Shown in pieces: positions 1 to 64,000 of a DNA stretch of 64,000 nucleotides. Location: assembly GCA_964188305.1 (NCBI GenBank), contig OZ076893.1. The stretch is one strand, 5' to 3'. Within the stretch, counting starts at the first letter, position 1. The number at the start of each line of letters is the position of its first letter. The notes beneath the pieces are model-generated. The model was not told where the DNA came from. It searched no databases and worked only from the letters and a program-made list of their open reading frames with translations. A program made the translations under genes and the position numbers. The stretch is from Podarcis bocagei (taxonomy: Eukaryota).

Positions 1-1954
1 ATAATGATGACGCATGCTCTCAATGGCACTTGAATTTATTTCCCCTTGCTATTTGGTACATGTGTGCAGGCATAAAACTTTGTTGTAGCTGGCGGCATGG
101 GGTAAAAACTCTGTAGCTCTATCAGCTCCAAAAGTCACCAGCTGCCAGTGTTTGTTGCACATTTTTGTGAGTCAGCATTGCTTGCTCTCTCATGCGTACA
201 GAAGTACAGTTTCTTCTAGAGCATCAAATTAAACCTGATGTTAAAAAATCTTCCCTGTCACATAATTTCCAATGCTCACTGGATATCATTTCTCTAGCCA
301 TCAGTGAGGTGACTCAGTCAGTCATTTATTTTGTAACTTGTAACTGACTATGGTTTATGGATTCATTTAAGTTGCATAGACATCACATATTTTTGGAAGC
401 TAAGTAGTTCTTGTTTTAACTAAATCATTCAAAATGCTACAAGCACTGCGAATCTCCTCCAAGAGCTAGACGTTCATTTATCATATTAGCTGCTGAGTAA
501 ATCTGACATTAAATACACTGCTGGACAAATGACTTGCAAGATTTAACATGAGGTAGTTATTGCCTCATAAATTACTCATTGGCAGCATCAATTACTTAGA
601 ATTCTAAAATGCAGGTCAGATATATGATACGGCAGCTTATTTCACTGATCAAAGCACTGATGGCTCATGAGTAGCAAAGCCATATGTGAGTTATTTCTGC
701 AATAACCCACCTCAGCTCCTAGAATGGGACACCCAGTTGGATACTTAATAGTCTGTTGGAGACAATAGGCCCTGGTAAATCCAACCATTACCTTTAAGTT
801 GATCATTAATATTATAGACAATAATTTATAACAGCAATAGATAATTCTAAAAAGTGCAAGGCTGTCTAGACACTGTGATAAGATGTAAAATAACTTTTTG
901 GTTCTGGGAATTAACTGTGGCCAGGATCCAAAGAACCATGAAACTAGATTCATAAACTAGGGTCCATTTACAGCTTTCTTTAAAACAAGGGGGGAAAGCA
1001 GACCCCTATTTGTTGCACGGAATACTGTTTCTGAAACGGAGAAGTCTTTCTGAAACAGTCTATGAGCAGGGGCTCAGCTTGGAAAGGGAAGAATATTAAA
1101 AGGTTTTGTATCCAGAAGCCCCTTGCAGAAGCCTAAGTAGATATTTGTTTAAAATTTTTTTGGCTGTGATACAGTTTGGGAGATGAAGGCGCCACCTTGT
1201 TATTGAAAAAGGTGCATGTTGCTTATGTGTTCTACTTTCAGCTGAAAATGTTAGACAAGCAGGTGTTTGGGTTCACCTCCTGTCAGATGCTTTCAGGATG
1301 CTTTGGGAATCACAACCACCACCTTTCACTGTGTCTATGGAGAAGAATACAGGAAGATTCCACTCACTGCATTGCTGTTAATATCTTTGCAGGCCTGGCC
1401 AGGCTAGGAAGAACCGTAATAAAACTGGCAGATTTCTTCCTCTTCTCAGCAGGGGCTGGGTTAAGCAGCTCCTACCACGCCTCCACTTAAAACCACAGTG
1501 TCCTGAGCTGCTTTTCATTAAAATTTGCGTAGTATGTATACTTTGTGTTTTCTTTTTAATCAGTTTCTCAATTAATGGATTAATTATAGTCAGTAAAGCT
1601 GAAAAAATGATGTTTAAACTCTGTGCTTTTATTTTATTTTATTTTGAAATCAGCGTAATTATGGTACCTATAGTTTAAGAATACTAACAGTTACAGTATC
1701 CATTATCAAATTACACTGCCACTCATTTGTAATCCTTAGAGATGAAATTTTATTAATAAGTGTTGCCTTAGTGTTATAGTTGTTTTTACCAGTTGAAACA
1801 ATGGTCTAATACATTTGTCTTTCTCCATTGGGACTGCAGTGCTAAGCATAATTGATGGGAAGGAAGTTCCATTATTCTAACTGCTCACTTCTGAATAAAC
1901 CTGTATGAGGATCAGGATGAAATACAGCAGCCATTCCAATAAGTTGCTGCTTCA

Positions 1955-2142
1955 ACTATTAGGCCTGGGAGACCAGGGTTCAAATTCCCATTCAGCTACG
2001 AAGCTCACTGTCTGACCTCAGGCAAGTAACTCTTGGCCTAACCTATTTCATAGGGTTGTTGTGGGGATTAAATGAGGAGAGGAAGAACCAGGTATGCTAC
2101 ATTTGAGCTCCTTGGAGAAAAAGGTGGGCTATAATGCAAATA
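1955..2142 (+). mobile_element. MIR-like/Squam3-type CORE SINE
   Basis: ccagggttcaaattccc B-box, tgacctcaggcaagt CORE, gggttgttgtggggattaaatgag. Confidence 0.75.
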
Positions 2143-2646
2143 ACAACCACCACAAGGGGATTATAATCACTTAGATTTGATCCTGCGCCAATCAGGCCTA
2201 CGTCTTCATGTTGCTCTCTGTGTGTGAAGTATTAATGAAAGCATACAAACAAGCCCTTTAAGGTGACTGTTCTCCATAAGTGGAACTCCCTGTCCCATGT
2301 GTTCCAAAAGAATCGAAACATCTTCTGGGAGCAATGCTTAGCCTTTTCAATTTGATGTGAGTGAGCAGTACTCTCCATCCTGTATTATATAGAGATAGGT
2401 TTTTTCTCTCAGACAAGCAATGGCTGGTTAAAATCATCTGAAGTAATTTGTGCCCATTAAGACTGTATTAGCACAGGAGTACTTAAGTCCACAGATATGG
2501 AATATATTGGATAATTTATAGTCTGTAACAAAAACATGCAATGTTTTTCATCTTAAACACTGCCAGGATTGGGCGCGGGGGGGGGGGGGAGATTCATGCA
2601 TGCAAATATAAATGCAGAAATCTGGTAAAAAATAAATAAAACTCAC

Positions 2647-2827
2647 CGCTGGTAGAAGCATCGCTGAGATTTAGCAAACCTCCTCCTAACCCTCTGTAAC
2701 TATGGTAACTGTAGGTCCCATTTCCATTTATGTACAACACCTCCTGTGTGCTGGAAACAGCTGATGTTGAGTAAGTGACCTGGGTTGGTTCCTGTTTATA
2801 TGGTTTGTCAGCTGGAGCAGTCTCATC
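2647..2827 (-). CDS. NOL4: NOL4 internal coding exon (~human exon 10), 181 nt: DETAPADKPYKQEPTQVTYSTSAVSSTQEVLYINGNGTYSYHSYRGLGGGLLNLSDASTS(G)
   Basis: Inside ORF 2594..2860(-); acceptor ttcttgcag, donor G|gtgagt; VLYINGNGTYSYHSYRGLGGGLLNL matches NOL4. The terminal exon was not found in 1-2646, so it probably lies left of the window. Confidence 0.96.
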
Positions 2828-4487
2828 CTGCAAGAACAATGGTTCAGCGGACAGTGTCAAATCACTGCTGCATTTTTCTCCTTGAATGAAGAAGACATTG
2901 TATTGTTATTCAATAGACTTTCCTTGCACTACTTTGAAAACAGGTTAAAGGAAATGTGAAACAAGCACATACAAGTTTTTTAATTGACACTTTTATCTGT
3001 CGGAAAGAAAACATGAGAACTCTGGCAGGTTATAGATGTCTTGTAGCAGAAATTGTCATTTACGGCTGTAGCTACAGTATAGTCAGCTCTATTCAGCCTA
3101 TCAATGCCCACAATCTTTGCTCTAAAAAGCAACATTAGAGAATCTCTGGCTTGTGGGCCTAATGGAACCCAGCAGGATTCCTAATTTGGCCTGCAAGGCT
3201 GTTTCCATAAACCCCACCTGCCTGCCCTGAACCTGATAAGTCATATGATATGGCTCTATGTTGAAAGTGGGCTTTGCAGACATTGACCAGTGACACTTGC
3301 AAAGTCCTGTACCTTTGCCCATGTGGTTTGATTTCAAACTGAACAGGCAAAGGAAGGTTTGAAGGCATCACCAATCAGCTGATTGTTGGTGCCTGCAAAG
3401 CACTGTGCATTTGTCCGTGCAAACTGATTTTAAAACCACATAGGCAAAGGAAAATGCTTCACCTGGTGATGTCAGGTGGCTGACATGGGGTAGAGTCACC
3501 CCTGCCCCCCGCCCCATTAAATTGGCATGTAGGAATAATTCTGGGGAGGTCAGAATTCAGCCCACCAATCCAGTTCCCCACTCCTGTGTTTTGTGTCATG
3601 GGAAACTCAGCTCTAAATGCAGATATAAGTGGCAGGCAAAGAAAATATATATATTATATTATTTTTTTGCTGGAAGAATCAATTGAGATTCTTTCAAAAA
3701 GCAAAAATTACTTTGGCAGCTAGAAAGTTCATCCCCATGGGTGCTAGGAAGTGGCAGAAAATAACGGTAGGAAAGTCATCATAGAATCATGGGTCTGTAA
3801 GGAACATGAAATGATCTGGCCCTCATGCCCTGTGACACACCAATTTGCTATCAGGGTTCATTGAATTTGTGAAGAGACTATGTGGGCTGGATCACACCTC
3901 CTTGCCCCCCACATTCAGCTGTATGTTTTCTGTGCCTGACGAAGGGCAAGAATTCCCATCTCACTAAGGGCAATTCTCTGCATTCTCCTACTCCCTCTTC
4001 CACGTGTTCATTGAATGTGGAAAGGCTCTTTCTAACGCCCGTAGAGATGGACCTCATGGTTCCGTATGTTATAAACATAAAGCTGGAGTGTATAAAATCC
4101 ACCATGTCTTGAAAGCTTTGCACTTTAAGACTTCTTAAGGAGTGTATCTTCCTGTATAAACCCACTCACCAGTTGGTCTTGTTAGCAGGCCTTACTGTCT
4201 GTGACAGCTTGGAGGCAGTTTTGGACAGTAGTAGCTCAAAATTGGTCTCTTTCAGCAACCACCCTATATTTTTCTCTTCCCTAAGGAGGTGGGTAACCAA
4301 CCTCTGGTGGTTTTTTGAAAGTGGAGTAAAGGCTTCTGACAAGTTTTGGTAAACAATAATGCCATCAGTATTGTTTTCTATGGTGGGTTATAGTCTGATA
4401 TTGTTGCATTACAGTTGCATTCCATTGGCAGGTACCCTTGTTGGTGGTGCCACTACTGGGGGCTGCCTGGTTGGCACTGTCCTGTGA

Positions 4488-4620
4488 CAGGGCCTTTTCA
4501 GTGGTGTCTCCCTAGTTGTATAATGCCCTCCCTAGTGAGGTGCACCTGTCTCTATCATTATTAGCTTTCAGGAGGATTTAGAAAGCATTCCTGTTTACCC
4601 AGATATTTGGTTGCTGAAGT
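4488..4620 (+). mobile_element. L2 3' fragment
   Basis: agggccttttcagtggtg..tataatgccctccc (RAFS..P..WNALP-like). Confidence 0.6.
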
Positions 4621-5130
4621 ATTGTTTTTGGCAACTCTGAGATCACTGCATGTGCTAAATTATACAGTAGTAATAATATGCTCCCTTTTTCATATTTTTA
4701 CAGTAATCAGCAAACAATGCAACTTACATAAGTATTATTTTTATTGAGATTTGGGTTCCCTGTAAGGGGAAGGCTGGTGCCATCTGTTTCTGCTTCCTGA
4801 ACTAAGACTATGCAGGCAACACATACCAACTATCATTGCCATCATTCAAATTTCTCTTCATACATATATGCATATTTTTACTTTGTTAAAAGGAACTATT
4901 TCCTCCCTCATGAAAACAGCATAACACCACACAAGAGAACAGCTCCTAATGGCATAACAGCTACACTGATTTCCAGATGTGACCTGAGGCTTTTTTTGAA
5001 TTTACAGTTTGATATTTTTAATACACAGGGATGCGAATCTATTATCTCCATAGCAAAATTCCAATATGCTTACAACGACACCATCCTTTGTAAGTTCACC
5101 ATTCTGACTGTCAGCTGATCATAATAAATT

Positions 5131-5200
5131 AGAATCATAGAATCATAGAGTTGGAATAGACCACAAGGGCCATCGAGTCCAACCCCCTGCCAAGCAGGAA
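5131..5200 (-). mobile_element. CR1-type 3' terminus
   Basis: (agaatcat)2..gagttggaa..gtccaaccccctg is the reverse complement of the CR1 (attctatg)n tail. Confidence 0.7.
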
Positions 5201-6766
5201 TTATGCACTTGCATGTGTTCGTGTGAATGTGCATTTGTGGATCAACACACCTGCCTGTATTTTTGGACTTTCATTGGGAGCATGGCTATGAACTCTCCTT
5301 GCACATATGGCTATGGGGCTGTCATTAGGAGCTCCTGCACTTAAAAAACTACCACTAAACCACAGGGAGTCATAGAAATGTGGAATAGACAAAATGCACC
5401 ATCAAGTCCAACTTCCTGCCTAAACCTAACCTTATCAAAGATCACTTACCCTATTTTTTTATATCCTTGAATATGTGGCAGGAAGGATATGTGGTAACAT
5501 TTAAGCGGTCTTCCATCAATTCTCTGGCCACAGTGAGTGCATACACCATCCTAAGCTAATTGCATCAATAACAGTCTAACCTGCTCTAAAAGATCTAAAG
5601 TAATTTATTACATAGTTTAATTTTGAATCTGTTCTATTAACAGCTGAATGAAATCTTTTAGATTCCATTTTAGATTCCAGAATAGACTCCCCACTCAATA
5701 TCATTAGAGGAAGTGCGGTGTATTGTTTTGGAAAGTCAAAAAAGAGACACTGTATTTAGGAATTCTAAAGAAAGCACATCAGGTGCAAGAATTGAACTGG
5801 AAGGATGCATTTTTCATGTAGGTGGGAATGCATATCCTCTTCCAGTTCCATCAAGTATTGCATGTTACTAGCTGTGTATAACTGGGACAGGATTGGGGGT
5901 ATTCTGTTTAGTGTTTCAGTCTCATTGGACGGGGTCATTTTTTTGCACATAAACTAGTAAAAATATCTTGACACAATCTTGTGTTTTTCATTAGTTTTAA
6001 TTCTTCTGGGCTTGACCTAGTTTAAATTTTATGAGCAATAAACTTGAAAGCTCAAATTACGGAATAGTGTTTTGGCATATCATAGTGCCCAAGAATTCCT
6101 TTCAATTTCAATAAGGTTATAGAGTTGATGTGATCAGTAGAGATGGAAATTTTTATCTCTAAACAGGGACTAGATGCTGTTTGGCTCTTGTTTTGGTTCA
6201 TTAAACCCCATTAACACTAAGTGTTCTGAGATCATTATCTGCTCCCAGAATAAAAATGCATTAACCCCACAGTATCATGAGGCAGCTAAACTGAATAACT
6301 CAGTATATTTTGACCCATGTAAAATCTGCCCCACCCCACCCCACCCCCTCTTTTTTTCGAGGAGCCAACATAAATTGAGTTTTCCAGGCAAAATCATACT
6401 TGTTCTGGTTGCAGGGCAAACTTTATCTCAGGCAATCAGCCCACTTGTACTCATAAGTCTGGAGGTCTAGTGGTTTTCTCTTCTCATTTTCTATCAAACT
6501 AGAAGTAGGTAGGGGTGTGCCATAGTCCTGGCCTCATGGCAGCATACCAGGTCCCCTGCAAAGGTGTGTCTGCACCATCCCAGTACATGATAGCAATGCT
6601 TATGCTGGGAGGCCAGGCCTAGAGTGACACCCCTCCTCACTGGCTGCTGCTATATCAAGCATACCAAGATTTACTAAGGCATCTTCAAACAGGCGTTATA
6701 CTGTGTTGTAATGGCACCCTGATTGTGTGACAGCACCCTCAAGCCAACCCCCCCCATTAGAATAAA

Positions 6767-6996
6767 GATTCCGTTCTGGAGCCCTGTTTGCATCCTGAAG
6801 CGAACGCAACCCGCGTCTGCGCATCTGCGCGTGTCACGATTCGCCGCTTCTGTGCATGCGCATGATGTCATTTTGAGCATCTACGCATGTGCGAGTAGCG
6901 AAACCCGGAACTAACGCTTTCTGTTACTTCCGGGTCACCATGGAGCGTAACCTGAAAACATTCAACCCGAAGCTACTTCAACCCGAGGTATGACTG
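6767..6996. mobile_element. Tigger-like MITE, one end missing
   Basis: Ends aacccgaggtatgactg+TA; CpG-rich gcgcatgcgc interior. Confidence 0.7.
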
Positions 6997-7817
6997 TACA
7001 TTACTTCTCATGTTACTGAAGAAGGCCATATTCCTTCAGAACAGAGGGAACTGGGGAAAAATAGTCCCCCATGCTTTTGGACACGAACAGAACTCCATCA
7101 ATCACAAGACTGGGTCTAACTCATTATGAATTATGTAATTTTGAGGGGAAAGGGATTTAAGATAGAGTATTGCTGAAAATATCCTTGAACTGTTCTAAAC
7201 AGAAATAACTCTTTAGAATTACTGGATTGCTACAATTGCAAAAATACAAATGCACATTTGAGAGTTTTATTCTTAATAATGCTGTACATTATTATTGCTA
7301 TATTATAGTTGTCCACTATGTAAGTTTGTGATTAACAAAAAATATATACCTGTTTGTAAGAAAACCTCTAAGAGGTTTACAAAAATATAAAACAAAACAT
7401 TAAAATTCTTGATGAAAACAGCTAAAAACTGGTATTTATAAACATCAAAAGATGAACATTATAAAATGAACACAAATTTATCTTAATTAACAGTTCCTAT
7501 ATTTTTAAAAAAAATTTATTCTACCTTTTTATATAAAGTATGATCAGTATGAAGGCTGGAGGCAGATCTGATATAAAGAAGAGCTCACAGCATGTTCTTC
7601 AGCCATGCTACACGTTGGCATTCACGATTAAACTGACAGCTGAGCATGCCAGAAAACAAACATTTTGAAGCCCATCTGCCTTGCTACCACTTTCTGCTCT
7701 CTCTGCAGCCGCTATGGAGAACCTCTTATCTCTCCACAGAACACATTTTACAAAGTCTGTGATTATTGCTTGATCAGTCCATATGGATCATGAGACTTTC
7801 ACCCCCCACGCCCATAC

Positions 7818-7931
7818 CTGCTGTCGATCCAAGCGCATTCTTTTCGCAGCATTTCTGCTTTCGCTTTCACAGGCTGAAGCCAGGATACTCTCTGCTACTG
7901 CAGAAGTAAGGTGTGAGGGAATAGGCCGTGA
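7818..7931 (-). CDS. NOL4: NOL4 internal coding exon (~human exon 9), 114 nt: [38 protein letters not shown]
   Basis: Manual translation; long (CT)n polypyrimidine tract then ttcatag acceptor; donor CAG|gtatg; phase 0-0. Confidence 0.97.
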
Positions 7932-8547
7932 CTATGAAAGAGAGAGAGAGAGAGAGAAAGAGAAAGAAAGAAAGAAAGGGAGAAAGAGAATAATAAGAAT
8001 TACAAGGATCATCGCCAGGTCAACAACAGTGCTTACAAGCAGCACATAGACTGGAGAGTTGGTTCATTGAAATGTATTTTGTTTCAACAGAAAGTGGAAA
8101 TGGAGGTTATCAAGATGAAAAATGAAAACTAGTTAGAAACTAAAGCTGCAGTTCAGCCACTGATCCTCAACTACATCCTTCCACCAATATTGTACGTGGG
8201 TATTCGTAAGCCGGGGTAGTTAACCCCGTTTGGGTGGCCTTCCAGCCCTACTCAACAAAGTTTCCTATTTTCCCAACACCTCACTGATTTTGGCAGCAGC
8301 CAGGAAAGCAGGGAATTCAAGCAGACACAGTGCTGAGGTAGCTGCATATGGCCTTGGGGCCAAAAGAGGTTTAGCCATCCCTGCTCTTAAGGATGCATTT
8401 TGAAGAAACACTAGTATATTCCCATGACAGACAAGATCTGGTGTAATATAGTGGATATGAGACTGAGCTATGAATTTGGGAGCTCCTGGTTAAAATTTCA
8501 CCTCTGCCATGAACTCACCAGGTGGCCTTTGGTAAGTTATTCTCTCT

Positions 8548-8980
8548 CAGCGGCGTAGCGTGAGTTGTCAGCACCCGGGGCAACGCAAGTAATTTGCGCC
8601 CCCTAACCCGGGGCAAGGCACGTAATTTGCGCCCCCCCTAACCCCTAACCTGCGAGTTGCCGCTGGTGCTGCTGCCCAAACGACGCCGCTTGCCCGGAGG
8701 AGGGGGGGGCAGAGAGGCGAGGAAAATGCAACGGCCAGCAGCTGCAGCAGCAGCGACGGAGGCGGGGCTGTGAGGAGGGGCTGCCTGGCGCGTCCTCCAC
8801 GGCGAGCGCTGAGAGCTGCTGCCTGCCGGGCGCCTTCAGCCCGGGCGCCGCGAGACATGGGGCTCTGCTACAGCCTGCGCCCGAGGCTCTTCGGCGACTC
8901 CGGAGGCAGCGAGCGCGCCCCCCCCCAGATGTTGCGCCCGGTGCGGCCTGCCCCCTGGCACCCCCCACGCTACGCCACTG
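8548..8980 (+). mobile_element. Non-autonomous hAT element with captured host cargo (Pack-hAT copy 1)
   Basis: TIRs cagcggcgtagcgtg / cacgctacgccactg; 8-bp TSD ttctctct at 8540-8547 and 8981-8988; subterminal tttgcgccccctaaccc repeats; interrupts an otherwise continuous CORE-SINE. Confidence 0.93.
8651..8910 (+). pseudogene. GNAL: Transposon-captured fragment of GNAL extra-long isoform (XL-G-alpha-olf) first exon: GC-rich 5'UTR, ATG at 8857, MGLCYSLRPRLFGDSGGS
   Basis: Peptide matches the recalled human XL-Golf N-terminus MGLCYSLRPLLFGG at 12 of the first 13 residues; Kozak-like gagacATGG; very CpG-rich compared with the host intron. Recognised from memory, not searched. Confidence 0.8.
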
Positions 8981-10227
8981 TTCTCTCTTAGCCTCAGCCA
9001 CCCACCCTCTGAATTATGGGTGGCACAACTACTGACTTACCTTTCAGTCTTGTTGTAAGCATTACAGCTAGATGATGAATGTGAAGTGAACACTTGTAAG
9101 TGCTATGGAAGCACTGGGCAGGATTCACCTAACCAGCGGCAGAAGCCCTGCGTCAGGACTTCCAGTTGTGAAACAGGGCTTTCTTTTCCCCTTCTTCTTC
9201 CCTCATATGTCCCCTGAAATTGCCTTGGGATGTGTGTGTGTCATGAGAACCCACAGAGTGGTGTGCCAGGGAAGAAGAGATGGTATATTTTCATCTGGGA
9301 AGCTGGAATGCTTGCAACAGACGGAACAACTGGAAGAGCACAATGCTGAATTTGGCCCATTACAGGAACATGCCTGATTTGAGTCTTATTTCATAATCAT
9401 ATTGGAATTGAAGAGCATGCTGTCCTTTTTACTTGAATGCATATCAAAGCATTCTCACATATTCTTTGTATGTATTTTACCTGGAGAGTTGTAATGATGA
9501 CAGCCTTAGTGTTTAAGCAGTATGTAATGTTTATTCACCTACTTGACTGTGAATTTCCCCATCTTCAAAAGAATTAACACCCCCCCAAAGAAAAAAAAAT
9601 AAGGGTGTGCATTAGTACTAGTCATCTTTATTATCATTCCACTATTGACTTGACTGATATACTTGACTGATAATCTACCTAGCATGCTTTTACTTCTAAA
9701 AATGATCTATACAATCTACACATTCTCTGTTGTTTTATTTATTTATTTAAAGTGTACTGTTTGATTTTTGCTCAATTAGCAACCCTGCAAACATAAACCT
9801 ATGCTGAACATACAGGACATAAATTAAGTAAAGAAATACAAACTCAGAATAAATAGTCTTAGATAAATACTCTTTTTTGTTTGTTTATTCGTGCAATTAT
9901 ATTTGGTTTGACAACACTTATATTTTGTACTATTGATCTTCAGTCACCCCTAAGCCATCCAGTGAAATACTCAATGTAGACCCATTGCCTCACAAATGAC
10001 ACTGTCTTATATCTGCTACTTGCATTTCACAAAAGAGTCAGTTTTCACATTAAAATGTAAATAACTGATCCAAAGGGCACTGAAATGTGTCTGAACCATT
10101 CAATTCACTTAAGTAGTGTTTAAATTATCTGTTGGACATAAATGATGGTAAATCAATAATCAAAATTACACTTAACTATTGAACATGATGTAGAAATAAG
10201 ATCTTGTTTAAATAAAATAATAAATAA

Positions 10228-10263
<36 letters not shown>
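10228..10263 (+). repeat. (TAG)n microsatellite
   Basis: Direct reading. Confidence 0.95.
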
Positions 10264-13200
10264 AAGACTCAATTTGTAATAAGCTGGAGATGTTGGAAGT
10301 GTACAATCACGACTGCTTATCAAAGTTTGGGACAGTAAATACTGTAAATAGAGGAAATTGGTTTCACAAATACCATATGTGAGATAAGAATCAGTCCAAA
10401 TTAAATACTCTTAAGGCCCTTTGAGGCATGTAATTAACATACTCATTTAAATTGAAGCTTATTCCACCTTGGGCTGGATTGTGTGCTAAATAATTCTATA
10501 TTTTAAATACAAATATTGCACTATATTGCAATATGGTGAAGACTCATGGTGAAGTGCAGGTAAGAAATCTGATGTAGTAGTAGTATTGGTAGCTACCCTT
10601 TTATTTCTGCTTTAAATTTAAACAGGACAGATGAGTTTTCAATTTTTTTGTATTTCAATTTTATTATATAACTTTGAAATATTTTAATTTTTTAAAATTA
10701 GAGCAGATGTTTCAGAGGGAAAGTCCATGTATTCCCCCATAAAAATCTATCCGTTTTACAGCATCTGTTGAAATGTTGTGCATATAGGGAAACATACAGT
10801 TGTACTCTCTAGTTCATTACTTTCATTTAAAATGAAGATGGTCAGTAACAGTTCAGTCTTATATGTTCAACATGCTCCCAGGTTTGTATGTATGGGAGTG
10901 TAGCCTCTAGTAGATTTGAGCATCCTCATGGCACCCTCCAGCTTCTTACTGTCAATGCCCATCACAAATACCAGCCTTGAGCATTGTAGACTGACGCTGG
11001 AATCCAGTCTCAAAGAACATATGACTCTGGTGGCTGATCACGATTTTACTGTGTTTTATTTTCTGATATTACATTATAGTGGAAGCACAGTAAATCATGT
11101 GTTGCACCCTTCAAATGATGTTGTTTCATGCTGAGTCCACTAAACAGTATTAAAATTTTTAAAAAAACCCAAATAATACTATAAGAAAGCTGATACTTTG
11201 ATTCATCCAAAGACATCTATTTGCATTACAGGATCATTAAATACTATACCGAAAGTAACACATATAAAACAAACAGTTATAGCCAATTTGGCAGAAGGTC
11301 ACTCAATAATCTAAGTAGAATGGCACAGATACAAAATTATAAAAATGCTGTAAAATGGGTATTTGTTTCAGGGAATTTCCTGCTCCCCCTAAAAAGAATC
11401 AATATTGCCTGGTGTTATAGGATCAGTCTGAGCTTCTGAATCTGTTCATTTGGCAGTGGTAATTACTTCCTAGTAAAAATACTTGAGATTGGGATGTAAG
11501 AATTTTTTATATAAAAGTCTCTTAAGTGGCAGCCAGGGAAACGTCTATAAAACATTTTCTTATTTCCAAAGGCATAAGGGAAAATACATAGATACAACTG
11601 ACCTTAGATTGCAACAAAATAATTAGATATAGGGCACTCATTGGTTGATGTGCTGCACATCAGACGCTAGTTTTAATAGCGAAACCTATATGGCATGTGT
11701 TACCTCATTTGCTTGAATGTATAAAATCATCAGTAAATTTCTACAGGTAATACTAAGCATTTCTTTTTCAGTTCTATATGTAAATGTGCTTGTGTCCAAA
11801 CAGCATCATCTACTTCAAAGCAGTATTTCTACTACATGTATATTTGGGATCTAAACCTTCTCTCAAACCGCCAACATGTTCTTCAAATGAAAATTTTGTC
11901 CTTAAAATACAGATATTTAGTGATTCTAGTTATGGAATACACAGTGGATCTTCTGTTTTATGCATAACAAGTACAACTTCAAAGGTCTAATAAAATACTT
12001 TGTCAATGAAACCAGAATACCTCAAGCAGAACATGAATATACTCACCAACATCTTGTTACAGAATTAAGACTGAAAAAGGATTCTTGAGAATAGAGGCAT
12101 ATTAAAACACTCTCTCATACTGTAAAGCATGCAATGTAAATTAGCACAATGCACATGTTTGAGCAACATTCTGCATTACAAACTGAAGAACAGCACTGCA
12201 CTCTGTTGGATGTCCTGATATTGTTCTAATGTAATAAGCTCTCATATCCCCGGTAAATATATAAAAGGATTTGTCATTTTAAGACTTGCAGCAGCGCTGC
12301 ATTTTGACATCAGTTGTAATGCTTTTCATTCATTCTTGTCTGAGAATAAATGGAGGAAGCAAAATCTCAGTAACTGTTGGCAAAACCAGCCAGGGAGTGG
12401 AGGGATGGATGAGGCACAATACGTTATAGCATTATTTTGATGGAGGACCTACAATGCAAATTAATTAGAGAATAATTGCCCAAGATTACCATACAGCCAA
12501 AAAATGTAGTTACAGAAGGAAAAGAGGCAACAAACACATGTAGACCAATTAGTAATCTCTTTCCTGCTGCTGTGCATGTACATAATGCCAAATCCTGTCC
12601 CAATATATTCTTGCCTCAGTGAAATGAGTAGGGTGACTTGTAAAAGTAAAGACATACACAATCTGACAGGGCAAGGGCTGGATAATATGCCAGGTATATC
12701 TCCTGAGATTTGTGCTTTAGGATTTCATAATACGTTGATGTGATCTTTTCATGAGACAGATGTTCAGACAAGGCTGGTGGTTTGTAAAGGCAGGGAAGTG
12801 TGAAGAAGGGCTTGGCAAGCAGCCATCGTCAACAGGTAAATGAATGCAGAATACTGTATATATGGAGAAGGTTTGTATTGTTAACTGAGTCTTCCCAAGG
12901 CAAGCCAGAAGTCACATGTTCCTCATGGTTTCATTAAGTTAAATGAGATTTAGGTACAGCCTTGGGTAAAAGTGTTTGAGTGCATGCATGTGCACGCGCT
13001 CTCTCTCTCTCACTCTCACTCTCACACACACACACAAATGCACAGTTTGAAGTGAGTATGAATTTACGTTAGGCTGATATGTATTTTCCTCATCTCAGGA
13101 ACAGCTCTGTCAAACTGTTGTGTTTCTGTTGTTGGTTGAGGAAAGGAAAGATCTACTAAGATGTTTGCCTTTTATTACCCAACAAATAGGACACCTGTAG

Positions 13201-16200
13201 CTGTACTGAGGCTGTGTTCTTTGTTGACTTTGTGTGAAACTATTTCAAGGTGGTATGGAAGCCCTTATCTCAGAAATTAGTTAACTTCTAGTATTGCCTA
13301 CAGTTTCTATATTATCAATACTAGTGTGTTTTTTCTTAGAAGAGATTCATATAGATGATGGTCATCAGATATGAATGTGTGAACATGACATTCTTTTTTT
13401 AGGCAGGAAATTATAGCAGCAACAAAACTTTAAAGATACTTAGAGCAGATGTCATCCAAAAGGCACATTTTTTGTCATTTCCCCCATCAACTGCCTTAAT
13501 TATTTCCTGTGAGATGGGCAGATACTAATGAGAAAGAAGGCCTTTAGTTAAGAACTCTCTTCCAGATGTCCCCCTGCAGGGGAAGAATAATGAGGCTATT
13601 ATCTGAAGGCCAGATCTTATTTACCAGTTCAGAATAAGTTGCAGAATCCCCTCTTTTTTAGTATTACAAAATAATTTCTCCCCGGTGACCTGAAGATTTC
13701 AGGATCATTCTTTGATAGAGAATGTTTGAACTCTAGGCTGCTTATTGAAATGTGCTTTTGAAGAAAGAGTGAAAGGTTGAAGTTGCATTATTTGTTTTGA
13801 ATTCTGTTCCTGAGACAGAACAGGAACAGATGAACGCATTTTCTTTCTCAGAGCAACCATATATTTATCACCAATATCTGAATGGATATGGTAGCAAGAT
13901 ATTTCAGGCACAGAAACTGCAATTCCTTAATAACTATTAGAAGAATGATAAATAAAACTCTGCTAGGAATCTTTGACCAAAATAGTCTGATTAATATGTA
14001 TGTTGCCTCTTCTTAAAAAGAAAAAAAAATGTTTGGACATATAAAACTCAACCTTCCAAGACCTCAACAACCAGGCCTTTGGCTAATGAAGCAATTTATG
14101 GCCTTTTAAACTGGGGCGGGGTTTTTTTGTTTTTGTTTGATACAGTTATGTATTTTTGTGTTTTTATATTATAAACTGCCCTATGATCCCTGGATGGACG
14201 GTATAGAAATTTAATTAATTATAATTATAATAATGAGAAGGCCATGCACACTATGGCTAGTACTAGCCCCAATATTTGGTCCATTATGGAACTTGCTACT
14301 GATATTTCTGCTTACCAAAGGAGTGGCTAATCCCCAGTTTGGGGCACTGATCAATATCCCAAACAACCACCCCCAAATTTGGCAGAAGCAACAAAAAGTA
14401 TAAAAGTAAAGACAGTAAAGCCCAGTGCACTAATGGGAGGCAAGTTGCCCCCTGTCTGGTCATTAGATTAATAGTTTGCTGAATGGTGAGGGAACTATAA
14501 GTCCTTTCATCTCAGCCGATCTGCATGGGTCAACTGAGGAAGGAACCATCGCTGGTCTATCATGATGATCTGAAACCTGTGCTTTGACAAATGGTTCTGC
14601 AGGTTTGTTTCATTTCTTCAGATAGTTTTTGCATCCATTTTCATTGTGATCCTAATGGTGCCGTTCAAAATAAAAGCAGTATGATAACCTGTTGCTGTGT
14701 TATATACATTGACACCCAAAGAAATTGCTTCAGAATTTATATTATTTTATCCCTATTGTATTTCATAAACTAAAAGAAAGATGTATATTTTTCTACTACG
14801 CTTGGTATACATGATATGGTTTGAGGTAGATCAGAGCAAGACACACCTTCCACTAATTAATATATTTACATCTTCCAGAGCGTCAAGTCATGGTGGTTGT
14901 TCCATAATTACACCTGAAATGCTACATTTCCTATAAACAATTTTAATTGTTCTGATATTTTCAGAAAGATTTATCAACTGAATCATGTGAAAAGTTGAAT
15001 TTACGCCCAGACCTCTGTAGAAATTTCACTGTAACGCCTTACTACCATAATGATACAGTGATATAGTCACCATTCCTGCGTTTTAAGTGATATTAAATAA
15101 GCAGTCAGTTAAACAACTTTGCTCCTTGTATTCTAATTACCTTTCAGTTATGTCATTACAGTGAAACAAATTTAGATTACAATCTAGATAGCACCAGACA
15201 TTTTAAAATGATATGTTTTACAAGCATGGAGGCCATTTAATTCTTTATTTCTTCATATTGACATATATTAATCATCAGGATTTGAAACAAGCTTTAGCTG
15301 ATGAAATGTAATAACAAGTGAAAAGAAATACTATTCCTGTTTGTCTTTGCAGCACTGCCAAATCTATCAAATTGAAACTGACCTATGCAGACGGTTTGTG
15401 TAGTGCCCTTCAAATAATAAGCCCCTCAAGCAAACCACCAAAAAGTCTTTATGAAACCTAGAGAGTCTATGGAGGCCATGTTCACATATCACGCCAAGAC
15501 ATAAACTTCCACAGCACAGGGGAGAGGAGCAAAGTTACCCAATCAGCTTATAAGCCATGGTATAGGGCTTACTGAACATGGTCTCTCTGTCCTAACAACA
15601 AATGCCTCAGGATGCAGCGAAGGTGTGTTCAAACTAGGTTTCACTACCATTTAGAATGTCTGCCCATCTTCATCTTTCAAACTGGAAGTGACCATTCACA
15701 TTCTATTCCACTAGTCTATCTTAAGGGAAGGACCATATTTCAATGCATCTTGCTTATAGAAGGTGCCAAATTCAATCCCTACCATCTCCGGTTAAAAGAA
15801 CTTCAGACAATATGATCATGAAAAACCTCTGTGAAGCGTCATGGAGAGCCACTGCCAATCAGAGTAGACGATTCCGAGCTAGATAAACCAAAGGTCTAAC
15901 TCTGGTTTCTCATACAGTCTCCACTGTTGAGGATCTGGTCTCTCAGCCTCATTTGCAACTGCTACTGTTATGCAATGATGCTGCTGAAATAAGGCACGTA
16001 AGACAGGGAGGTGTACACTCTGCTCAGGAGAAGACTTTGCTTGCTTTCACTCAACTATGGCAACAGCTTTTGGACACAGCTACTTCCACATGCATGAGGG
16101 AAGGAGATTAGTCCTATGTTTTCATGGGGCAACAGCACACCTGAAAAACTTGCTACCCCTACATGCTTTTTTATTTGGACAGTTATGTAGAGATATAAAC

Positions 16201-16730
16201 AAGCACAGGCCTTTTGGGGATCATTCATGTTTGTAATTGTTCAGTGATGTGAACATGTGTATGAAATTTGGTCATATAAGACAGGAAAAATATTACTTCT
16301 TTGTAAATATATATATATTATACTCCATCTGTACCGATATTAGAGCAGTGTATAAAGTTGTGAGATAAAATTAATCAAAGTTACCAAGATCAGACAGTTG
16401 CACAAAGACTTTTCATTTTATAAATAACTTAATTCAAATAAAACAAATGTAAAACTACACTATTTACTAGACTTCAATAATATATTGCCCGTCAAATGTT
16501 TCAAAACACAATATAACTCAACAATCAGATTTTCACATCCGATATTTTTTCATGGTCTCTGCTCCCTTTCAATCTATAGTTCCCTTGTTCATAAGCTGAC
16601 TTGACTTGCATCAATTGTACAAATAGGACTTCCTGCATTTTCACTTTTGTCCTAAGCTAGAGATTTCAGCAGATGTCGCAATTGGTTTTGAACATAGTCA
16701 TTTAAGGTTCTGGAACAATGAATGGACATC

Positions 16731-16809
16731 AGAAGGAAGGAAGGAAAGGAGGAAGGAAGGAAAGAAGGAAGGAAGGAAGGAAGGAAGGAAGGAAGGAAGG
16801 AAGGAAGGA
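16731..16809 (+). repeat. (GGAA)n microsatellite
   Basis: Direct reading. Confidence 0.95.
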
Positions 16810-18085
16810 GCGACAAAATATAGACTGATTTATTGCTTTTATATAAAATACGGTTTTTTGGATGTATTTCTTAAAATGATATTTAAAAGGTAGATGATGT
16901 TTGAAAGTTATGAAAGGAAGGGTCTGAGGTTTGTTTTAGGACTTTTAATGGAAATGCTGGGATAATTTTCACAGGAGTTCTTCTTTTCTACTATAATGGG
17001 AAATGATGCGTGTGGTGTGGTATTTTAACATTTAGTTGGTGTTCGATCATGGCAGCAAAAAAAATGGTGTGTTTTTTTCATTTCTCTCTCACTTTCTTTG
17101 AGAAATTAGAAAGGTTAAAAAGGCTCCCCATAATATTAATGTTGCAATTAAGAAATGATCCCTTAAAATCTTAATCCTATAAAGCAAAACTTTATTTAGT
17201 AAATTTATATCCTGCCTTTCCTCCCAAAGGAGCCCAGGGTGACAAACAATGAGTAATTTTAAACAATTTTGAAAATGCTGAAAGCATATTAATTTGATCC
17301 TAAGTGTTTTTCTATAGTCTTACATTGCTTAGGCTACATTGATTTGGTAAAATGCCAAATGTATGTGTGATTGTAGCATAAGCACCATTAAAAGCAGTTT
17401 TCATGTCTCTGACACATGTTGTGGTAATTATGACAACAGGGCAACAATTAATACGCCCATTCCAAAATATAGAAAGATTCCCTTGCTATATTGACTCACC
17501 CACCACTAATGGCTGGACCCATGATTCTCACTGCTGCATCATGAAATACGTGCAGATCCCTGATGACATGATCAGATCTGTCAGCTTGGAATGTGTATAT
17601 CATATGCTTGGGAGGAAGGCCTAGATTGACTAGATTGACATTCCATCCTAAAGATAATCAGTAGGTAGCTATGTGTACATGGCATGTCCAGTTTCACGTA
17701 TGCATCCCACTACTACCAATGTGTACCTGTAGATTCAGGCCACTATATCATCTCTACAGGAGTCAGAATGATGACCCCGCAAAAATAAACAAGCATTATT
17801 TCTCTTCTGCTTGTTCCTTTACATCTTGAGGAGCTCTTCATTTTTTAAAATGAATTTCTATTTGAAATAACTGCAAACTGCATTTTTGAAGGCATTTCAA
17901 ATGCACTGGAGAAAGGGAGGGGGGATCCAGGTAATATGAAAGGAGGAAGAATAACCTCTGACCTGACATTACCAAAAATACAAATAAAAAGAGACACTAA
18001 GATGAAAACAAAATAGTGTCATGGATTTACATATGGGGTTTTTGATGGAAACTAGGGCTGGGGTTTTTTTTAGATCAAAACTCAC

Positions 18086-18148
18086 CATCTCAAAACCACT
18101 CCTTTTCATCCGCCTGCAGGACTTGAGGTAAGTACGTATACGCTTTCT
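18086..18148 (-). CDS. NOL4: NOL4 coding exon (~human exon 8), only the 3' 63 nt visible: RKRIRTYLKSCRRMKRSGFEM; the 5' part lies in the assembly gap
   Basis: Translation matches the recalled conserved NOL4/NOL4L motif; donor ATG|gtgag at 18085; sequence runs into Ns at 18149. A 192-nt exon would start near 18277. Confidence 0.93.
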
Positions 18149-18320
18149 NNNNNNNNNNNNNNNNNNNNNNNNNNNNNNNNNNNNNNNNNNNNNNNNNNNN
18201 NNNNNNNNNNNNNNNNNNNNNNNNNNNNNNNNNNNNNNNNNNNNNNNNNNNNNNNNNNNNNNNNNNNNNNNNNNNNNNNNNNNNNNNNNNNNNNNNNNNN
18301 NNNNNNNNNNNNNNNNNNNN
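18149..18320. other. Assembly gap (172 N) truncating a NOL4 exon
   Basis: Run of n characters. Confidence 1.
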
Positions 18321-18987
18321 GTGTTCTCTTCTCTTTCTAAGCTTCCTGGCTCAGTTACAGAGAGGAAGACATTTTCTTTATTTTTATTTTTCTTTATTTA
18401 CACAGTGAAGAGCTTTGTAATGGAAAGTCAGAAATGCTAAGCAAGCAAGGATTTTGTTTTAGGATTGACAAAAAGAAGACAAGAAAAGATTAGGCTGTAG
18501 TGTATAGAAATTGTGAGGGAAATAAAACACAGATTGTGAAAATAGGCACTGTTTTCATGTCTGTTATTAACAATGCAGTAGGATGCCTACATTGTTATAC
18601 TGAACTGCGTCTCTTACTCTTCCCCTGCTGTGAGCAATTTTTGCGTACGTTGTCATGCAAAATTATATAAATCTGGAAAATAATAGAAAATAGCTGGCCG
18701 CTGGAATACACTCCTGGAACTACACTGCAGCCCCCTAGTCCCTACTGCTGCTGTCCACTGAGCAAACATGCACACACACACAAAACACACAACTGAGGTA
18801 AATATACGTTAAACCTCTAAATCTGGTGAACTGGTGTCTGTTTCCAAGTGTTTCAATGTGTGCGGAGGGAGGGAGGTCCCCCTTCTAATAAAGTTAGTGT
18901 ACCTCTTTTACTGCCACATATACCCATAATAAATGCCACAAATAAGAAAATAAAATTCTGAAGGGCATAAAGCTCCATGTAACTCAC

Positions 18988-19167
18988 ATTAAAAGCTTTC
19001 AGACGCTCCGCTTCTACACCATCCGACTCATTGGCCTTCTCAGCATCTTCGTGTTCATCATGATCATCCTCGTCCTCTTCTCCACGGTTCAGGGAGAGGT
19101 CTTCTGCACCTCTGTCCATGCTTTCATTCTTGCCAGAATCATAGCTTGAATAGCTATGGGCAGGTGA
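18988..19167 (-). CDS. NOL4: NOL4 internal coding exon (~human exon 7), 180 nt: SPAHSYSSYDSGKNESMDRGAEDLSLNRGEEDEDDHDEHEDAEKANESDGVEAERLKAFN
   Basis: Overlaps ORF 18853..19119(-); acceptor tttattcctag, donor AAT|gtgag; phase 0-0. Confidence 0.97.
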
Positions 19168-19717
19168 CTAGGAATAAAGGAAGCCATTTTGTAAAACGTG
19201 TCTGAGGAAATCACCTGCTTCAACCTCAACAAATCCTTGCCTTCTCTACATACTAACAGATTCCCCAAATGGACTTTTTTGAATAGAAATTGTGTTCAAG
19301 AACTCTTTGTATGGGGCTTTAGAGTAAGGCAGCATGTACCGGTAATTGTACAGTTCATAAGTAATAATTTTTTTAAAAAAGCACAATTTAGCCATAACAT
19401 TCACTTCAGAAGTTGGGAAGAAGAGAGCCGATGTGATCCAATGGACAGGATGATTAATTTGGACTTGTTAAGAACTAAGTTTAATATTCCAGTTCTGCCA
19501 TGGAATCAGAGTCCAGCCTAAGGTAAAACAGTATCTGGGAATTCTTCTTATAGCCAGTTGCTCTTATTGTTGTTTGATGGATTTATCTTCAAAATATATT
19601 CAAAATTTATACATGCCTGTGCTCTTCATAACTGGCATGATACGCCTGCATTTCATGTTCATGGAAAGGGTCCTTATTACAATACATACTATAAAAATGG
19701 CATTCCAGTTACATTTA

Positions 19718-19720
<3 letters not shown>

Positions 19721-19768
<48 letters not shown>
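19721..19768 (+). repeat. (CT)n microsatellite
   Basis: Direct reading. Confidence 0.95.
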
Positions 19769-19773
<5 letters not shown>

Positions 19774-21247
19774 CGCCTATATAATAAAAGTGAAAAGTGC
19801 CTCAGATGTCTTCATTTCAGCTGCAAGTTCCTCTACATGACTGCAAAGTTTAGAGTTAATATTTCATTTTCTGCGAAGTTAAATAGTTGTGATGTTGAAC
19901 AAACATTCTTTTTCTTAAACAGGTGTGTGTAAAACAAAGAGAAATCTTTTCATAAGTAATTTCCCATCATGTTCAGTTAACCAACTATATCGTGGAGAAA
20001 ACTGACTTATAAGTAGTATTTCTATGCTAATCCAATTTCACATGGTGTTTTCTTTTAGTATATAGAATAGTTTGTTTTGATAGCTTTCCCAGAATACTAA
20101 TACGTGTGTGTGTGTGTGTGTACCAATTACATACATGAAAAAAACAAGGCAGAAAGAAGAGAAGCCATTCAATATTTCAATTGCTAATGACAATGCACAC
20201 TTATTTAAGTTTCTGTAAACTACATTTAATTCTGGAAATTGTAACATGCAGATTGATCCTTTCATTTTACCAAATTCACCAACAACTGTAAATACTATAA
20301 GTTTTGTCACCTTCAAATTGCCAACAGTGTATATTTGTGTAACACTTGTAGTTGTTTAAATTGACTGTTTTAGTTTTCTCTTTACCGCATATATGTATTT
20401 TTATATACAAAGCAATATAGAAATATCCTTAATAAAACAAATGTTTAAAGTTGTGTGAGAGAGAAAGTGAAACATTTTGTTTTCCCTGCAAAGCTTTTCA
20501 TTCATCAGGATTCATAATTTCCTTTAGGATGGAATCAATAGCTTGCTGGATAAATCACATGTGTCCATTTCATTAAACAATTACTCACTCAGAGTGCCCA
20601 AAACTTGGCAACTACCAACAGAATCAGATACTACAGTTTTCCCCTAACAGATTTAGATTTTGGATGGAACTCTTTCTGTATATTTTGCACAGCAACCCAA
20701 TACAAGCCAAAACACACATTCAATTCTATCAATATAGCTAAAAGATGCATATGTACCAATTGATGTGTTTAGAGAACATATAAAGTGGCTGCATCTCTGC
20801 CAGTTTATGAGATATGAACATCTGCGTGGGTAAGTTGTGATGATGTACAACCAAGATGAAGGATCTCCACTGCAGATCTGTGATTTGGGAATGGAACCAC
20901 CTCTGGAAGGCTGTGCTGGAGTCTCACTGTGACTAACTTGTATTGGGCCTATTTCTATTGTACAGTACTGCGCCATTCCTTTAGTTGGAGGTATGATGCA
21001 TCTTCTCAGCCCTCCTCCCATTTCTTCCTGCTCAAAGGCAAGAATAGGAGGCACAGAAACAGATTAAGTAAAGAGAATTTTTTTTTAAAAGTAGAGAATA
21101 CTTGGCATCTGGAAATGAGGAGTCTCTAAGTGCTCAGAATGGGATGGGTAGACAGGTTGTGGGTGGAGAGAAACAGGCCATAAAAACCATTCAGTTATTT
21201 GCTCTTTTTGCCTCTCTGCATTTCATTTTTTTAATCCTCTTTCTCAC

Positions 21248-21328
21248 AGAATCATAGAATTGTCCAAGGTGGGGCTCAAACTCACAACCCTAAGATTAAA
21301 AGTCTCATGCTTAACTGACTAAACTATC
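21248..21328 (-). pseudogene. tRNA-Lys(CTT)-derived pseudogene/SINE remnant
   Basis: gtccaaggtggggctcaaactcacaaccctaagattaaaagtctcatgc..actgactaaacta resembles reverse-complemented tRNA-Lys with many mismatches; adjacent agaatcatagaat CR1-type tail. Confidence 0.65.
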
Positions 21329-24300
21329 ATGTTTTCCTTCTGTTCCAATTTCTAGCCTTTAACCAGTTATCAGCATTGTGTCTGCTCTGTATCCTCCTCC
21401 TGAACAGCAGAAAGTGAACTATGCAGAATCAGAATAACACTAGGCAGTTCTCCTAGTTTTGTTTACACTAAAACACAAATGGATATGGGGAGCCTGGAGG
21501 AATGTGGGATTTTACTTGCTTACACCTGCCTGAGGCTAGTAACTGGAAGCACTATTTTTGTTTGTTAAATTTCAGTACTCAGTTGGAATCCATACAGGTG
21601 CTGGTAATGCAACAGGTTTATTAAACAGGCTGACCAGATGGAAGTGAGGCCACCAAACCTACAGGTGTACCTTATTATAATGCAATCCATATCTGCTCAT
21701 ATGGCCTCTTCTACACAGCTATTAAAGGTAAAGGTTCTCTGGCCTCTTTGGCTTCAAGCCACCTTAAGGGGAATATACAATTGCCTGTCACAGCTTGAAA
21801 TAAACAAGCAGGATTTTGCCTGGTCAAAGGGAAAGGTAGGGAGGAGTCCAGAGGCTTAAAGAGTGCTGCACAGTCAAAAGAGGATCATTAAACAGATCTT
21901 ATATAATATACAATGAACAGTTTGGATTTTACAATTGATTTCTCTAACAGTGTAATCCTCGAGGGTTTGGATTAGTTGGCCTTTTGGCCAATTCCGTTTG
22001 TATATTCTTGGGTAAACAGTATCTACTGACAGCAAAAGACAACATTTCTTTGATAATATCTTGGTATGTATTACTGTCAAAATAAATTCATGGGGAGAGG
22101 TTTTGTATGAAATATACTGAAATGCTTATTTATCTACTACAGTATCTACTTCTGTGTACTATTGACTTGTACAGCCTTCTGCTACTTCTACTTCTGCTAC
22201 ATGTTTTGGAAAGTGGTTTGTTCGTCTGTCTTTCTGTTCTCCATGCATGACTGTTCCTGAGGTGGAAGAGAGAGCTTTTGCCTACATTGGGGAGCCATCA
22301 GGCACCATTTTGAACCAAGGTGGCAGACTTAAGTGTTCCACACTACACCAATTTGGGTGCCTTGGGAGATTTTGATGCCCGGTTTGTTCTGACAGCTCCC
22401 AAGATTGAGAATCAAGGTTTGGTCTATGCTTGTATACCATTGTGAGCCATTCTGTAGGCATCCCAAGATGCAGGTCCAAGCCAAGGTGGTCTCTGGCCTC
22501 TTAAGCAGACCTCAGCTTTTGTGGCTGGAGTCTGGGTTGTGGGGCCAGTGTGTCCTTGTGTGGTGAGTACCAGCACCTTTCCCCCCCTAGGTTTTTTATA
22601 AGGTTTTTTAAAACCGTAATTAAACATTAGCCCTAAACCCAAATTGATTAGGGGCCGGCTATGGTCTAGTGTTATTGGGTCAGTTTGGGGCCCTGGGGCA
22701 GGGGGCAAGACTACACATAGCCCTGAGAGTAACAAATTACACCATCCATTCATAAATCTCAATAATTTTTGGTTTCTTAATTTTCCTGGGCAGACACTTC
22801 CAGCTTGTATTAATATAAATTACCGTACTCTGAAAATGTGCCCCTTTATTTTTCCAGAAATGTCTGATAATGCAATTTTTTGAGTGTCTTCTCATTTTTA
22901 TGCAGAGCACAATATAACACAGGACTGAAGCATAATCTTTCCATATTTATTTAATATAATTTCACTTCACAGCTTGATCGAAGGCCAGAAAAGCTAAAGT
23001 GATGGTTATATAAAATTTGTTCAAGGCATGAAATAACTCTTTCATGAAACTGATTTGATAGGGGGATTTTTTTTTAAAGACTCTTTTTGACTAACACAAA
23101 TCCTCTAGGAAAAGCAGTATGACTGTATTTGAGTGTGTTTTCATCAAGGCCAACAGATACCCAGAGCTTCCTTGCATGTCTAGTCATGTGATATTAGAAG
23201 AAACCAGGATTTTTAATTACACACAATTCTCTAGTGAAGAACAATGGGTGACTACTAATTTAATCCTTGTCCCTTTCACATTGGATGGCCAGTGTTCAAA
23301 TCTGTATTCTGTGTGATACAAGATAATAGCTGGCTACAACATTATCTCAAACTATAAACACATGTATGCATATTTCAGTTTAAAATTTCTACCAATTATA
23401 TTTTACATAAAGACCTTTTCATGGAACTCATTAAGGCAATTTCCAGGGAGTATCCATCTGCAATGGTGAATGTTATTATTTGCACTCATAGCAGAGTGAA
23501 TGGCCCTATACCAACCAGTATGGCCGCAAAGCACCTTTCTTCTTTCTGAATACAGAAGGGATATATTAGGTTTGCAGAAAAATACTAGAACTGCACATGG
23601 AACAGCGCAGTGCAGAGTGCAAGCACGGTCCCATCTCCAGCAACAGAACATGGAATCTCCAAGCAGGTGCCAAAGTCCCAGCTCCCTAGTAGGCACACCA
23701 GTGCTGACACTTGTGTTGAGCACAGTGAAAATGTTATTTTAGCTGCAAGTTCTCTGCTGCTTGCTTCTATTAGCAATACTATTTCAAGTGTTTTACTGTA
23801 TTTGCATACCCTCCAACTGTCCTGAAATTGCTGGGACCATCATGAAAACCCTTGAGGAATCACGGGTTCTTATTTTGCCATGTAGAGTTCAGATTTAAGC
23901 TGCTCTTAAAGGGGCAATGGACTTGCAGCTAGCTTTAATGGCCCCTTTAAGAGTAGCTTGGCTCCCCATCTTGTATCCACACCCATTGATATGTTTTGCA
24001 TCAGGGAATTTTGCAGCCCAGGTTTGAGTGCACACATCGGTGTTGTAGGGTGTGTGTGAGTGAAGGTGTTTCCATAGCCAACGGCACCTATTAGGAGAAG
24101 AGAAGAGCTTCTCCACAGATCCCTCACCTAATTAGAAAATTTTGGTTCTAATCTTTGTATTTGCCTTACATCAAAAGTTTTATTATTCTTTCAAAACCTT
24201 GCTGCCCCAGTTCCAAGTAATACATTTTGTAAATTCTTGCAGATTCTGAAATGTTAGCCTCAGATTCCTTTTCAGTTATGCTTTACCAACTGCTTCTTTC

Positions 24301-25209
24301 TCCTTTGCTTATGAATTTTAAAAACCACTACATTTTTCTTCTTCCATAGTTCTACACAGACTAAACCAAAACCTGACTGCAAGAAAGCCCAAAGCAAATC
24401 TCTCAGTGACATCAGTGGGAATAACAGAAGACCCCATTAGTCTCATGCACCAGCAAAGTAAATAATTCTCATTTCATTCTGCTTTTTTACTCTTCATACA
24501 AAACTCTTTTACATCAAAAAGAAGACATGAAACAAATGGCTCCAGGGTCACATATTTGTCCTCAGGCCATTTTATGCAAAACTAATGAATTTTTGTTTCT
24601 GTACATTTTTGCCATTGGCTAAAATGTTCCTTTTTAAATAGGGGTGGGGGAAGCTTTTTGGTTGACACATAATTCATTGCAACTGCCAATTACTGATGGG
24701 TACCGGAAAAAATGTTATGTTAACAGACAAATTTGTATAATCTCCTAAAAGACACAGTTTCTGTGTAGTAATATGCAGCACAATTTTAAGAGCATGTTTA
24801 CTCTGAAGCAAGTCCCTCTGAGCTCAATGGGATTTACTGCAGACTTCATCTCTCAAATATATCACCAAGGGCTATGAATCATTTTTATCTTGCTGCTCTA
24901 TTAATTTTGTGATTTGTTTTAATTGGAATATGGTCCTTAACAGTTTGGAAAACTGTCTTTATAGGGGGTGTGAGTAGCTTAACTCCTTTCATAAGAAAGG
25001 CCAGGAAAGAAAATACATATCCACTCTCAGTTAAATAATTCAATTGGTAGTTTAACAAATATATATGAATGTATGCATAGTTTTGGAATTCTCCCAGTAC
25101 TAATTTGAACACAAATTAATAAGGAAAATTAGTCAAATAAAGCAATGCTCAAATCATATTTTAACTGAGATTAATGGTTAGACTGCTCCCTGTAAAGTCC
25201 ACAATCACA

Positions 25210-25380
25210 TAGTGGTGGACCTTGACGTCTCAAATTTCAGTGGTGCCATGTGTGATGCTAAAATCCAGTGCCACCCCCCATCTTCTGTTGTATGTCATAG
25301 TTGTGGTGCCTCCTCAGATGCCCCAGAAGCTCTGTGCCCAGTGTGACCACACTAGTTGCATTCCCCTAGATCCACCTTTG
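25210..25380 (+). mobile_element. Old hAT-type MITE (same family as 36019-36170)
   Basis: Ends tagtggtggacct / agatccacctttg; TSD caatcaca/caatccca; shares gtctcaaat..tgtgtga..aaaatc..agtgcc and ctctgtgccc with 36019-36170. Confidence 0.6.
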
Positions 25381-25524
25381 CAATCCCAACAAGCTTATGC
25401 ATTCAGGTGGGTCAGCTACTTTCCTTGTGCGTATAGCTCCTTTGTTATTTTAACAAAAAGTCTTGTTCACACTGTTAATAGTGCACAGAGCAAGATAATG
25501 GCATTACTGGTATCAACCCCCCCC

Positions 25525-25655
25525 CCCATTTACAGTGGTAGCCTGTAAGCAGTGGCCTATTTATCTACTCACACTGGTACACTTTCTAACTGCTAGGTTG
25601 GCAGAAGCTGGGACAAAGCAACGGGAGCTCACCCCGGCGTATGGATTCAAACTGC
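25525..25655 (-). mobile_element. Sauria SINE fragment
   Basis: cctatttatctact...actgctaggttggcagaagctgggac...acgggagctcacccc is the reverse complement of the SINE core. Confidence 0.8.
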
Positions 25656-27354
25656 CAAAAATATGACCGCTGTATGTATGAGGAGAAGGATTGTACTTCG
25701 ATCCTAAAAAGATATTCCTAAAAAGCTATTTAACAGAGATGGAATTGGGATCTAAGAACATCACAGGAAGCAGGTTAGTCCCCATAAACCATTCATAGGT
25801 GAACACATGTGCATAATTAGTTTGCTTAAGAAAACAGATTATGGCAAGTAAAACAGATTATGGCAAGCTTGTTTGTAGTCTGAAACGGTTCCTTTTTCCT
25901 TTTTCCTTTTTTTTCCCATCATTAACTCTCAGTGCCCCTTCAGCATAATGGTAGCATTTATGATGTAGTCCATTAAGCTACATTTTGGTATCTTGAAATT
26001 GTTTCAGGAGAGTCTAGAACTTTCAGAAATCAGTCATAACTCTTCTCTTTTGATCAGATTTGCCTCCACAATTGGGATCATATTTCCTCCCACATCAAAT
26101 GTGCTCTCAGATCCAGTTGCTTTCCTTTCAAACACAGACATAGATTTCCAAGACTGGAGCCTAACTTTTCAGATTAATTATGAATTGGCCTTTGGACTCG
26201 TTCATGTATCTGATGATTTAGATGCTTGAAAGAACTACAGGAACTTTTTATTGCCCAAATGTGGCCCATCCCGTCACCCCCAATTCCCATCAAAAAGGGT
26301 GTACTGTAAGTTCTTGAAGGCCTTGCAGGCACTGGCCAATGACTAGCACTCCCATTATGACCAGCATTGAATAACTGTAGTTTCTTGAACTCTCTGTTAT
26401 TTTCTCTCCACCACCTACCACCTCCAATAAGCAAGTTTATTTTTCCTCTGGTTTGTTTTAAGTACATCCGAATATCACGGTACAGTACATATTTTAGCTG
26501 GGCTTTGCTTTTCATTTCAAGTTACAAATTGCTAGGAACATTACTGAACAGATAGGATGTTTGCCATGACAAGTCACAGCACAATAAAGAAAAGTAAAAC
26601 TGCAGAATAGATTGTGCAAAATAAGAGAAAATATGTAAATGCACTCAGGTTGCAGAATTTATGAATCACAGAATTTGGCTCTGCTTGGTGCAGGATTTTA
26701 ATTGCCTGGGTGCAAAATTTTAATTTGGGTTGTTGCTTTTATAGTACAGCCATGAATAAAATGCAAATGAGGCAATCTGCCAACGGCAGAGGTTTGATGT
26801 GGCAGCATTTTGAAGATGGTGGCAGAGAGTTGGATCATTCCAGATATTTCTGGGAAATATAGAAACTTGTTCCAAGCTACCATGGATTTCCCAGTATCTG
26901 AGCAATTTATAGCTGGAGGGTTGCTGCAGTTTTATAGCCCCTTTGGATTGTCAAAACTGTGCAAAGATATCAGATTGCAACCAAAAATACCCTCACAGAA
27001 ATAGAGCTCTGCCCAGATCTGAGCATTGATGTTATTTATATTTGTTATTAACATTATGATTGTTCATAAGCAAATATGGCAAGATATTTTTTACAATCCA
27101 CCCAAATAAGCTGGTCGTGCATAAGGAAAATCAGACTTAGTGCTCACTAAGCATCAAATGTTTATGAATGTCTTTTAGAGTTCCCTTAATTTTAATAGAG
27201 TTCCCTTAATGCATTTTTAGGCTCACATGGGAGATAAGAATTGGAAAAACCTACATGGAGTCAGCATGAAAAGTTCTAGTATCTAAATTATTAAAGAAGT
27301 GCAGTAGATATATTTTAAACTTCAACTATAGGGCTATCTTCACAGAAGCTTAAA

Positions 27355-27945
27355 TTAATTAAATTTGTAAACTTCCCTTCATCCAAAAATTTCAAGGCAG
27401 TTCACACAATAAAATACAGAATAAAACCACAAAGTACATAATAAAAACAAAACAATAACAACTCCCTCCCACAAAGACATTTAAAAGGGCATAGATTATT
27501 ATCCAGCCAAAGGTCTGGTTGAAGAGGAATTTTTTGCCTGGCACTTAAAGAAGTATACTGAAGGTGCCAGATGAAACTCCTTTGGTGGAGCATTTCACAA
27601 ATGGCAAGCCACTGCAGAAAAGTCTCATTCTTGTGTTGCCACCATCTGGACTGCTCATGGAGGAGGCACATGAAGAAGAGTGTCAGATGATGATTGCAGT
27701 GTTTGGGTTGGTTTATAAGTGGAGAGGTGTTCCTTGGGGTATTGTGGTCCTGAGCAGTTTAAGGATTTATAGGTCAAAACCAGCACTTTGAATTGGGCCT
27801 GGAAACTAATTGGCAACCAGTGTGGTTGTGCCACGATCAGTGTAATATGCTCAAACTGTCTTGCCTCGGTGAGCAACCTGGCCACTGAATTCTGCACCAG
27901 CTAAAGTTTCTGAAATGTTTTCAGGAGCAGCCCTATGTATAACAT
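27355..27945 (-). mobile_element. L2-clade LINE 3' end
   Basis: ORF 27655..27897 QNSVARLLT..EHIT...HWLPI..QAQFKVLVLTYK is the typical L2 ORF2 C-terminus, followed by 3'UTR. Confidence 0.85.
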
Positions 27946-29494
27946 GACAAGAGTCATGATGGCTGCATACTATTTCCAGAATCAGTGTCACTACACCTCT
28001 AAACATAAGAGCACCCCTGCTGGATCAAACCCAAAGCACATCTAGTCCAACATTCTGTTCTCACAGTGGGCAACCAATGCCTATGTGAAGTGCACAAGCA
28101 GCACATAAATGTAATAACACACTCCCACTTCTAGCAACTGGTAACTGAATACATTTGAATACCAGCCACTGGGGAACAACAGTAGCAGAGGGCTACCAGA
28201 GCATGGACAACAGAAATTAGGCTGTCCCTGTCTTAGAGGTCAAGGATACATTTTCCCCATCTCTTTCCAAACAGGAGTCATCATTCAGGGCAACCAAAGC
28301 TGTTTCTGTGCTGAAACCAAGCCTAAACCCCAGTTGAAATGGATCATTTTCTGGTGCCCCATCTAAGCTATGCTTGGTTCAATAGGATTTTGTAATTCTA
28401 GAGAATGGTAGTGCTGAAGTTCTCTGAAAGTCCAGAGAATATAAATCAGAATATATATTGGGGGATATATCTCTGATTGGGACCTTTAGCCATCTTGTTC
28501 ATGGTTTCCTTCAGATAATTATGGATGGTTGTAATCAGACATGATATTAAACTATGGTTTGTGCTAACTTTGTAAGCTCTGAGCCATGTTTTATGTTCTA
28601 GAAAATCAGGCAAAATATATGGTCAGTTATGCAGGTACCTGAGGCTCACAGGGAAAGCAGGCATTAAAGTCTGAATTGAGCAGAAAGCATACAGGACCTT
28701 GGACAGCTCTAAAGTGTCCCTGCTTGCTAATGCAGCTAAAAGAGAAATTGTCTCTACAGGAAGACAGAGACAACTGAAGCCTTATGCAGGCTATGCAGGG
28801 TTGATCGGGTAAGTCATGCCTGTCTGGAGGAGCTAGATGGCTGGTTAAAGGCCTTTGCATTGTTTTGTAGTCTGATATCTGTGAGGCTTGGAGAGACAGA
28901 GGTAATGCAGAAAAGTTGCTAGAGAACAGTTAGAGCACCAGAGGATGGAGGTAGGGTTGTGTCCTCTGGCCAGGAGATCCCTCAATAAGTTACTATAGGT
29001 TATTCCCCTGAATAAGTGACCGGAACATCATCTGGATTCTCCACCATGCGCTGCATAAACCCAGGTTTGGGTTTATGATACAATGGAATGCGTAGGTTTT
29101 CTCCTCCCCCCCTCCCTTGTTTCTCAGATGCTATTCCAAACCATTCAGTATTGCTCAAAGTGTAGCCACTTGGGGTACACCAGGGATAGTCAATATGGAA
29201 CTCTCTAGATGTTGTTGGCGTAAAGCTCCCATCAGACCATCATTAATTGTTAAGCAACTATGAGTAGGTGATTTTAAATCTCCAAATATTAATGATCAAT
29301 AACATTTGGAACATAGTGGGACCTGAGATGTAGATGTCATCTTTGTTTTGGGGTGTAGCCTTAAAGTGAAAACCATAACAGATACTGAGTAAAAGAACAA
29401 ATGCACTTGAATAAATTTATGGGTCTCACTGAAGAACCTCCCTTCTGTTGGCATCTCTGTGTTAGGAGACAAATGAGGAGTGTCCCTTTGAGGG

Positions 29495-30470
29495 TAAAGT
29501 CAAATGGTTGGAGAATTTCTTTTCTCTGTGCTACTCCGAGCTGTCAATGCTTCTCTGGTTACTGCTGTTGACATGCAATCTGACTGTCTGTCTCCAGGAA
29601 CTGCGATCATCTGCAAGGAATTCCCACATGGTGGGCTTAATGCTTCCAGCCTTCGTGTTATGTTTGCAGACATATTTGTAACACAGAGTTGGTTGGCCAG
29701 CAGGAACAGGCCTAGTGCCAGCTCCCCGTTGAGCACATCCTCGAGGATCCTGCCATCTTCCATGCTGTGTACATGACCAAGTCAGTGTAGATGTCGCTGA
29801 GATAGGAGCGCGAACATGCTGTGGGAATGTAGGCTTGGGAGAATACATATTTGTTTGAGACTCTGCCTGCCATGTGATGCCCCAAATCTTCCTGATGCAG
29901 TGCATATGGAAGGCATTGATTGTTAGCATCACATTTTCCCACACCCTTTTGGAGAGGTGAGTCATTGCCATAGCTGTTTTGCCAATATGCTCATCCAGTT
30001 CAGCATCGATAGACAGGTTGCTGGTTATGGTGGAGTCCAGGTAGGCAAAATCTTCTACCACCTCAAGTGTGAGGTCACCAGTGCTGATGTGTGGAGTGCT
30101 GCCAGTATCCTGACCCAGGATGTTGGTCTTTATCAGGCTGATCGCAAGGCCAAACTCCATGCAGGCATGGATAAAATGGTTTATGGGTCTCTGTAGAGCT
30201 TCCTTGGAATGAGCTGTCCAGACTGTATCATCTGCAAACAACATCTCTTGGATTAGAAACCCGCCCCCACACACACACACATCAAACTGAAGGCATAGGA
30301 GAGCAAGAAGTGGGCATCCTATCTTGTTGAGCACTTGAAGAGTCTTTTTCAGCTGACCAGGTCAAAGGCCTTTGTATGGTCTATGAAGACAACGTACAAG
30401 GGGCACCTCTATTCTAGGCATTTCTTCTGCAGCTGACGCAGTGAGAAAATCATGTCAACTGCTGACCTCA
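29495..30470 (-). mobile_element. Degenerate RTE-clade LINE, reverse-transcriptase and 3' fragment with internal deletions
   Basis: ORF 29531..30334 contains EMLFADD..AHS.EALQ, LEVVEDFAYL.STI, RIGK-like and FHM.CIRKI.GITWQ; upstream K-A-F-D-L-V-S motif; frameshifted. Confidence 0.88.
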
Positions 30471-31637
30471 GAACATTGTGGCTCAGGATAAACTCTGTCA
30501 CTGAGTAATTGCAATCTGTTGAGAATTACATGGGCAAACACTTTCCTTGCAGTACTCTGCAGAGAGATTGCACAGTAGTTGTTACAGTCATGGTGGTCAC
30601 CTTTGTTCTTGTAGAGGGTTCACAGTGCTGGGGTCACACATGTCTTGTGGCACTGATCCTTGTTCTCAATACTGCAAGAGGAGGCTGTGGAGGTGTGTCA
30701 TGAGGGAGGAATTGAGGCCAGCTTTCAGCATTTCTATGGAGATTGCGTCCTATCCTGGGACTTTACCACATGTCTAAGAGTTTAAGACAATCTTCAATGG
30801 GAGGGAGGGACATCTAGCTCTTCCAAGACAGGCAGAGTTTGGATTGATAACTGTTGATTACTGTATCAGAGACTGTGTTTCCCCATTAATGCAGTTCCTG
30901 AGAGTGCTCTGCCCATCACTAGGCCCTCTTTCATTTTTATATTACTTTGTATATTGTAGCCTGTTGATTTTTCTGACTCCTTGAGTATTGAGTCCTTGAT
31001 TAAGTCCAGCATTGAAAGCATTTTTCTGCTACTTTTTTAAAATAAAAAGATAGAATATATTTTTCAATTTCTAAACATATTTACATCAAGCAAATTACAA
31101 TGATTTCAAGATCATTTCAGAATACTCATGGAGTTCTCACATTATTCATGTTGGGGGGGGGGATGCAAAACCAACCAACAACAGAACACAGTGGCACTCA
31201 AAGCACTTTCAGGGTAATTTATGATATGTCCCTGCTGGTATTAAAATCAGTGGAAGTATCTGGATCCTGTACTCAGTTTCAGTGGTATAAAGATAATAAT
31301 CCAGTGGGTAATATCAGATTTTAAAAGGCTGGAGTTTTCAGTGATAGAAGCAGAAACAATAATTGCAAGAATTCTGTTAGATTAAATTCAACTCTTCATT
31401 CTTCTTACAGTACACATTCATGGCAACTGCCTTCCTATCAGACTAGCTATCTAATCTGCTGGATCTGTCTTTAGCTACACATAGTCACCTTATTCTCTCC
31501 CAGCTAATACAATAGGAACAACCAGGGGTGCTGGAGGGAAAGTCGTTTGGAAATGTCAGCTTCTTAAAGCAAAGTTGTTGGTTTCAATTCAGACATGTTT
31601 GTACATGTTTATAGATGGCAATGAAAGCTTTAGTGCT

Positions 31638-31715
31638 TCTGTTGACACAATAAGGATACTAATACATACTGATCAACTCTGTTGACACAATAAGGATACT
31701 AATACATACTGATCA
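31638..31715 (+). repeat. Tandem duplication of a 38-bp unit (40-bp period)
   Basis: tctgttgacacaataaggatactaatacatactgatca occurs twice, identical. Confidence 0.95.
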
Positions 31716-32013
31716 TGAAACATGTGTGATTCATCCAACAGGAAGATTTCACAGGTCTTCTCAAAATACTGTATTTCAGATCAGAAATGAAAAACTTGCA
31801 GAATGTATTTCTGGTTGATAAAATATTGGTATTTGTTAGTATACTAATATGCACGTGAGAAATAGACAGTGTGAGCACAAAATAGCAGAAACAACTAGGT
31901 GTCAACAACTTTTCCAATTTCCTAATTTGCAAAGCCCTTGAACCGTTACAGTAGACTTTTCTTCTTCCTAATCTATGCTCTTGTAATATCTTGTGAACAT
32001 GGAAGCATCTTAC

Positions 32014-32297
32014 CTTGCTTCCATTTTCTTTTGCCTCTTGCTCCATCTTAAGATCAGATACTAGGATGTTCTTGTACTTGTTCTTTCCATCACTGCTTTG
32101 GTCATCTAACCTGTATTCTGACGTGAGCTGAGCAGAGAAGGGACTGTCACTCAGATTCAGCGGCTGTTCATCCGGTTCCAGAGGTGCTTTGCCATTACTG
32201 TTGGCTTCTGCCACTTCCCTGCAGTGTGTTCCCCCTGAAGCATTGGAACTGTGTCCTGCAGTCTCATTGCCGTTAAAACTCTCTGCAGCTGAATCAT
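32014..32297 (-). CDS. NOL4: NOL4 internal coding exon (~human exon 6), 284 nt: (D)DSAAESFNGNETAGHSS...DLKMEQEAKENGSK
   Basis: Inside ORF 31699..32400(-); acceptor tgtttcatag, donor AAG|gtaag; phase 1 to 0; peptide matches NOL4 (EQPLNLSDSP..AQLTSEYR..GKNKYKN). Confidence 0.97.
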
Positions 32298-33879
32298 CTA
32301 TGAAACACATGGATTTACAGTTTTTCAATGGCATGTCATCAATATTATCTTTATACCCAAACAACAAAAAATTACAAAAAACCCTACAACCTGCTGCCAC
32401 TCACACAACATTTCCAACAGTTCAGCTGAAAATATTTATGTGATTACCAGTCACTATTGACAGTCACAGAACAGTTAAGAAAATTTCAGCCAGAACAGAT
32501 TCTTTAATGACCTAGGCAGGTGGAAAAGGAAGGGCTTATCTTTCCACTTTATACGTGACATCATGACTCACTTGCTTAAGTTATATGGGGGGGATCTTTA
32601 CATATCCCAATTATTATGAATTATAGTTCTTTAAACCAGCAAAATATACAGTATTGGAATAGAAAGTTCCCATCCTCTGATGGAAGGAGACTTCCTCCAA
32701 TGGAAAGACTGCTTCTATGAGGGGATAATGCTCATTCCATCAGTTGGAAGGAAGGAACTATTATAGTCATCCTATTGGGAAAGTTTGGATGATCGTAGCT
32801 CAGCTTAATAGGCCAAAGCATGGATGAGCCTTTTGGCTGCACACAAAGCCTCTTGGCTCCTCCCTTCATGGCAGGAATAAACCAGGAAGTCTTCCATTAA
32901 CTATAGTTTCCTGTTTCATCCATACTGGGGAACCTAGGGTTAACAGCTTTGGAGGAAAGCAGACTACAGTATTTAAATCAACAGCAAATCATGACTTAAT
33001 GCCCAGGCTTGTCACAAAGTTTTCCACTATAGTTTCCCTGTTTGGTTGAAATGGAAAACTATATTATCTTAAACAAAATTGTGTCCTTTAAACACTTTTT
33101 TTGTTCTGAAGACATTGTTGTAAATAAACATGGTATGAAAAGAAAGTGCAGGTTACTTCTGCCTCTCATGTCAATCCTTTCCCAGGTCAATCAAATAAAA
33201 AAAAATCCAGCCAGACCAGAAGTGTCAGGACAGCATTAGGACGGTTACAGCAATAATCACAGCAGCTGCATAAAAGGTGGGATGCTGGAGGGTCAGACAT
33301 GGAAATAGACTGAAGGACAGAACAGGGATTTACAAGTGAGGGAGAGGGTGAGAAAATAGTACAGAAAGAAGAGGGGTTGCAAGGGAAGCCAGAGAGGTAT
33401 GAGAGAGTAAGAAAGGAATCCTGGGTTGGTAAGCCCAGTGATGAGCCAGTAAGAAAATGAAAGGGGGAGTGGTGGAGGAAGTGAATTACTATGTTAGAGA
33501 AAATAGAATGGTCCAGTGATAAGATTGGATCCAAACCTTTAGTTTAGGATAAGGGAGATAGTCTGGGGCTATGAGGATTATTGTGAGCTTGACAGGGAAT
33601 TCTGAGTTCTATCAATATGTTTAATATGGTTTTCCTAACAATTAATGAATTGTTTGTGCTGCTGAAATAAAATGTAAAGTCAATATACCGGCCATAGTTA
33701 GCCTTCCAATATTTTTCACATTGCTTTGTAATATCAATAGTATTTATGCTATTAATTGCTTGGTTATTGACCAAAAAGCAAAAGTAGTTTACAAACTGTC
33801 CCGACATAAAATTAGGAACACTTTGTTGCTTTTAAAAGAATAGTGATGAAAATGCATTGGGATTGTTTTGACAAGGTTC

Positions 33880-33990
33880 TATCACAGAATTGGAAGGGAT
33901 CCCAATGGTCATCTAGTCCAACCCCCTGCAATGCAGGAATCATTTGCCCAGCATGGGACTCAAACCCACAACTCTGAGATTAAGAGTCTC
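33880..33990 (-). mobile_element. tRNA-Lys head / CR1 tail chimeric SINE fragment
   Basis: gcccagcatgggactcaaacccacaactctgagattaagagtctc is the reverse complement of a tRNA-Lys(CTT) 3' half, joined to a CR1-like tail. Confidence 0.65.
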
Positions 33991-35459
33991 TGACTCCCTT
34001 TACCCTAATAGCAACATTTAAAAAACCCTAAAACTAAAAATCATGACTCAGTTTCTAACTACACAATATAGACACATTTAAGGCTGTTTCTATAGGGATA
34101 CTAGCAGATAGCAGTTATTGGGGATATGCTGGTTCCTAACATTCAGGTATAAAACGTCCTATATAGCTTGGATTATGTTAACATTACACTAATTATAACC
34201 TTCATATAGAAAACATGCACGTGAAATCTGGGTGGATTATACAAATGAATTTAAAAAGTTTGCCAAAGTCCTAAGCAACCAGGATAATGTGGAACAGAGT
34301 AGCAACAGAGAAAGAATGAGTGAGAATGCATGGAATTCACACCACTTGATTTTAGGTTCTCTCATTTTATTGGTTTTAAATTCAAAAAGCAGGCTCTTGT
34401 TAAGATTCTGAAATCAAGCAATTATTCAAATCAGAACCGTACTTTTGCTGAGCCAACTTTGCTTCCTGTACTAATTTTAGTATACAGAATTACGTAATAA
34501 GAATAAAAATGAATCACCAATTAAGAACATATGACATAGTCTGGCTTTTGTTTTGTTCTTATGAGACATTATAAAGCTGTGCTTTCTCCCCCTCCCCCAG
34601 TTTGCAAAATACCTTTGCCTGCTCATGGAAGAGTGGTTTCTGTAGCTTTTATGTGCAGTGCAAGAAATTTTAGAGGAGGCTGACTTACCCTATAGTTTCA
34701 TGGAGAGGCTGATTGGTCTTTTCCCCATCTTTTTATGTTAGTTTCCCCTCCCCAAAAAACTCATAGTTGCAGCAGGTGACAAGGATATCTCTCCAGCATA
34801 GTCCTCAAAGAATATGAGCTAGTAAGAGGTTGGAAGGAGAGTTTGTTTTAATTGGGGGGGGGACTGCCAAAGGGAAAAAATGGGGAAAGAAACCCTCAAT
34901 CACAAGATAAACCAATCCCTACCCCTATCTCATACTCACATTCTAGAAATTCACAGTTTCACCTATCCCTGTCCCCCAATTTGCTGAAACAGCTCTTGTT
35001 CATTCCATTCATTCCATTCAAACAATGAATATTTACCATTCATTGGCCTCAATTCAAAAATAGTCGTAGAACCTGTAGCTGCATGTTACAATCTATTTTA
35101 TCTGACAAATGGGAATGTATATTTCACATGACAGTTTGGATTGAAAGCACATTTCACTATTTACTTCAAGTAAGTTTTGCCTGTTAATATACCTGAGCTG
35201 CAACTGTTAAGTATGCTGTTGTGTAATATGTGACAACATAAATGATACTTTCATATGGTTAACAAGTTTCTTGCTCATGTAGAGTAGAATCTTAAGAATA
35301 CCAAACAAAAGCTAGGTGTGTTTGCCCGAGTTACAAAATATTGAACCAAACACTTCAGCTCTCAATAACAATGGGCACATTTGAGGACTGAGGACAAGGA
35401 AGATAAGTGTATGCAAGTGTTTTGGCTATGTTCTGACCAATTGCTGTATTCTAAATATA

Positions 35460-35760
35460 GAGAGAGAGCCTTTTCTGTGGTGGCTCTTCACCTTTCCAAT
35501 GCTCTTCCTAAGGTGGCTCACTTAAAGACCACATTACTATCATTTAGGTACAAGAAAACACACTTCTCTTTCTGATTTTAAGAAGGGCTTGTGACAGCAT
35601 TCTTTAATTTAGTTGTATGATTTTACCATCTATTTAAATTGGCTGTTACTGAATTTAGCTTGTTGTTTAAAATTTTAATCATCATTTCTTTTTAGCCACC
35701 CTGGAAACTTAAGTCTGTGTTGAAGGTGCATGATATACATTATATAAAATAAATAAATAG
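35460..35760 (+). mobile_element. L2 3' fragment with tail
   Basis: ERAFSVVA..SNALP motif followed by T-rich UTR and aaataaataaat tail. Confidence 0.6.
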
Positions 35761-36018
35761 GCCCTGATCTCATTAACCTCACATTATTGTGGTATGATTA
35801 GCCTGGATAGAGACAGTAAAGCCAAGAGAATTGGGATTCAATAAAAATAGCATAGATCTCCATTGCCCAGGCATCAATGGTCAGTGTAGTCAAGCACTGG
35901 CTGAGGGCCCACACCCTAGAAATAGGCCTATTGACAGAGTTGGCACCTGAGAAGAACCACAAAATGCCATCCCAGCCCCCTGGCTAGGGAAGAAGGGATC
36001 GGTGAAGATCTCCATCAG

Positions 36019-36170
36019 CAGTGGCAGATCTTAGGGTCTCAAATGTCAGCAGCAACCTGTGTGACACCAAAAATCAGTGCCCCCCCCTCACCTCTTGCCT
36101 TCTATTCTGCTTCAGAGTTGTGGCACCTGTTGCAGTGTCCCTGAGGCTCTGTGCCCTAAATCTGCCTCTG
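36019..36170 (+). mobile_element. Old hAT-type MITE (same family as 25210-25380)
   Basis: TIRs cagtggcagatct / aaatctgcctctg; flanks share catcag (degenerate TSD). Confidence 0.6.
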
Positions 36171-36285
36171 ACATCAGGAGTGGGGGGGGGGAGAGGCAGT
36201 CTCTCCTATTTGCCAAGAGGCTTCTGTAGAGGTGGTATGGAAGGGGGCTGCCAAGGCAGGTCAAGCCTGTAAGGAGCACACCACA

Positions 36286-36611
36286 CAGACCCTCCAAGTG
36301 TCCCTATTTTCCAGGGACATCTCTGATTTACAGAAGCCGCCCCAGTTTCTGATTTGATCCTAGGAATGTCCTGCTTTTCCTTAGGATGTCCCTACTTTCA
36401 TTGGAGAAATGTTGGAGAGTATGGCATTATCTAACCCCCCGAGCTGTCTTTTTTAAAAAAAAATAAATAATGTTTTATTATGTTTTTATATGTGTTGGAA
36501 GCTGCCCAGAGTGCTGGGGCAACCCAATAAGATGTGTAGGGTATAAATAGTAAAATTATCATTAAGGAATGTGATGTCCCTATTTCCATCAGAGTAATGT
36601 TGGAGGGTATG
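36286..36611. mobile_element. TIR element (CATACCCTCCAAC-type ends) with an internally duplicated end and an embedded LINE-tail-like segment
   Basis: cagaccctccaag ... gttggagggtatg; flanking caccaca repeat; gatgtcccta..aatgttggag.gtatg occurs twice. Confidence 0.6.
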
Positions 36612-36755
36612 CACCACAGCTGCAGTAGCATTTATTGGGGGCTGGATCTGCTGCCCCCGTGGATCCTACTGGAGGTTGTTTCACCTTGCGTGATGAGTCA
36701 GCCACCCCTGCCTCTTGGCAAAAGTACCCTAGACCTGCTGCGCTGAGGGTCTCAT

Positions 36756-37739
36756 CAGTGGCGTAGCGTGGGGGGTGCCAGGGGTGCCAGCCGCACCGGG
36801 CGCAACACCTGGGGGGGCGCGAGTCCAGAGGGAAGGGACAAGCAATCGAGGCTTGGTTGGGGTGGGGGGTCGTCGTCTCCGCCACTGCTTCTGTTTTCCG
36901 CTGCGCTGAGGTGAGCTGGGCGCGGCCAGGCATGCAAGCGCAGCGCCTGGCCAAGCGCTGCAGCCTGGGGAGCCGGCGCCTTAGCGCCTCGCCGTCGGCC
37001 GCGCAGCCGTTGCCCAAGCTCGACAACTCGTGGAGGGCGCCTCTCTCTCTCTCTCTCTCTCTCTCTCCCTGGAGGGGAGGGGCTTTCCCTGCTCTTTGTT
37101 CCGTTTGAGCAAACACAGCAACGAAACAGAGCAGGGTGGGCAGTAAGACCCTGAGGCAGAATGCAGGAAAGCAGCCACTTCCTCTTTTCAGGTTTCCCTT
37201 CTCCGGTACCTACCCACCCACGTTTATTGCGAGGGAAATCTAGCTGACTGCAGGGAAGGGGTTGGGTGCATGTAATGTGTGACAAAGGCATCAGGTGTAC
37301 GTCTTGGGTGGAAAGGGTATAAGGGTGGGGAGGTAGAGTGCATTTAAAAAAACCAAAACATTGTGGATTTAAACAAGGAAAATGTAGCATAATCTACTGT
37401 TTGTAAGGGCCCTTTGGGATTGGTTTTACCCATCTCAGACAGTTAGCTCATAGTGTAAATAAAGATGGCTGTTGTTTACATTTTTTTAATAAAAGCATCA
37501 ACAACGATCCTTTTGCACGGTCTGTTGTGCTGTGTTGCAGAACTTTTTGCAGTTGCAGGATTAGGGATGGTGTTCTGTGCTACAGTGGCATAGCGTGGGG
37601 GGTGCAGGCTGGGCCGGCCACACCGGGCGCAACATCTGGGGGGCCGCGCTCCACGGGTTAGGGGGCGCAAAATCCACGGGTTAGGGGGCGCAAATTACTT
37701 GCCTTGCCCCGGGTGCTGACAACCCACGCTACGCCACTG
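36756..37739 (-). mobile_element. Same hAT family in opposite orientation; composite element carrying ~760 bp cargo plus a nested empty copy (Pack-hAT copy 2)
   Basis: TIRs cagtggcgtagcgtggg / cccacgctacgccactg; 8-bp TSD ggtctcat at 36748-36755 and 37740-37747; 36756-36821 is approximately the reverse complement of the right end of the 8548-8980 element. Confidence 0.93.
37583..37739 (-). mobile_element. Minimal empty 157-bp hAT MITE (core unit of the family), nested as the end of copy 2
   Basis: Both TIRs present (cagtggcatagcgtg...cacgctacgccactg); two ccacgggttagggggcgcaaa subterminal repeats; no TSD of its own (left flank ctgtgcta differs from right flank ggtctcat). Confidence 0.9.
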
Positions 37740-40700
37740 GGTCTCATGGAACCTTCCAGAACCTGGAACTGACATTGCAAATGCCAGCTCTCGAAATCAC
37801 TCTGCCTTCAATTAAAAGAACCATCAGGTAGTCGCAAGTATTTGCCTTACACAAGGAATATGTGTTCATTGCAGGCAAATTATTAAATTTACTTTTTTTT
37901 TCATTATAAGCCACTATTCTAGATTCTTTCCACCTTGATGAAAGAACATTCCATTTAATAGAATACTAACCTTGACAAGGTTATTTATTCAGAAACAACT
38001 ATTGAATGGGCATGTGACTGCTGGCGGAAGGGGGAAAATGCTTCCTCCTATGTTTATCCATGTCATTTGTGTTCTGTGAATTACATAAGGCAGAAAAAAG
38101 AACATCTATTGGAACATATTGATGGCAGCGCCTAATTTCCTTTGAGAGAGTTCTTAAGCTTTTAAACATTCACCATTGGATCCTTTCTCTGCAAAGTCAA
38201 ACTGCATCTTGACAATGTATCAGCAGAACACGTGTAATTTGTTTGCATGGAAATGGGATGTGTTTACTGCTTCAAAATATGTTTTAGAAATTTAAACTGG
38301 CATTCGAATTAATACTGCCAATATTAGCCTTTAATAGAAGGAACCTAATAAATATTGTAAATTATTCTTAATGCATGTAAAAAGAAACACGCAATCTTGC
38401 CTAAATCTTCATTTACTATCATAACAGAATTTAAATTCCATATAATGTACATTGCAACAATATAATTAGTGTTTTTCACTACAAACAAAAATCACCTCAT
38501 AATCCAGATGTTGTATTTTAAATCCTTCATGTCTCTCATATTGCTCATAAATATTTTAATTCAAAATACACACACCCCATGATAATCCACAAAACATTTC
38601 TTTTTTTCAAGGTGGTTTGTGCCAAAGCCTTGGATAATGCTTGGTGGTTTACACCCATCTTTTTTAGAAAAATGGGGGGGGGGGGTATTGATTTCAGAGC
38701 TGGCTATAAGGTTTATGGCAGAATGCCAAAATACTAAAACTGTTTCTGGGAATAGCAACAAAAACCAGATAAACATAAGGCACCTCTTTAGCCTAGACTG
38801 AGCTGAAATTATTTTTAAAATGACATACCAGGAAATTGTTAATGTGGGGACTAGTGGCTTTATTTGGTTTTTTAAACTAAAATGAATGTTCTGTAACCTG
38901 CCCTGGGACCTTACGGTGAAGGGTGGATAAGAAATCCAACCAACCAATCATTATTTTTTTTAAATGAACTATTAAAATACTTTCTTTTTATCCTACCACT
39001 AATACAATGGAGAGCTGCAGTAATGTTTACGTTATGTCACAAAAACATCACATAAGTCACACTGTCTTAATCTTATGGTACTTTTTTCTCCCTTTTTCAT
39101 TTAAAAATGGCAAGGAAGATAATAAATCAATGCTAAAATAATGTAAACTTGCATGTTCAAAATGAAATGTTCAGCACTTTGAGAAGTGGGAATTGCTTCA
39201 GTACACACAAATAGCTTTTCACACGCATTCTCATTTTCTTCTCAGCCTTCATGAACTTCAGGAATTTCCAAGTGTTCAAGAGATATATTGAAGCATTCAG
39301 TGTGTTGAATGCTCACTCCAGTTTGTAAAATATGCTCACTGCTGCTACTAAGCAAGCATTGCTAAGGTTTTCAGGTATACACCTTATGCTTTCCCTTTGC
39401 TTGTTGATAAAATAAGGCTTTACATCGCTATTGAAAATGGCACTTTAACTAGTGGATATATTCGTATTTCAGATGCAGGTGCCTGGTGTCATTTTGTTTG
39501 AGCATGGTCATGGGACATTCTTCAACAAGACTTAGAAAACCTTGATTCAATATTCCACTCAGGAGGAGCTGACACTTACTGTGAATTCTGCTCTTCAACT
39601 TAAATACCAAAGTCTGTGGCAGGCCAATTCTATCATTGCAGATACAGCATCCCTCGGGCGAGGTCCAACCTTTTTCTTGCAGTGCACCCAGGGATTAGCT
39701 TGACTTCCCCTACATTCTCTCCACTGCACAGTAAGAGCTAATCTTTCCTGCATGAAGCAAGAGATGGTGTTGCTATGACAACACATTCTAGCAGTGGGAC
39801 TACTGGGATGAGCTGAAAAGATGACAGGGAGACATGCACTCAGCCTTCCTCCAGGGCTATGGGCTCCTTCCTCTAGGATTTAATTCTCCCATGTTTACTG
39901 ACAGCTTGGGATGCTAATTATCTATGAATTTTGTCATTTGGAGATTAACTAGTTAAGACTATGGCTGAGTTATTAGAGAGTACTTCAGTGAAAATTGTTG
40001 TTTTTCAGTGTGTTATATATCGAGTAAGATGTGGCCACTTTATAAACCATTATACAGTTCTACCTCTTATCCCCAAATTAAGGACTCCCTGTGTGAAAGA
40101 AAAATAAAGACACATGCCAAGCCCAGTCCTTCAGCACCTGCCTCCTCCATAATCTTCCTTTTTGAGTTTGCCTCTTACCAAGACCTCAATATAACCGCTA
40201 TAACTGCAACATTTGAGCAACTAAATTTCTCAAGGTAGGGTCAGCAAATGCCAACAAATGCCTCATTTTTTACATGGGCTACTATAAGCCAAACCAAAAA
40301 AGGTTAAGAGAGCCTTCCAACAGCAAGGGTAAAAGAAATCCAGTCATTCACATCATTCACATATTGTATGTGTAACAGACACTTACGGTAACTTCCAGAG
40401 AAACAAACTGGTTCTGTTTGCTTGTTTTTTTCCAATATAAAGAGCCTTTTAGACTATTTTACTATGTTCACTTGTTTAATATAAAAAAATGGCTTAGCTG
40501 CTTTCTGGTGCTCCTGTCTCCCAGAGCACATTCCACAGAATTTTCATCTTCATTTGACTTGAATAGCCTTTAGCCATCTAAAGTATGGGTGACCATAGAG
40601 TTTGTTGCCTTTCTGGCTGGCTTTGGGCATTCACTGAAAGCAGTAATTAATGAAGCATGATGCTTCCTCTAAGATTGCTTCTGGGATTTGTGCCAATGAT

Positions 40701-41169
40701 GGAAGGGAACATGTTTATATCCACCTTGACAAGATAGCATGTTCTGTCTATGAAAGAGATTCTGCATGATCCTGCTTTGCATGGGATCAGGAAACAGAAG
40801 TGTAAATTATGCACGATCCCCCTACCATTGCACCTAGCTATCCTTTATCTCCTCATTTAATGCTAAATGTTGAAATTGCCGCTAAGTTTTCTTGCCTTCT
40901 AATGTGTGTTGCACGTGCTACTGTGATCATAATGGAAATAAAACAGCAAGTCTGTGTGGACCGCCATAGTTTAGCACTGAAATAGTTTGTGTTTCTTATT
41001 AATAAAAATAAGCTCCCAGCAATGTGGGGTTCCAAAAATCAAACATTGTATTTGATTCAGGTCCCTCTGTGACTTGTACTTGTTGCTGAACTTTATACCT
41101 TAAATGTTTTGTTATTTTGTATGAATACTTAGGGGTGTATGGAGTGTTGGAGGAGGGGTAGTACTTCAG

Positions 41170-42310
41170 GTGGGGGACACATCATCTCCTTCTGGGATAG
41201 TTTGTCCACCTTTGGTTCCCTCTTTGCACTTAGCTCTCACCTGTGGCTCCTAGAAGCTGTCAGCGTGCAACAGTGGTCACAACCTGGGAAATGTACTTGA
41301 CTGGTTGGCTAAATCAGGTGAGAGTAGCCGATGGGTCTCAAACCCCCAGTTAGTTAGGGACTTTCCCTGCATGTGTAGACAGGGTCTGTCAGATTTAGTG
41401 GCCGAGACCAATAGTGTGTCCAAGGGTCAAGAAGGTGGTTACTGCATGTGCTGTTGAGGAAAATGAGGGGCAGATGGGGCTTGTCAACCTGGGAAGGTAG
41501 CCCATTTGGGAGAAGGAACACTCTGATCCTAAACCTTCACTGCCTTGTGGCTATACTCATTCATGAGAAAGGCTTCCGGAATTAACCCCAAGGAAAAATC
41601 TGTACCCTACACAAATCCAGAGTGGAGTACCTGAGATGGTTGTTTGGTGTCTTGTATGCCTCCTTCCGGGTTGGGACGCGGGTGGCGCTGTGGGTTAAAC
41701 CTCAGCGCCTAGGACTTGCCGATCACATGATCGGTGGTTCAAATCCCCGCGGCGGGGTGCGCTCCCGTTGCTCGGTCCCAGCGCCTGCCAACCTAGCAGT
41801 TCGAAAGCACCCCCGGGTGCAAGTAGATAAATAGGGACCGCTTACCAGCGGGAAGGTAAACGGCGCTTCCGTGTGCGGCTCTGGCTCGCCAGAGTAGCTT
41901 CGTCATGCTGGCCACGTGACCCGGATGTGTCTGCGGACAGCGCTGGCTCCTGGTCTCTAGAGTGAGATGAGCGCACAACCCTAGAGTCTGTCAAGGCTGG
42001 CCCGTACTGGCAGGGGTATCTTTACCTGTACCTTTATGCCTCCTTCCAGCAACTCCTGCAGCCCAGCTGGTGCCAAATGTATTGATCTACTTTCCTTTGG
42101 ACCACATCAAGGCTGAGAGTGTGGTCTTGTCATCTGGGCAACCCAGGACCTCCATACACACCACCCGGGCTTGCACCCCAGGGAAATCACTTTGGTGCTG
42201 CTAGTGTAGGAAAAACATGTGGGAGGCAGCAGTTATGAGTTATTGGTCTTTGTAGTCACAGCAAGTGCTGTGATTCTCTAGTGGTTTGACTTCACCCCAG
42301 GAAGCACACC
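41170..42310 (+). mobile_element. Probable RTE-type LINE 5'UTR fragment interrupted by a Sauria SINE
   Basis: Motifs gtagcccat.tgggagaaggaa.actctgatcctaaacc and gtcatctgggca.cccaggacc resemble RTE 5' regions (recall only). Confidence 0.5.
41668..42034 (+). mobile_element. Sauria SINE (lacertid type), full length, young
   Basis: gggacgcgggtggcgctgtgg tRNA-like head, ccaacctagcagttcgaaagc core, (tacctt) tail; TSD tatgcctccttcc. Confidence 0.93.
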
Positions 42311-42397
42311 ATCCTAAACTCAAGAATGGAGGAAGGCAGAATCTTGAATGAATGAATAATTGGCATGCCAGGGAGCCTGCCAGATATATGGCCTAGT

Positions 42398-42400
<3 letters not shown>

Positions 42401-42444
<44 letters not shown>
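42401..42444 (+). repeat. (AC)n microsatellite
   Basis: Direct reading. Confidence 0.95.
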
Positions 42445-42448
<4 letters not shown>

Positions 42449-43337
42449 ATATCCCTCTGTCTTGGGATGCACTGCTTAGCTTGTCCTCTCAGAGCCTCGG
42501 TAGATCATCAGTAAGATTATGCCAAACTCTTAGATTTGCCTTAATTTGAGAATTGACATGCCTGCATACTAGGCATATACACAACATTTTTAAAAAAAAT
42601 ATTGGCTTTGATTGTATTCCCAGAGTTTGTCTCAAAGAGATTAGTATAATTCACAAAACAGCTATAGCACCTGCATTTGGTTTTTTTCTTTAATTAGCAT
42701 GAGGAATTTTTTAAAGCATTTTTCCCCTACCCTTGTGCTCTGTAGTATTGGAAATAGGCCAAAACTTCAACCAACGTATGATTCTGCAATTAGAACCAAT
42801 GAACCAGAATTCAAAAGCATAGAGGAATTTATTTGCTAAATAGATTCCCCTCTCAAGGCACTATTTTACACATAGGCTTCTAACTGGAAGCTCTGGTGTA
42901 AAATTCCAGATTTTTCCCATCTTGGTGTTCGAGAATGCAGTACAAGGAATATTACTGAGCACAGGTCTGAGCCTTCCGTAGAGTAGACTGAAGAGGCCAT
43001 CTCAGGTGACCAATTTAGGGTGCCATTAAGGAATGTCCCAATACCTGTGAACATCCCCAATAAAGTCCCCATAGTCTAGTACAGTTAAATGTTAATTGGG
43101 CTGTGTGCATCAGAAAACAATAAGCAAAAAATTGAACCCATCTCTCACAAAATTTGGGCCTGACTTGTACTACAATGGCTCACCCTGGTGCCAGTGCTCC
43201 TTGCCACTGCTGCAGGGTGTTTATTGATGCCAGTGAACCTGGGAAGTGAAGTTTTGGATGGCTTTCTGGTTAAGAGATTCAACCAGGAGGCACTGGGATT
43301 TCCATTTTGCACCCTCGACCACATCACCAACAATATA

Positions 43338-43546
43338 CAGTGGTACCTCATGTTAAGAACTTAATTCGTTCTGGACGTCCATTCTTAACCTGAGGTACCA
43401 CTTTAGCTAATGGGGCCTCCTGCTGCTGCTGCGCTGCCACCACGCTATTTCTGTTCTCATCCTGAAGCAAAGTTCTTAACCCGAGGTACTATTTCTGGGT
43501 TAGCAGAGTCTGTAACCTGAAGCGTCTGTAACCTGAGGTACCACTG
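43338..43546. mobile_element. Tigger/pogo-like (TcMar) MITE
   Basis: TIRs cagtggtacctc / gaggtaccactg with TA target duplication; homologous to 45297-45538. Confidence 0.9.
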
Positions 43547-45296
43547 TACCTGGCTTAAAGATTTTTCTGTCACTCCCCACACCTTCCCTCCCAACAAATA
43601 GGATAACGTTTCAGAAGAGAGGGGCAGCAGGGAAGGCTGAGGGTGACCTCCACTGAGCATTGCCCTTCCAGAAGTCATCTGTCAACTACTCAGCATTTCT
43701 GAAGACCTCTGCTTGTTCCCTCAAGGCTCAGTACAGTCTCGAGTCTCTTAATATCTCCTTATTGTTTACTCTGTCCTTTTCCACACAACAGGGTCTCCTT
43801 TCTTCTCCCTGCCTCAGCCAACACAGATACTGAACTCCCTCTTGGCCTGCTGGTTATAATTAGGTTATAGTTTGGCAGAAACACCACCTGCTTTCCCCTT
43901 TTGTATGTTAAACGGTACAGCAGTTTGAAGGGGAGAAACAGGAAAAGAGTGCCATGTAGTTTTTTGAAGCATCAGAATGTTTGTGCTGATGCTATCAGTT
44001 GAAAACCTTGTTGGAACTTAAGGCAGACAAAGAGAAAAACACTGTGAATCCATTTATAATACAAGTGCAAGGCCTATTGTGGTTTCCCCTGATCTGGTAT
44101 CCATGATTTATGGAAACAACTTTTCTGAGCTTTATTGTAGTCAAAAGTGGGAAAGCTGCTCCCTGTCTTATTGACAATATAAGGTGAACATTGTGAGCTT
44201 GATTGTTGTTATGGCAACAAGAGTTGTTGTTATGTAACAATGAAACTGCTGAGCATGTGCAAACTGAAGCATCAGTTATCTTCACTGACCATGAGGTCAG
44301 TTAATTTTGATATAATGCTGTGCAACAAGGTCTGTAGAAAGCTTTTGGAACAGGTAAGAATTCTTCTGCTCCAGATAGCAAATCCCATCAAGATTGCCGA
44401 GCCCCCTTGTCAGCACAGGGAAAGACACAGGGCCATTTATTAGTTTATTTGATGTATTTTACCCCACTGTTCTGAAATACCATATTCAAGGTGGCTAACA
44501 AAATATTGATTTATATTTCATGGGTTCAGGACAAATGCTAACATTTTAAACAGAATATTCCCCCTCCCACTCACGCCACCTGTCTCCATTGTCTAAGTAT
44601 TAAGTTTGGATGTCCTGAAAATAAAAAGGAAAACAAAGTAAAAATAATGAAATCCATCCACTCCCTTGCATTTCTTGTTACTGTTACTTCATTTACCCAA
44701 AAACAAAGCTGACCTACAGCTCTCCACCTTCCTCTCTCAAAAAGGAGACGAAATAATAATCCTTTAAAAAAACCAATTCAGTTCATAGTATGTCCTTTTC
44801 CTATCAGGTTGCCTGTGTAATCAAGCTGTACTCTATATATCTGATCACTCACTTCTCTGTTTCTGATTTGTCTTTCAGATGGAAGGCAGAGAGCAGGTCC
44901 TCCAGGACTCACAGCAAGGTAGTATCTGGGTCTCCTTAGCGGCCTCACCTTTTTGTGGATGGAGTGAGTCAGGGTTCCGTTCCAGGCCAGGTGGAAATTG
45001 CCTGCAATTTCTGTGGCCTCTCTGCTTGGAGGACAGACCTGGGTAGACTTTGCAAACTGTCCTGGTCCCCTATAACTAGCCTGCTGCTTCAGATGCAGCA
45101 AGGTTGCTACAGTGTTATTACTGTTGAAGTGAGGTTCAACTCATTATTTAGCCAGCTCTGCAACTGGAGTGGGGTGGAGGATGGGGTGGACATCTCAGGC
45201 AGCAAAATGTATTGGACCAACACCTATGCAGTGGACCAATGGGTGAGTAAGTCCCACTGAAAATTACAGTGGTGACTGTGCAATACTATACCTGTA

Positions 45297-45538
45297 CAGT
45301 GGTACCTCGGGTTAAGTACTTAATTCATTCCGGAGGTCCGTTCTTAACCTGAAACTGTTCTTAACCTGAAGCACCACTTTAGCTAATGGGGCCTCCCATT
45401 GCTGCCACACCGCCAGAGCCCAATTTCTGTTCTTATCATGAAGCAAAGTTCTTAACCTGAAGCACTATTTCTGGGTTAGCGGAGTGTGTAACCTGAAGTG
45501 TATGTAACCTGAAGCGTATGTAACCCGAGGTACCACTG
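45297..45538. mobile_element. Tigger/pogo-like (TcMar) MITE
   Basis: TIRs cagtggtacctcgggtta / taacccgaggtaccactg with TA TSD. Confidence 0.92.
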
Positions 45539-48284
45539 TATTTTGAGGATACGTGCTTAGGATAGAGCTGTGAGTGTAACTTTACTTTCTATTGTCCACT
45601 AAAATAAATTCATAGTGGAATGTATTATTTAGTGTTCTAGAAAGAGAATGTAAAATTAAAAACTGGGCAGAAAACAACTGCAAAGAAAATAGTAGCATTT
45701 TTCATTTGCATATCTCCCCCTTTAAATGAGGCTGCAGTTATCCCTCAAAGAATCCATTGATAAATATTTGCCAGGAAGTGATGCTAGTTTTCTGTGGCCA
45801 ATATGTTTGTATCTATGACTGATGAACAGAAGATTGTGTTACTGCTGTGTTTACTGGCCATGTGTTGTGGATCAGTTAAGGACGTCAGAAATGCTGTCAG
45901 TGAAAGTGCATTCTCCATTAGCAAATTAGTTTATTTGCAGCAACTTGTGACAGAGCAGTTGGAAAACTGGGGTCCCACTGTTACTGGTATCCCATGCCAC
46001 AGGGCTGTCTCTAATGCAAAAGCTGCATTTATAAGCAGCTTTGAAAGGCCAGAGACAATTCAAACAAAAATAACTCTTCCTTGATGGTGTGGGGTGAAAA
46101 ATTTATGACAGAGAGCTGAAAAGAGAGAGACTTAAAGTCCTGAGAAAGATGCCAGAGCCTGCTTTTGGTTTGCCTATTTGTCTAATGCTTGACATTTCAG
46201 GCATGACTGTAGATAGCTGGGGGAAATAGATGGTTTTATTCAACTTGAGAGAAGATGAAATCACTTGAGTGAATCAAATCACTTGAGTGAATCTCCTAAC
46301 TAACATTATCCATTGGATTAGATTATTTATCCCGATACGATACTGTATAATTAATATAAATCCAAAAGTTGCTTTTGTTTTTACAAATGATTAAAGACCC
46401 AGAAAGAATATTGGCAAGATGGAGGCAACTATTAATCCTAGCTCAGCAAATCCTCAGAATGTAGCTACCTGGAACAGGAGGAAACATTTGCTGAGAGCTT
46501 CAATTTTGTATCCTATCTGAAACTTTGCAGTAAATTGCCTAGCCAGCATGAGAATACTTCAGAGACTTTCCCACTGAGTGAACAGGAAAATGGGAAGAAA
46601 GATGGTGAAAAATTTAAGTGAGGAAAAAGTGCAGGCCTTGGAATAACACAGCAGGTTTCTGAACACCTGGCTGTGTAAAATATATATATATATATCTGTG
46701 TGGTGTTAGAGGGCATAATAAGCAGAATTTAGCAAATGCACCTGCCAATCACCTGTCCTTGAGTGTAAGTATATTAAAATAAGGATTTGAGGCAATAGTA
46801 ATATTGGGATAATGAAAGAGTTGGCAGTTTTTTAAAACTGTAAGAAAATCATTCCTGACCATTGGCCATGTTGGCTAGGACTGATGGGACCTGGAAAACA
46901 ACATGATGTGGAAAACACAGGCTGCCCACTTCTGCTTACAACTGAACAACAACACAGTTAAAGTTGTAGCATGCCCTCAGCTCCTTTGAATTTGTACTTC
47001 AGTATAATATCTATAGAAGGAAAATGTGTACAGACTCTTTAAGAGCCAATCCTAAGAGTCCCTGGGTTGCTACAGACCATGTGAGTGAACAGCAAGAAAC
47101 AGTTTTATTTTTGTAGCATTATCCCCTCACGGGGCAAAAAAATCATGGGCCAAGATGGACTACTAGCCAGGGTCAGTTCTGCATTAAGCTGGAACCTTCA
47201 GCCAGGTATTCTGCTATGGGTTTTTATCAGTAAGTTGAAAGCAATAAATAGTTGAAATTATAGAAGTCAGGTGTGCTGCTGTTTTCACAAATATAATAGA
47301 AAAAGACATAGCTAGATATAATCTGCTGGATATAGCTCACTTTCACTATGTTTTATAAAGTAACATCAGTGGAAGTGTTCCATCTGGCCTTTGCTTCAGA
47401 TATAGAAAATTGTCATATGAAAGCTGAATGGCACCTCAAGCGGAACTAAAAGTGAGAAGATCAGTGCAATTTTCATTTACAGAAAATATGCTATCAATTA
47501 TCCAAAATTTTACATCAAACTTGTCCAAAATTTTACATGAAAATTGCTATTTAATGGTATAGTAAAAGTATATAATAGTGTAATAGCTGGTGTTCTCAAG
47601 AATCTACATGAAAATACATTTAGGTAATATATCATTCTCTGAAATTGGCTTGAGTGAAAATATTCCCTCTCTTCATTAACGTCCTGGAGGACAGTAATCA
47701 TACCGTCTTAACCTTGCCATCCTTTAACATAATAGGAACAATATAATGTGGGGCACTCAATCAAGTTGGAATACTCCACAGTTCTACAAACATGTTATTA
47801 GGCTATCATAGTAGTGGGGAAATGTTTTAAATAAAATTATGTTAATAGGCTATGGCCAATACTCAGTATTACAGCAAAGTGTGATAACTGTGTTGTCACT
47901 TCTTTTATAGCCCTAACATTTATTTGTCTTGGTTTCTCGAGGAACTTAGTGCAAGCAAAACCAACAGAGATTTCTGCATTATTCCTTGAGCCCTGCTAAC
48001 CTGCTAGAATCCAGGACCACTGGCTTTCTTCTTGAGTTCACAGGAGGCCATTGTTTTTATGCTCCATTTGTTGACCCTGGGGCAAGTGGAAGACATTTGG
48101 GACTAAGGACACAATGGTGCCCTTTTACAGGTACAGAATGTGTCTGGGCTGACAGTTGTTGTTGTTTAGATTCCTTACTGACCCTTCACTGTAACATATC
48201 AGGCTGGGCTACAAAAATGAAAAATCCAATATTAAAATCATTTAAAACCAGGTATAATCAGAAGAATAGAGTGGGTCCTAAATA

Positions 48285-48674
48285 CCGTATTTTTTGCTCC
48301 ATAAGACGCACTTTTTCCCTCCTAAAAAGTAAGGGGAAATGTGTGTGAGTCTTATGGAGCGAAGGTTCAGGCAGGAGGTTCTGCTCAGTGCTGCCTTTAA
48401 AGAGCCGCGTGGAGCATGTGTGCGGCTCTTTGGGGCTTTTCCCCGAGGAGGGAGAAGGGCAGCCCATCAGTCCCTTCTGCCTCCTTGGGGAAAAGCCTGC
48501 AAGCACCGCACACATGCTCCACATGGTTCGTGAAAGGGAGTGCTGAGCAGAGCCTGGGATGTATACAGGCTCTGCTCAGCGCTCCCTTTAAAGAATATTT
48601 TTTTTCTTGCATTCCCCCTCTAAAAACTAGGTGCGTCTTATGGTCAGGTGCGTCTTATGGAGCGAAAAATGTGG
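48285..48674. mobile_element. TcMar (Tc2-like, CCGTATTT ends) MITE with foldback interior
   Basis: TIRs ccgtattttttgctccataagacgcac / gtgcgtcttatggagcgaaaaatgtgg with TA flanks. Confidence 0.85.
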
Positions 48675-48734
48675 TATATTACAATTTGTGCTGGTAATAG
48701 GACAGGCATGCAACACACAGAGTCCTCAAAAAGA

Positions 48735-48920
48735 ATGCATTCCAGAGTCTGTTCAACTCCTGGAACCATTCGAAAACCAAGGCACGGCTTCTGATTAGCT
48801 GCAGGAGCATCCTGCAGCCAATCGGAAGCTGCGGAAGCCACACCGGATGTTTGGTTTCAAAAAATCGTTCAAAAACCGGAACTCTTACTTCCAAGGCGTT
48901 CGGCAACTAAGGTACAACTG
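48735..48920. mobile_element. Tigger-like MITE fragment
   Basis: ttcgaaaaccaaggc, gttcaaaaaccgga, ttcggcaactaaggtacaactg+TA end. Confidence 0.6.
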
Positions 48921-49080
48921 TAGGAGGAAATGGACATAGAAGGAACAGTCAGAGCACTGCCACAGCTGACCCATAGCACCTGCCACCTGTGGTGGTCACC
49001 TCATTTTGTCTAATGATAGAGCTGACCCCACCCCCTTATCTCTCTCTCCCCCCCCTCTCCCTCTCCCTGTGTTTCACAAT

Positions 49081-49338
49081 CACCATATTTTTCGCTCTAT
49101 AAGACGCACCAGACCACAAGACGCAGCTAGTTTTGGGAGGAGGAAAACAAGAAAAAAAATATTCTGAGTCTCAGAAGCCAGAACAGCAAGAGGGATCGCT
49201 GTGCAGTGAAAGCAGCAATCCCTCTTGCTGTTCTGGCTTCTGGGATAGCTGCACAGCCTGCATTCACTCCATAAGACACACACACATTTCCCCTTACTTT
49301 TTAGGAGGGAAAAAGTGAGTCTTATAGAGCAAAAAATA
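49081..49338. mobile_element. TcMar (Tc2-like) MITE with internal 30-bp hairpin
   Basis: Ends ccatatttttcgctctataagac / gtcttatagagcaaaaaata; related to 48285-48674. Confidence 0.8.
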
Positions 49339-49459
49339 CTCCCTCTCCCTGTGTTTCACAATTATATAGGAGTGAGGGCTGCCTCAGAACATACGAATCA
49401 AGGAAATGTAGATAATTACACAGGTCATGAATTTTTTTGCTGCATGTATGTGCACATAA

Positions 49460-49829
49460 GGGGACCCAGGTGGTGCTGTGGTATAAACAACTGAGCCTTG
49501 GTCTTGCTGATCGGAAGGTCGGTGGTTCGAATCCGCGCGATGGGGTGAGCTCCCATTGCTCATACCCAGCTCCAGCCAACCTAGCAGTTTGAAAGCACGT
49601 CAAAGTGCAAGTAGATAAATAGGTACCGCTCTGGTGGGAAGGTAAACAGCATTTCCGTGCGCTGCTCTGGTTTCGCCAGAAGCGGCTTAGTCATGCTGGC
49701 CACATGACCCACAAAAACTGTCTGCGGACAAACGTCGGCTCCCTCGGCCAATAAAGTGAGATGAGCGCCGCAACCCCAGAGTCATTCGTGACTGGACTTA
49801 AATGTCAGGGGTCCTTTACCTTTACCTTT
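49460..49829 (+). mobile_element. Sauria SINE, full length
   Basis: Same head, core and tail; TSD tatgtgcacataa at 49447-49459 and 49830-49842. Confidence 0.93.
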
Positions 49830-51202
49830 TATGTGCACATAAAGCGCAAGCACAAAGTGTCTCTAGTGTATTTAGCCTATGAAGTGTGCTTAGTGTAGAA
49901 GCCTGTCAGATCTCTTTACAGGTTCATTCTAACACTTGCATAAAAGTAGAGATGATGGTATAATAACTTCAGGGGCATGTAAAAACTGTCTCAAAGAAGA
50001 AATGAACTTTACAAGCCCTGAAAATGCAAGCTGGAGAAGAGTACCCAGCCTTCAGAATTATCTCTCATACACCTGTTTGCAAACAGGGTTATAGCCACAT
50101 GATCAGGAATTTTGAAAACACAGAATGGTGTGTCTGTTAGGAAAGAGTCCTATTCATGTGTACTTGTACACATGTAGGTTGTAGGCAGACATTAAACTGT
50201 ATGTGTGAATGTCTTAAACAGAAACAGTCTGTGCTATCTCTGCCACCCCCGTCCACACACACATTCATCATAATGTCTGCACAGGGCTTGTGTTTGAGGA
50301 GGCAAATTTTGAACCAAACCAAATAGCATTATAATGGCACCTAGTGATGGAATATAAGCATTGCCACAAACATCAGTGTGAGAAAGGGAAAGCACCCATA
50401 TGTTCCAATTCACAGAGAAGCAAAAGTTGAAACACAAGTCTACACCTTAGTCAACTTATCAAAAAAACACAAATCCTTGTTAACACCTCTGATTATGAGT
50501 AATGCTAAGGGGTGTGTGTGACAAAAATATGTATAAAATACTTTAGACAGAGTTCACTTTGCAGAAATAAATTCACATTGCCTAAGTTTTGATATCAGCA
50601 GACCTCTAGTGGCTATTAATATAAATGTTGATTTCTATCTTTTTACTATTTTATGTAGGAAAGGCTGCTAAGTTTACAAAGAAAAGGAACAACTCATTCA
50701 GAAATATCATATTGAAAGATCATTTCAATAATTACTCACGTTGATGTATCTTCTGAAATAGCTCTACACTAGCATTAGTTGTCATAAAGTCATTTCCTAA
50801 GAGCCGAATTTCTAGAACATCACCAAAGCTACAGATGTGAAAAATGAGAATTCAGAACTGACCCAAAATTTTTCAAAAGAGATTTTTCTGGAGTGAAAAT
50901 CTGAGAATATTTTTGCCCTTTTCTGAAATGGAGGACAATTGGGGGGGCCTATTATCTGAATAGTCACTGTGTCTAATACATAATGCCTCTTAATAATGCA
51001 AGGCATCGTGAGGGGTGCAAAGTGGTGGCCAGGCTACTAAAGGAAAGAAGCTGTGCCATTGTTGTTGTGCTGCCCTTCCCCATTAAAATATTGAAGAATT
51101 CCTGCTCCCACACAGGCTAATGGAAAATATTTGGTGAAACGATACCCTCAATTTTTCAGCTTTGAAAGCAATAATAGCCTTCTGGAGTGGAGAATTAAAT
51201 CA

Positions 51203-51446
51203 AGAAGAAGAAGAAGAAGAAGAGTTTGGATTTGATATCCCTCTTTATCACTACCCGAAGGAGTCTCAAAGCAGCTAACATTCTCCTTTCCTTTCCTCCC
51301 CCACAACAAACAAAGTAGGGCTGAGAGACTTCAGAGAAGTGTGACTAGCCTAAGGTCACCCAGCAGTTGCATGTGGAGGAGCGGAGACGCGAACCCGGTT
51401 CCCCAGATTACAAATCTACTGCTCTTAACCACTACACCACACTGGC
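51203..51446 (-). mobile_element. Squam3-like tRNA/CORE SINE with (CTT)n tail
   Basis: Reverse complement of the gccagtgtggtgtagtggttaagag tRNA-like head, gctgggtgacctt CORE motif, (aag)n tail. Confidence 0.85.
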
Positions 51447-52654
51447 TTTCAAGCTGTCTGGGATGAGGGATGAAAGGCTTCAGGCTTTGATTCTCCAAGC
51501 AACTGCCCAAGCTGACATTGGCAAGAACTGGTAGGTGTGCACAGCACATACATAGTGCTGTAAGTGTGGATCAGGGGCCATGTTTCCCAATTGTTTTGCA
51601 AGTGATTGTCCTGTTCCATAATTTTATATAAACATTAGTAAATCTGACCAAAGTAAAGTATACCTATTTCCCTGTGATATCATTGAACACAACTATCCCT
51701 CAGAGCTTTCAAAAAGCACATGCCTCACATCTGTTCTGAATGGTGTGTATTTGTTGTTGTTTTTCTGGGTTTCTACAGTAGAAAATGGCAGGTGAGTAAC
51801 CGTCCTTCATACAGAGATGAAAACAAGAAGCAGATAGCTCCATGGAAACAACCTACAGAAGCCTCTTCCTACTCAAGACAAGTGCAGTCAACTTATTTTC
51901 TCACTTTCAATTTAGACATATTTGAAATGTAATGATTGTGGATTGCATAGATCAGTGGTCAACATGCAGCCTGTCAGTTTGGGTCATACCCTTCAAGTTT
52001 GCACAGTGGAAATACAACACAAGAGAGTTCAATTTTTTAAAAAATGACCTGTCGTTTCTAATAATGCTATTATAGCATTGTCTCCAGTGTGGTAGATAAA
52101 GCTGCATCAGCATTCCCGTTATAGTATCCATAGTCAAGACAGAAAATTCTGTGGAATGTAGCACTGAACTATTTACTAGATCCATTTTGATGTCATCATT
52201 TAATTGTTTTTAAAAATCTATAGGTCATGATTATAGATGGGTTATCTACTTCTAAAAAGCTATCTAAACTGCTTGCTATTGCATTTTGTAGATTCTACTG
52301 CCAGTCACTTTCAGTAGGTGACTTTGAGTCAGTTCTGAAGAGGGTGGCTAGTGTCCCTGAATGTTGTGTGTAGTTCTCCATGAAGGAGATTCTTGCACAT
52401 CCTTGATTTCAGTGTTCTGTTGCTCTTTTCTGTGGAGACAAACATGATTTCATCCTAGGTATGACTCTGAGTGGACATTACATATAGAGAATGAGACCTC
52501 TGATGTTGTTCTCATTTGCAAACCAGAGGAACTATCATGAGCACACACACCATAATGAAACACATATTACAACCTATTCTATTGGCTAAAATAGAGCACT
52601 TCTTTCAAGCTTAATTTCAGCATGGGAAGGGAGAAATGGATGGGACACTCCAGG

Positions 52655-52855
52655 CACTGGTGGAGGAAGAGGAGTGTGGGGGGAGCGTACCGTCCCCGGC
52701 AGCCCGGTCCCGGTGGGGTGCCATTGCGGCTGCCACCCCACCCCCACTGGGCACCATGCCCCTGCGGGTAGCACACTACACCCCCAGGATGCGTGCCAGC
52801 CCCGGCCCCGCCTGGTCTCCACCCCTCAGTGCCGGAGCATGGAGTTCTGCCACTG
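52655..52855. mobile_element. Older GC-rich hAT-type MITE
   Basis: Degenerate TIRs cactggtggag / ttctgccactg; perfect 8-bp TSD actccagg at 52647-52654 and 52856-52863. Confidence 0.8.
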
Positions 52856-55800
52856 ACTCCAGGCACCAGAAAAGGTCCCTGCAGGAACATGTGCAATAAA
52901 GTCACTCATTTAAGCCTGGCTAATGTAAAAAGAAGAAAGTGATTGTGCTGAAGTGTCAAAAATATTTCTGTGTTGTTTACAGAGGGGAAGATAATTTTCA
53001 TTCTGGGGTATTATTGGTTAAAATATTCACTTATGTAATTATGCAGTAATAACGAAGGAGTTGGCTGTAACCAACCGTTGGTAGATTGTTGCTAACAAGT
53101 CAAACATGACAAACAATTTTGAAGCAATTATTGTCATTATAAGCCACATTCAATTGTTCAGGGCAGGAGTAATAGAAAGTGACAGTTGTGCAGCTGGGAT
53201 AGCGGTGTGGAAAATGTGATTGTTCCCTCATCACGTTGGACCAGTCACAACTCAGCATTGCATTTGCTAAATACATAATTCATGTCTAATAACATTTTCA
53301 TTTACTGAAAGCAAATTACAGAGGAAAGGAAAACATAAGCAGGCACACCTCCCTCCTCCCCACCCAAAAACCCCCCAAAAACCAATTGGAAAAGGGATCA
53401 ACAAGCATGTGCATTTAGAAAGTGTATGATTATTAGCTTTTTCCATGTATTTTTTATTTTTTATGACTTTTCAAACTGCTTGGAGCAGCAGCCCATCTAG
53501 GTATTGATATGTCAAGAAGATCATCTAAAAAATTACCCTACATTTATTTGTTTTATTATACTCTTACACCACTATTTCTTCAAGAAGCTCAGGAGGGAAG
53601 GGCAGTGCTCCCTATGCCAATTGCAGCATCACAAAATCTCTGTGGGGCAGGCTGGACTGAAAGTGGATTCTCAGTGGTCTGTCAGTAAGCTTCATGATCA
53701 ACTAGACCTTTGATCTCAGGTCTCTTCAGTTTTTGTCCAAAACTCATTAGCTACTAGGATCTTGACACATGGTCTTCTGCTTTTCTATCTAGCTGATTTC
53801 CCCTCACATATCCTTATTGTATGGAGAGTGAATGAGCAGATTCCCTGAGCCCCAAGGCTATGCACACTTGGCTGTATAACCTCTGAGCGGAATCTAAGGG
53901 ACTAGCAACTTGGGAGCTGTAACAGAAAGGGACCGGAAGCAGCACCAAAGCCTGCCCAAGAACAGAAATTTCCAGATCTGGGCAAGATAATGCGTAGACA
54001 AATGAAAATGTTAGAAATTAGCATGATAACTGAATATCTGAGCAGTGTCGCATAAAGCCATCTATCACAATACCCATTTTGGTAATTCATTTCCCACAAC
54101 ACGCTAGGTGCAGGCTGAATTAAATCCCTATCCAGAGTATCTGACTCTGCTGTCTGTTTTTCTTAGGATATGTTCCAGGTTATACTAGAACAAGCTGGTG
54201 CTGCCTGTTTAGTTGACTCTACCAGTCTGCTTATGCGGTATCCCTGATGAGGGATCTACTTCTGATTTTGTTCTGGGGAAGTCAGTACTTTGTTAAAGAG
54301 GTAAAAACATCCAAGCAATGCTTCTTATACTTTATGTTTACAGATTGCAAGGGACATTTTTCTTGTGAATAGGAATTTCAACTTGCTGGGCAGTCAAAGT
54401 ACTTGTTTATAACTTATTTATTGGCCTTGAAAGTACCATCCTTGCAAACTTGGAAGAGCTGGGGAATGCAACCCTTGGCTCTTTCAGAAGAAAGGGCAGG
54501 ATTTAAATTCACTAAATAATAATTGTAAATAATGGCATAAAAGTAAAAAGGGAAGAAATGTAAGAAGGAACATGTGTGAGCACAGTGTAAGAATATGGGA
54601 ACCTCAAAAGAAAGAAAGCATCCGCAGAGCTCCTTTCTACCATAAGCTTTTCTGTTGAGGTTGGAGTGAAATTTCTATATACTAAAGGCCAGAGGATAGC
54701 AAACTGCATCTCAGGAGTCCTACTTATCTCTAAGGACAAGCATCTATTTCTGCTATGGCACCTGACCTGATTCAAAGAGCAATTCACTCTTCCTTACAGA
54801 CAATCCTTAAATGTTGCAGGTTATCCGATGACTTAAATATCTAATGCTTTATCAGTAATACTTTATCTGTCTTCAGCTGAACAATCATTCCACTGTCACT
54901 GAAACTCCCTTATATTAGCCACAAAGAAATAGTTAAAGTGTCTGCAACATGTGCTACAATTGTGTTGGTAGGTATAGTTATTTAATGTTTTCTTTTACAG
55001 TTGATATTAATTTGTGAAACTCACACTGCACCTCAGAAAGCTCAATGGACACTACTCATTTCTTTGAAGAAACTGAATATAATTTAAGTCAGTGAAGTAA
55101 TGATATATGCCAGCTTCACTTAAATTATTCACAGGTGACAAAGGCATTAATTTTCTTCGACACAGTGATATTATTTACTCCCAGTATGAAGAAACTTTTG
55201 TGATGTTGCCATGAAAAAGATAACACTTCAATTAATTTTCAGTTCAGCCCTAAGGCTTATTCTGAGACATGCAGATGTAAATGTTCAATTTCTTTTTCTT
55301 TATTGACAAAAGAATTCAGTGCTTGTGAAAGGTGGCAGACTGACAATCATGGAGGCAGAGAATGTATTTTTATTCTCAGAGCTGGTGCTGCACAATAGAA
55401 GCAGGGAGATTCTTTACATTATTCTGCCGGCTTACTTTAGCCAAGGCACTTCATAAACTAGATTGTCTGGTCCGCAAATTTTAATGCAACAGAAGCAGCA
55501 GAAAGCCTAAGTAACTATCTTAAATTTTGACACACACCATAGTTTGTTGTCAGCATAAGACATGTTATTTAGGTAGATTCCTCCCCCCCACCTTCAATTT
55601 TTAGTGCTTGCACTACTTACGCAGTCACAAATACAACTGCAGCAGATAATAGGCAATCTGAAATGTACCTGATGTGTATAGAACACATGTGTAGATCTCA
55701 GGTTTTGAGAAGGTTTTCTTCAATTCAATGGAGAAGAGTTTTTATCTGATGCATAAGAACCCCCAAAGCTGTGTAAGAATGGTGCTTTGTTCTGATCAAA

Positions 55801-56780
55801 CTGTTATATCACAATTCATATGGCACTCATTCATTTATTACAATTGGTAACTTCCTAAAACTAGGTATCTAGGAACTGCATATACCCAGCCTTAAACACG
55901 CTTTCGTACATGTAATAGCATTTTCATGCACAGAGATATGTTTAGATTTGGGGAATTAGTGATTTTTTATAATGAGCAACACATGTTACCATTCCTCTCT
56001 AATCATAGGTGCATCACGGGTCTTATGCTACTGGTGACTTCAGTACCATTAGGATTTCTCCTGAAAGGTCTAGAATCCAGTATGATCACTTTTCAATTTT
56101 ATGGCTTTCTTTGAAATTCAGATAACAATAGGAACCTCTGACTGAATTTTCTACTTCTAGTAGGCTACTGCCCTTCGTCCATCCCCTGAATTTAAGAATC
56201 ATCCCAACCTCTTTTGTGGATTCCGAGGAGTTAATAAGCTGTGCCTGGCATAACAAGTCAGAAGTAGTCAGAAGTAGGCCATAGAGCAGGTGAGTCAACA
56301 AAAAAATATCTCTGCATCACTAGGAAGAACTAGAACTCTCTCAGAAAGTGTTATATTTTCAGAAATGAGCCCTTGGATAGGGAATTGTCCTCTCAAAGCA
56401 CAGTTAGTTGGTTAGTTAGTTAGTTAGTTAGTTAGTTTTTTTAAAAAAAACACCTTATATGGCAAGTCTAGTAACTTTCCATTTAAAATCAATATAGTAA
56501 AGACGTTTGTTTTCAGACAAGGAATTTTACTGAACCTACTTTTAGCTTTCACTTTCAGGTAGCCCTAGTGGCTCTGACACACTAATATTGTGAACTGGAA
56601 TCCCCCAAGGTATAACAGAGAAAAGAGAAACAGAGCCCCAGCTGTTAGGCTGGAATGCAGCTTGTGAGTAAGTGACAGAGAATTCTATCAGAATGAATTA
56701 GTTTAGGACAGCAGGAAAGGAAGCCACAAGGAGAATAGTCAAAGATTTAAGTAGATTCTTGAAGTGGGCATATTGTGTGC

Positions 56781-56799
56781 CTGCCACCTAGAGGGGCAG
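56781..56799. promoter_or_regulatory. Candidate CTCF-binding site
   Basis: ctgccacctagaggggcag closely matches the CTCF core (YGCCMCCTAGTGG); motif match only. Confidence 0.4.
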
Positions 56800-57748
56800 A
56801 AGTATAGAAGGGTGCACTGACAGAGCTACGACACTGGAAAAAAATGGTGACAGCTTTAAGTGAACGCTAGGAAATGGAAGGAAGTATTCTAGTGGAGTGC
56901 ATCTGTACACTGGTATTAACAAATTGTGTTATACTATTCTCTGTACAACAGCAAAGAATTTAAACCTTCATACTTAGAGAAGTAGTCTTAGGCTTTAGTA
57001 TAAGGTTTCACTGCATCCTTGCATTTAATAGCCATTCCCATTCATTGCATTAAGTGCATTAAGTTGGGGGGTGGGATGGCACATGCTGTTATCCTTCCCA
57101 ACCTTCATATATTCAGCTGAATTTCTTCATGGATGCTACATTCATAAAACAGTTTGCATGTAGGGCTTTCTTTGCATTATAGAGAACCTGAAACACAAAT
57201 GACCTCACTTGTTTTCCTCCATACACATTCAGTGTGGCATGTGAATGGGGCTTCCCATTCATTCATATAGTTCTTAGGTCTTGGCCTATCTCTGATATGG
57301 GATGTTACTAGGATGCAAGATAAAGTTCAAAAGGGTAATAGGTGTAGTCAAGGGCAGCATGGCAGTCAGACACTGGACTGCTATATTTTAGTACTGTGGG
57401 GACAAAATCTTGCCTCCAATTGGACACTCATCTCCCTTAGATCACAGACTTGGAACCACAATTGCTTCCATTTACTTAAAATGAACCCTAATCCACTCCA
57501 TGCCAACCTCAATTTTACACGAAAAAGACTAATAAAATTGTTGTCAGTATATTGTGGATACAATCTCTACTAAAGCAGACTCTATGTCAGAAGCAAGACT
57601 GAAAATCCTCTTTCTGACATCTCTGCTACTACAAGCCTTTTTTTCTTTTTCTTTTTCGGCTGAAGTCCTGCTTCTTTATTTTTTGCTAGTGTTTAGAAGG
57701 GAGACCTATATTTTTCCAGTGATCTTGAGGACTCACAGGTATATGCAA

Positions 57749-57880
57749 CAGGCTGTGAGGAATCTGTGGCCCTCATTATTTTGTTGGACCATCACTCCCA
57801 TCACCCCTGACCATTGACCATGCTGGTTGGGGCTGACAGGTGTCGTAGTTCAACAATAACGGAAAACCACAGATTCCTTG
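57749..57880. mobile_element. Palindromic hAT-type MITE common in squamates (further remnants at ~29185-29240, ~46850-46933, ~60880-60920)
   Basis: ggaatctgtggccctc..gttggac..actcccatca / tgacaggtgtcgtagttcaaca..ccacagattcc inverted structure. Confidence 0.6.
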
Positions 57881-58305
57881 GTGTACATTCAGTGCCTCTA
57901 CGTGTGGCTAGTTTTGCCTCCATGTACTGCAATGTCTCCATGTGCAATACTTCATATTTTCCCATAAAAATGAATGGTAGTTTACTTTTGTGAAAGAAAC
58001 TAAAGGCGTGCGCATTTGGAGATGCCATTGTCTCTTCATAATATATGTTATATATAAGGCTGAATATTTTTGCATCTTTGGGAAATGTCACAAAAGTGAG
58101 CCAAGTTAATCATTTAGACACAAAACAGTACTTAAAGTTGTCTACAGACACAATAAATGTGCACAGATCAGAAGCATCATAATGAATGAATAGTAGCAGA
58201 AATGGCTTTGTTTACTACCCTATACCCCACATCATTGACAATGAACAAAAGAAGAAAGGAACTGATCAACAAAACTCAGCTTCATTTGCCAGAAAGTTAG
58301 CTTAC

Positions 58306-58438
58306 CATCTTGCTGGCCCTGGAGATTCTGCGGACTTTGAATTCTTTCTTCGAGATTTGAACTGAGGTCAGAGTTCACAGCAGACATCCTGGTGGAGTCA
58401 CTCAGATCAAATTCATCACTTTCTATAGAGCTTTCATC
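58306..58438 (-). CDS. NOL4: NOL4 internal coding exon (~human exon 5), 133 nt: DESSIESDEFDLSDSTRMSAVNSDLSSNLEERIQSPQNLQGQQD
   Basis: Manual minus-strand translation matches recalled NOL4 protein; acceptor tatattttcag, donor GATG|gtaag; phase 0 to 1, matching the next exon. Missed by the ORF track. Confidence 0.96.
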
Positions 58439-59306
58439 CTGAAAATATAAAATTCTGTATCACAAGCATATTAACAAATGTCAAGATAATTTTCAGGCAC
58501 AGTGTTCATATAGATTAGGGTTTACCAAGCAATTACTTGGTGTTGTTCAGCCTAGAACTGACAACCTAGAATGCTTTGATTCTTTGTTATTTAACTACAA
58601 GATCTATACAAGAGTAATTAACTGACTGTTGTGCCCAGTAACATGTGCTTAACTCCAATTGATGAGTGTAAATAGACTCAGGATTACAGCTACTGCAGAG
58701 AAGGGGGGGAACAGATAGCTGAGGTGCTCTCACCACAGCTCCCCCCATTTCATAATATGAAACAAGACAGTCTAAAGGTTTAGTGTCTCTGTACTGAACA
58801 ACTCTCTTTGCACTGCGTAATGGCATGTTGCACTCTTTCAGTATATGAGCTTCCAAGAGGAATTCTGCTTCCCCATGTGAAATAAGTTCCTTCCAAAATT
58901 AATGTGGTTATCAAGATGCTTATCCCACCCAAAATTCATAACGGCAAAGTTTGGAGTCCAAATTAAGAACTTCTCCTCGTTAAGAACTTCCAAGCAAATT
59001 ATGAGCTGAGCTTCATCCTCTAAAAAAGTTGGGCTCTGCTCGTGATTAATAAAGGCTTGGCTCCCAGCACCAGCCCTGCCCATTGTCGCAGTCCTCTTCC
59101 CTTTCCCACTGAAACCTATGTTATGGCAGTATAAACAGTGATGTGAAGGGTTGCTGCTGCTGCCGCTGCTGCTGCCTTTATTAGGCTTTGCAGCAGCACA
59201 GGAAAATGTTCTGGGCCCAAGAAAACTGGTGTCCAGAAACATGTTCAACAAGATTCCTGGAGGCCAAAGTTTCTTTAAGCTAATGACTCCTTACTAGGGA
59301 CCCAGA

Positions 59307-59677
59307 CGCGGGTGGGACGCGGGTGGCGCTGTGGGTAAAAGCCTCAACGCCTAGGGCTTGCCGATCGAAAGGTCGGCAGTTTGAATCCCCACGGCGGGGT
59401 GCGCTCCTGTTGCTCGGTCCCAGCGCCTGCCAACCTAGCAGTTCGAAAGCAAGCACCCCCAGGTGCAAGTAGATAAATAGGGACCGCTTACTAGCGGGAA
59501 GGTAAATGGTGTTTCCGTGTGCGGCTCTGGCTCACCAGAGCAGCGATGTCACGCTGGCCATGTGACCCGGAAGTGTCTCCGGACAGCGCTGGCCCCCGGC
59601 CTCTTGAGTGAGATGGGCGCACAATCCTAGAGTCTGTCAAGACTGGCCCGTACGGGCAGGGGTACCTTTACCTTTAA
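59307..59677 (+). mobile_element. Sauria SINE, full length, with duplicated 5' tip
   Basis: gacgcgggtg repeated at the head; tail gtacctttaccttta; TSD ggacccaga. Confidence 0.92.
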
Positions 59678-61968
59678 GGACCCAGAAACCCCAGGAAGGT
59701 GTTACTCCAGGGATCATGGAGCCAACAATACTATTGCCACAATCAAGGTCACAACAGTAGACCTTTGTTGCATCTACCAAGTAAATCGTGATGGGTGGGG
59801 AAGAAAGGAAGTGAGTGGATTGGGACTCATCTGGAGCTTGTGGAGGCCTACAGTCCTTGTTATATTCCTCTGGTGTGTAAAGGCCTTGTCAATCCCCAAT
59901 AACACAATTGGGAGCATGCCAAACCCAGAGCCCCCCAATTCAAAGGAACAATTTTGAGTCCAATTTGAACCAAGACAAATTTATTCATTTTAAGTATGCC
60001 CTTTCTGAATCAAGCCCAACTCATTCATCAGTAGCAGCATTTTACACCATTACACATATTTGCAACCTGGCAAAAGGGGACAAAATTCCTAAAAATTAGC
60101 CTAATTTACACTGAGCTGTAAATAGGCTCTGTACGCACAAAGGCCTTCTGGGCCAGTGTGCACATTTGGGAGGGGGGAATGGCTGCTATTGGGGCATGGC
60201 ATGACACAAAATGACTACTTGGGGGGCTGGTGTAATGGCTGCCACATCTAAAGAGCAGGAAAAAAGAGAAAGGATCACAAAATGGTGTGGCCATGCTCCA
60301 CCCACCAATCACTCCATCAATGGAAAAAGACACCTACATCGGCCACTACTATACTCACTCACAGAGGGAGGTGGCTTGTAGCTGTTTTCAGGTAAGCCCC
60401 TATCAGGAGGCCCACTAATATTGGAGGCAACCTACGAGAGCACAGTTTACCAGAGGCCCCTTCAAACCTGAAGCTAGCCGTGTTAAGAATGGCGGCATAT
60501 TTTTAAATAAAGAGTTGACTTTTTGTCTCTTCACATAGATTGCTCCTGCTAGACAGTGAGTAAGGTCAGAAGCTCTTGCATAAAACAGCTACTGGCTTCT
60601 GATGTCCAGTCAACTGTATTCTACTCAGAGTCACATTTCTCTGATACTCCCCGCTTCCACCAGCAGTATTCAGTTGTTAGATGTGCTCTATGATGATAGG
60701 ATGCAGGAGCAAAGCCAGTAGAATTGATAAATAGGACCTGCAGCTAACAGTGGCAGTATGGAGTCATCATTATTCGGTTCCTGTTTACTGGTCCAGTTAG
60801 TCAGCACTCCTCCACAGTGATCTGCCCTAGGGGTCGCCAACAGGGTGCTCTCTCTGATGAATCACTATGCTTGCTTTGGCTGATGAGACCTGGAGTCCAG
60901 CATCTGGAGGGCATCACATTGTCTGCTACTAGTAGGAAGGGAAGGAAATAGAGCAGGGGTAGCCAGTATGGTTGGCCTGTGCTGCTCACCTGACCTCCCT
61001 CTGGCTGAGTTCCAGGATGGATTCCAGGATGGAGAATTCCAGCATTCGAGGATGGAGAGGAGTGGGGGGCAAGGCAGTGCAAAGTCAGTGTGGATCAATC
61101 CACCTATGTTTCTGACCATCAGTATTTTGTGGTTATTCTTGAGATCTCCCCATTCAGGTTTTTACTTCAGATATTTTTGTTTACTTCTGCACTTCTCCCA
61201 CACCCTGGGAAGCTGCTGAATACCTCCCTGTTGTCTGTGAAAGGTGCCATTTTAGCTACATAAGCAATGGCACTCAAAGCCTGAACATATTCAATAGAAA
61301 GAATGGTGGTGGTATTAGAAGATGCCAGTCTACCTTGCCTTTCTTTCACATGTAGCAAAATCCTAGACACGTCTACACTGAAGCTGGTTTTATTAAGTTC
61401 AATGTGACTTATTCTTAGGTAAGCAGGTACAGGATTTTAGCTTAAGCCTTTCATCAACTAGCTTGCAAAGATGAAACTGAACAGAAAACATTACATAATT
61501 CAATATGATCTTAATAACTGCAAATATCTTACATGACCTTTGAGACCCTGTCTAAGCTGCAGGTGACCCTATCTATCTAATTATTCTACTAAATTGTCAG
61601 ATGGTTTAATGTAAAACAGAGAAAAGGCAAAAATACTAGATCAGTTTTCCTTTAATTCTCCCAGATAATCAGATCAACTCTTCGTTATATTTCTTCTGCT
61701 TATCCCACTCAGAAAACCCCTACTCAGAAAAGCTTTAAGCATATTCTGAAATCCCTCTTGCATAAGTCCAGACTCAAGGGTTTTGCTGTAAATTTAAGTA
61801 GCGACTTAAGAAGCTGCGCTAAAGTGTTTTATTTGGCAGGGATCATTTAAACACATGCACACTAACATACACACTAACAAACCATGTGAATTGAACGAAC
61901 TAGGTTCAAGACCTAAGCATGCTAGTTCTTAAGACATCTACAGAAGTTTCTGATGGACTTGGTTGATA

Positions 61969-62414
61969 ATGGAGAGTCCTGAAGGGCCACAATTGCCTTT
62001 CTGACCTCCCACTTCTGCCTTAAATGTACATGCTCTCTCATACCCTTCCCAGGCTTCAGTACTGCCTCTGGCAATAGCTTTTACAGTTTCACTATACATA
62101 ATATTAAGCCAAACCATGACTTCGCATGAATGAGCATGCTTGGAGAGGAGGTCACAGCTGCTTTGGATCTGTTCTAGTTCTGCTGCTGCACTGTGCTGAG
62201 TTAAGTCAAGGTTTGGCTAGTTGGTCATCCGAACGTGGGCTTTGGTTTAGCTCTCCCAGAAATGCCAAAGTAGGACAAATATTGGCTAGAGGCCCTGGTG
62301 TGTCTGGAGAGAGCTAAGCCCCATGTTCAGGAGACATGCTGAGAATCCTAAGGATCAGATGGAGAGTCCTGAAGGGCCACAATTGCCTTTCTGACCTCCC
62401 ACTTCTGCCTTAAA
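61969..62414 (+). repeat. Perfect 56-bp direct repeat, copies at 61969-62024 and 62359-62414
   Basis: atggagagtcctgaagggccacaattgcctttctgacctcccacttctgccttaaa occurs twice. Confidence 0.95.
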
Positions 62415-64000
62415 ATGAAACTCTTGAAAATCTGCCATCTAAAATATTTGAAGAATAAACATTAACATGAACCAACAAAACAGCTCTTCCATACTTGAGT
62501 ATTGATAAGAAAAAGAAGGTCAAGTCAAGCCCAAGGAGTGAAGTGAACAATCCAGAAGAATGTCCTTCCCAAGGACCTTTCCCCTTCTCTCTCATTATTT
62601 GAACATGAGGAAACAGAACCATAGAAAACTCCATATGATCAGCTCTCAAGATTGAATATGTTGCATACTCTATGTAGAATCATAAACTATAAATAGCAAG
62701 GTATGATTTCCAACCTATGATTAAGTGAATGTTTTCCATTCCTCCTGTGTCATTAGAGCAAATGAAGTTGTAGCTTTAAAAATTACTCTTAATAGTAGAC
62801 TAAACAAATTGCTAATGTAATAAGGTAACTGTAGATGAACGTAGTCCACCACTACTGTTACTGTGAATTAGTCTTAGATATTCACCTCATCTTGCTGGGA
62901 ATTTAATAGCTGTAGCTTCATGTGCTTCATGTAGGCCATTGTGATTGGCATGTTGTAATCAATCATGCTGGTAACCAAAGTTGGGGGCTTCCCATTATCT
63001 GTAAGAATAAACAAAGATTAAATAAGGTATGATTATGGAGCTTTTTATAAACAAAATAATTACAAATAAATGGTATATAGTACTTCATACTATGGGTGTG
63101 TTTCATCATGAAACACTGCTTTACAGCTGTCATGATGTGTGAACTGGGTCTCCTGAAAAAGTCCTGTGACAATGTTTTGGTGGATTTTAGCACTTACTTA
63201 TTATATTTATATTCCCCCTTTCTTCCATGATGACACTCAAAGCAGCAAGCACAGGGTTTTCAGGCATTATTTCATTCAGCTACAAGTCAATCCAGATATC
63301 TTTAGCATCTGCAAGGTCACCATATTATGTGCCAGAATAATATAATGGCCTGATTTAACTAGCATTCTAACTGTGCTAGAGAATAAGTCCAGCAAGGGGT
63401 AAGACTGGATGGAATGGATGGGGCAAGGGATGCTTCCTGTGTCGTTCAAGTACAAGAAAAGACTTCTGAGAAAATTTGCTCATTTATCAAATTTCTTTGG
63501 GATTCCCTCAAAATTTCTCCTGAGGAGGAATCGCCTCATTGCTCTAAAATGTTAACTTTAGTTGGAATTCTAATGGCAGTAGTACTATGTATAGGTTTGT
63601 GTGTGCATAATAATAATAATTTATTTATATAGAAGACTAAGAAGGGGATATTGTCCTTTGTCTCAAAATATATATTCAGTATAGGGCTCCTTGGTACCTT
63701 AAATGAGCCCTTATTTTTACTTTTATTTATTTATTAAAATAATCTAACTTGCCTTCCTGGACATTCCACACACACACACACACACACACGCCCCACAAGT
63801 TGCTTCACACAAAAAAATGCCCATGAAGTCATATAAACAATTTATGGAACAATCCCCCTGTTAAATGAGCAGCAGCAAATAAAAATGAGTAAGAAACTAC
63901 ATTAGTCTGATCTTCACCCTGCTGAGGGCATCAACATTCATGAGAGCACGTGAAGGCCTTTACATTAGGGGTGATACAAGCTTCATTTGCTGGCATCTCA

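What the first reader, a model, noticed from the sequence alone, without database searches (positions are those of the whole stretch)
8548..37739. A gene-fragment-capturing hAT family ('Pack-hAT') in a lizard: two copies, two unrelated CpG-island cargos, one cargo slot
Seen: elements 8548-8980 and 36756-37739 share TIRs (CAGTGGCGTAGCGTG), terminal modules and TAACCC/GCGCCCCC subterminal repeats, and each has a perfect 8-bp TSD. Each was therefore most likely inserted as a unit with its cargo. Their interiors are unrelated GC/CpG-rich sequence. The empty 157-bp core is visible at 37583-37739. In both copies the cargo abuts the same terminal module at the ...gggggcgcg(ctc) motif, within ~3 nt. 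Known: Pack-MULEs in plants preferentially capture GC-rich 5' gene ends, and TIR-mediated capture (Pack-TIRs) is considered uncommon in vertebrates. Inference: two loaded copies within 30 kb of one gene imply a high-copy family that repeatedly samples promoters and first exons and disperses them, an exon/promoter-shuffling system I do not know to be described for squamates.
Basis: partly seen in the sequence, partly recalled or inferred. Interest (0 to 1): 0.92.

Follow-up and report, generated by a model that had tools for sequence, protein, structure and literature searches.

The report
Cargo-carrying hAT-like MITEs in NOL4 introns
Two small DNA transposons of one GC-rich family sit in introns of a reptile NOL4 gene and each carries foreign, partly CpG-island-like DNA, a kind of gene-fragment capture already known in animals but apparently not yet reported for gene 5' ends in lizards.

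Summary
The described structures are real. E1 (8548-8980) and E2 (36756-37739) share a 17-bp inverted end and homologous left and right modules. Each is flanked by a perfect 8-bp duplication. Their interiors are unrelated and have no second copy in the window. Both lie in NOL4 introns; the N gap touches neither.

E1 is a classic Pack-TIR layout: 260 bp of CpG-island-like DNA at one point of the 157-bp element. It holds a good start codon and 18 codons. From memory these match the GNAL long isoform; no tool could confirm that.

E2 is different. 55 nt past the supposed cargo junction lies a right-end-like 11-mer (10/11, correct orientation, P about 0.006). So E2 is probably two family copies bracketing about 700 bp (end bypass or composite). 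Only its first 158-225 bp are CpG-rich. The "one cargo slot" claim is therefore weak (chance about 0.06; E2 junction ambiguous).

A TSD does not show that cargo and element moved together; in-situ gap filling gives the same picture. Donor loci, copy number and a transposase could not be tested.

First-stage notes of this scan report similar loaded copies on other DNA of this genome, two with the same GNAL-like cargo. These are unchecked.

Verdict: new member of a known kind (animal Pack-TIRs; lizard hAT filler DNA).

The parts
8540..8547 (.). E1 target-site duplication, left copy (TTCTCTCT)
   Evidence: identical 8-mer at 8981-8988
8548..8650 (-). E1 right module: end CAGCGGCGTAGCGTG, 33-bp subterminal unit x1.9, then CCCCTAA x2.3 (telomere-like on the other strand)
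   Evidence: 94% identical to 37674-37739 over 66 nt
8651..8910 (+). E1 cargo: 260 bp, GC 0.72, CpG o/e 0.81. No match to family sequence or to the rest of the window
8857..8910 (+). Start codon in good context (gagACATGG) plus 18 codons (MGLCYSLRPRLFGDSGGS) running up to the junction with the left module
   Evidence: Resemblance to the GNAL long-isoform N-terminus is from memory only; untested (searches found nothing usable)
8911..8980 (-). E1 left module, ending in the G-run + GCGCGCTC next to the cargo
   Evidence: 92-94% identical to the two other left modules
8981..8988 (.). E1 target-site duplication, right copy (TTCTCTCT)
36748..36755 (.). E2 target-site duplication, left copy (GGTCTCAT)
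   Evidence: identical 8-mer at 37740-37747
36756..36821 (+). E2 outer left module (66 bp); homology to the 157-bp copy ends at ...GGGGGGGCGCG
36822..36887 (+). Segment of uncertain nature ending in a right-end-like 11-mer CTCCGCCACTG (36877-36887). Possibly the degenerate right part of a first family copy (A = 36756-36887, 132 bp)
   Evidence: 10/11 match in correct orientation, P=0.0055 in shuffled interior. The rest is only weakly collinear with the right module (p about 0.08)
36888..37582 (+). E2 interior, 695 bp of non-family DNA. First 158 bp GC 0.715, CpG o/e 0.94, with a donor-like AGGTGAG at 36909; then (CT)13.5; then CpG-poor sequence
37583..37739 (+). Complete 157-bp family copy (B) forming E2's right end: both ends, left module, 23-bp unit x2, right module. 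Its left flank CTGTGCTA is not repeated on its right
37740..37747 (.). E2 target-site duplication, right copy (GGTCTCAT)

Best explanation
E1 and E2 are two non-autonomous members of one GC-rich, hAT-like MITE family (157-bp basic unit). They inserted in introns of NOL4, which runs on the opposite strand to the cargo features.

E1 is a Pack-TIR. A 260-bp piece of CpG-island DNA, most likely the 5'UTR and first 18 codons of a host gene, sits at a single point of the element (core positions 69/73). The likely cause is a double-strand-break or gap repair that switched template to a distant GC-rich locus and back. The G-run/GCGCGC at the break gives GC-rich microhomology, which would favour CpG-island templates (inferred).

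E2 arose differently. It is two family copies in the same orientation: copy A with a degenerate right part, and copy B intact. They bracket about 700 bp of host DNA. Either the unit moved using A's left end and B's right end (end bypass or composite transposition), or it was copied across two neighbouring copies during repair.

Shown: structure, TSDs, homology limits, composition. Inferred: host origin of the interiors, the repair and bypass mechanisms, and hAT membership.
For: - Perfect 8-bp TSDs and a 17-bp inverted end starting CAGTG.
- Modules are 89-94% identical, and the E1 insert lies between core positions 69 and about 73. This matches the small breakpoint distance (median 4.6% of the element) reported for animal Pack-TIRs.
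- E1 cargo has GC 0.72 and CpG o/e 0.81 against a window background of 0.40 and 0.22, with an ATG in good context.
- No transposase or other Pfam domain in any cargo ORF.
- No parental copy within the window, so the source is distal.
- E2 has an internal right-end-like 11-mer in correct orientation, P=0.0055 (0.0006 within the first 130 nt). The internal flanks CTTCTGTT and CTGTGCTA differ from the outer TSD.
- E2's outer left module is only 85-89% identical to copy B's left module, so it is a different copy.
- NOL4 context.
Against: - No donor locus was seen for either interior, so host origin is unproven.
- The GNAL reading rests on memory alone. Two word-index searches and one exhaustive phmmer search gave nothing usable.
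- The similarity of 36822-36876 to the family's right module is not significant (p 0.08-0.26). Copy A is well conserved on the left but almost unrecognisable on the right, which is odd for a plain copy.
- The 11-mer was noticed post hoc.
- No transposase is in the window, so hAT is inferred from the TSD length and the end sequence only. Each TSD fits only one of the two positions of the nTnnnnAn consensus (recalled from memory, not checked here).
Confidence: 0.6

Rival explanations
1. Both elements were loaded by one mechanism at one fixed slot after the left module. They belong to a high-copy family that systematically samples promoters and first exons and spreads them.
For: Left junctions at core positions 69 and about 66. 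Both junction-proximal sequences are CpG-island-like. Both insertions in the window are loaded. First-stage notes list many similar loaded copies elsewhere in the genome, unchecked.
Against: Coincidence of the junctions has chance about 0.06. E2 carries a right-end-like motif 55 nt beyond the 'slot' and ends in a full extra copy, unlike E1. Cargo orientation relative to the left module differs between E1 and E2. Most of E2's interior is not CpG-rich.
Confidence: 0.25
2. Transposition-independent gap filling. Plain MITEs inserted here first. Later breaks inside them were repaired with ectopic DNA, so the cargo never moved with the element.
For: This is the main origin proposed for single-copy animal Pack-TIRs. 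It gives an insert at one point of the element with intact TSDs (PMC8277862), as in E1. E2 could form by repair synthesis running across two neighbouring copies at a donor locus.
Against: That model shows a bias to nearby sources: 57% of parental copies lie within 15 kb. No source lies within 8.5-55 kb here. Unchecked notes report two more copies with the GNAL-like cargo on other DNA, which would require movement after loading.
Confidence: 0.25
3. The interiors are family sequence, not host sequence: subfamily-specific internal regions or leftovers of the autonomous element.
For: No donor was seen. Non-autonomous lizard hAT families are structurally very diverse (PMC3014272). The reported further copies of E1's interior could simply be a subfamily.
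Against: The two interiors are unrelated. No transposase-like ORF. E1's interior has a start codon and N-terminus that, from memory, match a host G-protein isoform. E2's interior includes ordinary CpG-poor DNA with a microsatellite.
Confidence: 0.1

Closest known systems
Animal Pack-TIRs, e.g. Pack-hAT-N8_XT of Xenopus tropicalis (Tan et al. 2021, PMC8277862)
   Same: A hAT non-autonomous element whose ends flank a short non-TE insert. In the frog case this is 291 bp of a 5'UTR, amplified to three sites with distinct TSDs. Breakpoints are close together inside the element. Multicopy cases tend to carry GC-rich DNA.
   Different: No parental copy has been shown here. Squamates yielded none in that survey (anoCar2: 0). 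The carrier is a very GC-rich 157-bp MITE with telomere-like subterminal repeats. Two loaded copies lie in one 64-kb window.
Pack-MULEs of plants
   Same: Capture of GC-rich 5' gene ends between transposon ends, with amplification of loaded copies.
   Different: Different superfamily (Mutator, 9-11 bp TSD; from general knowledge). The scale in this genome is untested.
Anolis hobo_AC and non-autonomous hAT families with filler DNA (Novick et al. 2011, PMC3014272)
   Same: Lizard hAT elements that incorporate extraneous genomic DNA and recombine with each other.
   Different: There the filler is mostly large, holds other TEs and sits in long elements. Here it is short, CpG-island-like, gene-5'-end-like DNA in a MITE. 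The end sequences differ from those listed for Anolis.
End bypass / composite (macro)transposition of TIR elements such as Ac/Ds
   Same: E2: one left end and a distant right end of two same-orientation copies delimit the unit, a single TSD lies outside, and the internal ends are unpaired.
   Different: The internal right end is only an 11-mer match. The donor arrangement has not been seen.

Membership tests
hAT superfamily, non-autonomous (MITE) | 8-bp target-site duplication | tested here: met
   Two perfect 8/8 duplications
hAT superfamily, non-autonomous (MITE) | Short terminal inverted repeats starting YARNG | tested here: met
   17-bp inverted end CAGTGGCGTAGCGTGGG. The Anolis hAT ends listed in PMC3014272 also start CAG. 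The YARNG rule is from general knowledge.
hAT superfamily, non-autonomous (MITE) | Target consensus nTnnnnAn (recalled from memory) | tested here: inconclusive
   TTCTCTCT fits position 2 only; GGTCTCAT fits position 7 only. n=2.
hAT superfamily, non-autonomous (MITE) | Autonomous partner with the same ends encoding a hAT transposase | not testable with these tools
   No transposase in the window and no access to the rest of the genome. An unchecked note (s1-345158) claims autonomous copies elsewhere.
Pack-TIR (criteria of PMC8277862) | Both flanks cover at least 10 bp of the element's terminals | tested here: met
   E1: 70-bp and 103-bp modules. E2: 66 bp and 157 bp. Both were judged against the 157-bp copy, not a family consensus.
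Pack-TIR (criteria of PMC8277862) | Internal sequence is non-TE | tested here: inconclusive
   No family homology, no Pfam domain, no other copy in the window. No repeat library was available.
Pack-TIR (criteria of PMC8277862) | Unique parental copy elsewhere (at least 90% identity, 80-120% length, not flanked by TEs) | not testable with these tools
   No eukaryotic genome could be searched. Protein routes to the suspected parent failed.
Multicopy (transposed) Pack-TIR | Same cargo at several sites with different TSDs | not testable with these tools
   Only unchecked first-stage notes (s1-354162, s1-340169).
Composite / end-bypass element (E2) | Two same-orientation copies bracket host DNA, one TSD outside, internal ends unpaired | tested here: inconclusive
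   Outer TSD perfect. Internal flanks CTTCTGTT and CTGTGCTA are unpaired. The internal right end is a 10/11 match, P=0.0055, but the remaining right part is not significantly similar.

The most novel reading that the evidence does not exclude
This lizard carries an animal counterpart of plant Pack-MULEs. A recently active, GC-rich hAT MITE family has loaded itself with hundreds of different CpG-island 5' gene ends and amplified many of them. GC-rich microhomology at a preferred break after the left module aids the loading. The family thereby scatters portable CpG islands, promoters and first exons into CpG-poor introns.
Probability: 0.3. Interest if true: 0.8.

Novelty: new member of a known kind. 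Interest (0 to 1): 0.55.

Why it matters
DNA-transposon-mediated gene-fragment capture is thought to be rare and mostly single-copy in animals: 370 cases in 100 genomes, only 4 of them multicopy, and none in the one squamate surveyed. A lizard MITE family that often carries, and perhaps amplifies, CpG-island 5' ends would give a vertebrate system for studying how capture happens. E1 and E2 look like two different routes side by side. It would also let one test whether dispersed CpG islands create new promoters or antisense transcripts in host genes such as NOL4. From this window alone, only two loaded copies are established.

Tried and rejected
- Identity of E1's cargo. I tried search for homologous proteins with the 121-aa ORF and with its residues 58-98 at E up to 10. 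I also ran an exhaustive phmmer search of the 30-aa start against 1.84 billion representatives (the only hit, P0001, is a bacterial repeat protein with six summed stretches and is spurious). The atlas look-alikes were all weak (scores 0.52 or less). A paper search for the peptide gave 0. The length window of the word-index tool and the E 0.001 listing limit make these blanks uninformative. They are not negative evidence.
- Other family copies. Exact scans of metagenome contigs with both ends gave 0. An exact look-up of seven element ORFs in the protein collection gave none. A paper search for the end sequence gave 0.
- G-quadruplex idea for the 'slot'. No canonical G4 motif (loops up to 7) lies in either element. 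The fold of the 157-bp copy is not unusual (z = -1.65). I dropped the idea.
- Shared loaded ancestor of E1 and E2. E1's left module is no closer to E2's outer left module (92.5%) than to the unloaded copy's (94.0%). Not supported.
- Hidden internal ends in E1. The best match has 5 of 17 mismatches, which is within chance. Rejected.
- The end-like 11-mer at 56826 has no family sequence around it. It is a chance hit.
- The other CpG-rich patches of the window are copies of a SINE-like repeat of about 365 bp, not this family.
Full report
**Observation**

E1 is 8548-8980 (433 bp), with TTCTCTCT directly on both sides. E2 is 36756-37739 (984 bp), with GGTCTCAT directly on both sides.

The 15-mer end CAGTGGCGTAGCGTG occurs five times with at most one mismatch. 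All five are at the element boundaries. The chance expectation, counted for matches with up to three mismatches, is 0.36. The perfect inverted end is 17 bp.

E1 lies in the opposite orientation to E2. A complete 157-bp element (37583-37739) forms E2's right end. Its left flank, CTGTGCTA, is not repeated on its right, so the duplication belongs to the whole 984-bp unit.

Left modules are 89-94% identical pairwise. The terminal 66 nt of the right modules are 94% identical. The right part carries tandem subterminal units of 33 bp x1.9 in E1 and 23 bp x2.0 in the 157-bp copy. These units contain GGGTTAGGGGGCGC.

**The assembly gap**

The only N run is 18149-18320. It lies 9.2 kb from E1 and 18.4 kb from E2 and touches neither. 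Four NOL4 proteins returned were aligned to the window by tblastn. The exons fall at 32304-32014, 19203-18937, 18148-18086, 7928-7818 and 2887-2639. All are on the minus strand and in protein order.

So the two sides of the gap are collinear. The exon at 18086-18148 runs straight into the gap. About 36 NOL4 residues between it and the previous exon have no match in the window. Continuity and frame across the gap cannot be established, and I did not try to fill it. The stated distance of about 28 kb between the elements carries the gap's uncertainty.

**Context**

The window is the middle of NOL4. Hits reach E 5e-48 and are named nucleolar protein 4. The best named squamate hit is Anolis sagrei at 91% identity, and two unnamed assembly ORFs reach 89-91%. 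That fits a squamate. I cannot confirm a lacertid.

Both elements are intronic. E1 lies 620 bp from the exon at 7818-7928. The gene-like features of both interiors are on the plus strand, antisense to NOL4.

**E1**

Homology to the 157-bp copy runs to core position 69 (...GCGCTC) and resumes at about position 73 (GGTTAGG...). The 260 bp at 8651-8910 are therefore an insert at a single point. The insert has GC 0.72 and CpG o/e 0.81. The flanks have o/e 0.12-0.19 and the window as a whole 0.22.

The insert has an ATG at 8857 in good context (A at -3, G at +4). Eighteen codons, MGLCYSLRPRLFGDSGGS, run up to the junction. From memory, the long isoform of human GNAL starts MGLCYSLRPLLFGG. A paper notes that mouse Gnal has a minor long isoform transcribed from a distal CpG island (PMC7099774).

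I could not test the identity. Two word-index searches, one exhaustive phmmer search, an atlas search and a literature search gave nothing usable. The tools' length and E-value limits make these blanks uninformative. The cargo ORFs hit no Pfam family, so there is no sign of transposase remnants.

**E2**

The outer left module matches the family to core position about 66 (...GGGGGGGCGCG). What follows is not significantly similar to the family's right part (p 0.08-0.26 in shuffle tests).

However, at 36877-36887 there is CTCCGCCACTG. This is a 10/11 match to the family's terminal 11-mer, in the orientation of a right end. Such a match is expected 0.34 times in the whole window on both strands. 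It arises in only 0.55% of shuffles of the 761-bp interior and in 0.06% of shuffles of its first 130 nt. The one other extra match in the window (56826) has no family sequence around it.

I therefore read E2 as probably four-ended:
- Copy A, 36756-36887 (132 bp): good left module, degenerate right part.
- 695 bp of non-family DNA, 36888-37582.
- Copy B, 37583-37739: intact.

The internal flanks CTTCTGTT and CTGTGCTA pair with nothing. A's left module is only 85-89% identical to B's, so these are distinct copies.

Within the 695 bp, only the first 158 bp are CpG-island-like (GC 0.715, o/e 0.94), with a donor-like AGGTGAG at 36909. A (CT)13.5 run follows, and then ordinary DNA with GC 0.46 and o/e 0.31.

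**Mechanism**

*E1.* The layout, with breakpoints 4 nt apart in a 157-bp element, matches animal Pack-TIRs. There the breakpoint distance has a median of 4.6% of the element's length, and template switching during break or gap repair is the proposed cause (PMC8277862). I infer the same for E1. The G-run plus GCGCGC at the break would offer GC-rich microhomology and so favour CpG-island templates. This needs the donor sequence to be tested.

*E2.* The simplest account is end bypass or composite mobilisation. A's defective right end was skipped and B's right end, about 700 bp downstream at the donor locus, was used. The intervening host DNA moved with them and one new TSD was made. An alternative gives the same product: repair of a resident copy here that copied across two neighbouring copies elsewhere.

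*What the TSD does not show.* A perfect TSD does not prove that cargo and element arrived together. In-situ filling of a resident element leaves the same TSD. Against a purely local in-situ origin, no source of either interior lies within the window. In the animal survey, 57% of parental copies lay within 15 kb.

**The 'one cargo slot'**

The numerical coincidence (positions 69 and about 66) is real. For two junctions among about 123 internal positions, the chance of falling within 3 nt is about 0.06. If E2 is a composite, its 'junction' is where copy A's interior departs from the family and not a cargo boundary.

E1's left module is no closer to E2's outer left module than to the unloaded copy's. 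A shared loaded ancestor is therefore not indicated. No canonical G4 motif or unusually stable fold explains a hotspot.

**What is known**

Pack-TIRs were catalogued in 100 animal genomes: 370 cases, of which 208 are hAT. Only four are multicopy (frog and alligator). One frog hAT MITE carries 291 bp of a 5'UTR at three sites. Multicopy cases tend to carry GC-rich DNA.

The one squamate in that survey, anoCar2, had 0 Pack-TIRs, but only 77 TIR elements were considered. In Anolis, most non-autonomous DNA transposon families show 'incorporation of extraneous DNA sequences' and inter-element recombination (PMC3014272). No paper in the library links Pack-TIRs with squamates.

So the kind is known. 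A squamate MITE carrying gene-5'-end-like CpG islands appears not to have been described.

**Earlier notes of this scan**

These are unchecked first-stage notes. On other DNA of the same genome they list two more copies with the GNAL-like cargo (435 and 447 letters). They also list loaded copies said to carry 5' ends of PACS1, SIX5, and NUDT19-like and RANBP9-like genes, a 163-letter unloaded copy, and a stretch said to hold autonomous copies.

If true, E1 moved after loading and the family is a prolific capturer. I could test none of this. My scores rest on the window.

**Verdict**

The Pack-type reading fits E1. E2 is better read as a composite of two copies. The single-slot, high-copy and promoter-sampling claims remain untested. 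I class it as a new member of a known kind, of moderate interest. The upside is substantial if a genome-wide survey confirms many independent, amplified captures of CpG-island 5' ends.

Noticed in passing
window 18086-18320: A NOL4 coding exon (18086-18148, minus strand) runs directly into the N gap at 18149. About 36 residues of NOL4 between this exon and the one at 18937-19203 have no match in the window.
   Followed up: partly
window 41669-42030, 49461-49829, 59310-59676 (partial 25545-25656): Three to four copies of a CpG-rich repeat of about 365 bp (74-88% identical), probably a SINE. They account for most other CpG-island-like patches of the window.
   Followed up: partly
window 48282-49365: A cluster of long inverted repeats: arms of 77-84 nt at 88-95% complementarity, plus nested hairpins of 30-33 nt. 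It looks like two inverted copies of another foldback or MITE-like element.
   Followed up: no
window 43331-43549 and 45294-45545: Several copies of a roughly 25-nt inverted end, TACAGTGGTACCTCGGGTTAAG, in both orientations. This suggests a second, unrelated MITE family (Tc1/mariner-like TA...CAGTG ends).
   Followed up: no
window 29534-30361 (-): A 276-aa open frame with a reverse-transcriptase-like motif (FADD), i.e. a LINE fragment in the NOL4 intron.
   Followed up: no
window 8600-8650, 37656-37690: The family's subterminal units contain telomere-like GGTTAGGGG motifs: 2 in the 157-bp copy and 3 in E1, with variable unit number and length.
   Followed up: partly
window 21269-21326 (-): A weak tRNA-like match just above Rfam's gathering score (29.8 bits, E 0.037), probably part of a tRNA-derived repeat.
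   Followed up: no

Follow-up and report, generated by a model that had tools for sequence, protein, structure and literature searches.

A recently inserted non-autonomous hAT-type element with abundant CpG-rich cargo, probably derived in part from a GNAL first exon, in a Podarcis bocagei contig

The window, a 64,000-nt stretch of Podarcis bocagei contig OZ076893.1 (assembly GCA_964188305.1), carries at 8548–8980 a 433-bp element in which two terminal modules enclose 262 bp of GC- and CpG-rich DNA, referred to here as the cargo. The parts of the element were delimited by aligning the three family copies present within the window, supplemented with BLAST. They are listed below together with the other family members.

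8540–8547, no strand: left copy of the TSD (8 bp, TTCTCTCT), recognized as a direct repeat and as the 8-letter overlap at the empty-site joint 8539->8981 of organism E
8548–8650, minus strand: terminal module A, with a 15-nt TIR (8548–8562) and 31–33-nt subterminal tandem repeats (8573–8636) carrying GGGTTAGGGGG-type motifs
8651–8912, plus strand: cargo, GC-/CpG-rich, 262 bp, delimited by composition and by alignment to the cargo-free 157-bp copy at 37583–37739
8848–8912, plus strand: start-codon block with 18 codons (MGLCYSLRPRLFGDSGGS), for which similarity to XLGalpha-olf has been proposed
8857–8991, plus strand: chimeric ORF of 44 codons and a stop, within a 73-aa ORF with a GTG start (8770–8991)
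8913–8980, minus strand: terminal module B, with a TIR (8966–8980) and 53 nt ending in a G-run/GCGCGC beside the cargo slot
8981–8988, no strand: right copy of the TSD (TTCTCTCT), recognized as a direct repeat
36756–37739, plus strand: another member of the family, inverted relative to the first and flanked by TSD GGTCTCAT; it comprises a further module B, ~760 bp of unrelated cargo and a complete cargo-free element
37583–37739, plus strand: complete cargo-free element of 157 bp, within the 36756–37739 member

The inverted ends of the element are 15 nt long (consensus TIR CAGYGGCGTAGCGTG); CAGCGGCGTAGCGTG at 8548–8562 and CACGCTACGCCACTG at 8966–8980 are complementary at 14 of 15 positions, and the window contains five occurrences of the end motif where 0.02 would be expected by chance. 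Module A and the right end of the cargo-free copy (37674–37739) share 94% identity, and module B is 88–92% identical to 37583–37649 and 36756–36821 by alignment and BLAST. The cargo has a G+C content of 72% and a CpG observed/expected ratio of 0.84, compared to 0.11–0.19 in the flanks. The subterminal repeats of module A (8573–8650, and likewise 37640–37700) contain telomere-like GGGTTAGGGGG motifs, and module B terminates in a run of nine G.

An 8-bp TSD together with ends starting with CAGYG is the signature of hAT transposons. Both features were found here: 8-bp TSDs surround 8548–8980 (TTCTCTCT) and 36756–37739 (GGTCTCAT), and the short TIRs, which in hAT elements begin with YARNG, start with CAGYG. 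Transposition itself is documented by a filled site in one species and a clean empty site in another (see below). Inspection of the long ORFs of the window revealed neither a transposase nor an autonomous partner, so that the assignment to hAT is based on the ends and the TSD, and the element would have to be mobilized in trans. Long ORFs of 267 and 233 aa are on the minus strand at 29531–32400; the 267-aa one has a weak match to RVT_1 (reverse transcriptase; E 0.002, below the Pfam cut-off), and this region probably represents the remains of a LINE. At 18149–18320, 172 consecutive N mark an assembly gap or a masked stretch. The initial annotation had placed the element inside an intron of NOL4; no host exon was recognized among the long ORFs of the window.

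The cargo is missing from the 157-bp form of the element, in agreement with the earlier view of 8548–8980 as a TIR- and TSD-bounded unit that contains sequence foreign to the bare element. It also differs from the insert of the 36756–37739 member, although that insert of ~760 bp begins at the same module B junction, that is, occupies the same slot. The latter member has a GC-rich insert with a (CT)n run and three ends inside a single TSD pair, a composite structure that may record an intermediate of uptake or recombination.

The state of this site in other genomes was examined in Logan contigs from two DNA runs (organism A, apparently the species of the window, and organism E, a sister species) and two RNA runs of organism F; contigs were placed on the window at 8440–9090 with a likeness of at least 80%. 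Contigs of organism A span both junctions without a single difference (8440–8574 and 8956–9090), and the insertion is therefore real in the window's own species. In organism E, one contig of single-copy depth (77) joins position 8539 straight to 8981, skipping 441 bp, the length of the 433-bp element and a single copy of the 8-bp TSD, and exactly eight letters fit either side of the joint. This contig matches 110 nt of the right flank perfectly. No 8539->8981 joint was found among the contigs of organism A, so the contig of organism E represents the orthologous empty site; the possibility that it comes from a paralogous repeat copy is rejected on these grounds and by its single-copy depth and perfect flank. 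Since this exact site is empty in the sister species, with a single copy of the TSD, the insertion is young; as judged from shares of sampled words, organisms A and E are ~1% different. The empty site lacks both ends as well as the cargo and has a clean 8-bp TSD footprint, showing that ends and cargo arrived together.

The host DNA around the insertion is moderately repeated, with depths of up to ~5,000 on the left (8440–8547) and ~600 on the right (8989–9090) where single-copy depth is ~100, and may be SINE-like. A BLAST search of the window with the reconstructed empty host site found no second copy, and an Rfam search of 8200–9400 gave no match.

The initial annotation had interpreted the cargo as carried at the DNA level rather than as a retrocopy, and this interpretation stands: there is no poly-A, no spliced exon junction and no variable-length TSD, and the unit is instead bounded by TIRs and an 8-bp TSD, which excludes retroposition.

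The abundance of the family became apparent from summed word depths. In the DNA runs of organisms A and E, contigs of single-copy DNA have depths of 96–120 and the unique flanks have summed depths of ~100–270, compared to 97,000–620,000 for the cargo and 1–6 million for the terminal modules (1–4.8 million for module B). Summed word depth is a proxy rather than an exact copy number, and on this scale the cargo is present in roughly 10^3 copies and the ends in tens of thousands. Dozens of different contigs of high depth overlap each position of the cargo, and the majority of the placed contigs are at least 90% alike. Cargo-free joints connecting 8609 to 8921/8922 were seen in 12–17 contigs. Among the contigs placed on 8440–9090, the contexts of the cargo were either linked to the transposon or ambiguous, and no module-free parental copy was detected.

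The cargo itself varies. Word depth declines inward from both terminal modules, and within the cargo it changes in steps: it is 342,000–623,000 in the block 8858–8901, compared to 97,000 in 8836–8857, and drops to ~6,000 at 8846–8847. The block 8848–8912 is attached to module B in more copies than is the sequence upstream of 8848, and six contigs have an alternative sequence ahead of 8848. Alternative sequences join the cargo at 8652/8653, 8703, 8732 and 8848; a joint 8732->8851 is also present among the contigs, and longer variants have additional sequence at 8652/8653. The depth steps and the alternative sequences upstream of 8848 indicate that the cargo is probably a mosaic, so that the 206-bp "UTR" and the ATG block need not derive from one source. 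The window copy departs from the family majority at 8667, 8673, 8756, 8799 and 8817; four of these five differences are CpG-to-TpG or CpA changes, that is, CpG decay, and the window copy is therefore slightly decayed.

The RNA contigs of organism F include diverged cargo together with module B, one of them 510 nt long (25 mismatches and 41 gap letters) and another 768 nt long. They are transposon copies embedded in transcripts and not GNAL mRNA. The terminal modules (8548–8650 and 8913–8980) reach depths of 3,000–28,000 in the RNA contigs of this organism (runs X25 and X29), and copies of the family are thus widely embedded in its transcripts.

Given that the cargo has ~10^3 times the single-copy depth in two species and is present in a third, the capture was probably a single, ancient event in a master element that took place before organisms A, E and F diverged. 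The copy in the window descends from that element by a recent insertion and belongs to an abundant, cargo-bearing subfamily of a very abundant, MITE-like hAT family. This contradicts the earlier suggestion that the capture was tied to this locus or chromosome: since it did not take place at 8548–8980, the inference of a source on the same chromosome loses its basis.

The start codon at 8857–8859 lies in the context gagacATGG (G at both -3 and +4) and opens a frame (MGLCYSLRPRLFGDSGGSERAPPQ...) of 44 codons, which runs through module B to a stop codon, TAG, at 8989–8991, directly after the right TSD copy (8981–8988). The coordinates given for this ORF in the initial annotation are confirmed, as is its description of GC-rich, UTR-like sequence ahead of the ATG, which spans 206 bp (8651–8856). 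The cargo contributes only 18 codons and 2 nt to the ORF, and the other 26 codons are made up of module B, the TSD and the flank. Codon 2 is CGG (Arg) in ~70% of the family depth, whereas the window copy has G at 8860 (GGG, Gly); a variant with a 43-bp deletion (joint 8823->8867, depth ~2,500) eliminates the ATG altogether. Codon 2 and the ATG thus both vary, and the chimeric ORF has not been kept among the copies. Most likely, it is accidental, a truncated fragment whose frame happens to continue into the terminal module and the flank. The ORF was rejected as the beginning of a transposase left over in a deletion derivative, as it reads outward and begins 124 bp from the terminus. Two antisense ORFs of 96 and 118 aa also cross the cargo (minus strand, 8568–9001). 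They are rich in Ala, Arg, Pro and Gly, and the ATG that starts the 96-aa ORF overlaps the sense ATG; judging by their composition, which is as expected of GC-rich DNA, they are most likely not coding. What has been demonstrated at 8548–8980 extends to an ordinary young transposon insertion, and to neither a functional ORF nor functional cargo.

The source of the start-codon block was sought at the protein level. Human XLGalpha-olf, the product of an extra-long form of GNAL, presumably starts with MGLCYSLRPLLFGG, in which case 12 of its first 13 residues are identical to the start of the ORF. On this basis, we consider it quite likely that the block 8848–8912 comes from exon 1 of GNAL XL, a statement that applies to this block and does not cover the 197 bp further upstream. 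The Arg codon of the family majority at position 2 makes it slightly less GNAL-like than the window copy with its Gly codon. The likeness extends over 18 codons at most, after which the frame enters module B with no continuation into the remainder of the exon or the G-alpha domain, so that the block is at best a truncated fragment and not a gene copy. GNAL is known to have a long isoform with a separate exon 1 of its own (PMC12408007), and the published variant p.Lys113* in XL exon 1 (PMC12408007) agrees with the register of the XL sequence that we assume, which lends slight support to it. The XL exon is held to predate the 2R duplication (PMC5896119) and should therefore be present in lizards.

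Searches with the ORFs provided no homologue. Comparison of the 44-aa ORF with 1.84 billion cluster representatives using phmmer, where clustering at 50% would hide XLGalpha-olf behind a Gs/olf representative, yielded one match, to a bacterial tandem-repeat protein; this match is spurious, its score being summed over six repeats. A word-indexed search of the 73-aa sense ORF against proteins of 40–128 aa, a range that full-length G-alpha proteins fall outside, returned four word-sharing candidates, none with E<=10, and a search of the PDB produced only a chance match to a P450 (E 1.6). No paper containing the ORF peptide, with or without the Met, was found in full-text literature; the supplements of a paper on G-alpha evolution contained no match, and the literature on variant names in NM_182978 offered nothing useful.

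Taken together, these observations are likely to be explained by a non-autonomous hAT element in which CpG-island-like DNA was captured once and amplified to ~10^3 copies, with a GNAL-XL-derived block as part of this DNA and a recent insertion at 8548–8980. An ancestral element would have taken up the 262 bp of CpG-island-like DNA once, between its two terminal modules, most likely through template switching during repair or replication at a G-rich, GC-rich junction, as proposed for Pack-TIRs. The switch may have occurred at the junction next to the G-run/GCGCGC that ends module B and to the GGGTTAGGGGG repeats in module A; one idea is that G-rich structures adjoining the cargo slot could stall polymerases and thereby favour switching. 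Short runs of letters common to the junction (TC and TCCA in the alignment) are compatible with microhomology. Cut-and-paste transposition would then have raised the chimera to roughly a thousand copies, which appear to have diversified by internal deletions and further uptake, with the transposase presumably supplied in trans by an autonomous relative outside the window. The block beside module B (a 9-nt leader, the ATG and 18 codons) would most likely stem from exon 1 of the extra-long isoform of GNAL, and the 8548–8980 copy would have inserted recently in a moderately repeated stretch, duplicating an 8-bp target.

Two other origins of the cargo have to be considered. The inner 262 bp could be native sequence of a longer, perhaps autonomous, progenitor that was kept in a deletion derivative, its likeness to GNAL-XL being a coincidence or due to an incorrect human sequence. 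Nested deletion derivatives of a longer element would show the same inward fall in depth from both modules, and the longer variants with extra sequence at 8652/8653, as well as the protein, PDB and full-text searches that returned no GNAL match, fit this possibility too. We nevertheless regard it as unlikely. Cargo-free members prevail in the family, unrelated sequence directly adjoins the same junction in another copy, and the cargo has the CpG-island make-up usually seen in host promoters and first exons. Moreover, an outward ORF starting 124 bp from the terminus is not what a transposase start would look like, and identity at 12 of 13 residues, beginning with the initiator Met, would be far more than chance could produce, provided that the human sequence given above is correct. 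That same run of identical residues argues against derivation of the cargo from a host CpG island other than that of GNAL, for example from another gene with an MGxC acylation-type start, or from a patchwork with a few dozen bases per gene. The mosaic look of the cargo, with its depth steps, the six contigs with other sequence before 8848 and the joints 8732->8851 and 8823->8867, speaks for a source of this kind, but the searches yielded no competing candidate, and we consider this improbable.

The remaining alternatives concern the locus rather than the source. A functional novelty might have arisen at 8548–8980, either in the form of the 44-codon ORF or through the CpG-rich cargo serving as a promoter or first exon; the start context is favourable, the composition is CpG-island-like and certain animal Pack-TIRs are transcribed as chimeras (PMC8277862). 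With 26 of the 44 codons contributed by the terminal module, TSD and flank, with codon 2 and even the ATG variable between copies, with the insertion missing from the sister species and with no homologue from the phmmer, word-indexed and PDB searches, such a function appears very improbable. The local scenario, in which gap filling from a nearby GNAL gene on the same chromosome produced a one-off, single-copy Pack element at this site, would follow the rule that animal Pack-TIRs mostly occur as single copies formed in cis (PMC8277862). It can hardly be reconciled with cargo at ~10^3-fold single-copy depth in two species and present in a third, or with the clean 8-bp TSD footprint of organism E, which lacks the whole unit and indicates that ends and cargo came together; we give it almost no credence. 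We therefore retain the single ancient capture by a non-autonomous hAT element, followed by amplification, as the preferred explanation.

If the GNAL origin and the copy number both hold, a vertebrate cut-and-paste transposon has spread the CpG-island start of a gene to ~1,000 places and has been mobile between sister species. In that case, repeat libraries would mask the first exon of a real gene as a transposon, surveys that require a unique parent would undercount animal Pack elements, and scattered CpG-rich, ATG-bearing modules would constitute raw material for new promoters and first exons. A broader reading, which we offer tentatively and would not yet favour, is that a lizard hAT family that is currently or was recently active repeatedly takes up host promoter or first-exon fragments at one fixed slot and amplifies them to numbers like those in plants or greater (~10^3 for the GNAL-type cargo alone), seeding CpG-island-like, ATG-bearing modules at insertions that differ between sister species. 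If true, this would be a vertebrate Pack-transposon system operating at a scale invisible to unique-parent pipelines.

Several known systems resemble this family in part. The Ds-type derivatives of Ac-like hAT elements are short, consist only of terminal and subterminal transposase-binding regions and are mobilized in trans. Plain deletion derivatives of this type contain only native sequence, whereas the inner part of the present element is not constant from copy to copy and is lacking in the 157-bp form. In plants, Pack-MULEs and other Pack-TYPE elements are TIR elements that acquire GC-rich gene fragments, often 5' ends, and move as chimeras. The 8548–8980 element likewise has GC-rich, apparently captured sequence within a TIR element; in contrast to it, Pack-MULEs belong to the Mutator superfamily, have 9-bp TSDs and long TIRs, reside in plant hosts and are individually usually low-copy.

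Among lizards, non-autonomous hAT/hobo families of Anolis carolinensis incorporate extraneous DNA (Novick et al. 2011, PMC3014272). These families share with ours the lizard host, 8-bp TSDs, CAG-type ends, young age and a composite structure with foreign DNA, and differ in that other transposons, rather than gene starts, make up most of the filler; the Anolis ends in the portion of the table that was compared do not include the TIR CAGYGGCGTAGCGTG (PMC3014272). A literature search for papers pairing Pack-TIRs with lizards found none.

The closest counterparts are the animal Pack-TIRs, of which 370 were reported in 100 genomes, 208 of them on hAT elements (PMC8277862); Pack-hAT-N8_XT of Xenopus tropicalis, for instance, carries 291 bp of the 5'UTR of CAPSL (PMC8277862, Tan et al. 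2021). Like these Pack-hATs, the element at 8548–8980 is a non-autonomous hAT with intact ends and a TSD that contains a few hundred bp of DNA, here apparently non-transposon and presumably from a gene 5' end, and is spread by transposition. Ends and cargo move as one unit, as the TSD flanks the whole of it and the empty site lacks both. Only four animal Pack-TIRs were found to be multicopy, the example shown having three copies, and the survey pipeline demanded a unique parental hit (PMC8277862), so that amplified families would be missed. Unlike the cases in that survey, the family described here is known without a parental copy, and its word depth implies ~10^3 copies. It would belong to the known Pack-TIR/Pack-hAT kind, and its distinguishing feature is scale, that is, copy number.

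What the first reader, a model, noticed from the sequence alone, without database searches (positions are those of the whole stretch)
36756..37747. Three-ended composite element: a snapshot of the capture mechanism
Seen: the structure is [terminal module 36756-36821]-[761-bp cargo]-[complete 157-bp empty MITE 37583-37739]. Only the outermost ends share a TSD (ggtctcat). The inner copy's flank (ctgtgcta) is not duplicated, and the two equivalent terminal modules differ by several substitutions. Inference: gap repair after excision switched template into a CpG island and copied through into a different resident MITE copy (or two neighbouring copies mobilised the DNA between them), and the composite then transposed here.
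Basis: partly seen in the sequence, partly recalled or inferred. Interest (0 to 1): 0.78.

Follow-up and report, generated by a model that had tools for sequence, protein, structure and literature searches.

The report
Two-transposon compound unit carrying host DNA
Two small cut-and-paste (hAT) transposons, the left one with a crippled right end, sit around 695 bases of promoter-like host DNA and appear to have jumped together as one 984-base unit into this lizard intron. The process is known from maize and was already seen elsewhere in this genome.

Summary
A 66-nt 5' end module (36756-36821), 761 nt of other DNA and a complete 157-nt short element (37583-37739) lie inside one perfect 8-bp target-site duplication, GGTCTCAT. 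The inner junctions carry no duplication.

One correction: the unit has four ends, not three. At 36877-36887, 55 nt after the 5' module, stands CTCCGCCACTG. That is 10 of 11 bases of the family's 3' terminus, in the right orientation (chance 15 in 20,000 shuffles). The left unit is therefore a whole 132-nt element (M1) whose 3' side has lost everything but the tip. The true cargo is 695 nt (36888-37582), and its first ~210 nt are CpG-island-like.

Best reading (about 0.55): a hAT macrotransposon. Transposase paired M1's good 5' end with the 3' end of the next element (M2) and moved everything between them.

The donor locus could not be sought. Ectopic gap repair in place, a re-replication-type composite and an assembly loop therefore stay open.

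Earlier follow-ups of this scan reported like composites on other DNA of this genome. Known kind, new member.

The parts
36748..36755 (.). left copy of the 8-bp target-site duplication, GGTCTCAT
   Evidence: read directly; identical to 37740-37747
36756..36887 (+). M1: 132-nt non-autonomous hAT element with an intact 5' side and a crippled 3' side
   Evidence: 5' TIR 36756-36772 is a perfect match to the family terminus. 5' module 36756-36821 is 91% identical to the copy at 8548-8980. A 3' terminus lies at 36877-36887.
36822..36876 (+). 55-nt filler inside M1, standing where the 3' subterminal module should be
   Evidence: No significant likeness to the 3' modules of M2 or of the 8548-8980 copy (2927 and 220 of 3000 shuffles reach the score). 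Holds no GGGCGCAA or GGGTTAGGGGGCGC motif.
36877..36887 (+). degenerate 3' terminus of M1: CTCCGCCACTG, 10/11 of CTACGCCACTG, but only 11/17 of the full TIR by my own letter count
   Evidence: 15 of 20,000 shuffles give such a match within 150 nt; the 8-mer CGCCACTG occurs nowhere else in the window outside true termini
36888..37582 (+). 695 nt of carried host DNA. Its two edge 8-mers, CTTCTGTT (36888-36895) and CTGTGCTA (37575-37582), are inferred to be half-duplications left from the donor locus.
   Evidence: No second copy in the window. No Pfam or Rfam match. The half-duplication reading is inference.
36888..37100 (+). CpG-island-like part of the cargo, with a splice-donor-like GAG|GTGAGC at 36910/36911 and a (CT)13 run at 37041-37067
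   Evidence: GC 0.676 and CpG o/e 0.78, against 0.20-0.29 in the flanks and 0.22 in the window. CT run. The splice-site likeness is by eye only.
37583..37739 (+). M2: complete 157-nt short element with 5' module, two 23-nt subterminal repeats (37650-37694) and 3' TIR
   Evidence: its 3' part is 91-94% identical to the copy at 8548-8980
37740..37747 (.). right copy of the target-site duplication, GGTCTCAT
   Evidence: read directly
8548..8980 (-). reference copy of the same family with another GC-rich interior; own 8-bp duplication TTCTCTCT at 8540-8547 and 8981-8988

Best explanation
This is a hAT macrotransposon (compound transposon).

At some donor locus, two non-autonomous elements of one family lay in the same orientation 695 nt apart, at the edge of a CpG island. 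The left one (M1) keeps a perfect 5' end. On its 3' side only the last ~11 nt remain, and the subterminal GGGTTAGGGGGCGCAAA repeats are replaced by unrelated filler.

Transposase supplied in trans therefore paired M1's 5' end with the next usable 3' end, that of M2. It cut out the whole 984-nt stretch and pasted it into this intron, making the 8-bp duplication GGTCTCAT.

Shown here: the four ends and their order, the single outer duplication, the absence of inner duplications, the missing 3' subterminal motifs in M1, and the foreign CpG-rich nature of the interior.

Inferred: the donor arrangement, that M1's 3' end is non-functional, and that the move was one cut-and-paste event.
For: - Ends stand in the order 5'-3'...5'-3' on one strand.
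- The outer TIR pair is 17/17 complementary. M1's own 3' TIR matches only 11/17 by my own letter count, and M2's own pair is 16/17.
- There is a perfect 8-bp duplication at the outer ends only.
- M1's 3' tip is unlikely to be chance (15/20,000). The 55 nt before it are unrelated to the family's 3' module.
- All 7 GGGCGCAA sites of the 64-kb window lie in family modules, and none lies in M1's 3' part.
- The two 5' modules differ by about 14%, so they are two separate source copies.
- CpG o/e of the units and of the cargo's left part is 0.72-0.78, against 0.2-0.3 in the flanks. The unit is foreign to this intron, and probably young.
- Precedent in the same superfamily: Ac/fAc macrotransposons excise and reinsert with 8-bp duplications (PMC9910405, PMC4270019).
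- Earlier follow-ups of this scan (s1-352248, s1-335475; not checked by me) report like composites in this genome, one with empty sites in related lizards.
Against: - The donor locus was not found, so it is not shown that the 695 nt are contiguous there or that each unit has its own duplication there.
- No second copy of the composite and no empty orthologous site was seen.
- That M1's 3' end is dead is inferred from sequence only.
- M1's 3' tip is one 11-mer found after looking, although its position and strand were fixed by the model.
- An in-place origin by ectopic gap repair predicts the same final sequence.
Confidence: 0.55

Rival explanations
1. Ectopic gap repair, built in place. A single ordinary element first sat at GGTCTCAT. 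After it excised from one chromatid, the break was repaired by copying. The growing strand, tipped with element sequence, re-invaded a look-alike copy (M2') at another locus and ran on through that copy's flank and its neighbour M1. It then annealed with the other end inside the 5' module. No compound transposition took place. The first reader's version (template switch, then transposition of the product) is a variant of this.
For: - It explains the outer duplication, the lack of inner duplications and the difference between the two 5' modules just as well.
- Gap filling with template switching is the favoured origin of single-copy Pack-TIRs in animals (PMC8277862).
- The outer parts (M1 5' module at 91%, M2 3' part at 91-94% to the 8548 copy) are slightly closer to the reference than M2's 5' module (87%). 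A chimera would show this pattern, but the counts are too small to matter.
- A 12-mer is shared between the left flank and the cargo (6/500 shuffles), which might be a repair trace.
Against: - It needs about 900 nt of synthesis on an ectopic template and two homology-guided switches.
- It gives no role to M1's crippled 3' end, which macrotransposition explains naturally.
Confidence: 0.22
2. Composite insertion of the maize reversed-ends type. The 3' end of M2 and the 5' end of M1 faced each other at the donor and attacked this target during replication. Re-replication of both elements and their flanks then aborted, and the two flanks were joined. The cargo would be a fusion of two non-adjacent pieces.
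For: - Composite insertions bounded by a complete Ac and a fractured Ac, with 8-bp duplications, are documented (PMC4270019).
- The cargo changes character near 37100, from GC 0.68 with CpG o/e 0.78 to GC 0.45 with o/e 0.34. That could be a junction.
Against: - The same change is expected at any CpG-island edge.
- The model asks for more steps.
- No junction signature was seen.
- It has never been shown outside plants, as far as the papers read here say.
Confidence: 0.1
3. This is not a biological unit. Either an assembly loop through dispersed element copies inserted foreign sequence into a simple insertion, or two independent insertions entered native intron DNA and the flank match is chance.
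For: The family is said to be high-copy (s1-347476, unchecked), and repeats can mislead assemblers.
Against: - The two 5' modules differ by about 14%, so they would not collapse in a graph.
- The chance of an 8/8 flank match is 1/65,536, and neither unit has a duplication of its own.
- The interior's CpG content is unlike the intron's.
Confidence: 0.05

Closest known systems
Ac/fAc macrotransposons of maize (Huang and Dooner 2008, as cited in PMC9910405 and PMC4270019)
   Same: Same superfamily (hAT). The 5' end of one element and the 3' end of a second, nearby element act together. The DNA between them moves along, and one 8-bp duplication is made at the outer ends. One partner is defective (fAc is a fractured element).
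   Different: Here both partners are tiny non-autonomous elements of 132 and 157 nt, the unit is under 1 kb, the host is a lizard, and the event is inferred from one genome and not observed genetically.
Pack-TIR / Pack-hAT elements of animals (PMC8277862)
   Same: A TIR transposon shell holding host-derived, non-transposon DNA. hAT is the commonest carrier (208 of 370). 5' gene regions are often captured.
   Different: Pack-TIRs are defined as one shell with the host piece inside, and are explained by gap filling or FoSTeST. Here two inner ends are still present, which points to mobilisation of flanking DNA by two elements and not to filling of one.
Bacterial composite transposons (IS-cargo-IS, e.g. 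Tn5, Tn10); my own knowledge
   Same: Two copies of a small element bracket passenger DNA, and the outer ends are used for transposition.
   Different: A different transposase family. The IS copies encode the transposase, and there is no crippled inner end as a rule.
Read-through past a weak end (ISEcp1, IS91, Helitrons; Helitron capture in PMC4778049)
   Same: A poor or missed 3' end makes the machinery use a later end-like signal, so downstream host DNA is carried off.
   Different: Those are one-ended or rolling-circle mechanisms. Here it is a cut-and-paste element that needs two TIRs.
hobo_AC of Anolis carolinensis (PMC3014272)
   Same: Lizard hAT elements that gain and lose internal DNA at a high rate and form composites.
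   Different: Those are described as filler DNA and inter-element recombination within single elements. No compound units with inner ends are described there.

Membership tests
hAT superfamily | 8-bp target-site duplication | tested here: met
   GGTCTCAT at 36748-55 and 37740-47; TTCTCTCT at 8540-47 and 8981-88
hAT superfamily | short TIR beginning YARNG | tested here: met
   The 17-nt TIR begins CAGTG; the outer pair is 100% complementary
hAT superfamily | transposase with hAT dimerisation domain in the autonomous partner | not testable with these tools
   No coding ORF in the unit: Pfam was blank for its two long ORFs. No transposase was seen among the window's ORFs of 110 aa or more that were scanned.
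hAT superfamily | target consensus nTnnnnAn | tested here: inconclusive
   Each of the two duplications meets one of the two fixed positions; two sites are too few
Macrotransposon (Ac type) | two elements in direct orientation around non-element DNA | tested here: met
   Ends in the order 5'-3'...5'-3' on the + strand; M1's 3' end is degenerate
Macrotransposon (Ac type) | one duplication at the outer ends, none shared by the ends of either single element | tested here: met
   outer 8/8; M1 flanks GGTCTCAT / CTTCTGTT; M2 flanks CTGTGCTA / GGTCTCAT
Macrotransposon (Ac type) | donor locus with both elements, each with its own duplication, and the interior contiguous | not testable with these tools
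ORF word search, exact look-up and metagenome scans were blank.
Macrotransposon (Ac type) | empty target site in relatives, or other copies of the whole unit elsewhere | not testable with these tools
   Same reason as above; none in the window
Pack-TIR | interior derived from an identifiable host parent locus | not testable with these tools
   The parent was not found. The interior is CpG-island-like but has no coding or RNA match.
Pack-TIR | a single shell, with host DNA directly between the 5' and 3' parts of one element | tested here: not met
   Two inner ends are present (36877-87 and 37583-99). The copy at 8548-8980 does meet this.

The most novel reading that the evidence does not exclude
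Compound transposition past a crippled 3' end may be the regular first step by which this lizard hAT family picks up CpG-island DNA. Elements land near promoters, and a pair brackets promoter DNA. The pair then moves as one, and later loss of the inner ends leaves the ordinary 'shell plus cargo' form seen at 8548-8980. M1, with only 11 nt of its 3' side left, would be a half-way stage. This would be a route to Pack-type elements distinct from gap filling and FoSTeST, and it would explain the bias toward 5' gene ends.
Probability: 0.15. Interest if true: 0.7.

Novelty: new member of a known kind. Interest (0 to 1): 0.38.

Why it matters
How DNA transposons pick up host gene pieces is still argued, mainly between gap filling, template switching and flank mobilisation. 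A unit that still holds its inner ends records how it was built, which the usual finished Pack-type copies do not.

If the donor locus confirms two neighbouring elements, this is one more natural vertebrate case of the macrotransposition known from maize genetics. It would also show that a crippled end can turn a small element into a carrier of promoter DNA. The unit has placed a CpG-island-like piece with a splice-donor-like site inside an intron of a host gene, and such a piece could seed new transcripts.

The kind is known, and this scan has met it before in this genome, so the gain is incremental.

Tried and rejected
- Getting lizard DNA through spurious ORFs: the word search with the 211-aa ORF across the cargo found nothing. 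An exact look-up of ten ORFs in and beside the unit found nothing.
- Metagenome scans: two scans, one with a cargo 26-mer and one with the terminal 23-mer, found nothing.
- Earlier findings, by sequence and by relatives: blank.
- Literature search for the terminal 13-mer: no paper.
- Cargo as a copy of other window DNA: rejected. Only the CT run matches elsewhere.
- Cargo as coding or a known RNA: no Pfam and no Rfam match.
- M1's 3' part as a diverged whole 3' module: a global alignment including the tip looked significant (9/2000). Without the last 11 nt the likeness vanishes, so I read it as filler plus tip.
- A 10/17 likeness to the 5' terminus inside the 8548 copy's interior: judged to be at chance level by eye and not pursued.
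- The match at 56826-56836 to the 3' tip (1 mismatch): no element context, so chance.
- The host gene's strand, and hence sense or antisense placement: not determined. No exon lies in the window.

Full report
**What is there**

- A 66-nt module at 36756-36821 recurs at 37583-37648 with 85% identity without gaps (87% with one gap).
- The stretch 37583-37739 has inverted ends (16/17).
- The far ends, 36756-36772 and 37723-37739, are 17/17 complementary.
- GGTCTCAT abuts both far ends (36748-36755 and 37740-37747).
- The inner element's left flank, CTGTGCTA, is not repeated.

The 17-nt terminus occurs five times in the window against 0.04 expected. The other two sites bound a third copy at 8548-8980 on the minus strand. 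That copy has its own 8-bp duplication, TTCTCTCT, and a different GC-rich interior.

An 8-bp duplication together with a TIR starting CAGTG is the hAT signature. This rests on established knowledge of the superfamily. No transposase lies in or near the unit.

**A fourth end**

The first 66 nt of the supposed cargo end in CTCCGCCACTG (36877-36887). That is 10 of 11 bases of the 3' terminus CTACGCCACTG, on the strand and side where a 3' end of the left unit should be.
- In the whole window, both strands, the 8-mer CGCCACTG is found only at the three true termini and here.
- In 20,000 dinucleotide shuffles of the GC-rich part, a match this good fell within 150 nt of the module 15 times.
- A global alignment of 36822-36888 with the 3' module first looked significant. 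Once the last 11 nt are removed, nothing is left (2927 and 220 of 3000 shuffles reach the score).
- GGGCGCAA occurs seven times in 64 kb, always inside family modules. The longer GGGTTAGGGGGCGC marks the 3' modules. Neither is present in 36822-36876.

So the left unit, M1 (36756-36887, 132 nt), is a complete element in outline. It has a good 5' side, 55 nt of unrelated filler, and only the tip of a 3' end (11/17 of the TIR by my count). The carried DNA proper is 36888-37582, 695 nt.

**The cargo**

It has no second copy in the window apart from a CT run. It has no Pfam match for its ORFs and no Rfam match.
- Its left 213 nt have GC 0.68 and CpG observed/expected 0.78.
- The remainder has GC 0.45 and o/e 0.34.
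- The flanks have o/e 0.20-0.29, and the window as a whole 0.22.

It is thus foreign to this intron and CpG-island-like on its left side. A GAG|GTGAGC at 36910/36911 looks like a splice donor, by eye only. I could not name the gene.

**How it most likely arose**

Neither unit has a duplication of its own here, while the outer flanks match 8/8. The two units did not insert here separately.

The simplest path is macrotransposition:
- At a donor locus, M1 and M2 lay in direct order 695 nt apart.
- M1's 3' end was unusable.
- Transposase joined M1's 5' end, a perfect partner of M2's 3' TIR, with M2's 3' end and moved the whole stretch.

This is what Ac and fractured Ac do in maize. Such units excise, leave 8-bp footprints and reinsert (PMC9910405; PMC4270019). 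The edge 8-mers CTTCTGTT and CTGTGCTA would then be the halves of the two donor-site duplications that travelled along.

The family's other copy in the window (8548-8980) is an ordinary 'shell plus cargo' form, with the interior joined within a few bases of the point where M1's filler starts. By an earlier follow-up (s1-347476, not checked by me) that form is high-copy.

**Rivals**

- In-place gap repair between dispersed copies would give the same letters. A single element at GGTCTCAT excises, and the repair strand hops into a look-alike copy elsewhere. It copies that copy's flank and its neighbour, then anneals in the 5' module. Gap filling is the favoured source of single-copy Pack-TIRs in animals (PMC8277862). 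It gives no role to M1's crippled end.
- A reversed-ends, re-replication composite (PMC4270019) would make the cargo a fusion of two flanks. The change of composition near 37100 allows this but does not call for it.
- An assembly loop is unlikely, because the two modules differ by about 14%, but it could not be excluded without reads.

I put these at 0.55, 0.22, 0.10 and 0.05. The rest goes to paths not thought of.

**What could not be done**

- Routes through ORF look-ups and metagenome scans were blank.
- The other collections hold no lizard DNA.
- The donor, the orthologous site and the copy number are therefore untested.
- The N run at 18149-18320 was left alone.

**Earlier findings of this scan**

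Notes place the window in a wall-lizard-type genome with many 'Pack-hAT' elements. Two followed-up cases on other DNA are close to this one:
- a unit with 'a dead right end' and a spare right end (s1-335475);
- two small hAT elements that moved 1.3 kb together, with empty sites in three relatives (s1-352248).

I reached the crippled-end reading, before seeing them. They agree with it but are unchecked notes, not evidence.

**Verdict**

This is a real, well-bounded compound hAT unit. It has four ends, not three, and is best read as a macrotransposon. It is a new member of a known kind, and of moderate interest because the inner ends preserve how it was built.

Noticed in passing
window 36737-36748 and 36900-36911: The 12-mer GCTGCGCTGAGG stands in the left flank, touching the target-site duplication, and again in the cargo 13 nt after M1's 3' tip. 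It is the longest flank-composite match and was reached by 6 of 500 shuffles. Chance, target choice or a repair trace: unresolved.
   Followed up: partly
window 8594-8634, 8932-8939, 36798-36805, 37625-37693: All seven GGGCGCAA sites of the 64-kb window lie inside modules of this family, in the same orientation on the 5' and 3' sides of each element. This is a candidate subterminal transposase-binding motif. The number of 3' repeats varies: a 23-nt tandem in M2, and a longer unit in the 8548 copy.
   Followed up: partly
window 41668-42035 and 59307-59667: Two CpG-rich copies of a ~365-nt SINE-like repeat, 92% alike. Each has its own direct flank repeat: ATGCCTCCTTCC and GGACCCAGA. ARAGORN calls no tRNA in them.
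   Followed up: partly
window 29534-30334 (-) and 31702-32400 (-): Long ORFs. The first has a weak reverse-transcriptase match (RVT_1, E 0.0019, below the cutoff). Probably a decayed LINE.
   Followed up: no
window 36385-36423 and 36573-36611: A 39-nt direct repeat, 85% alike, just left of the insertion site. The composite may have landed in an older repeat.
   Followed up: no
   Followed up: no
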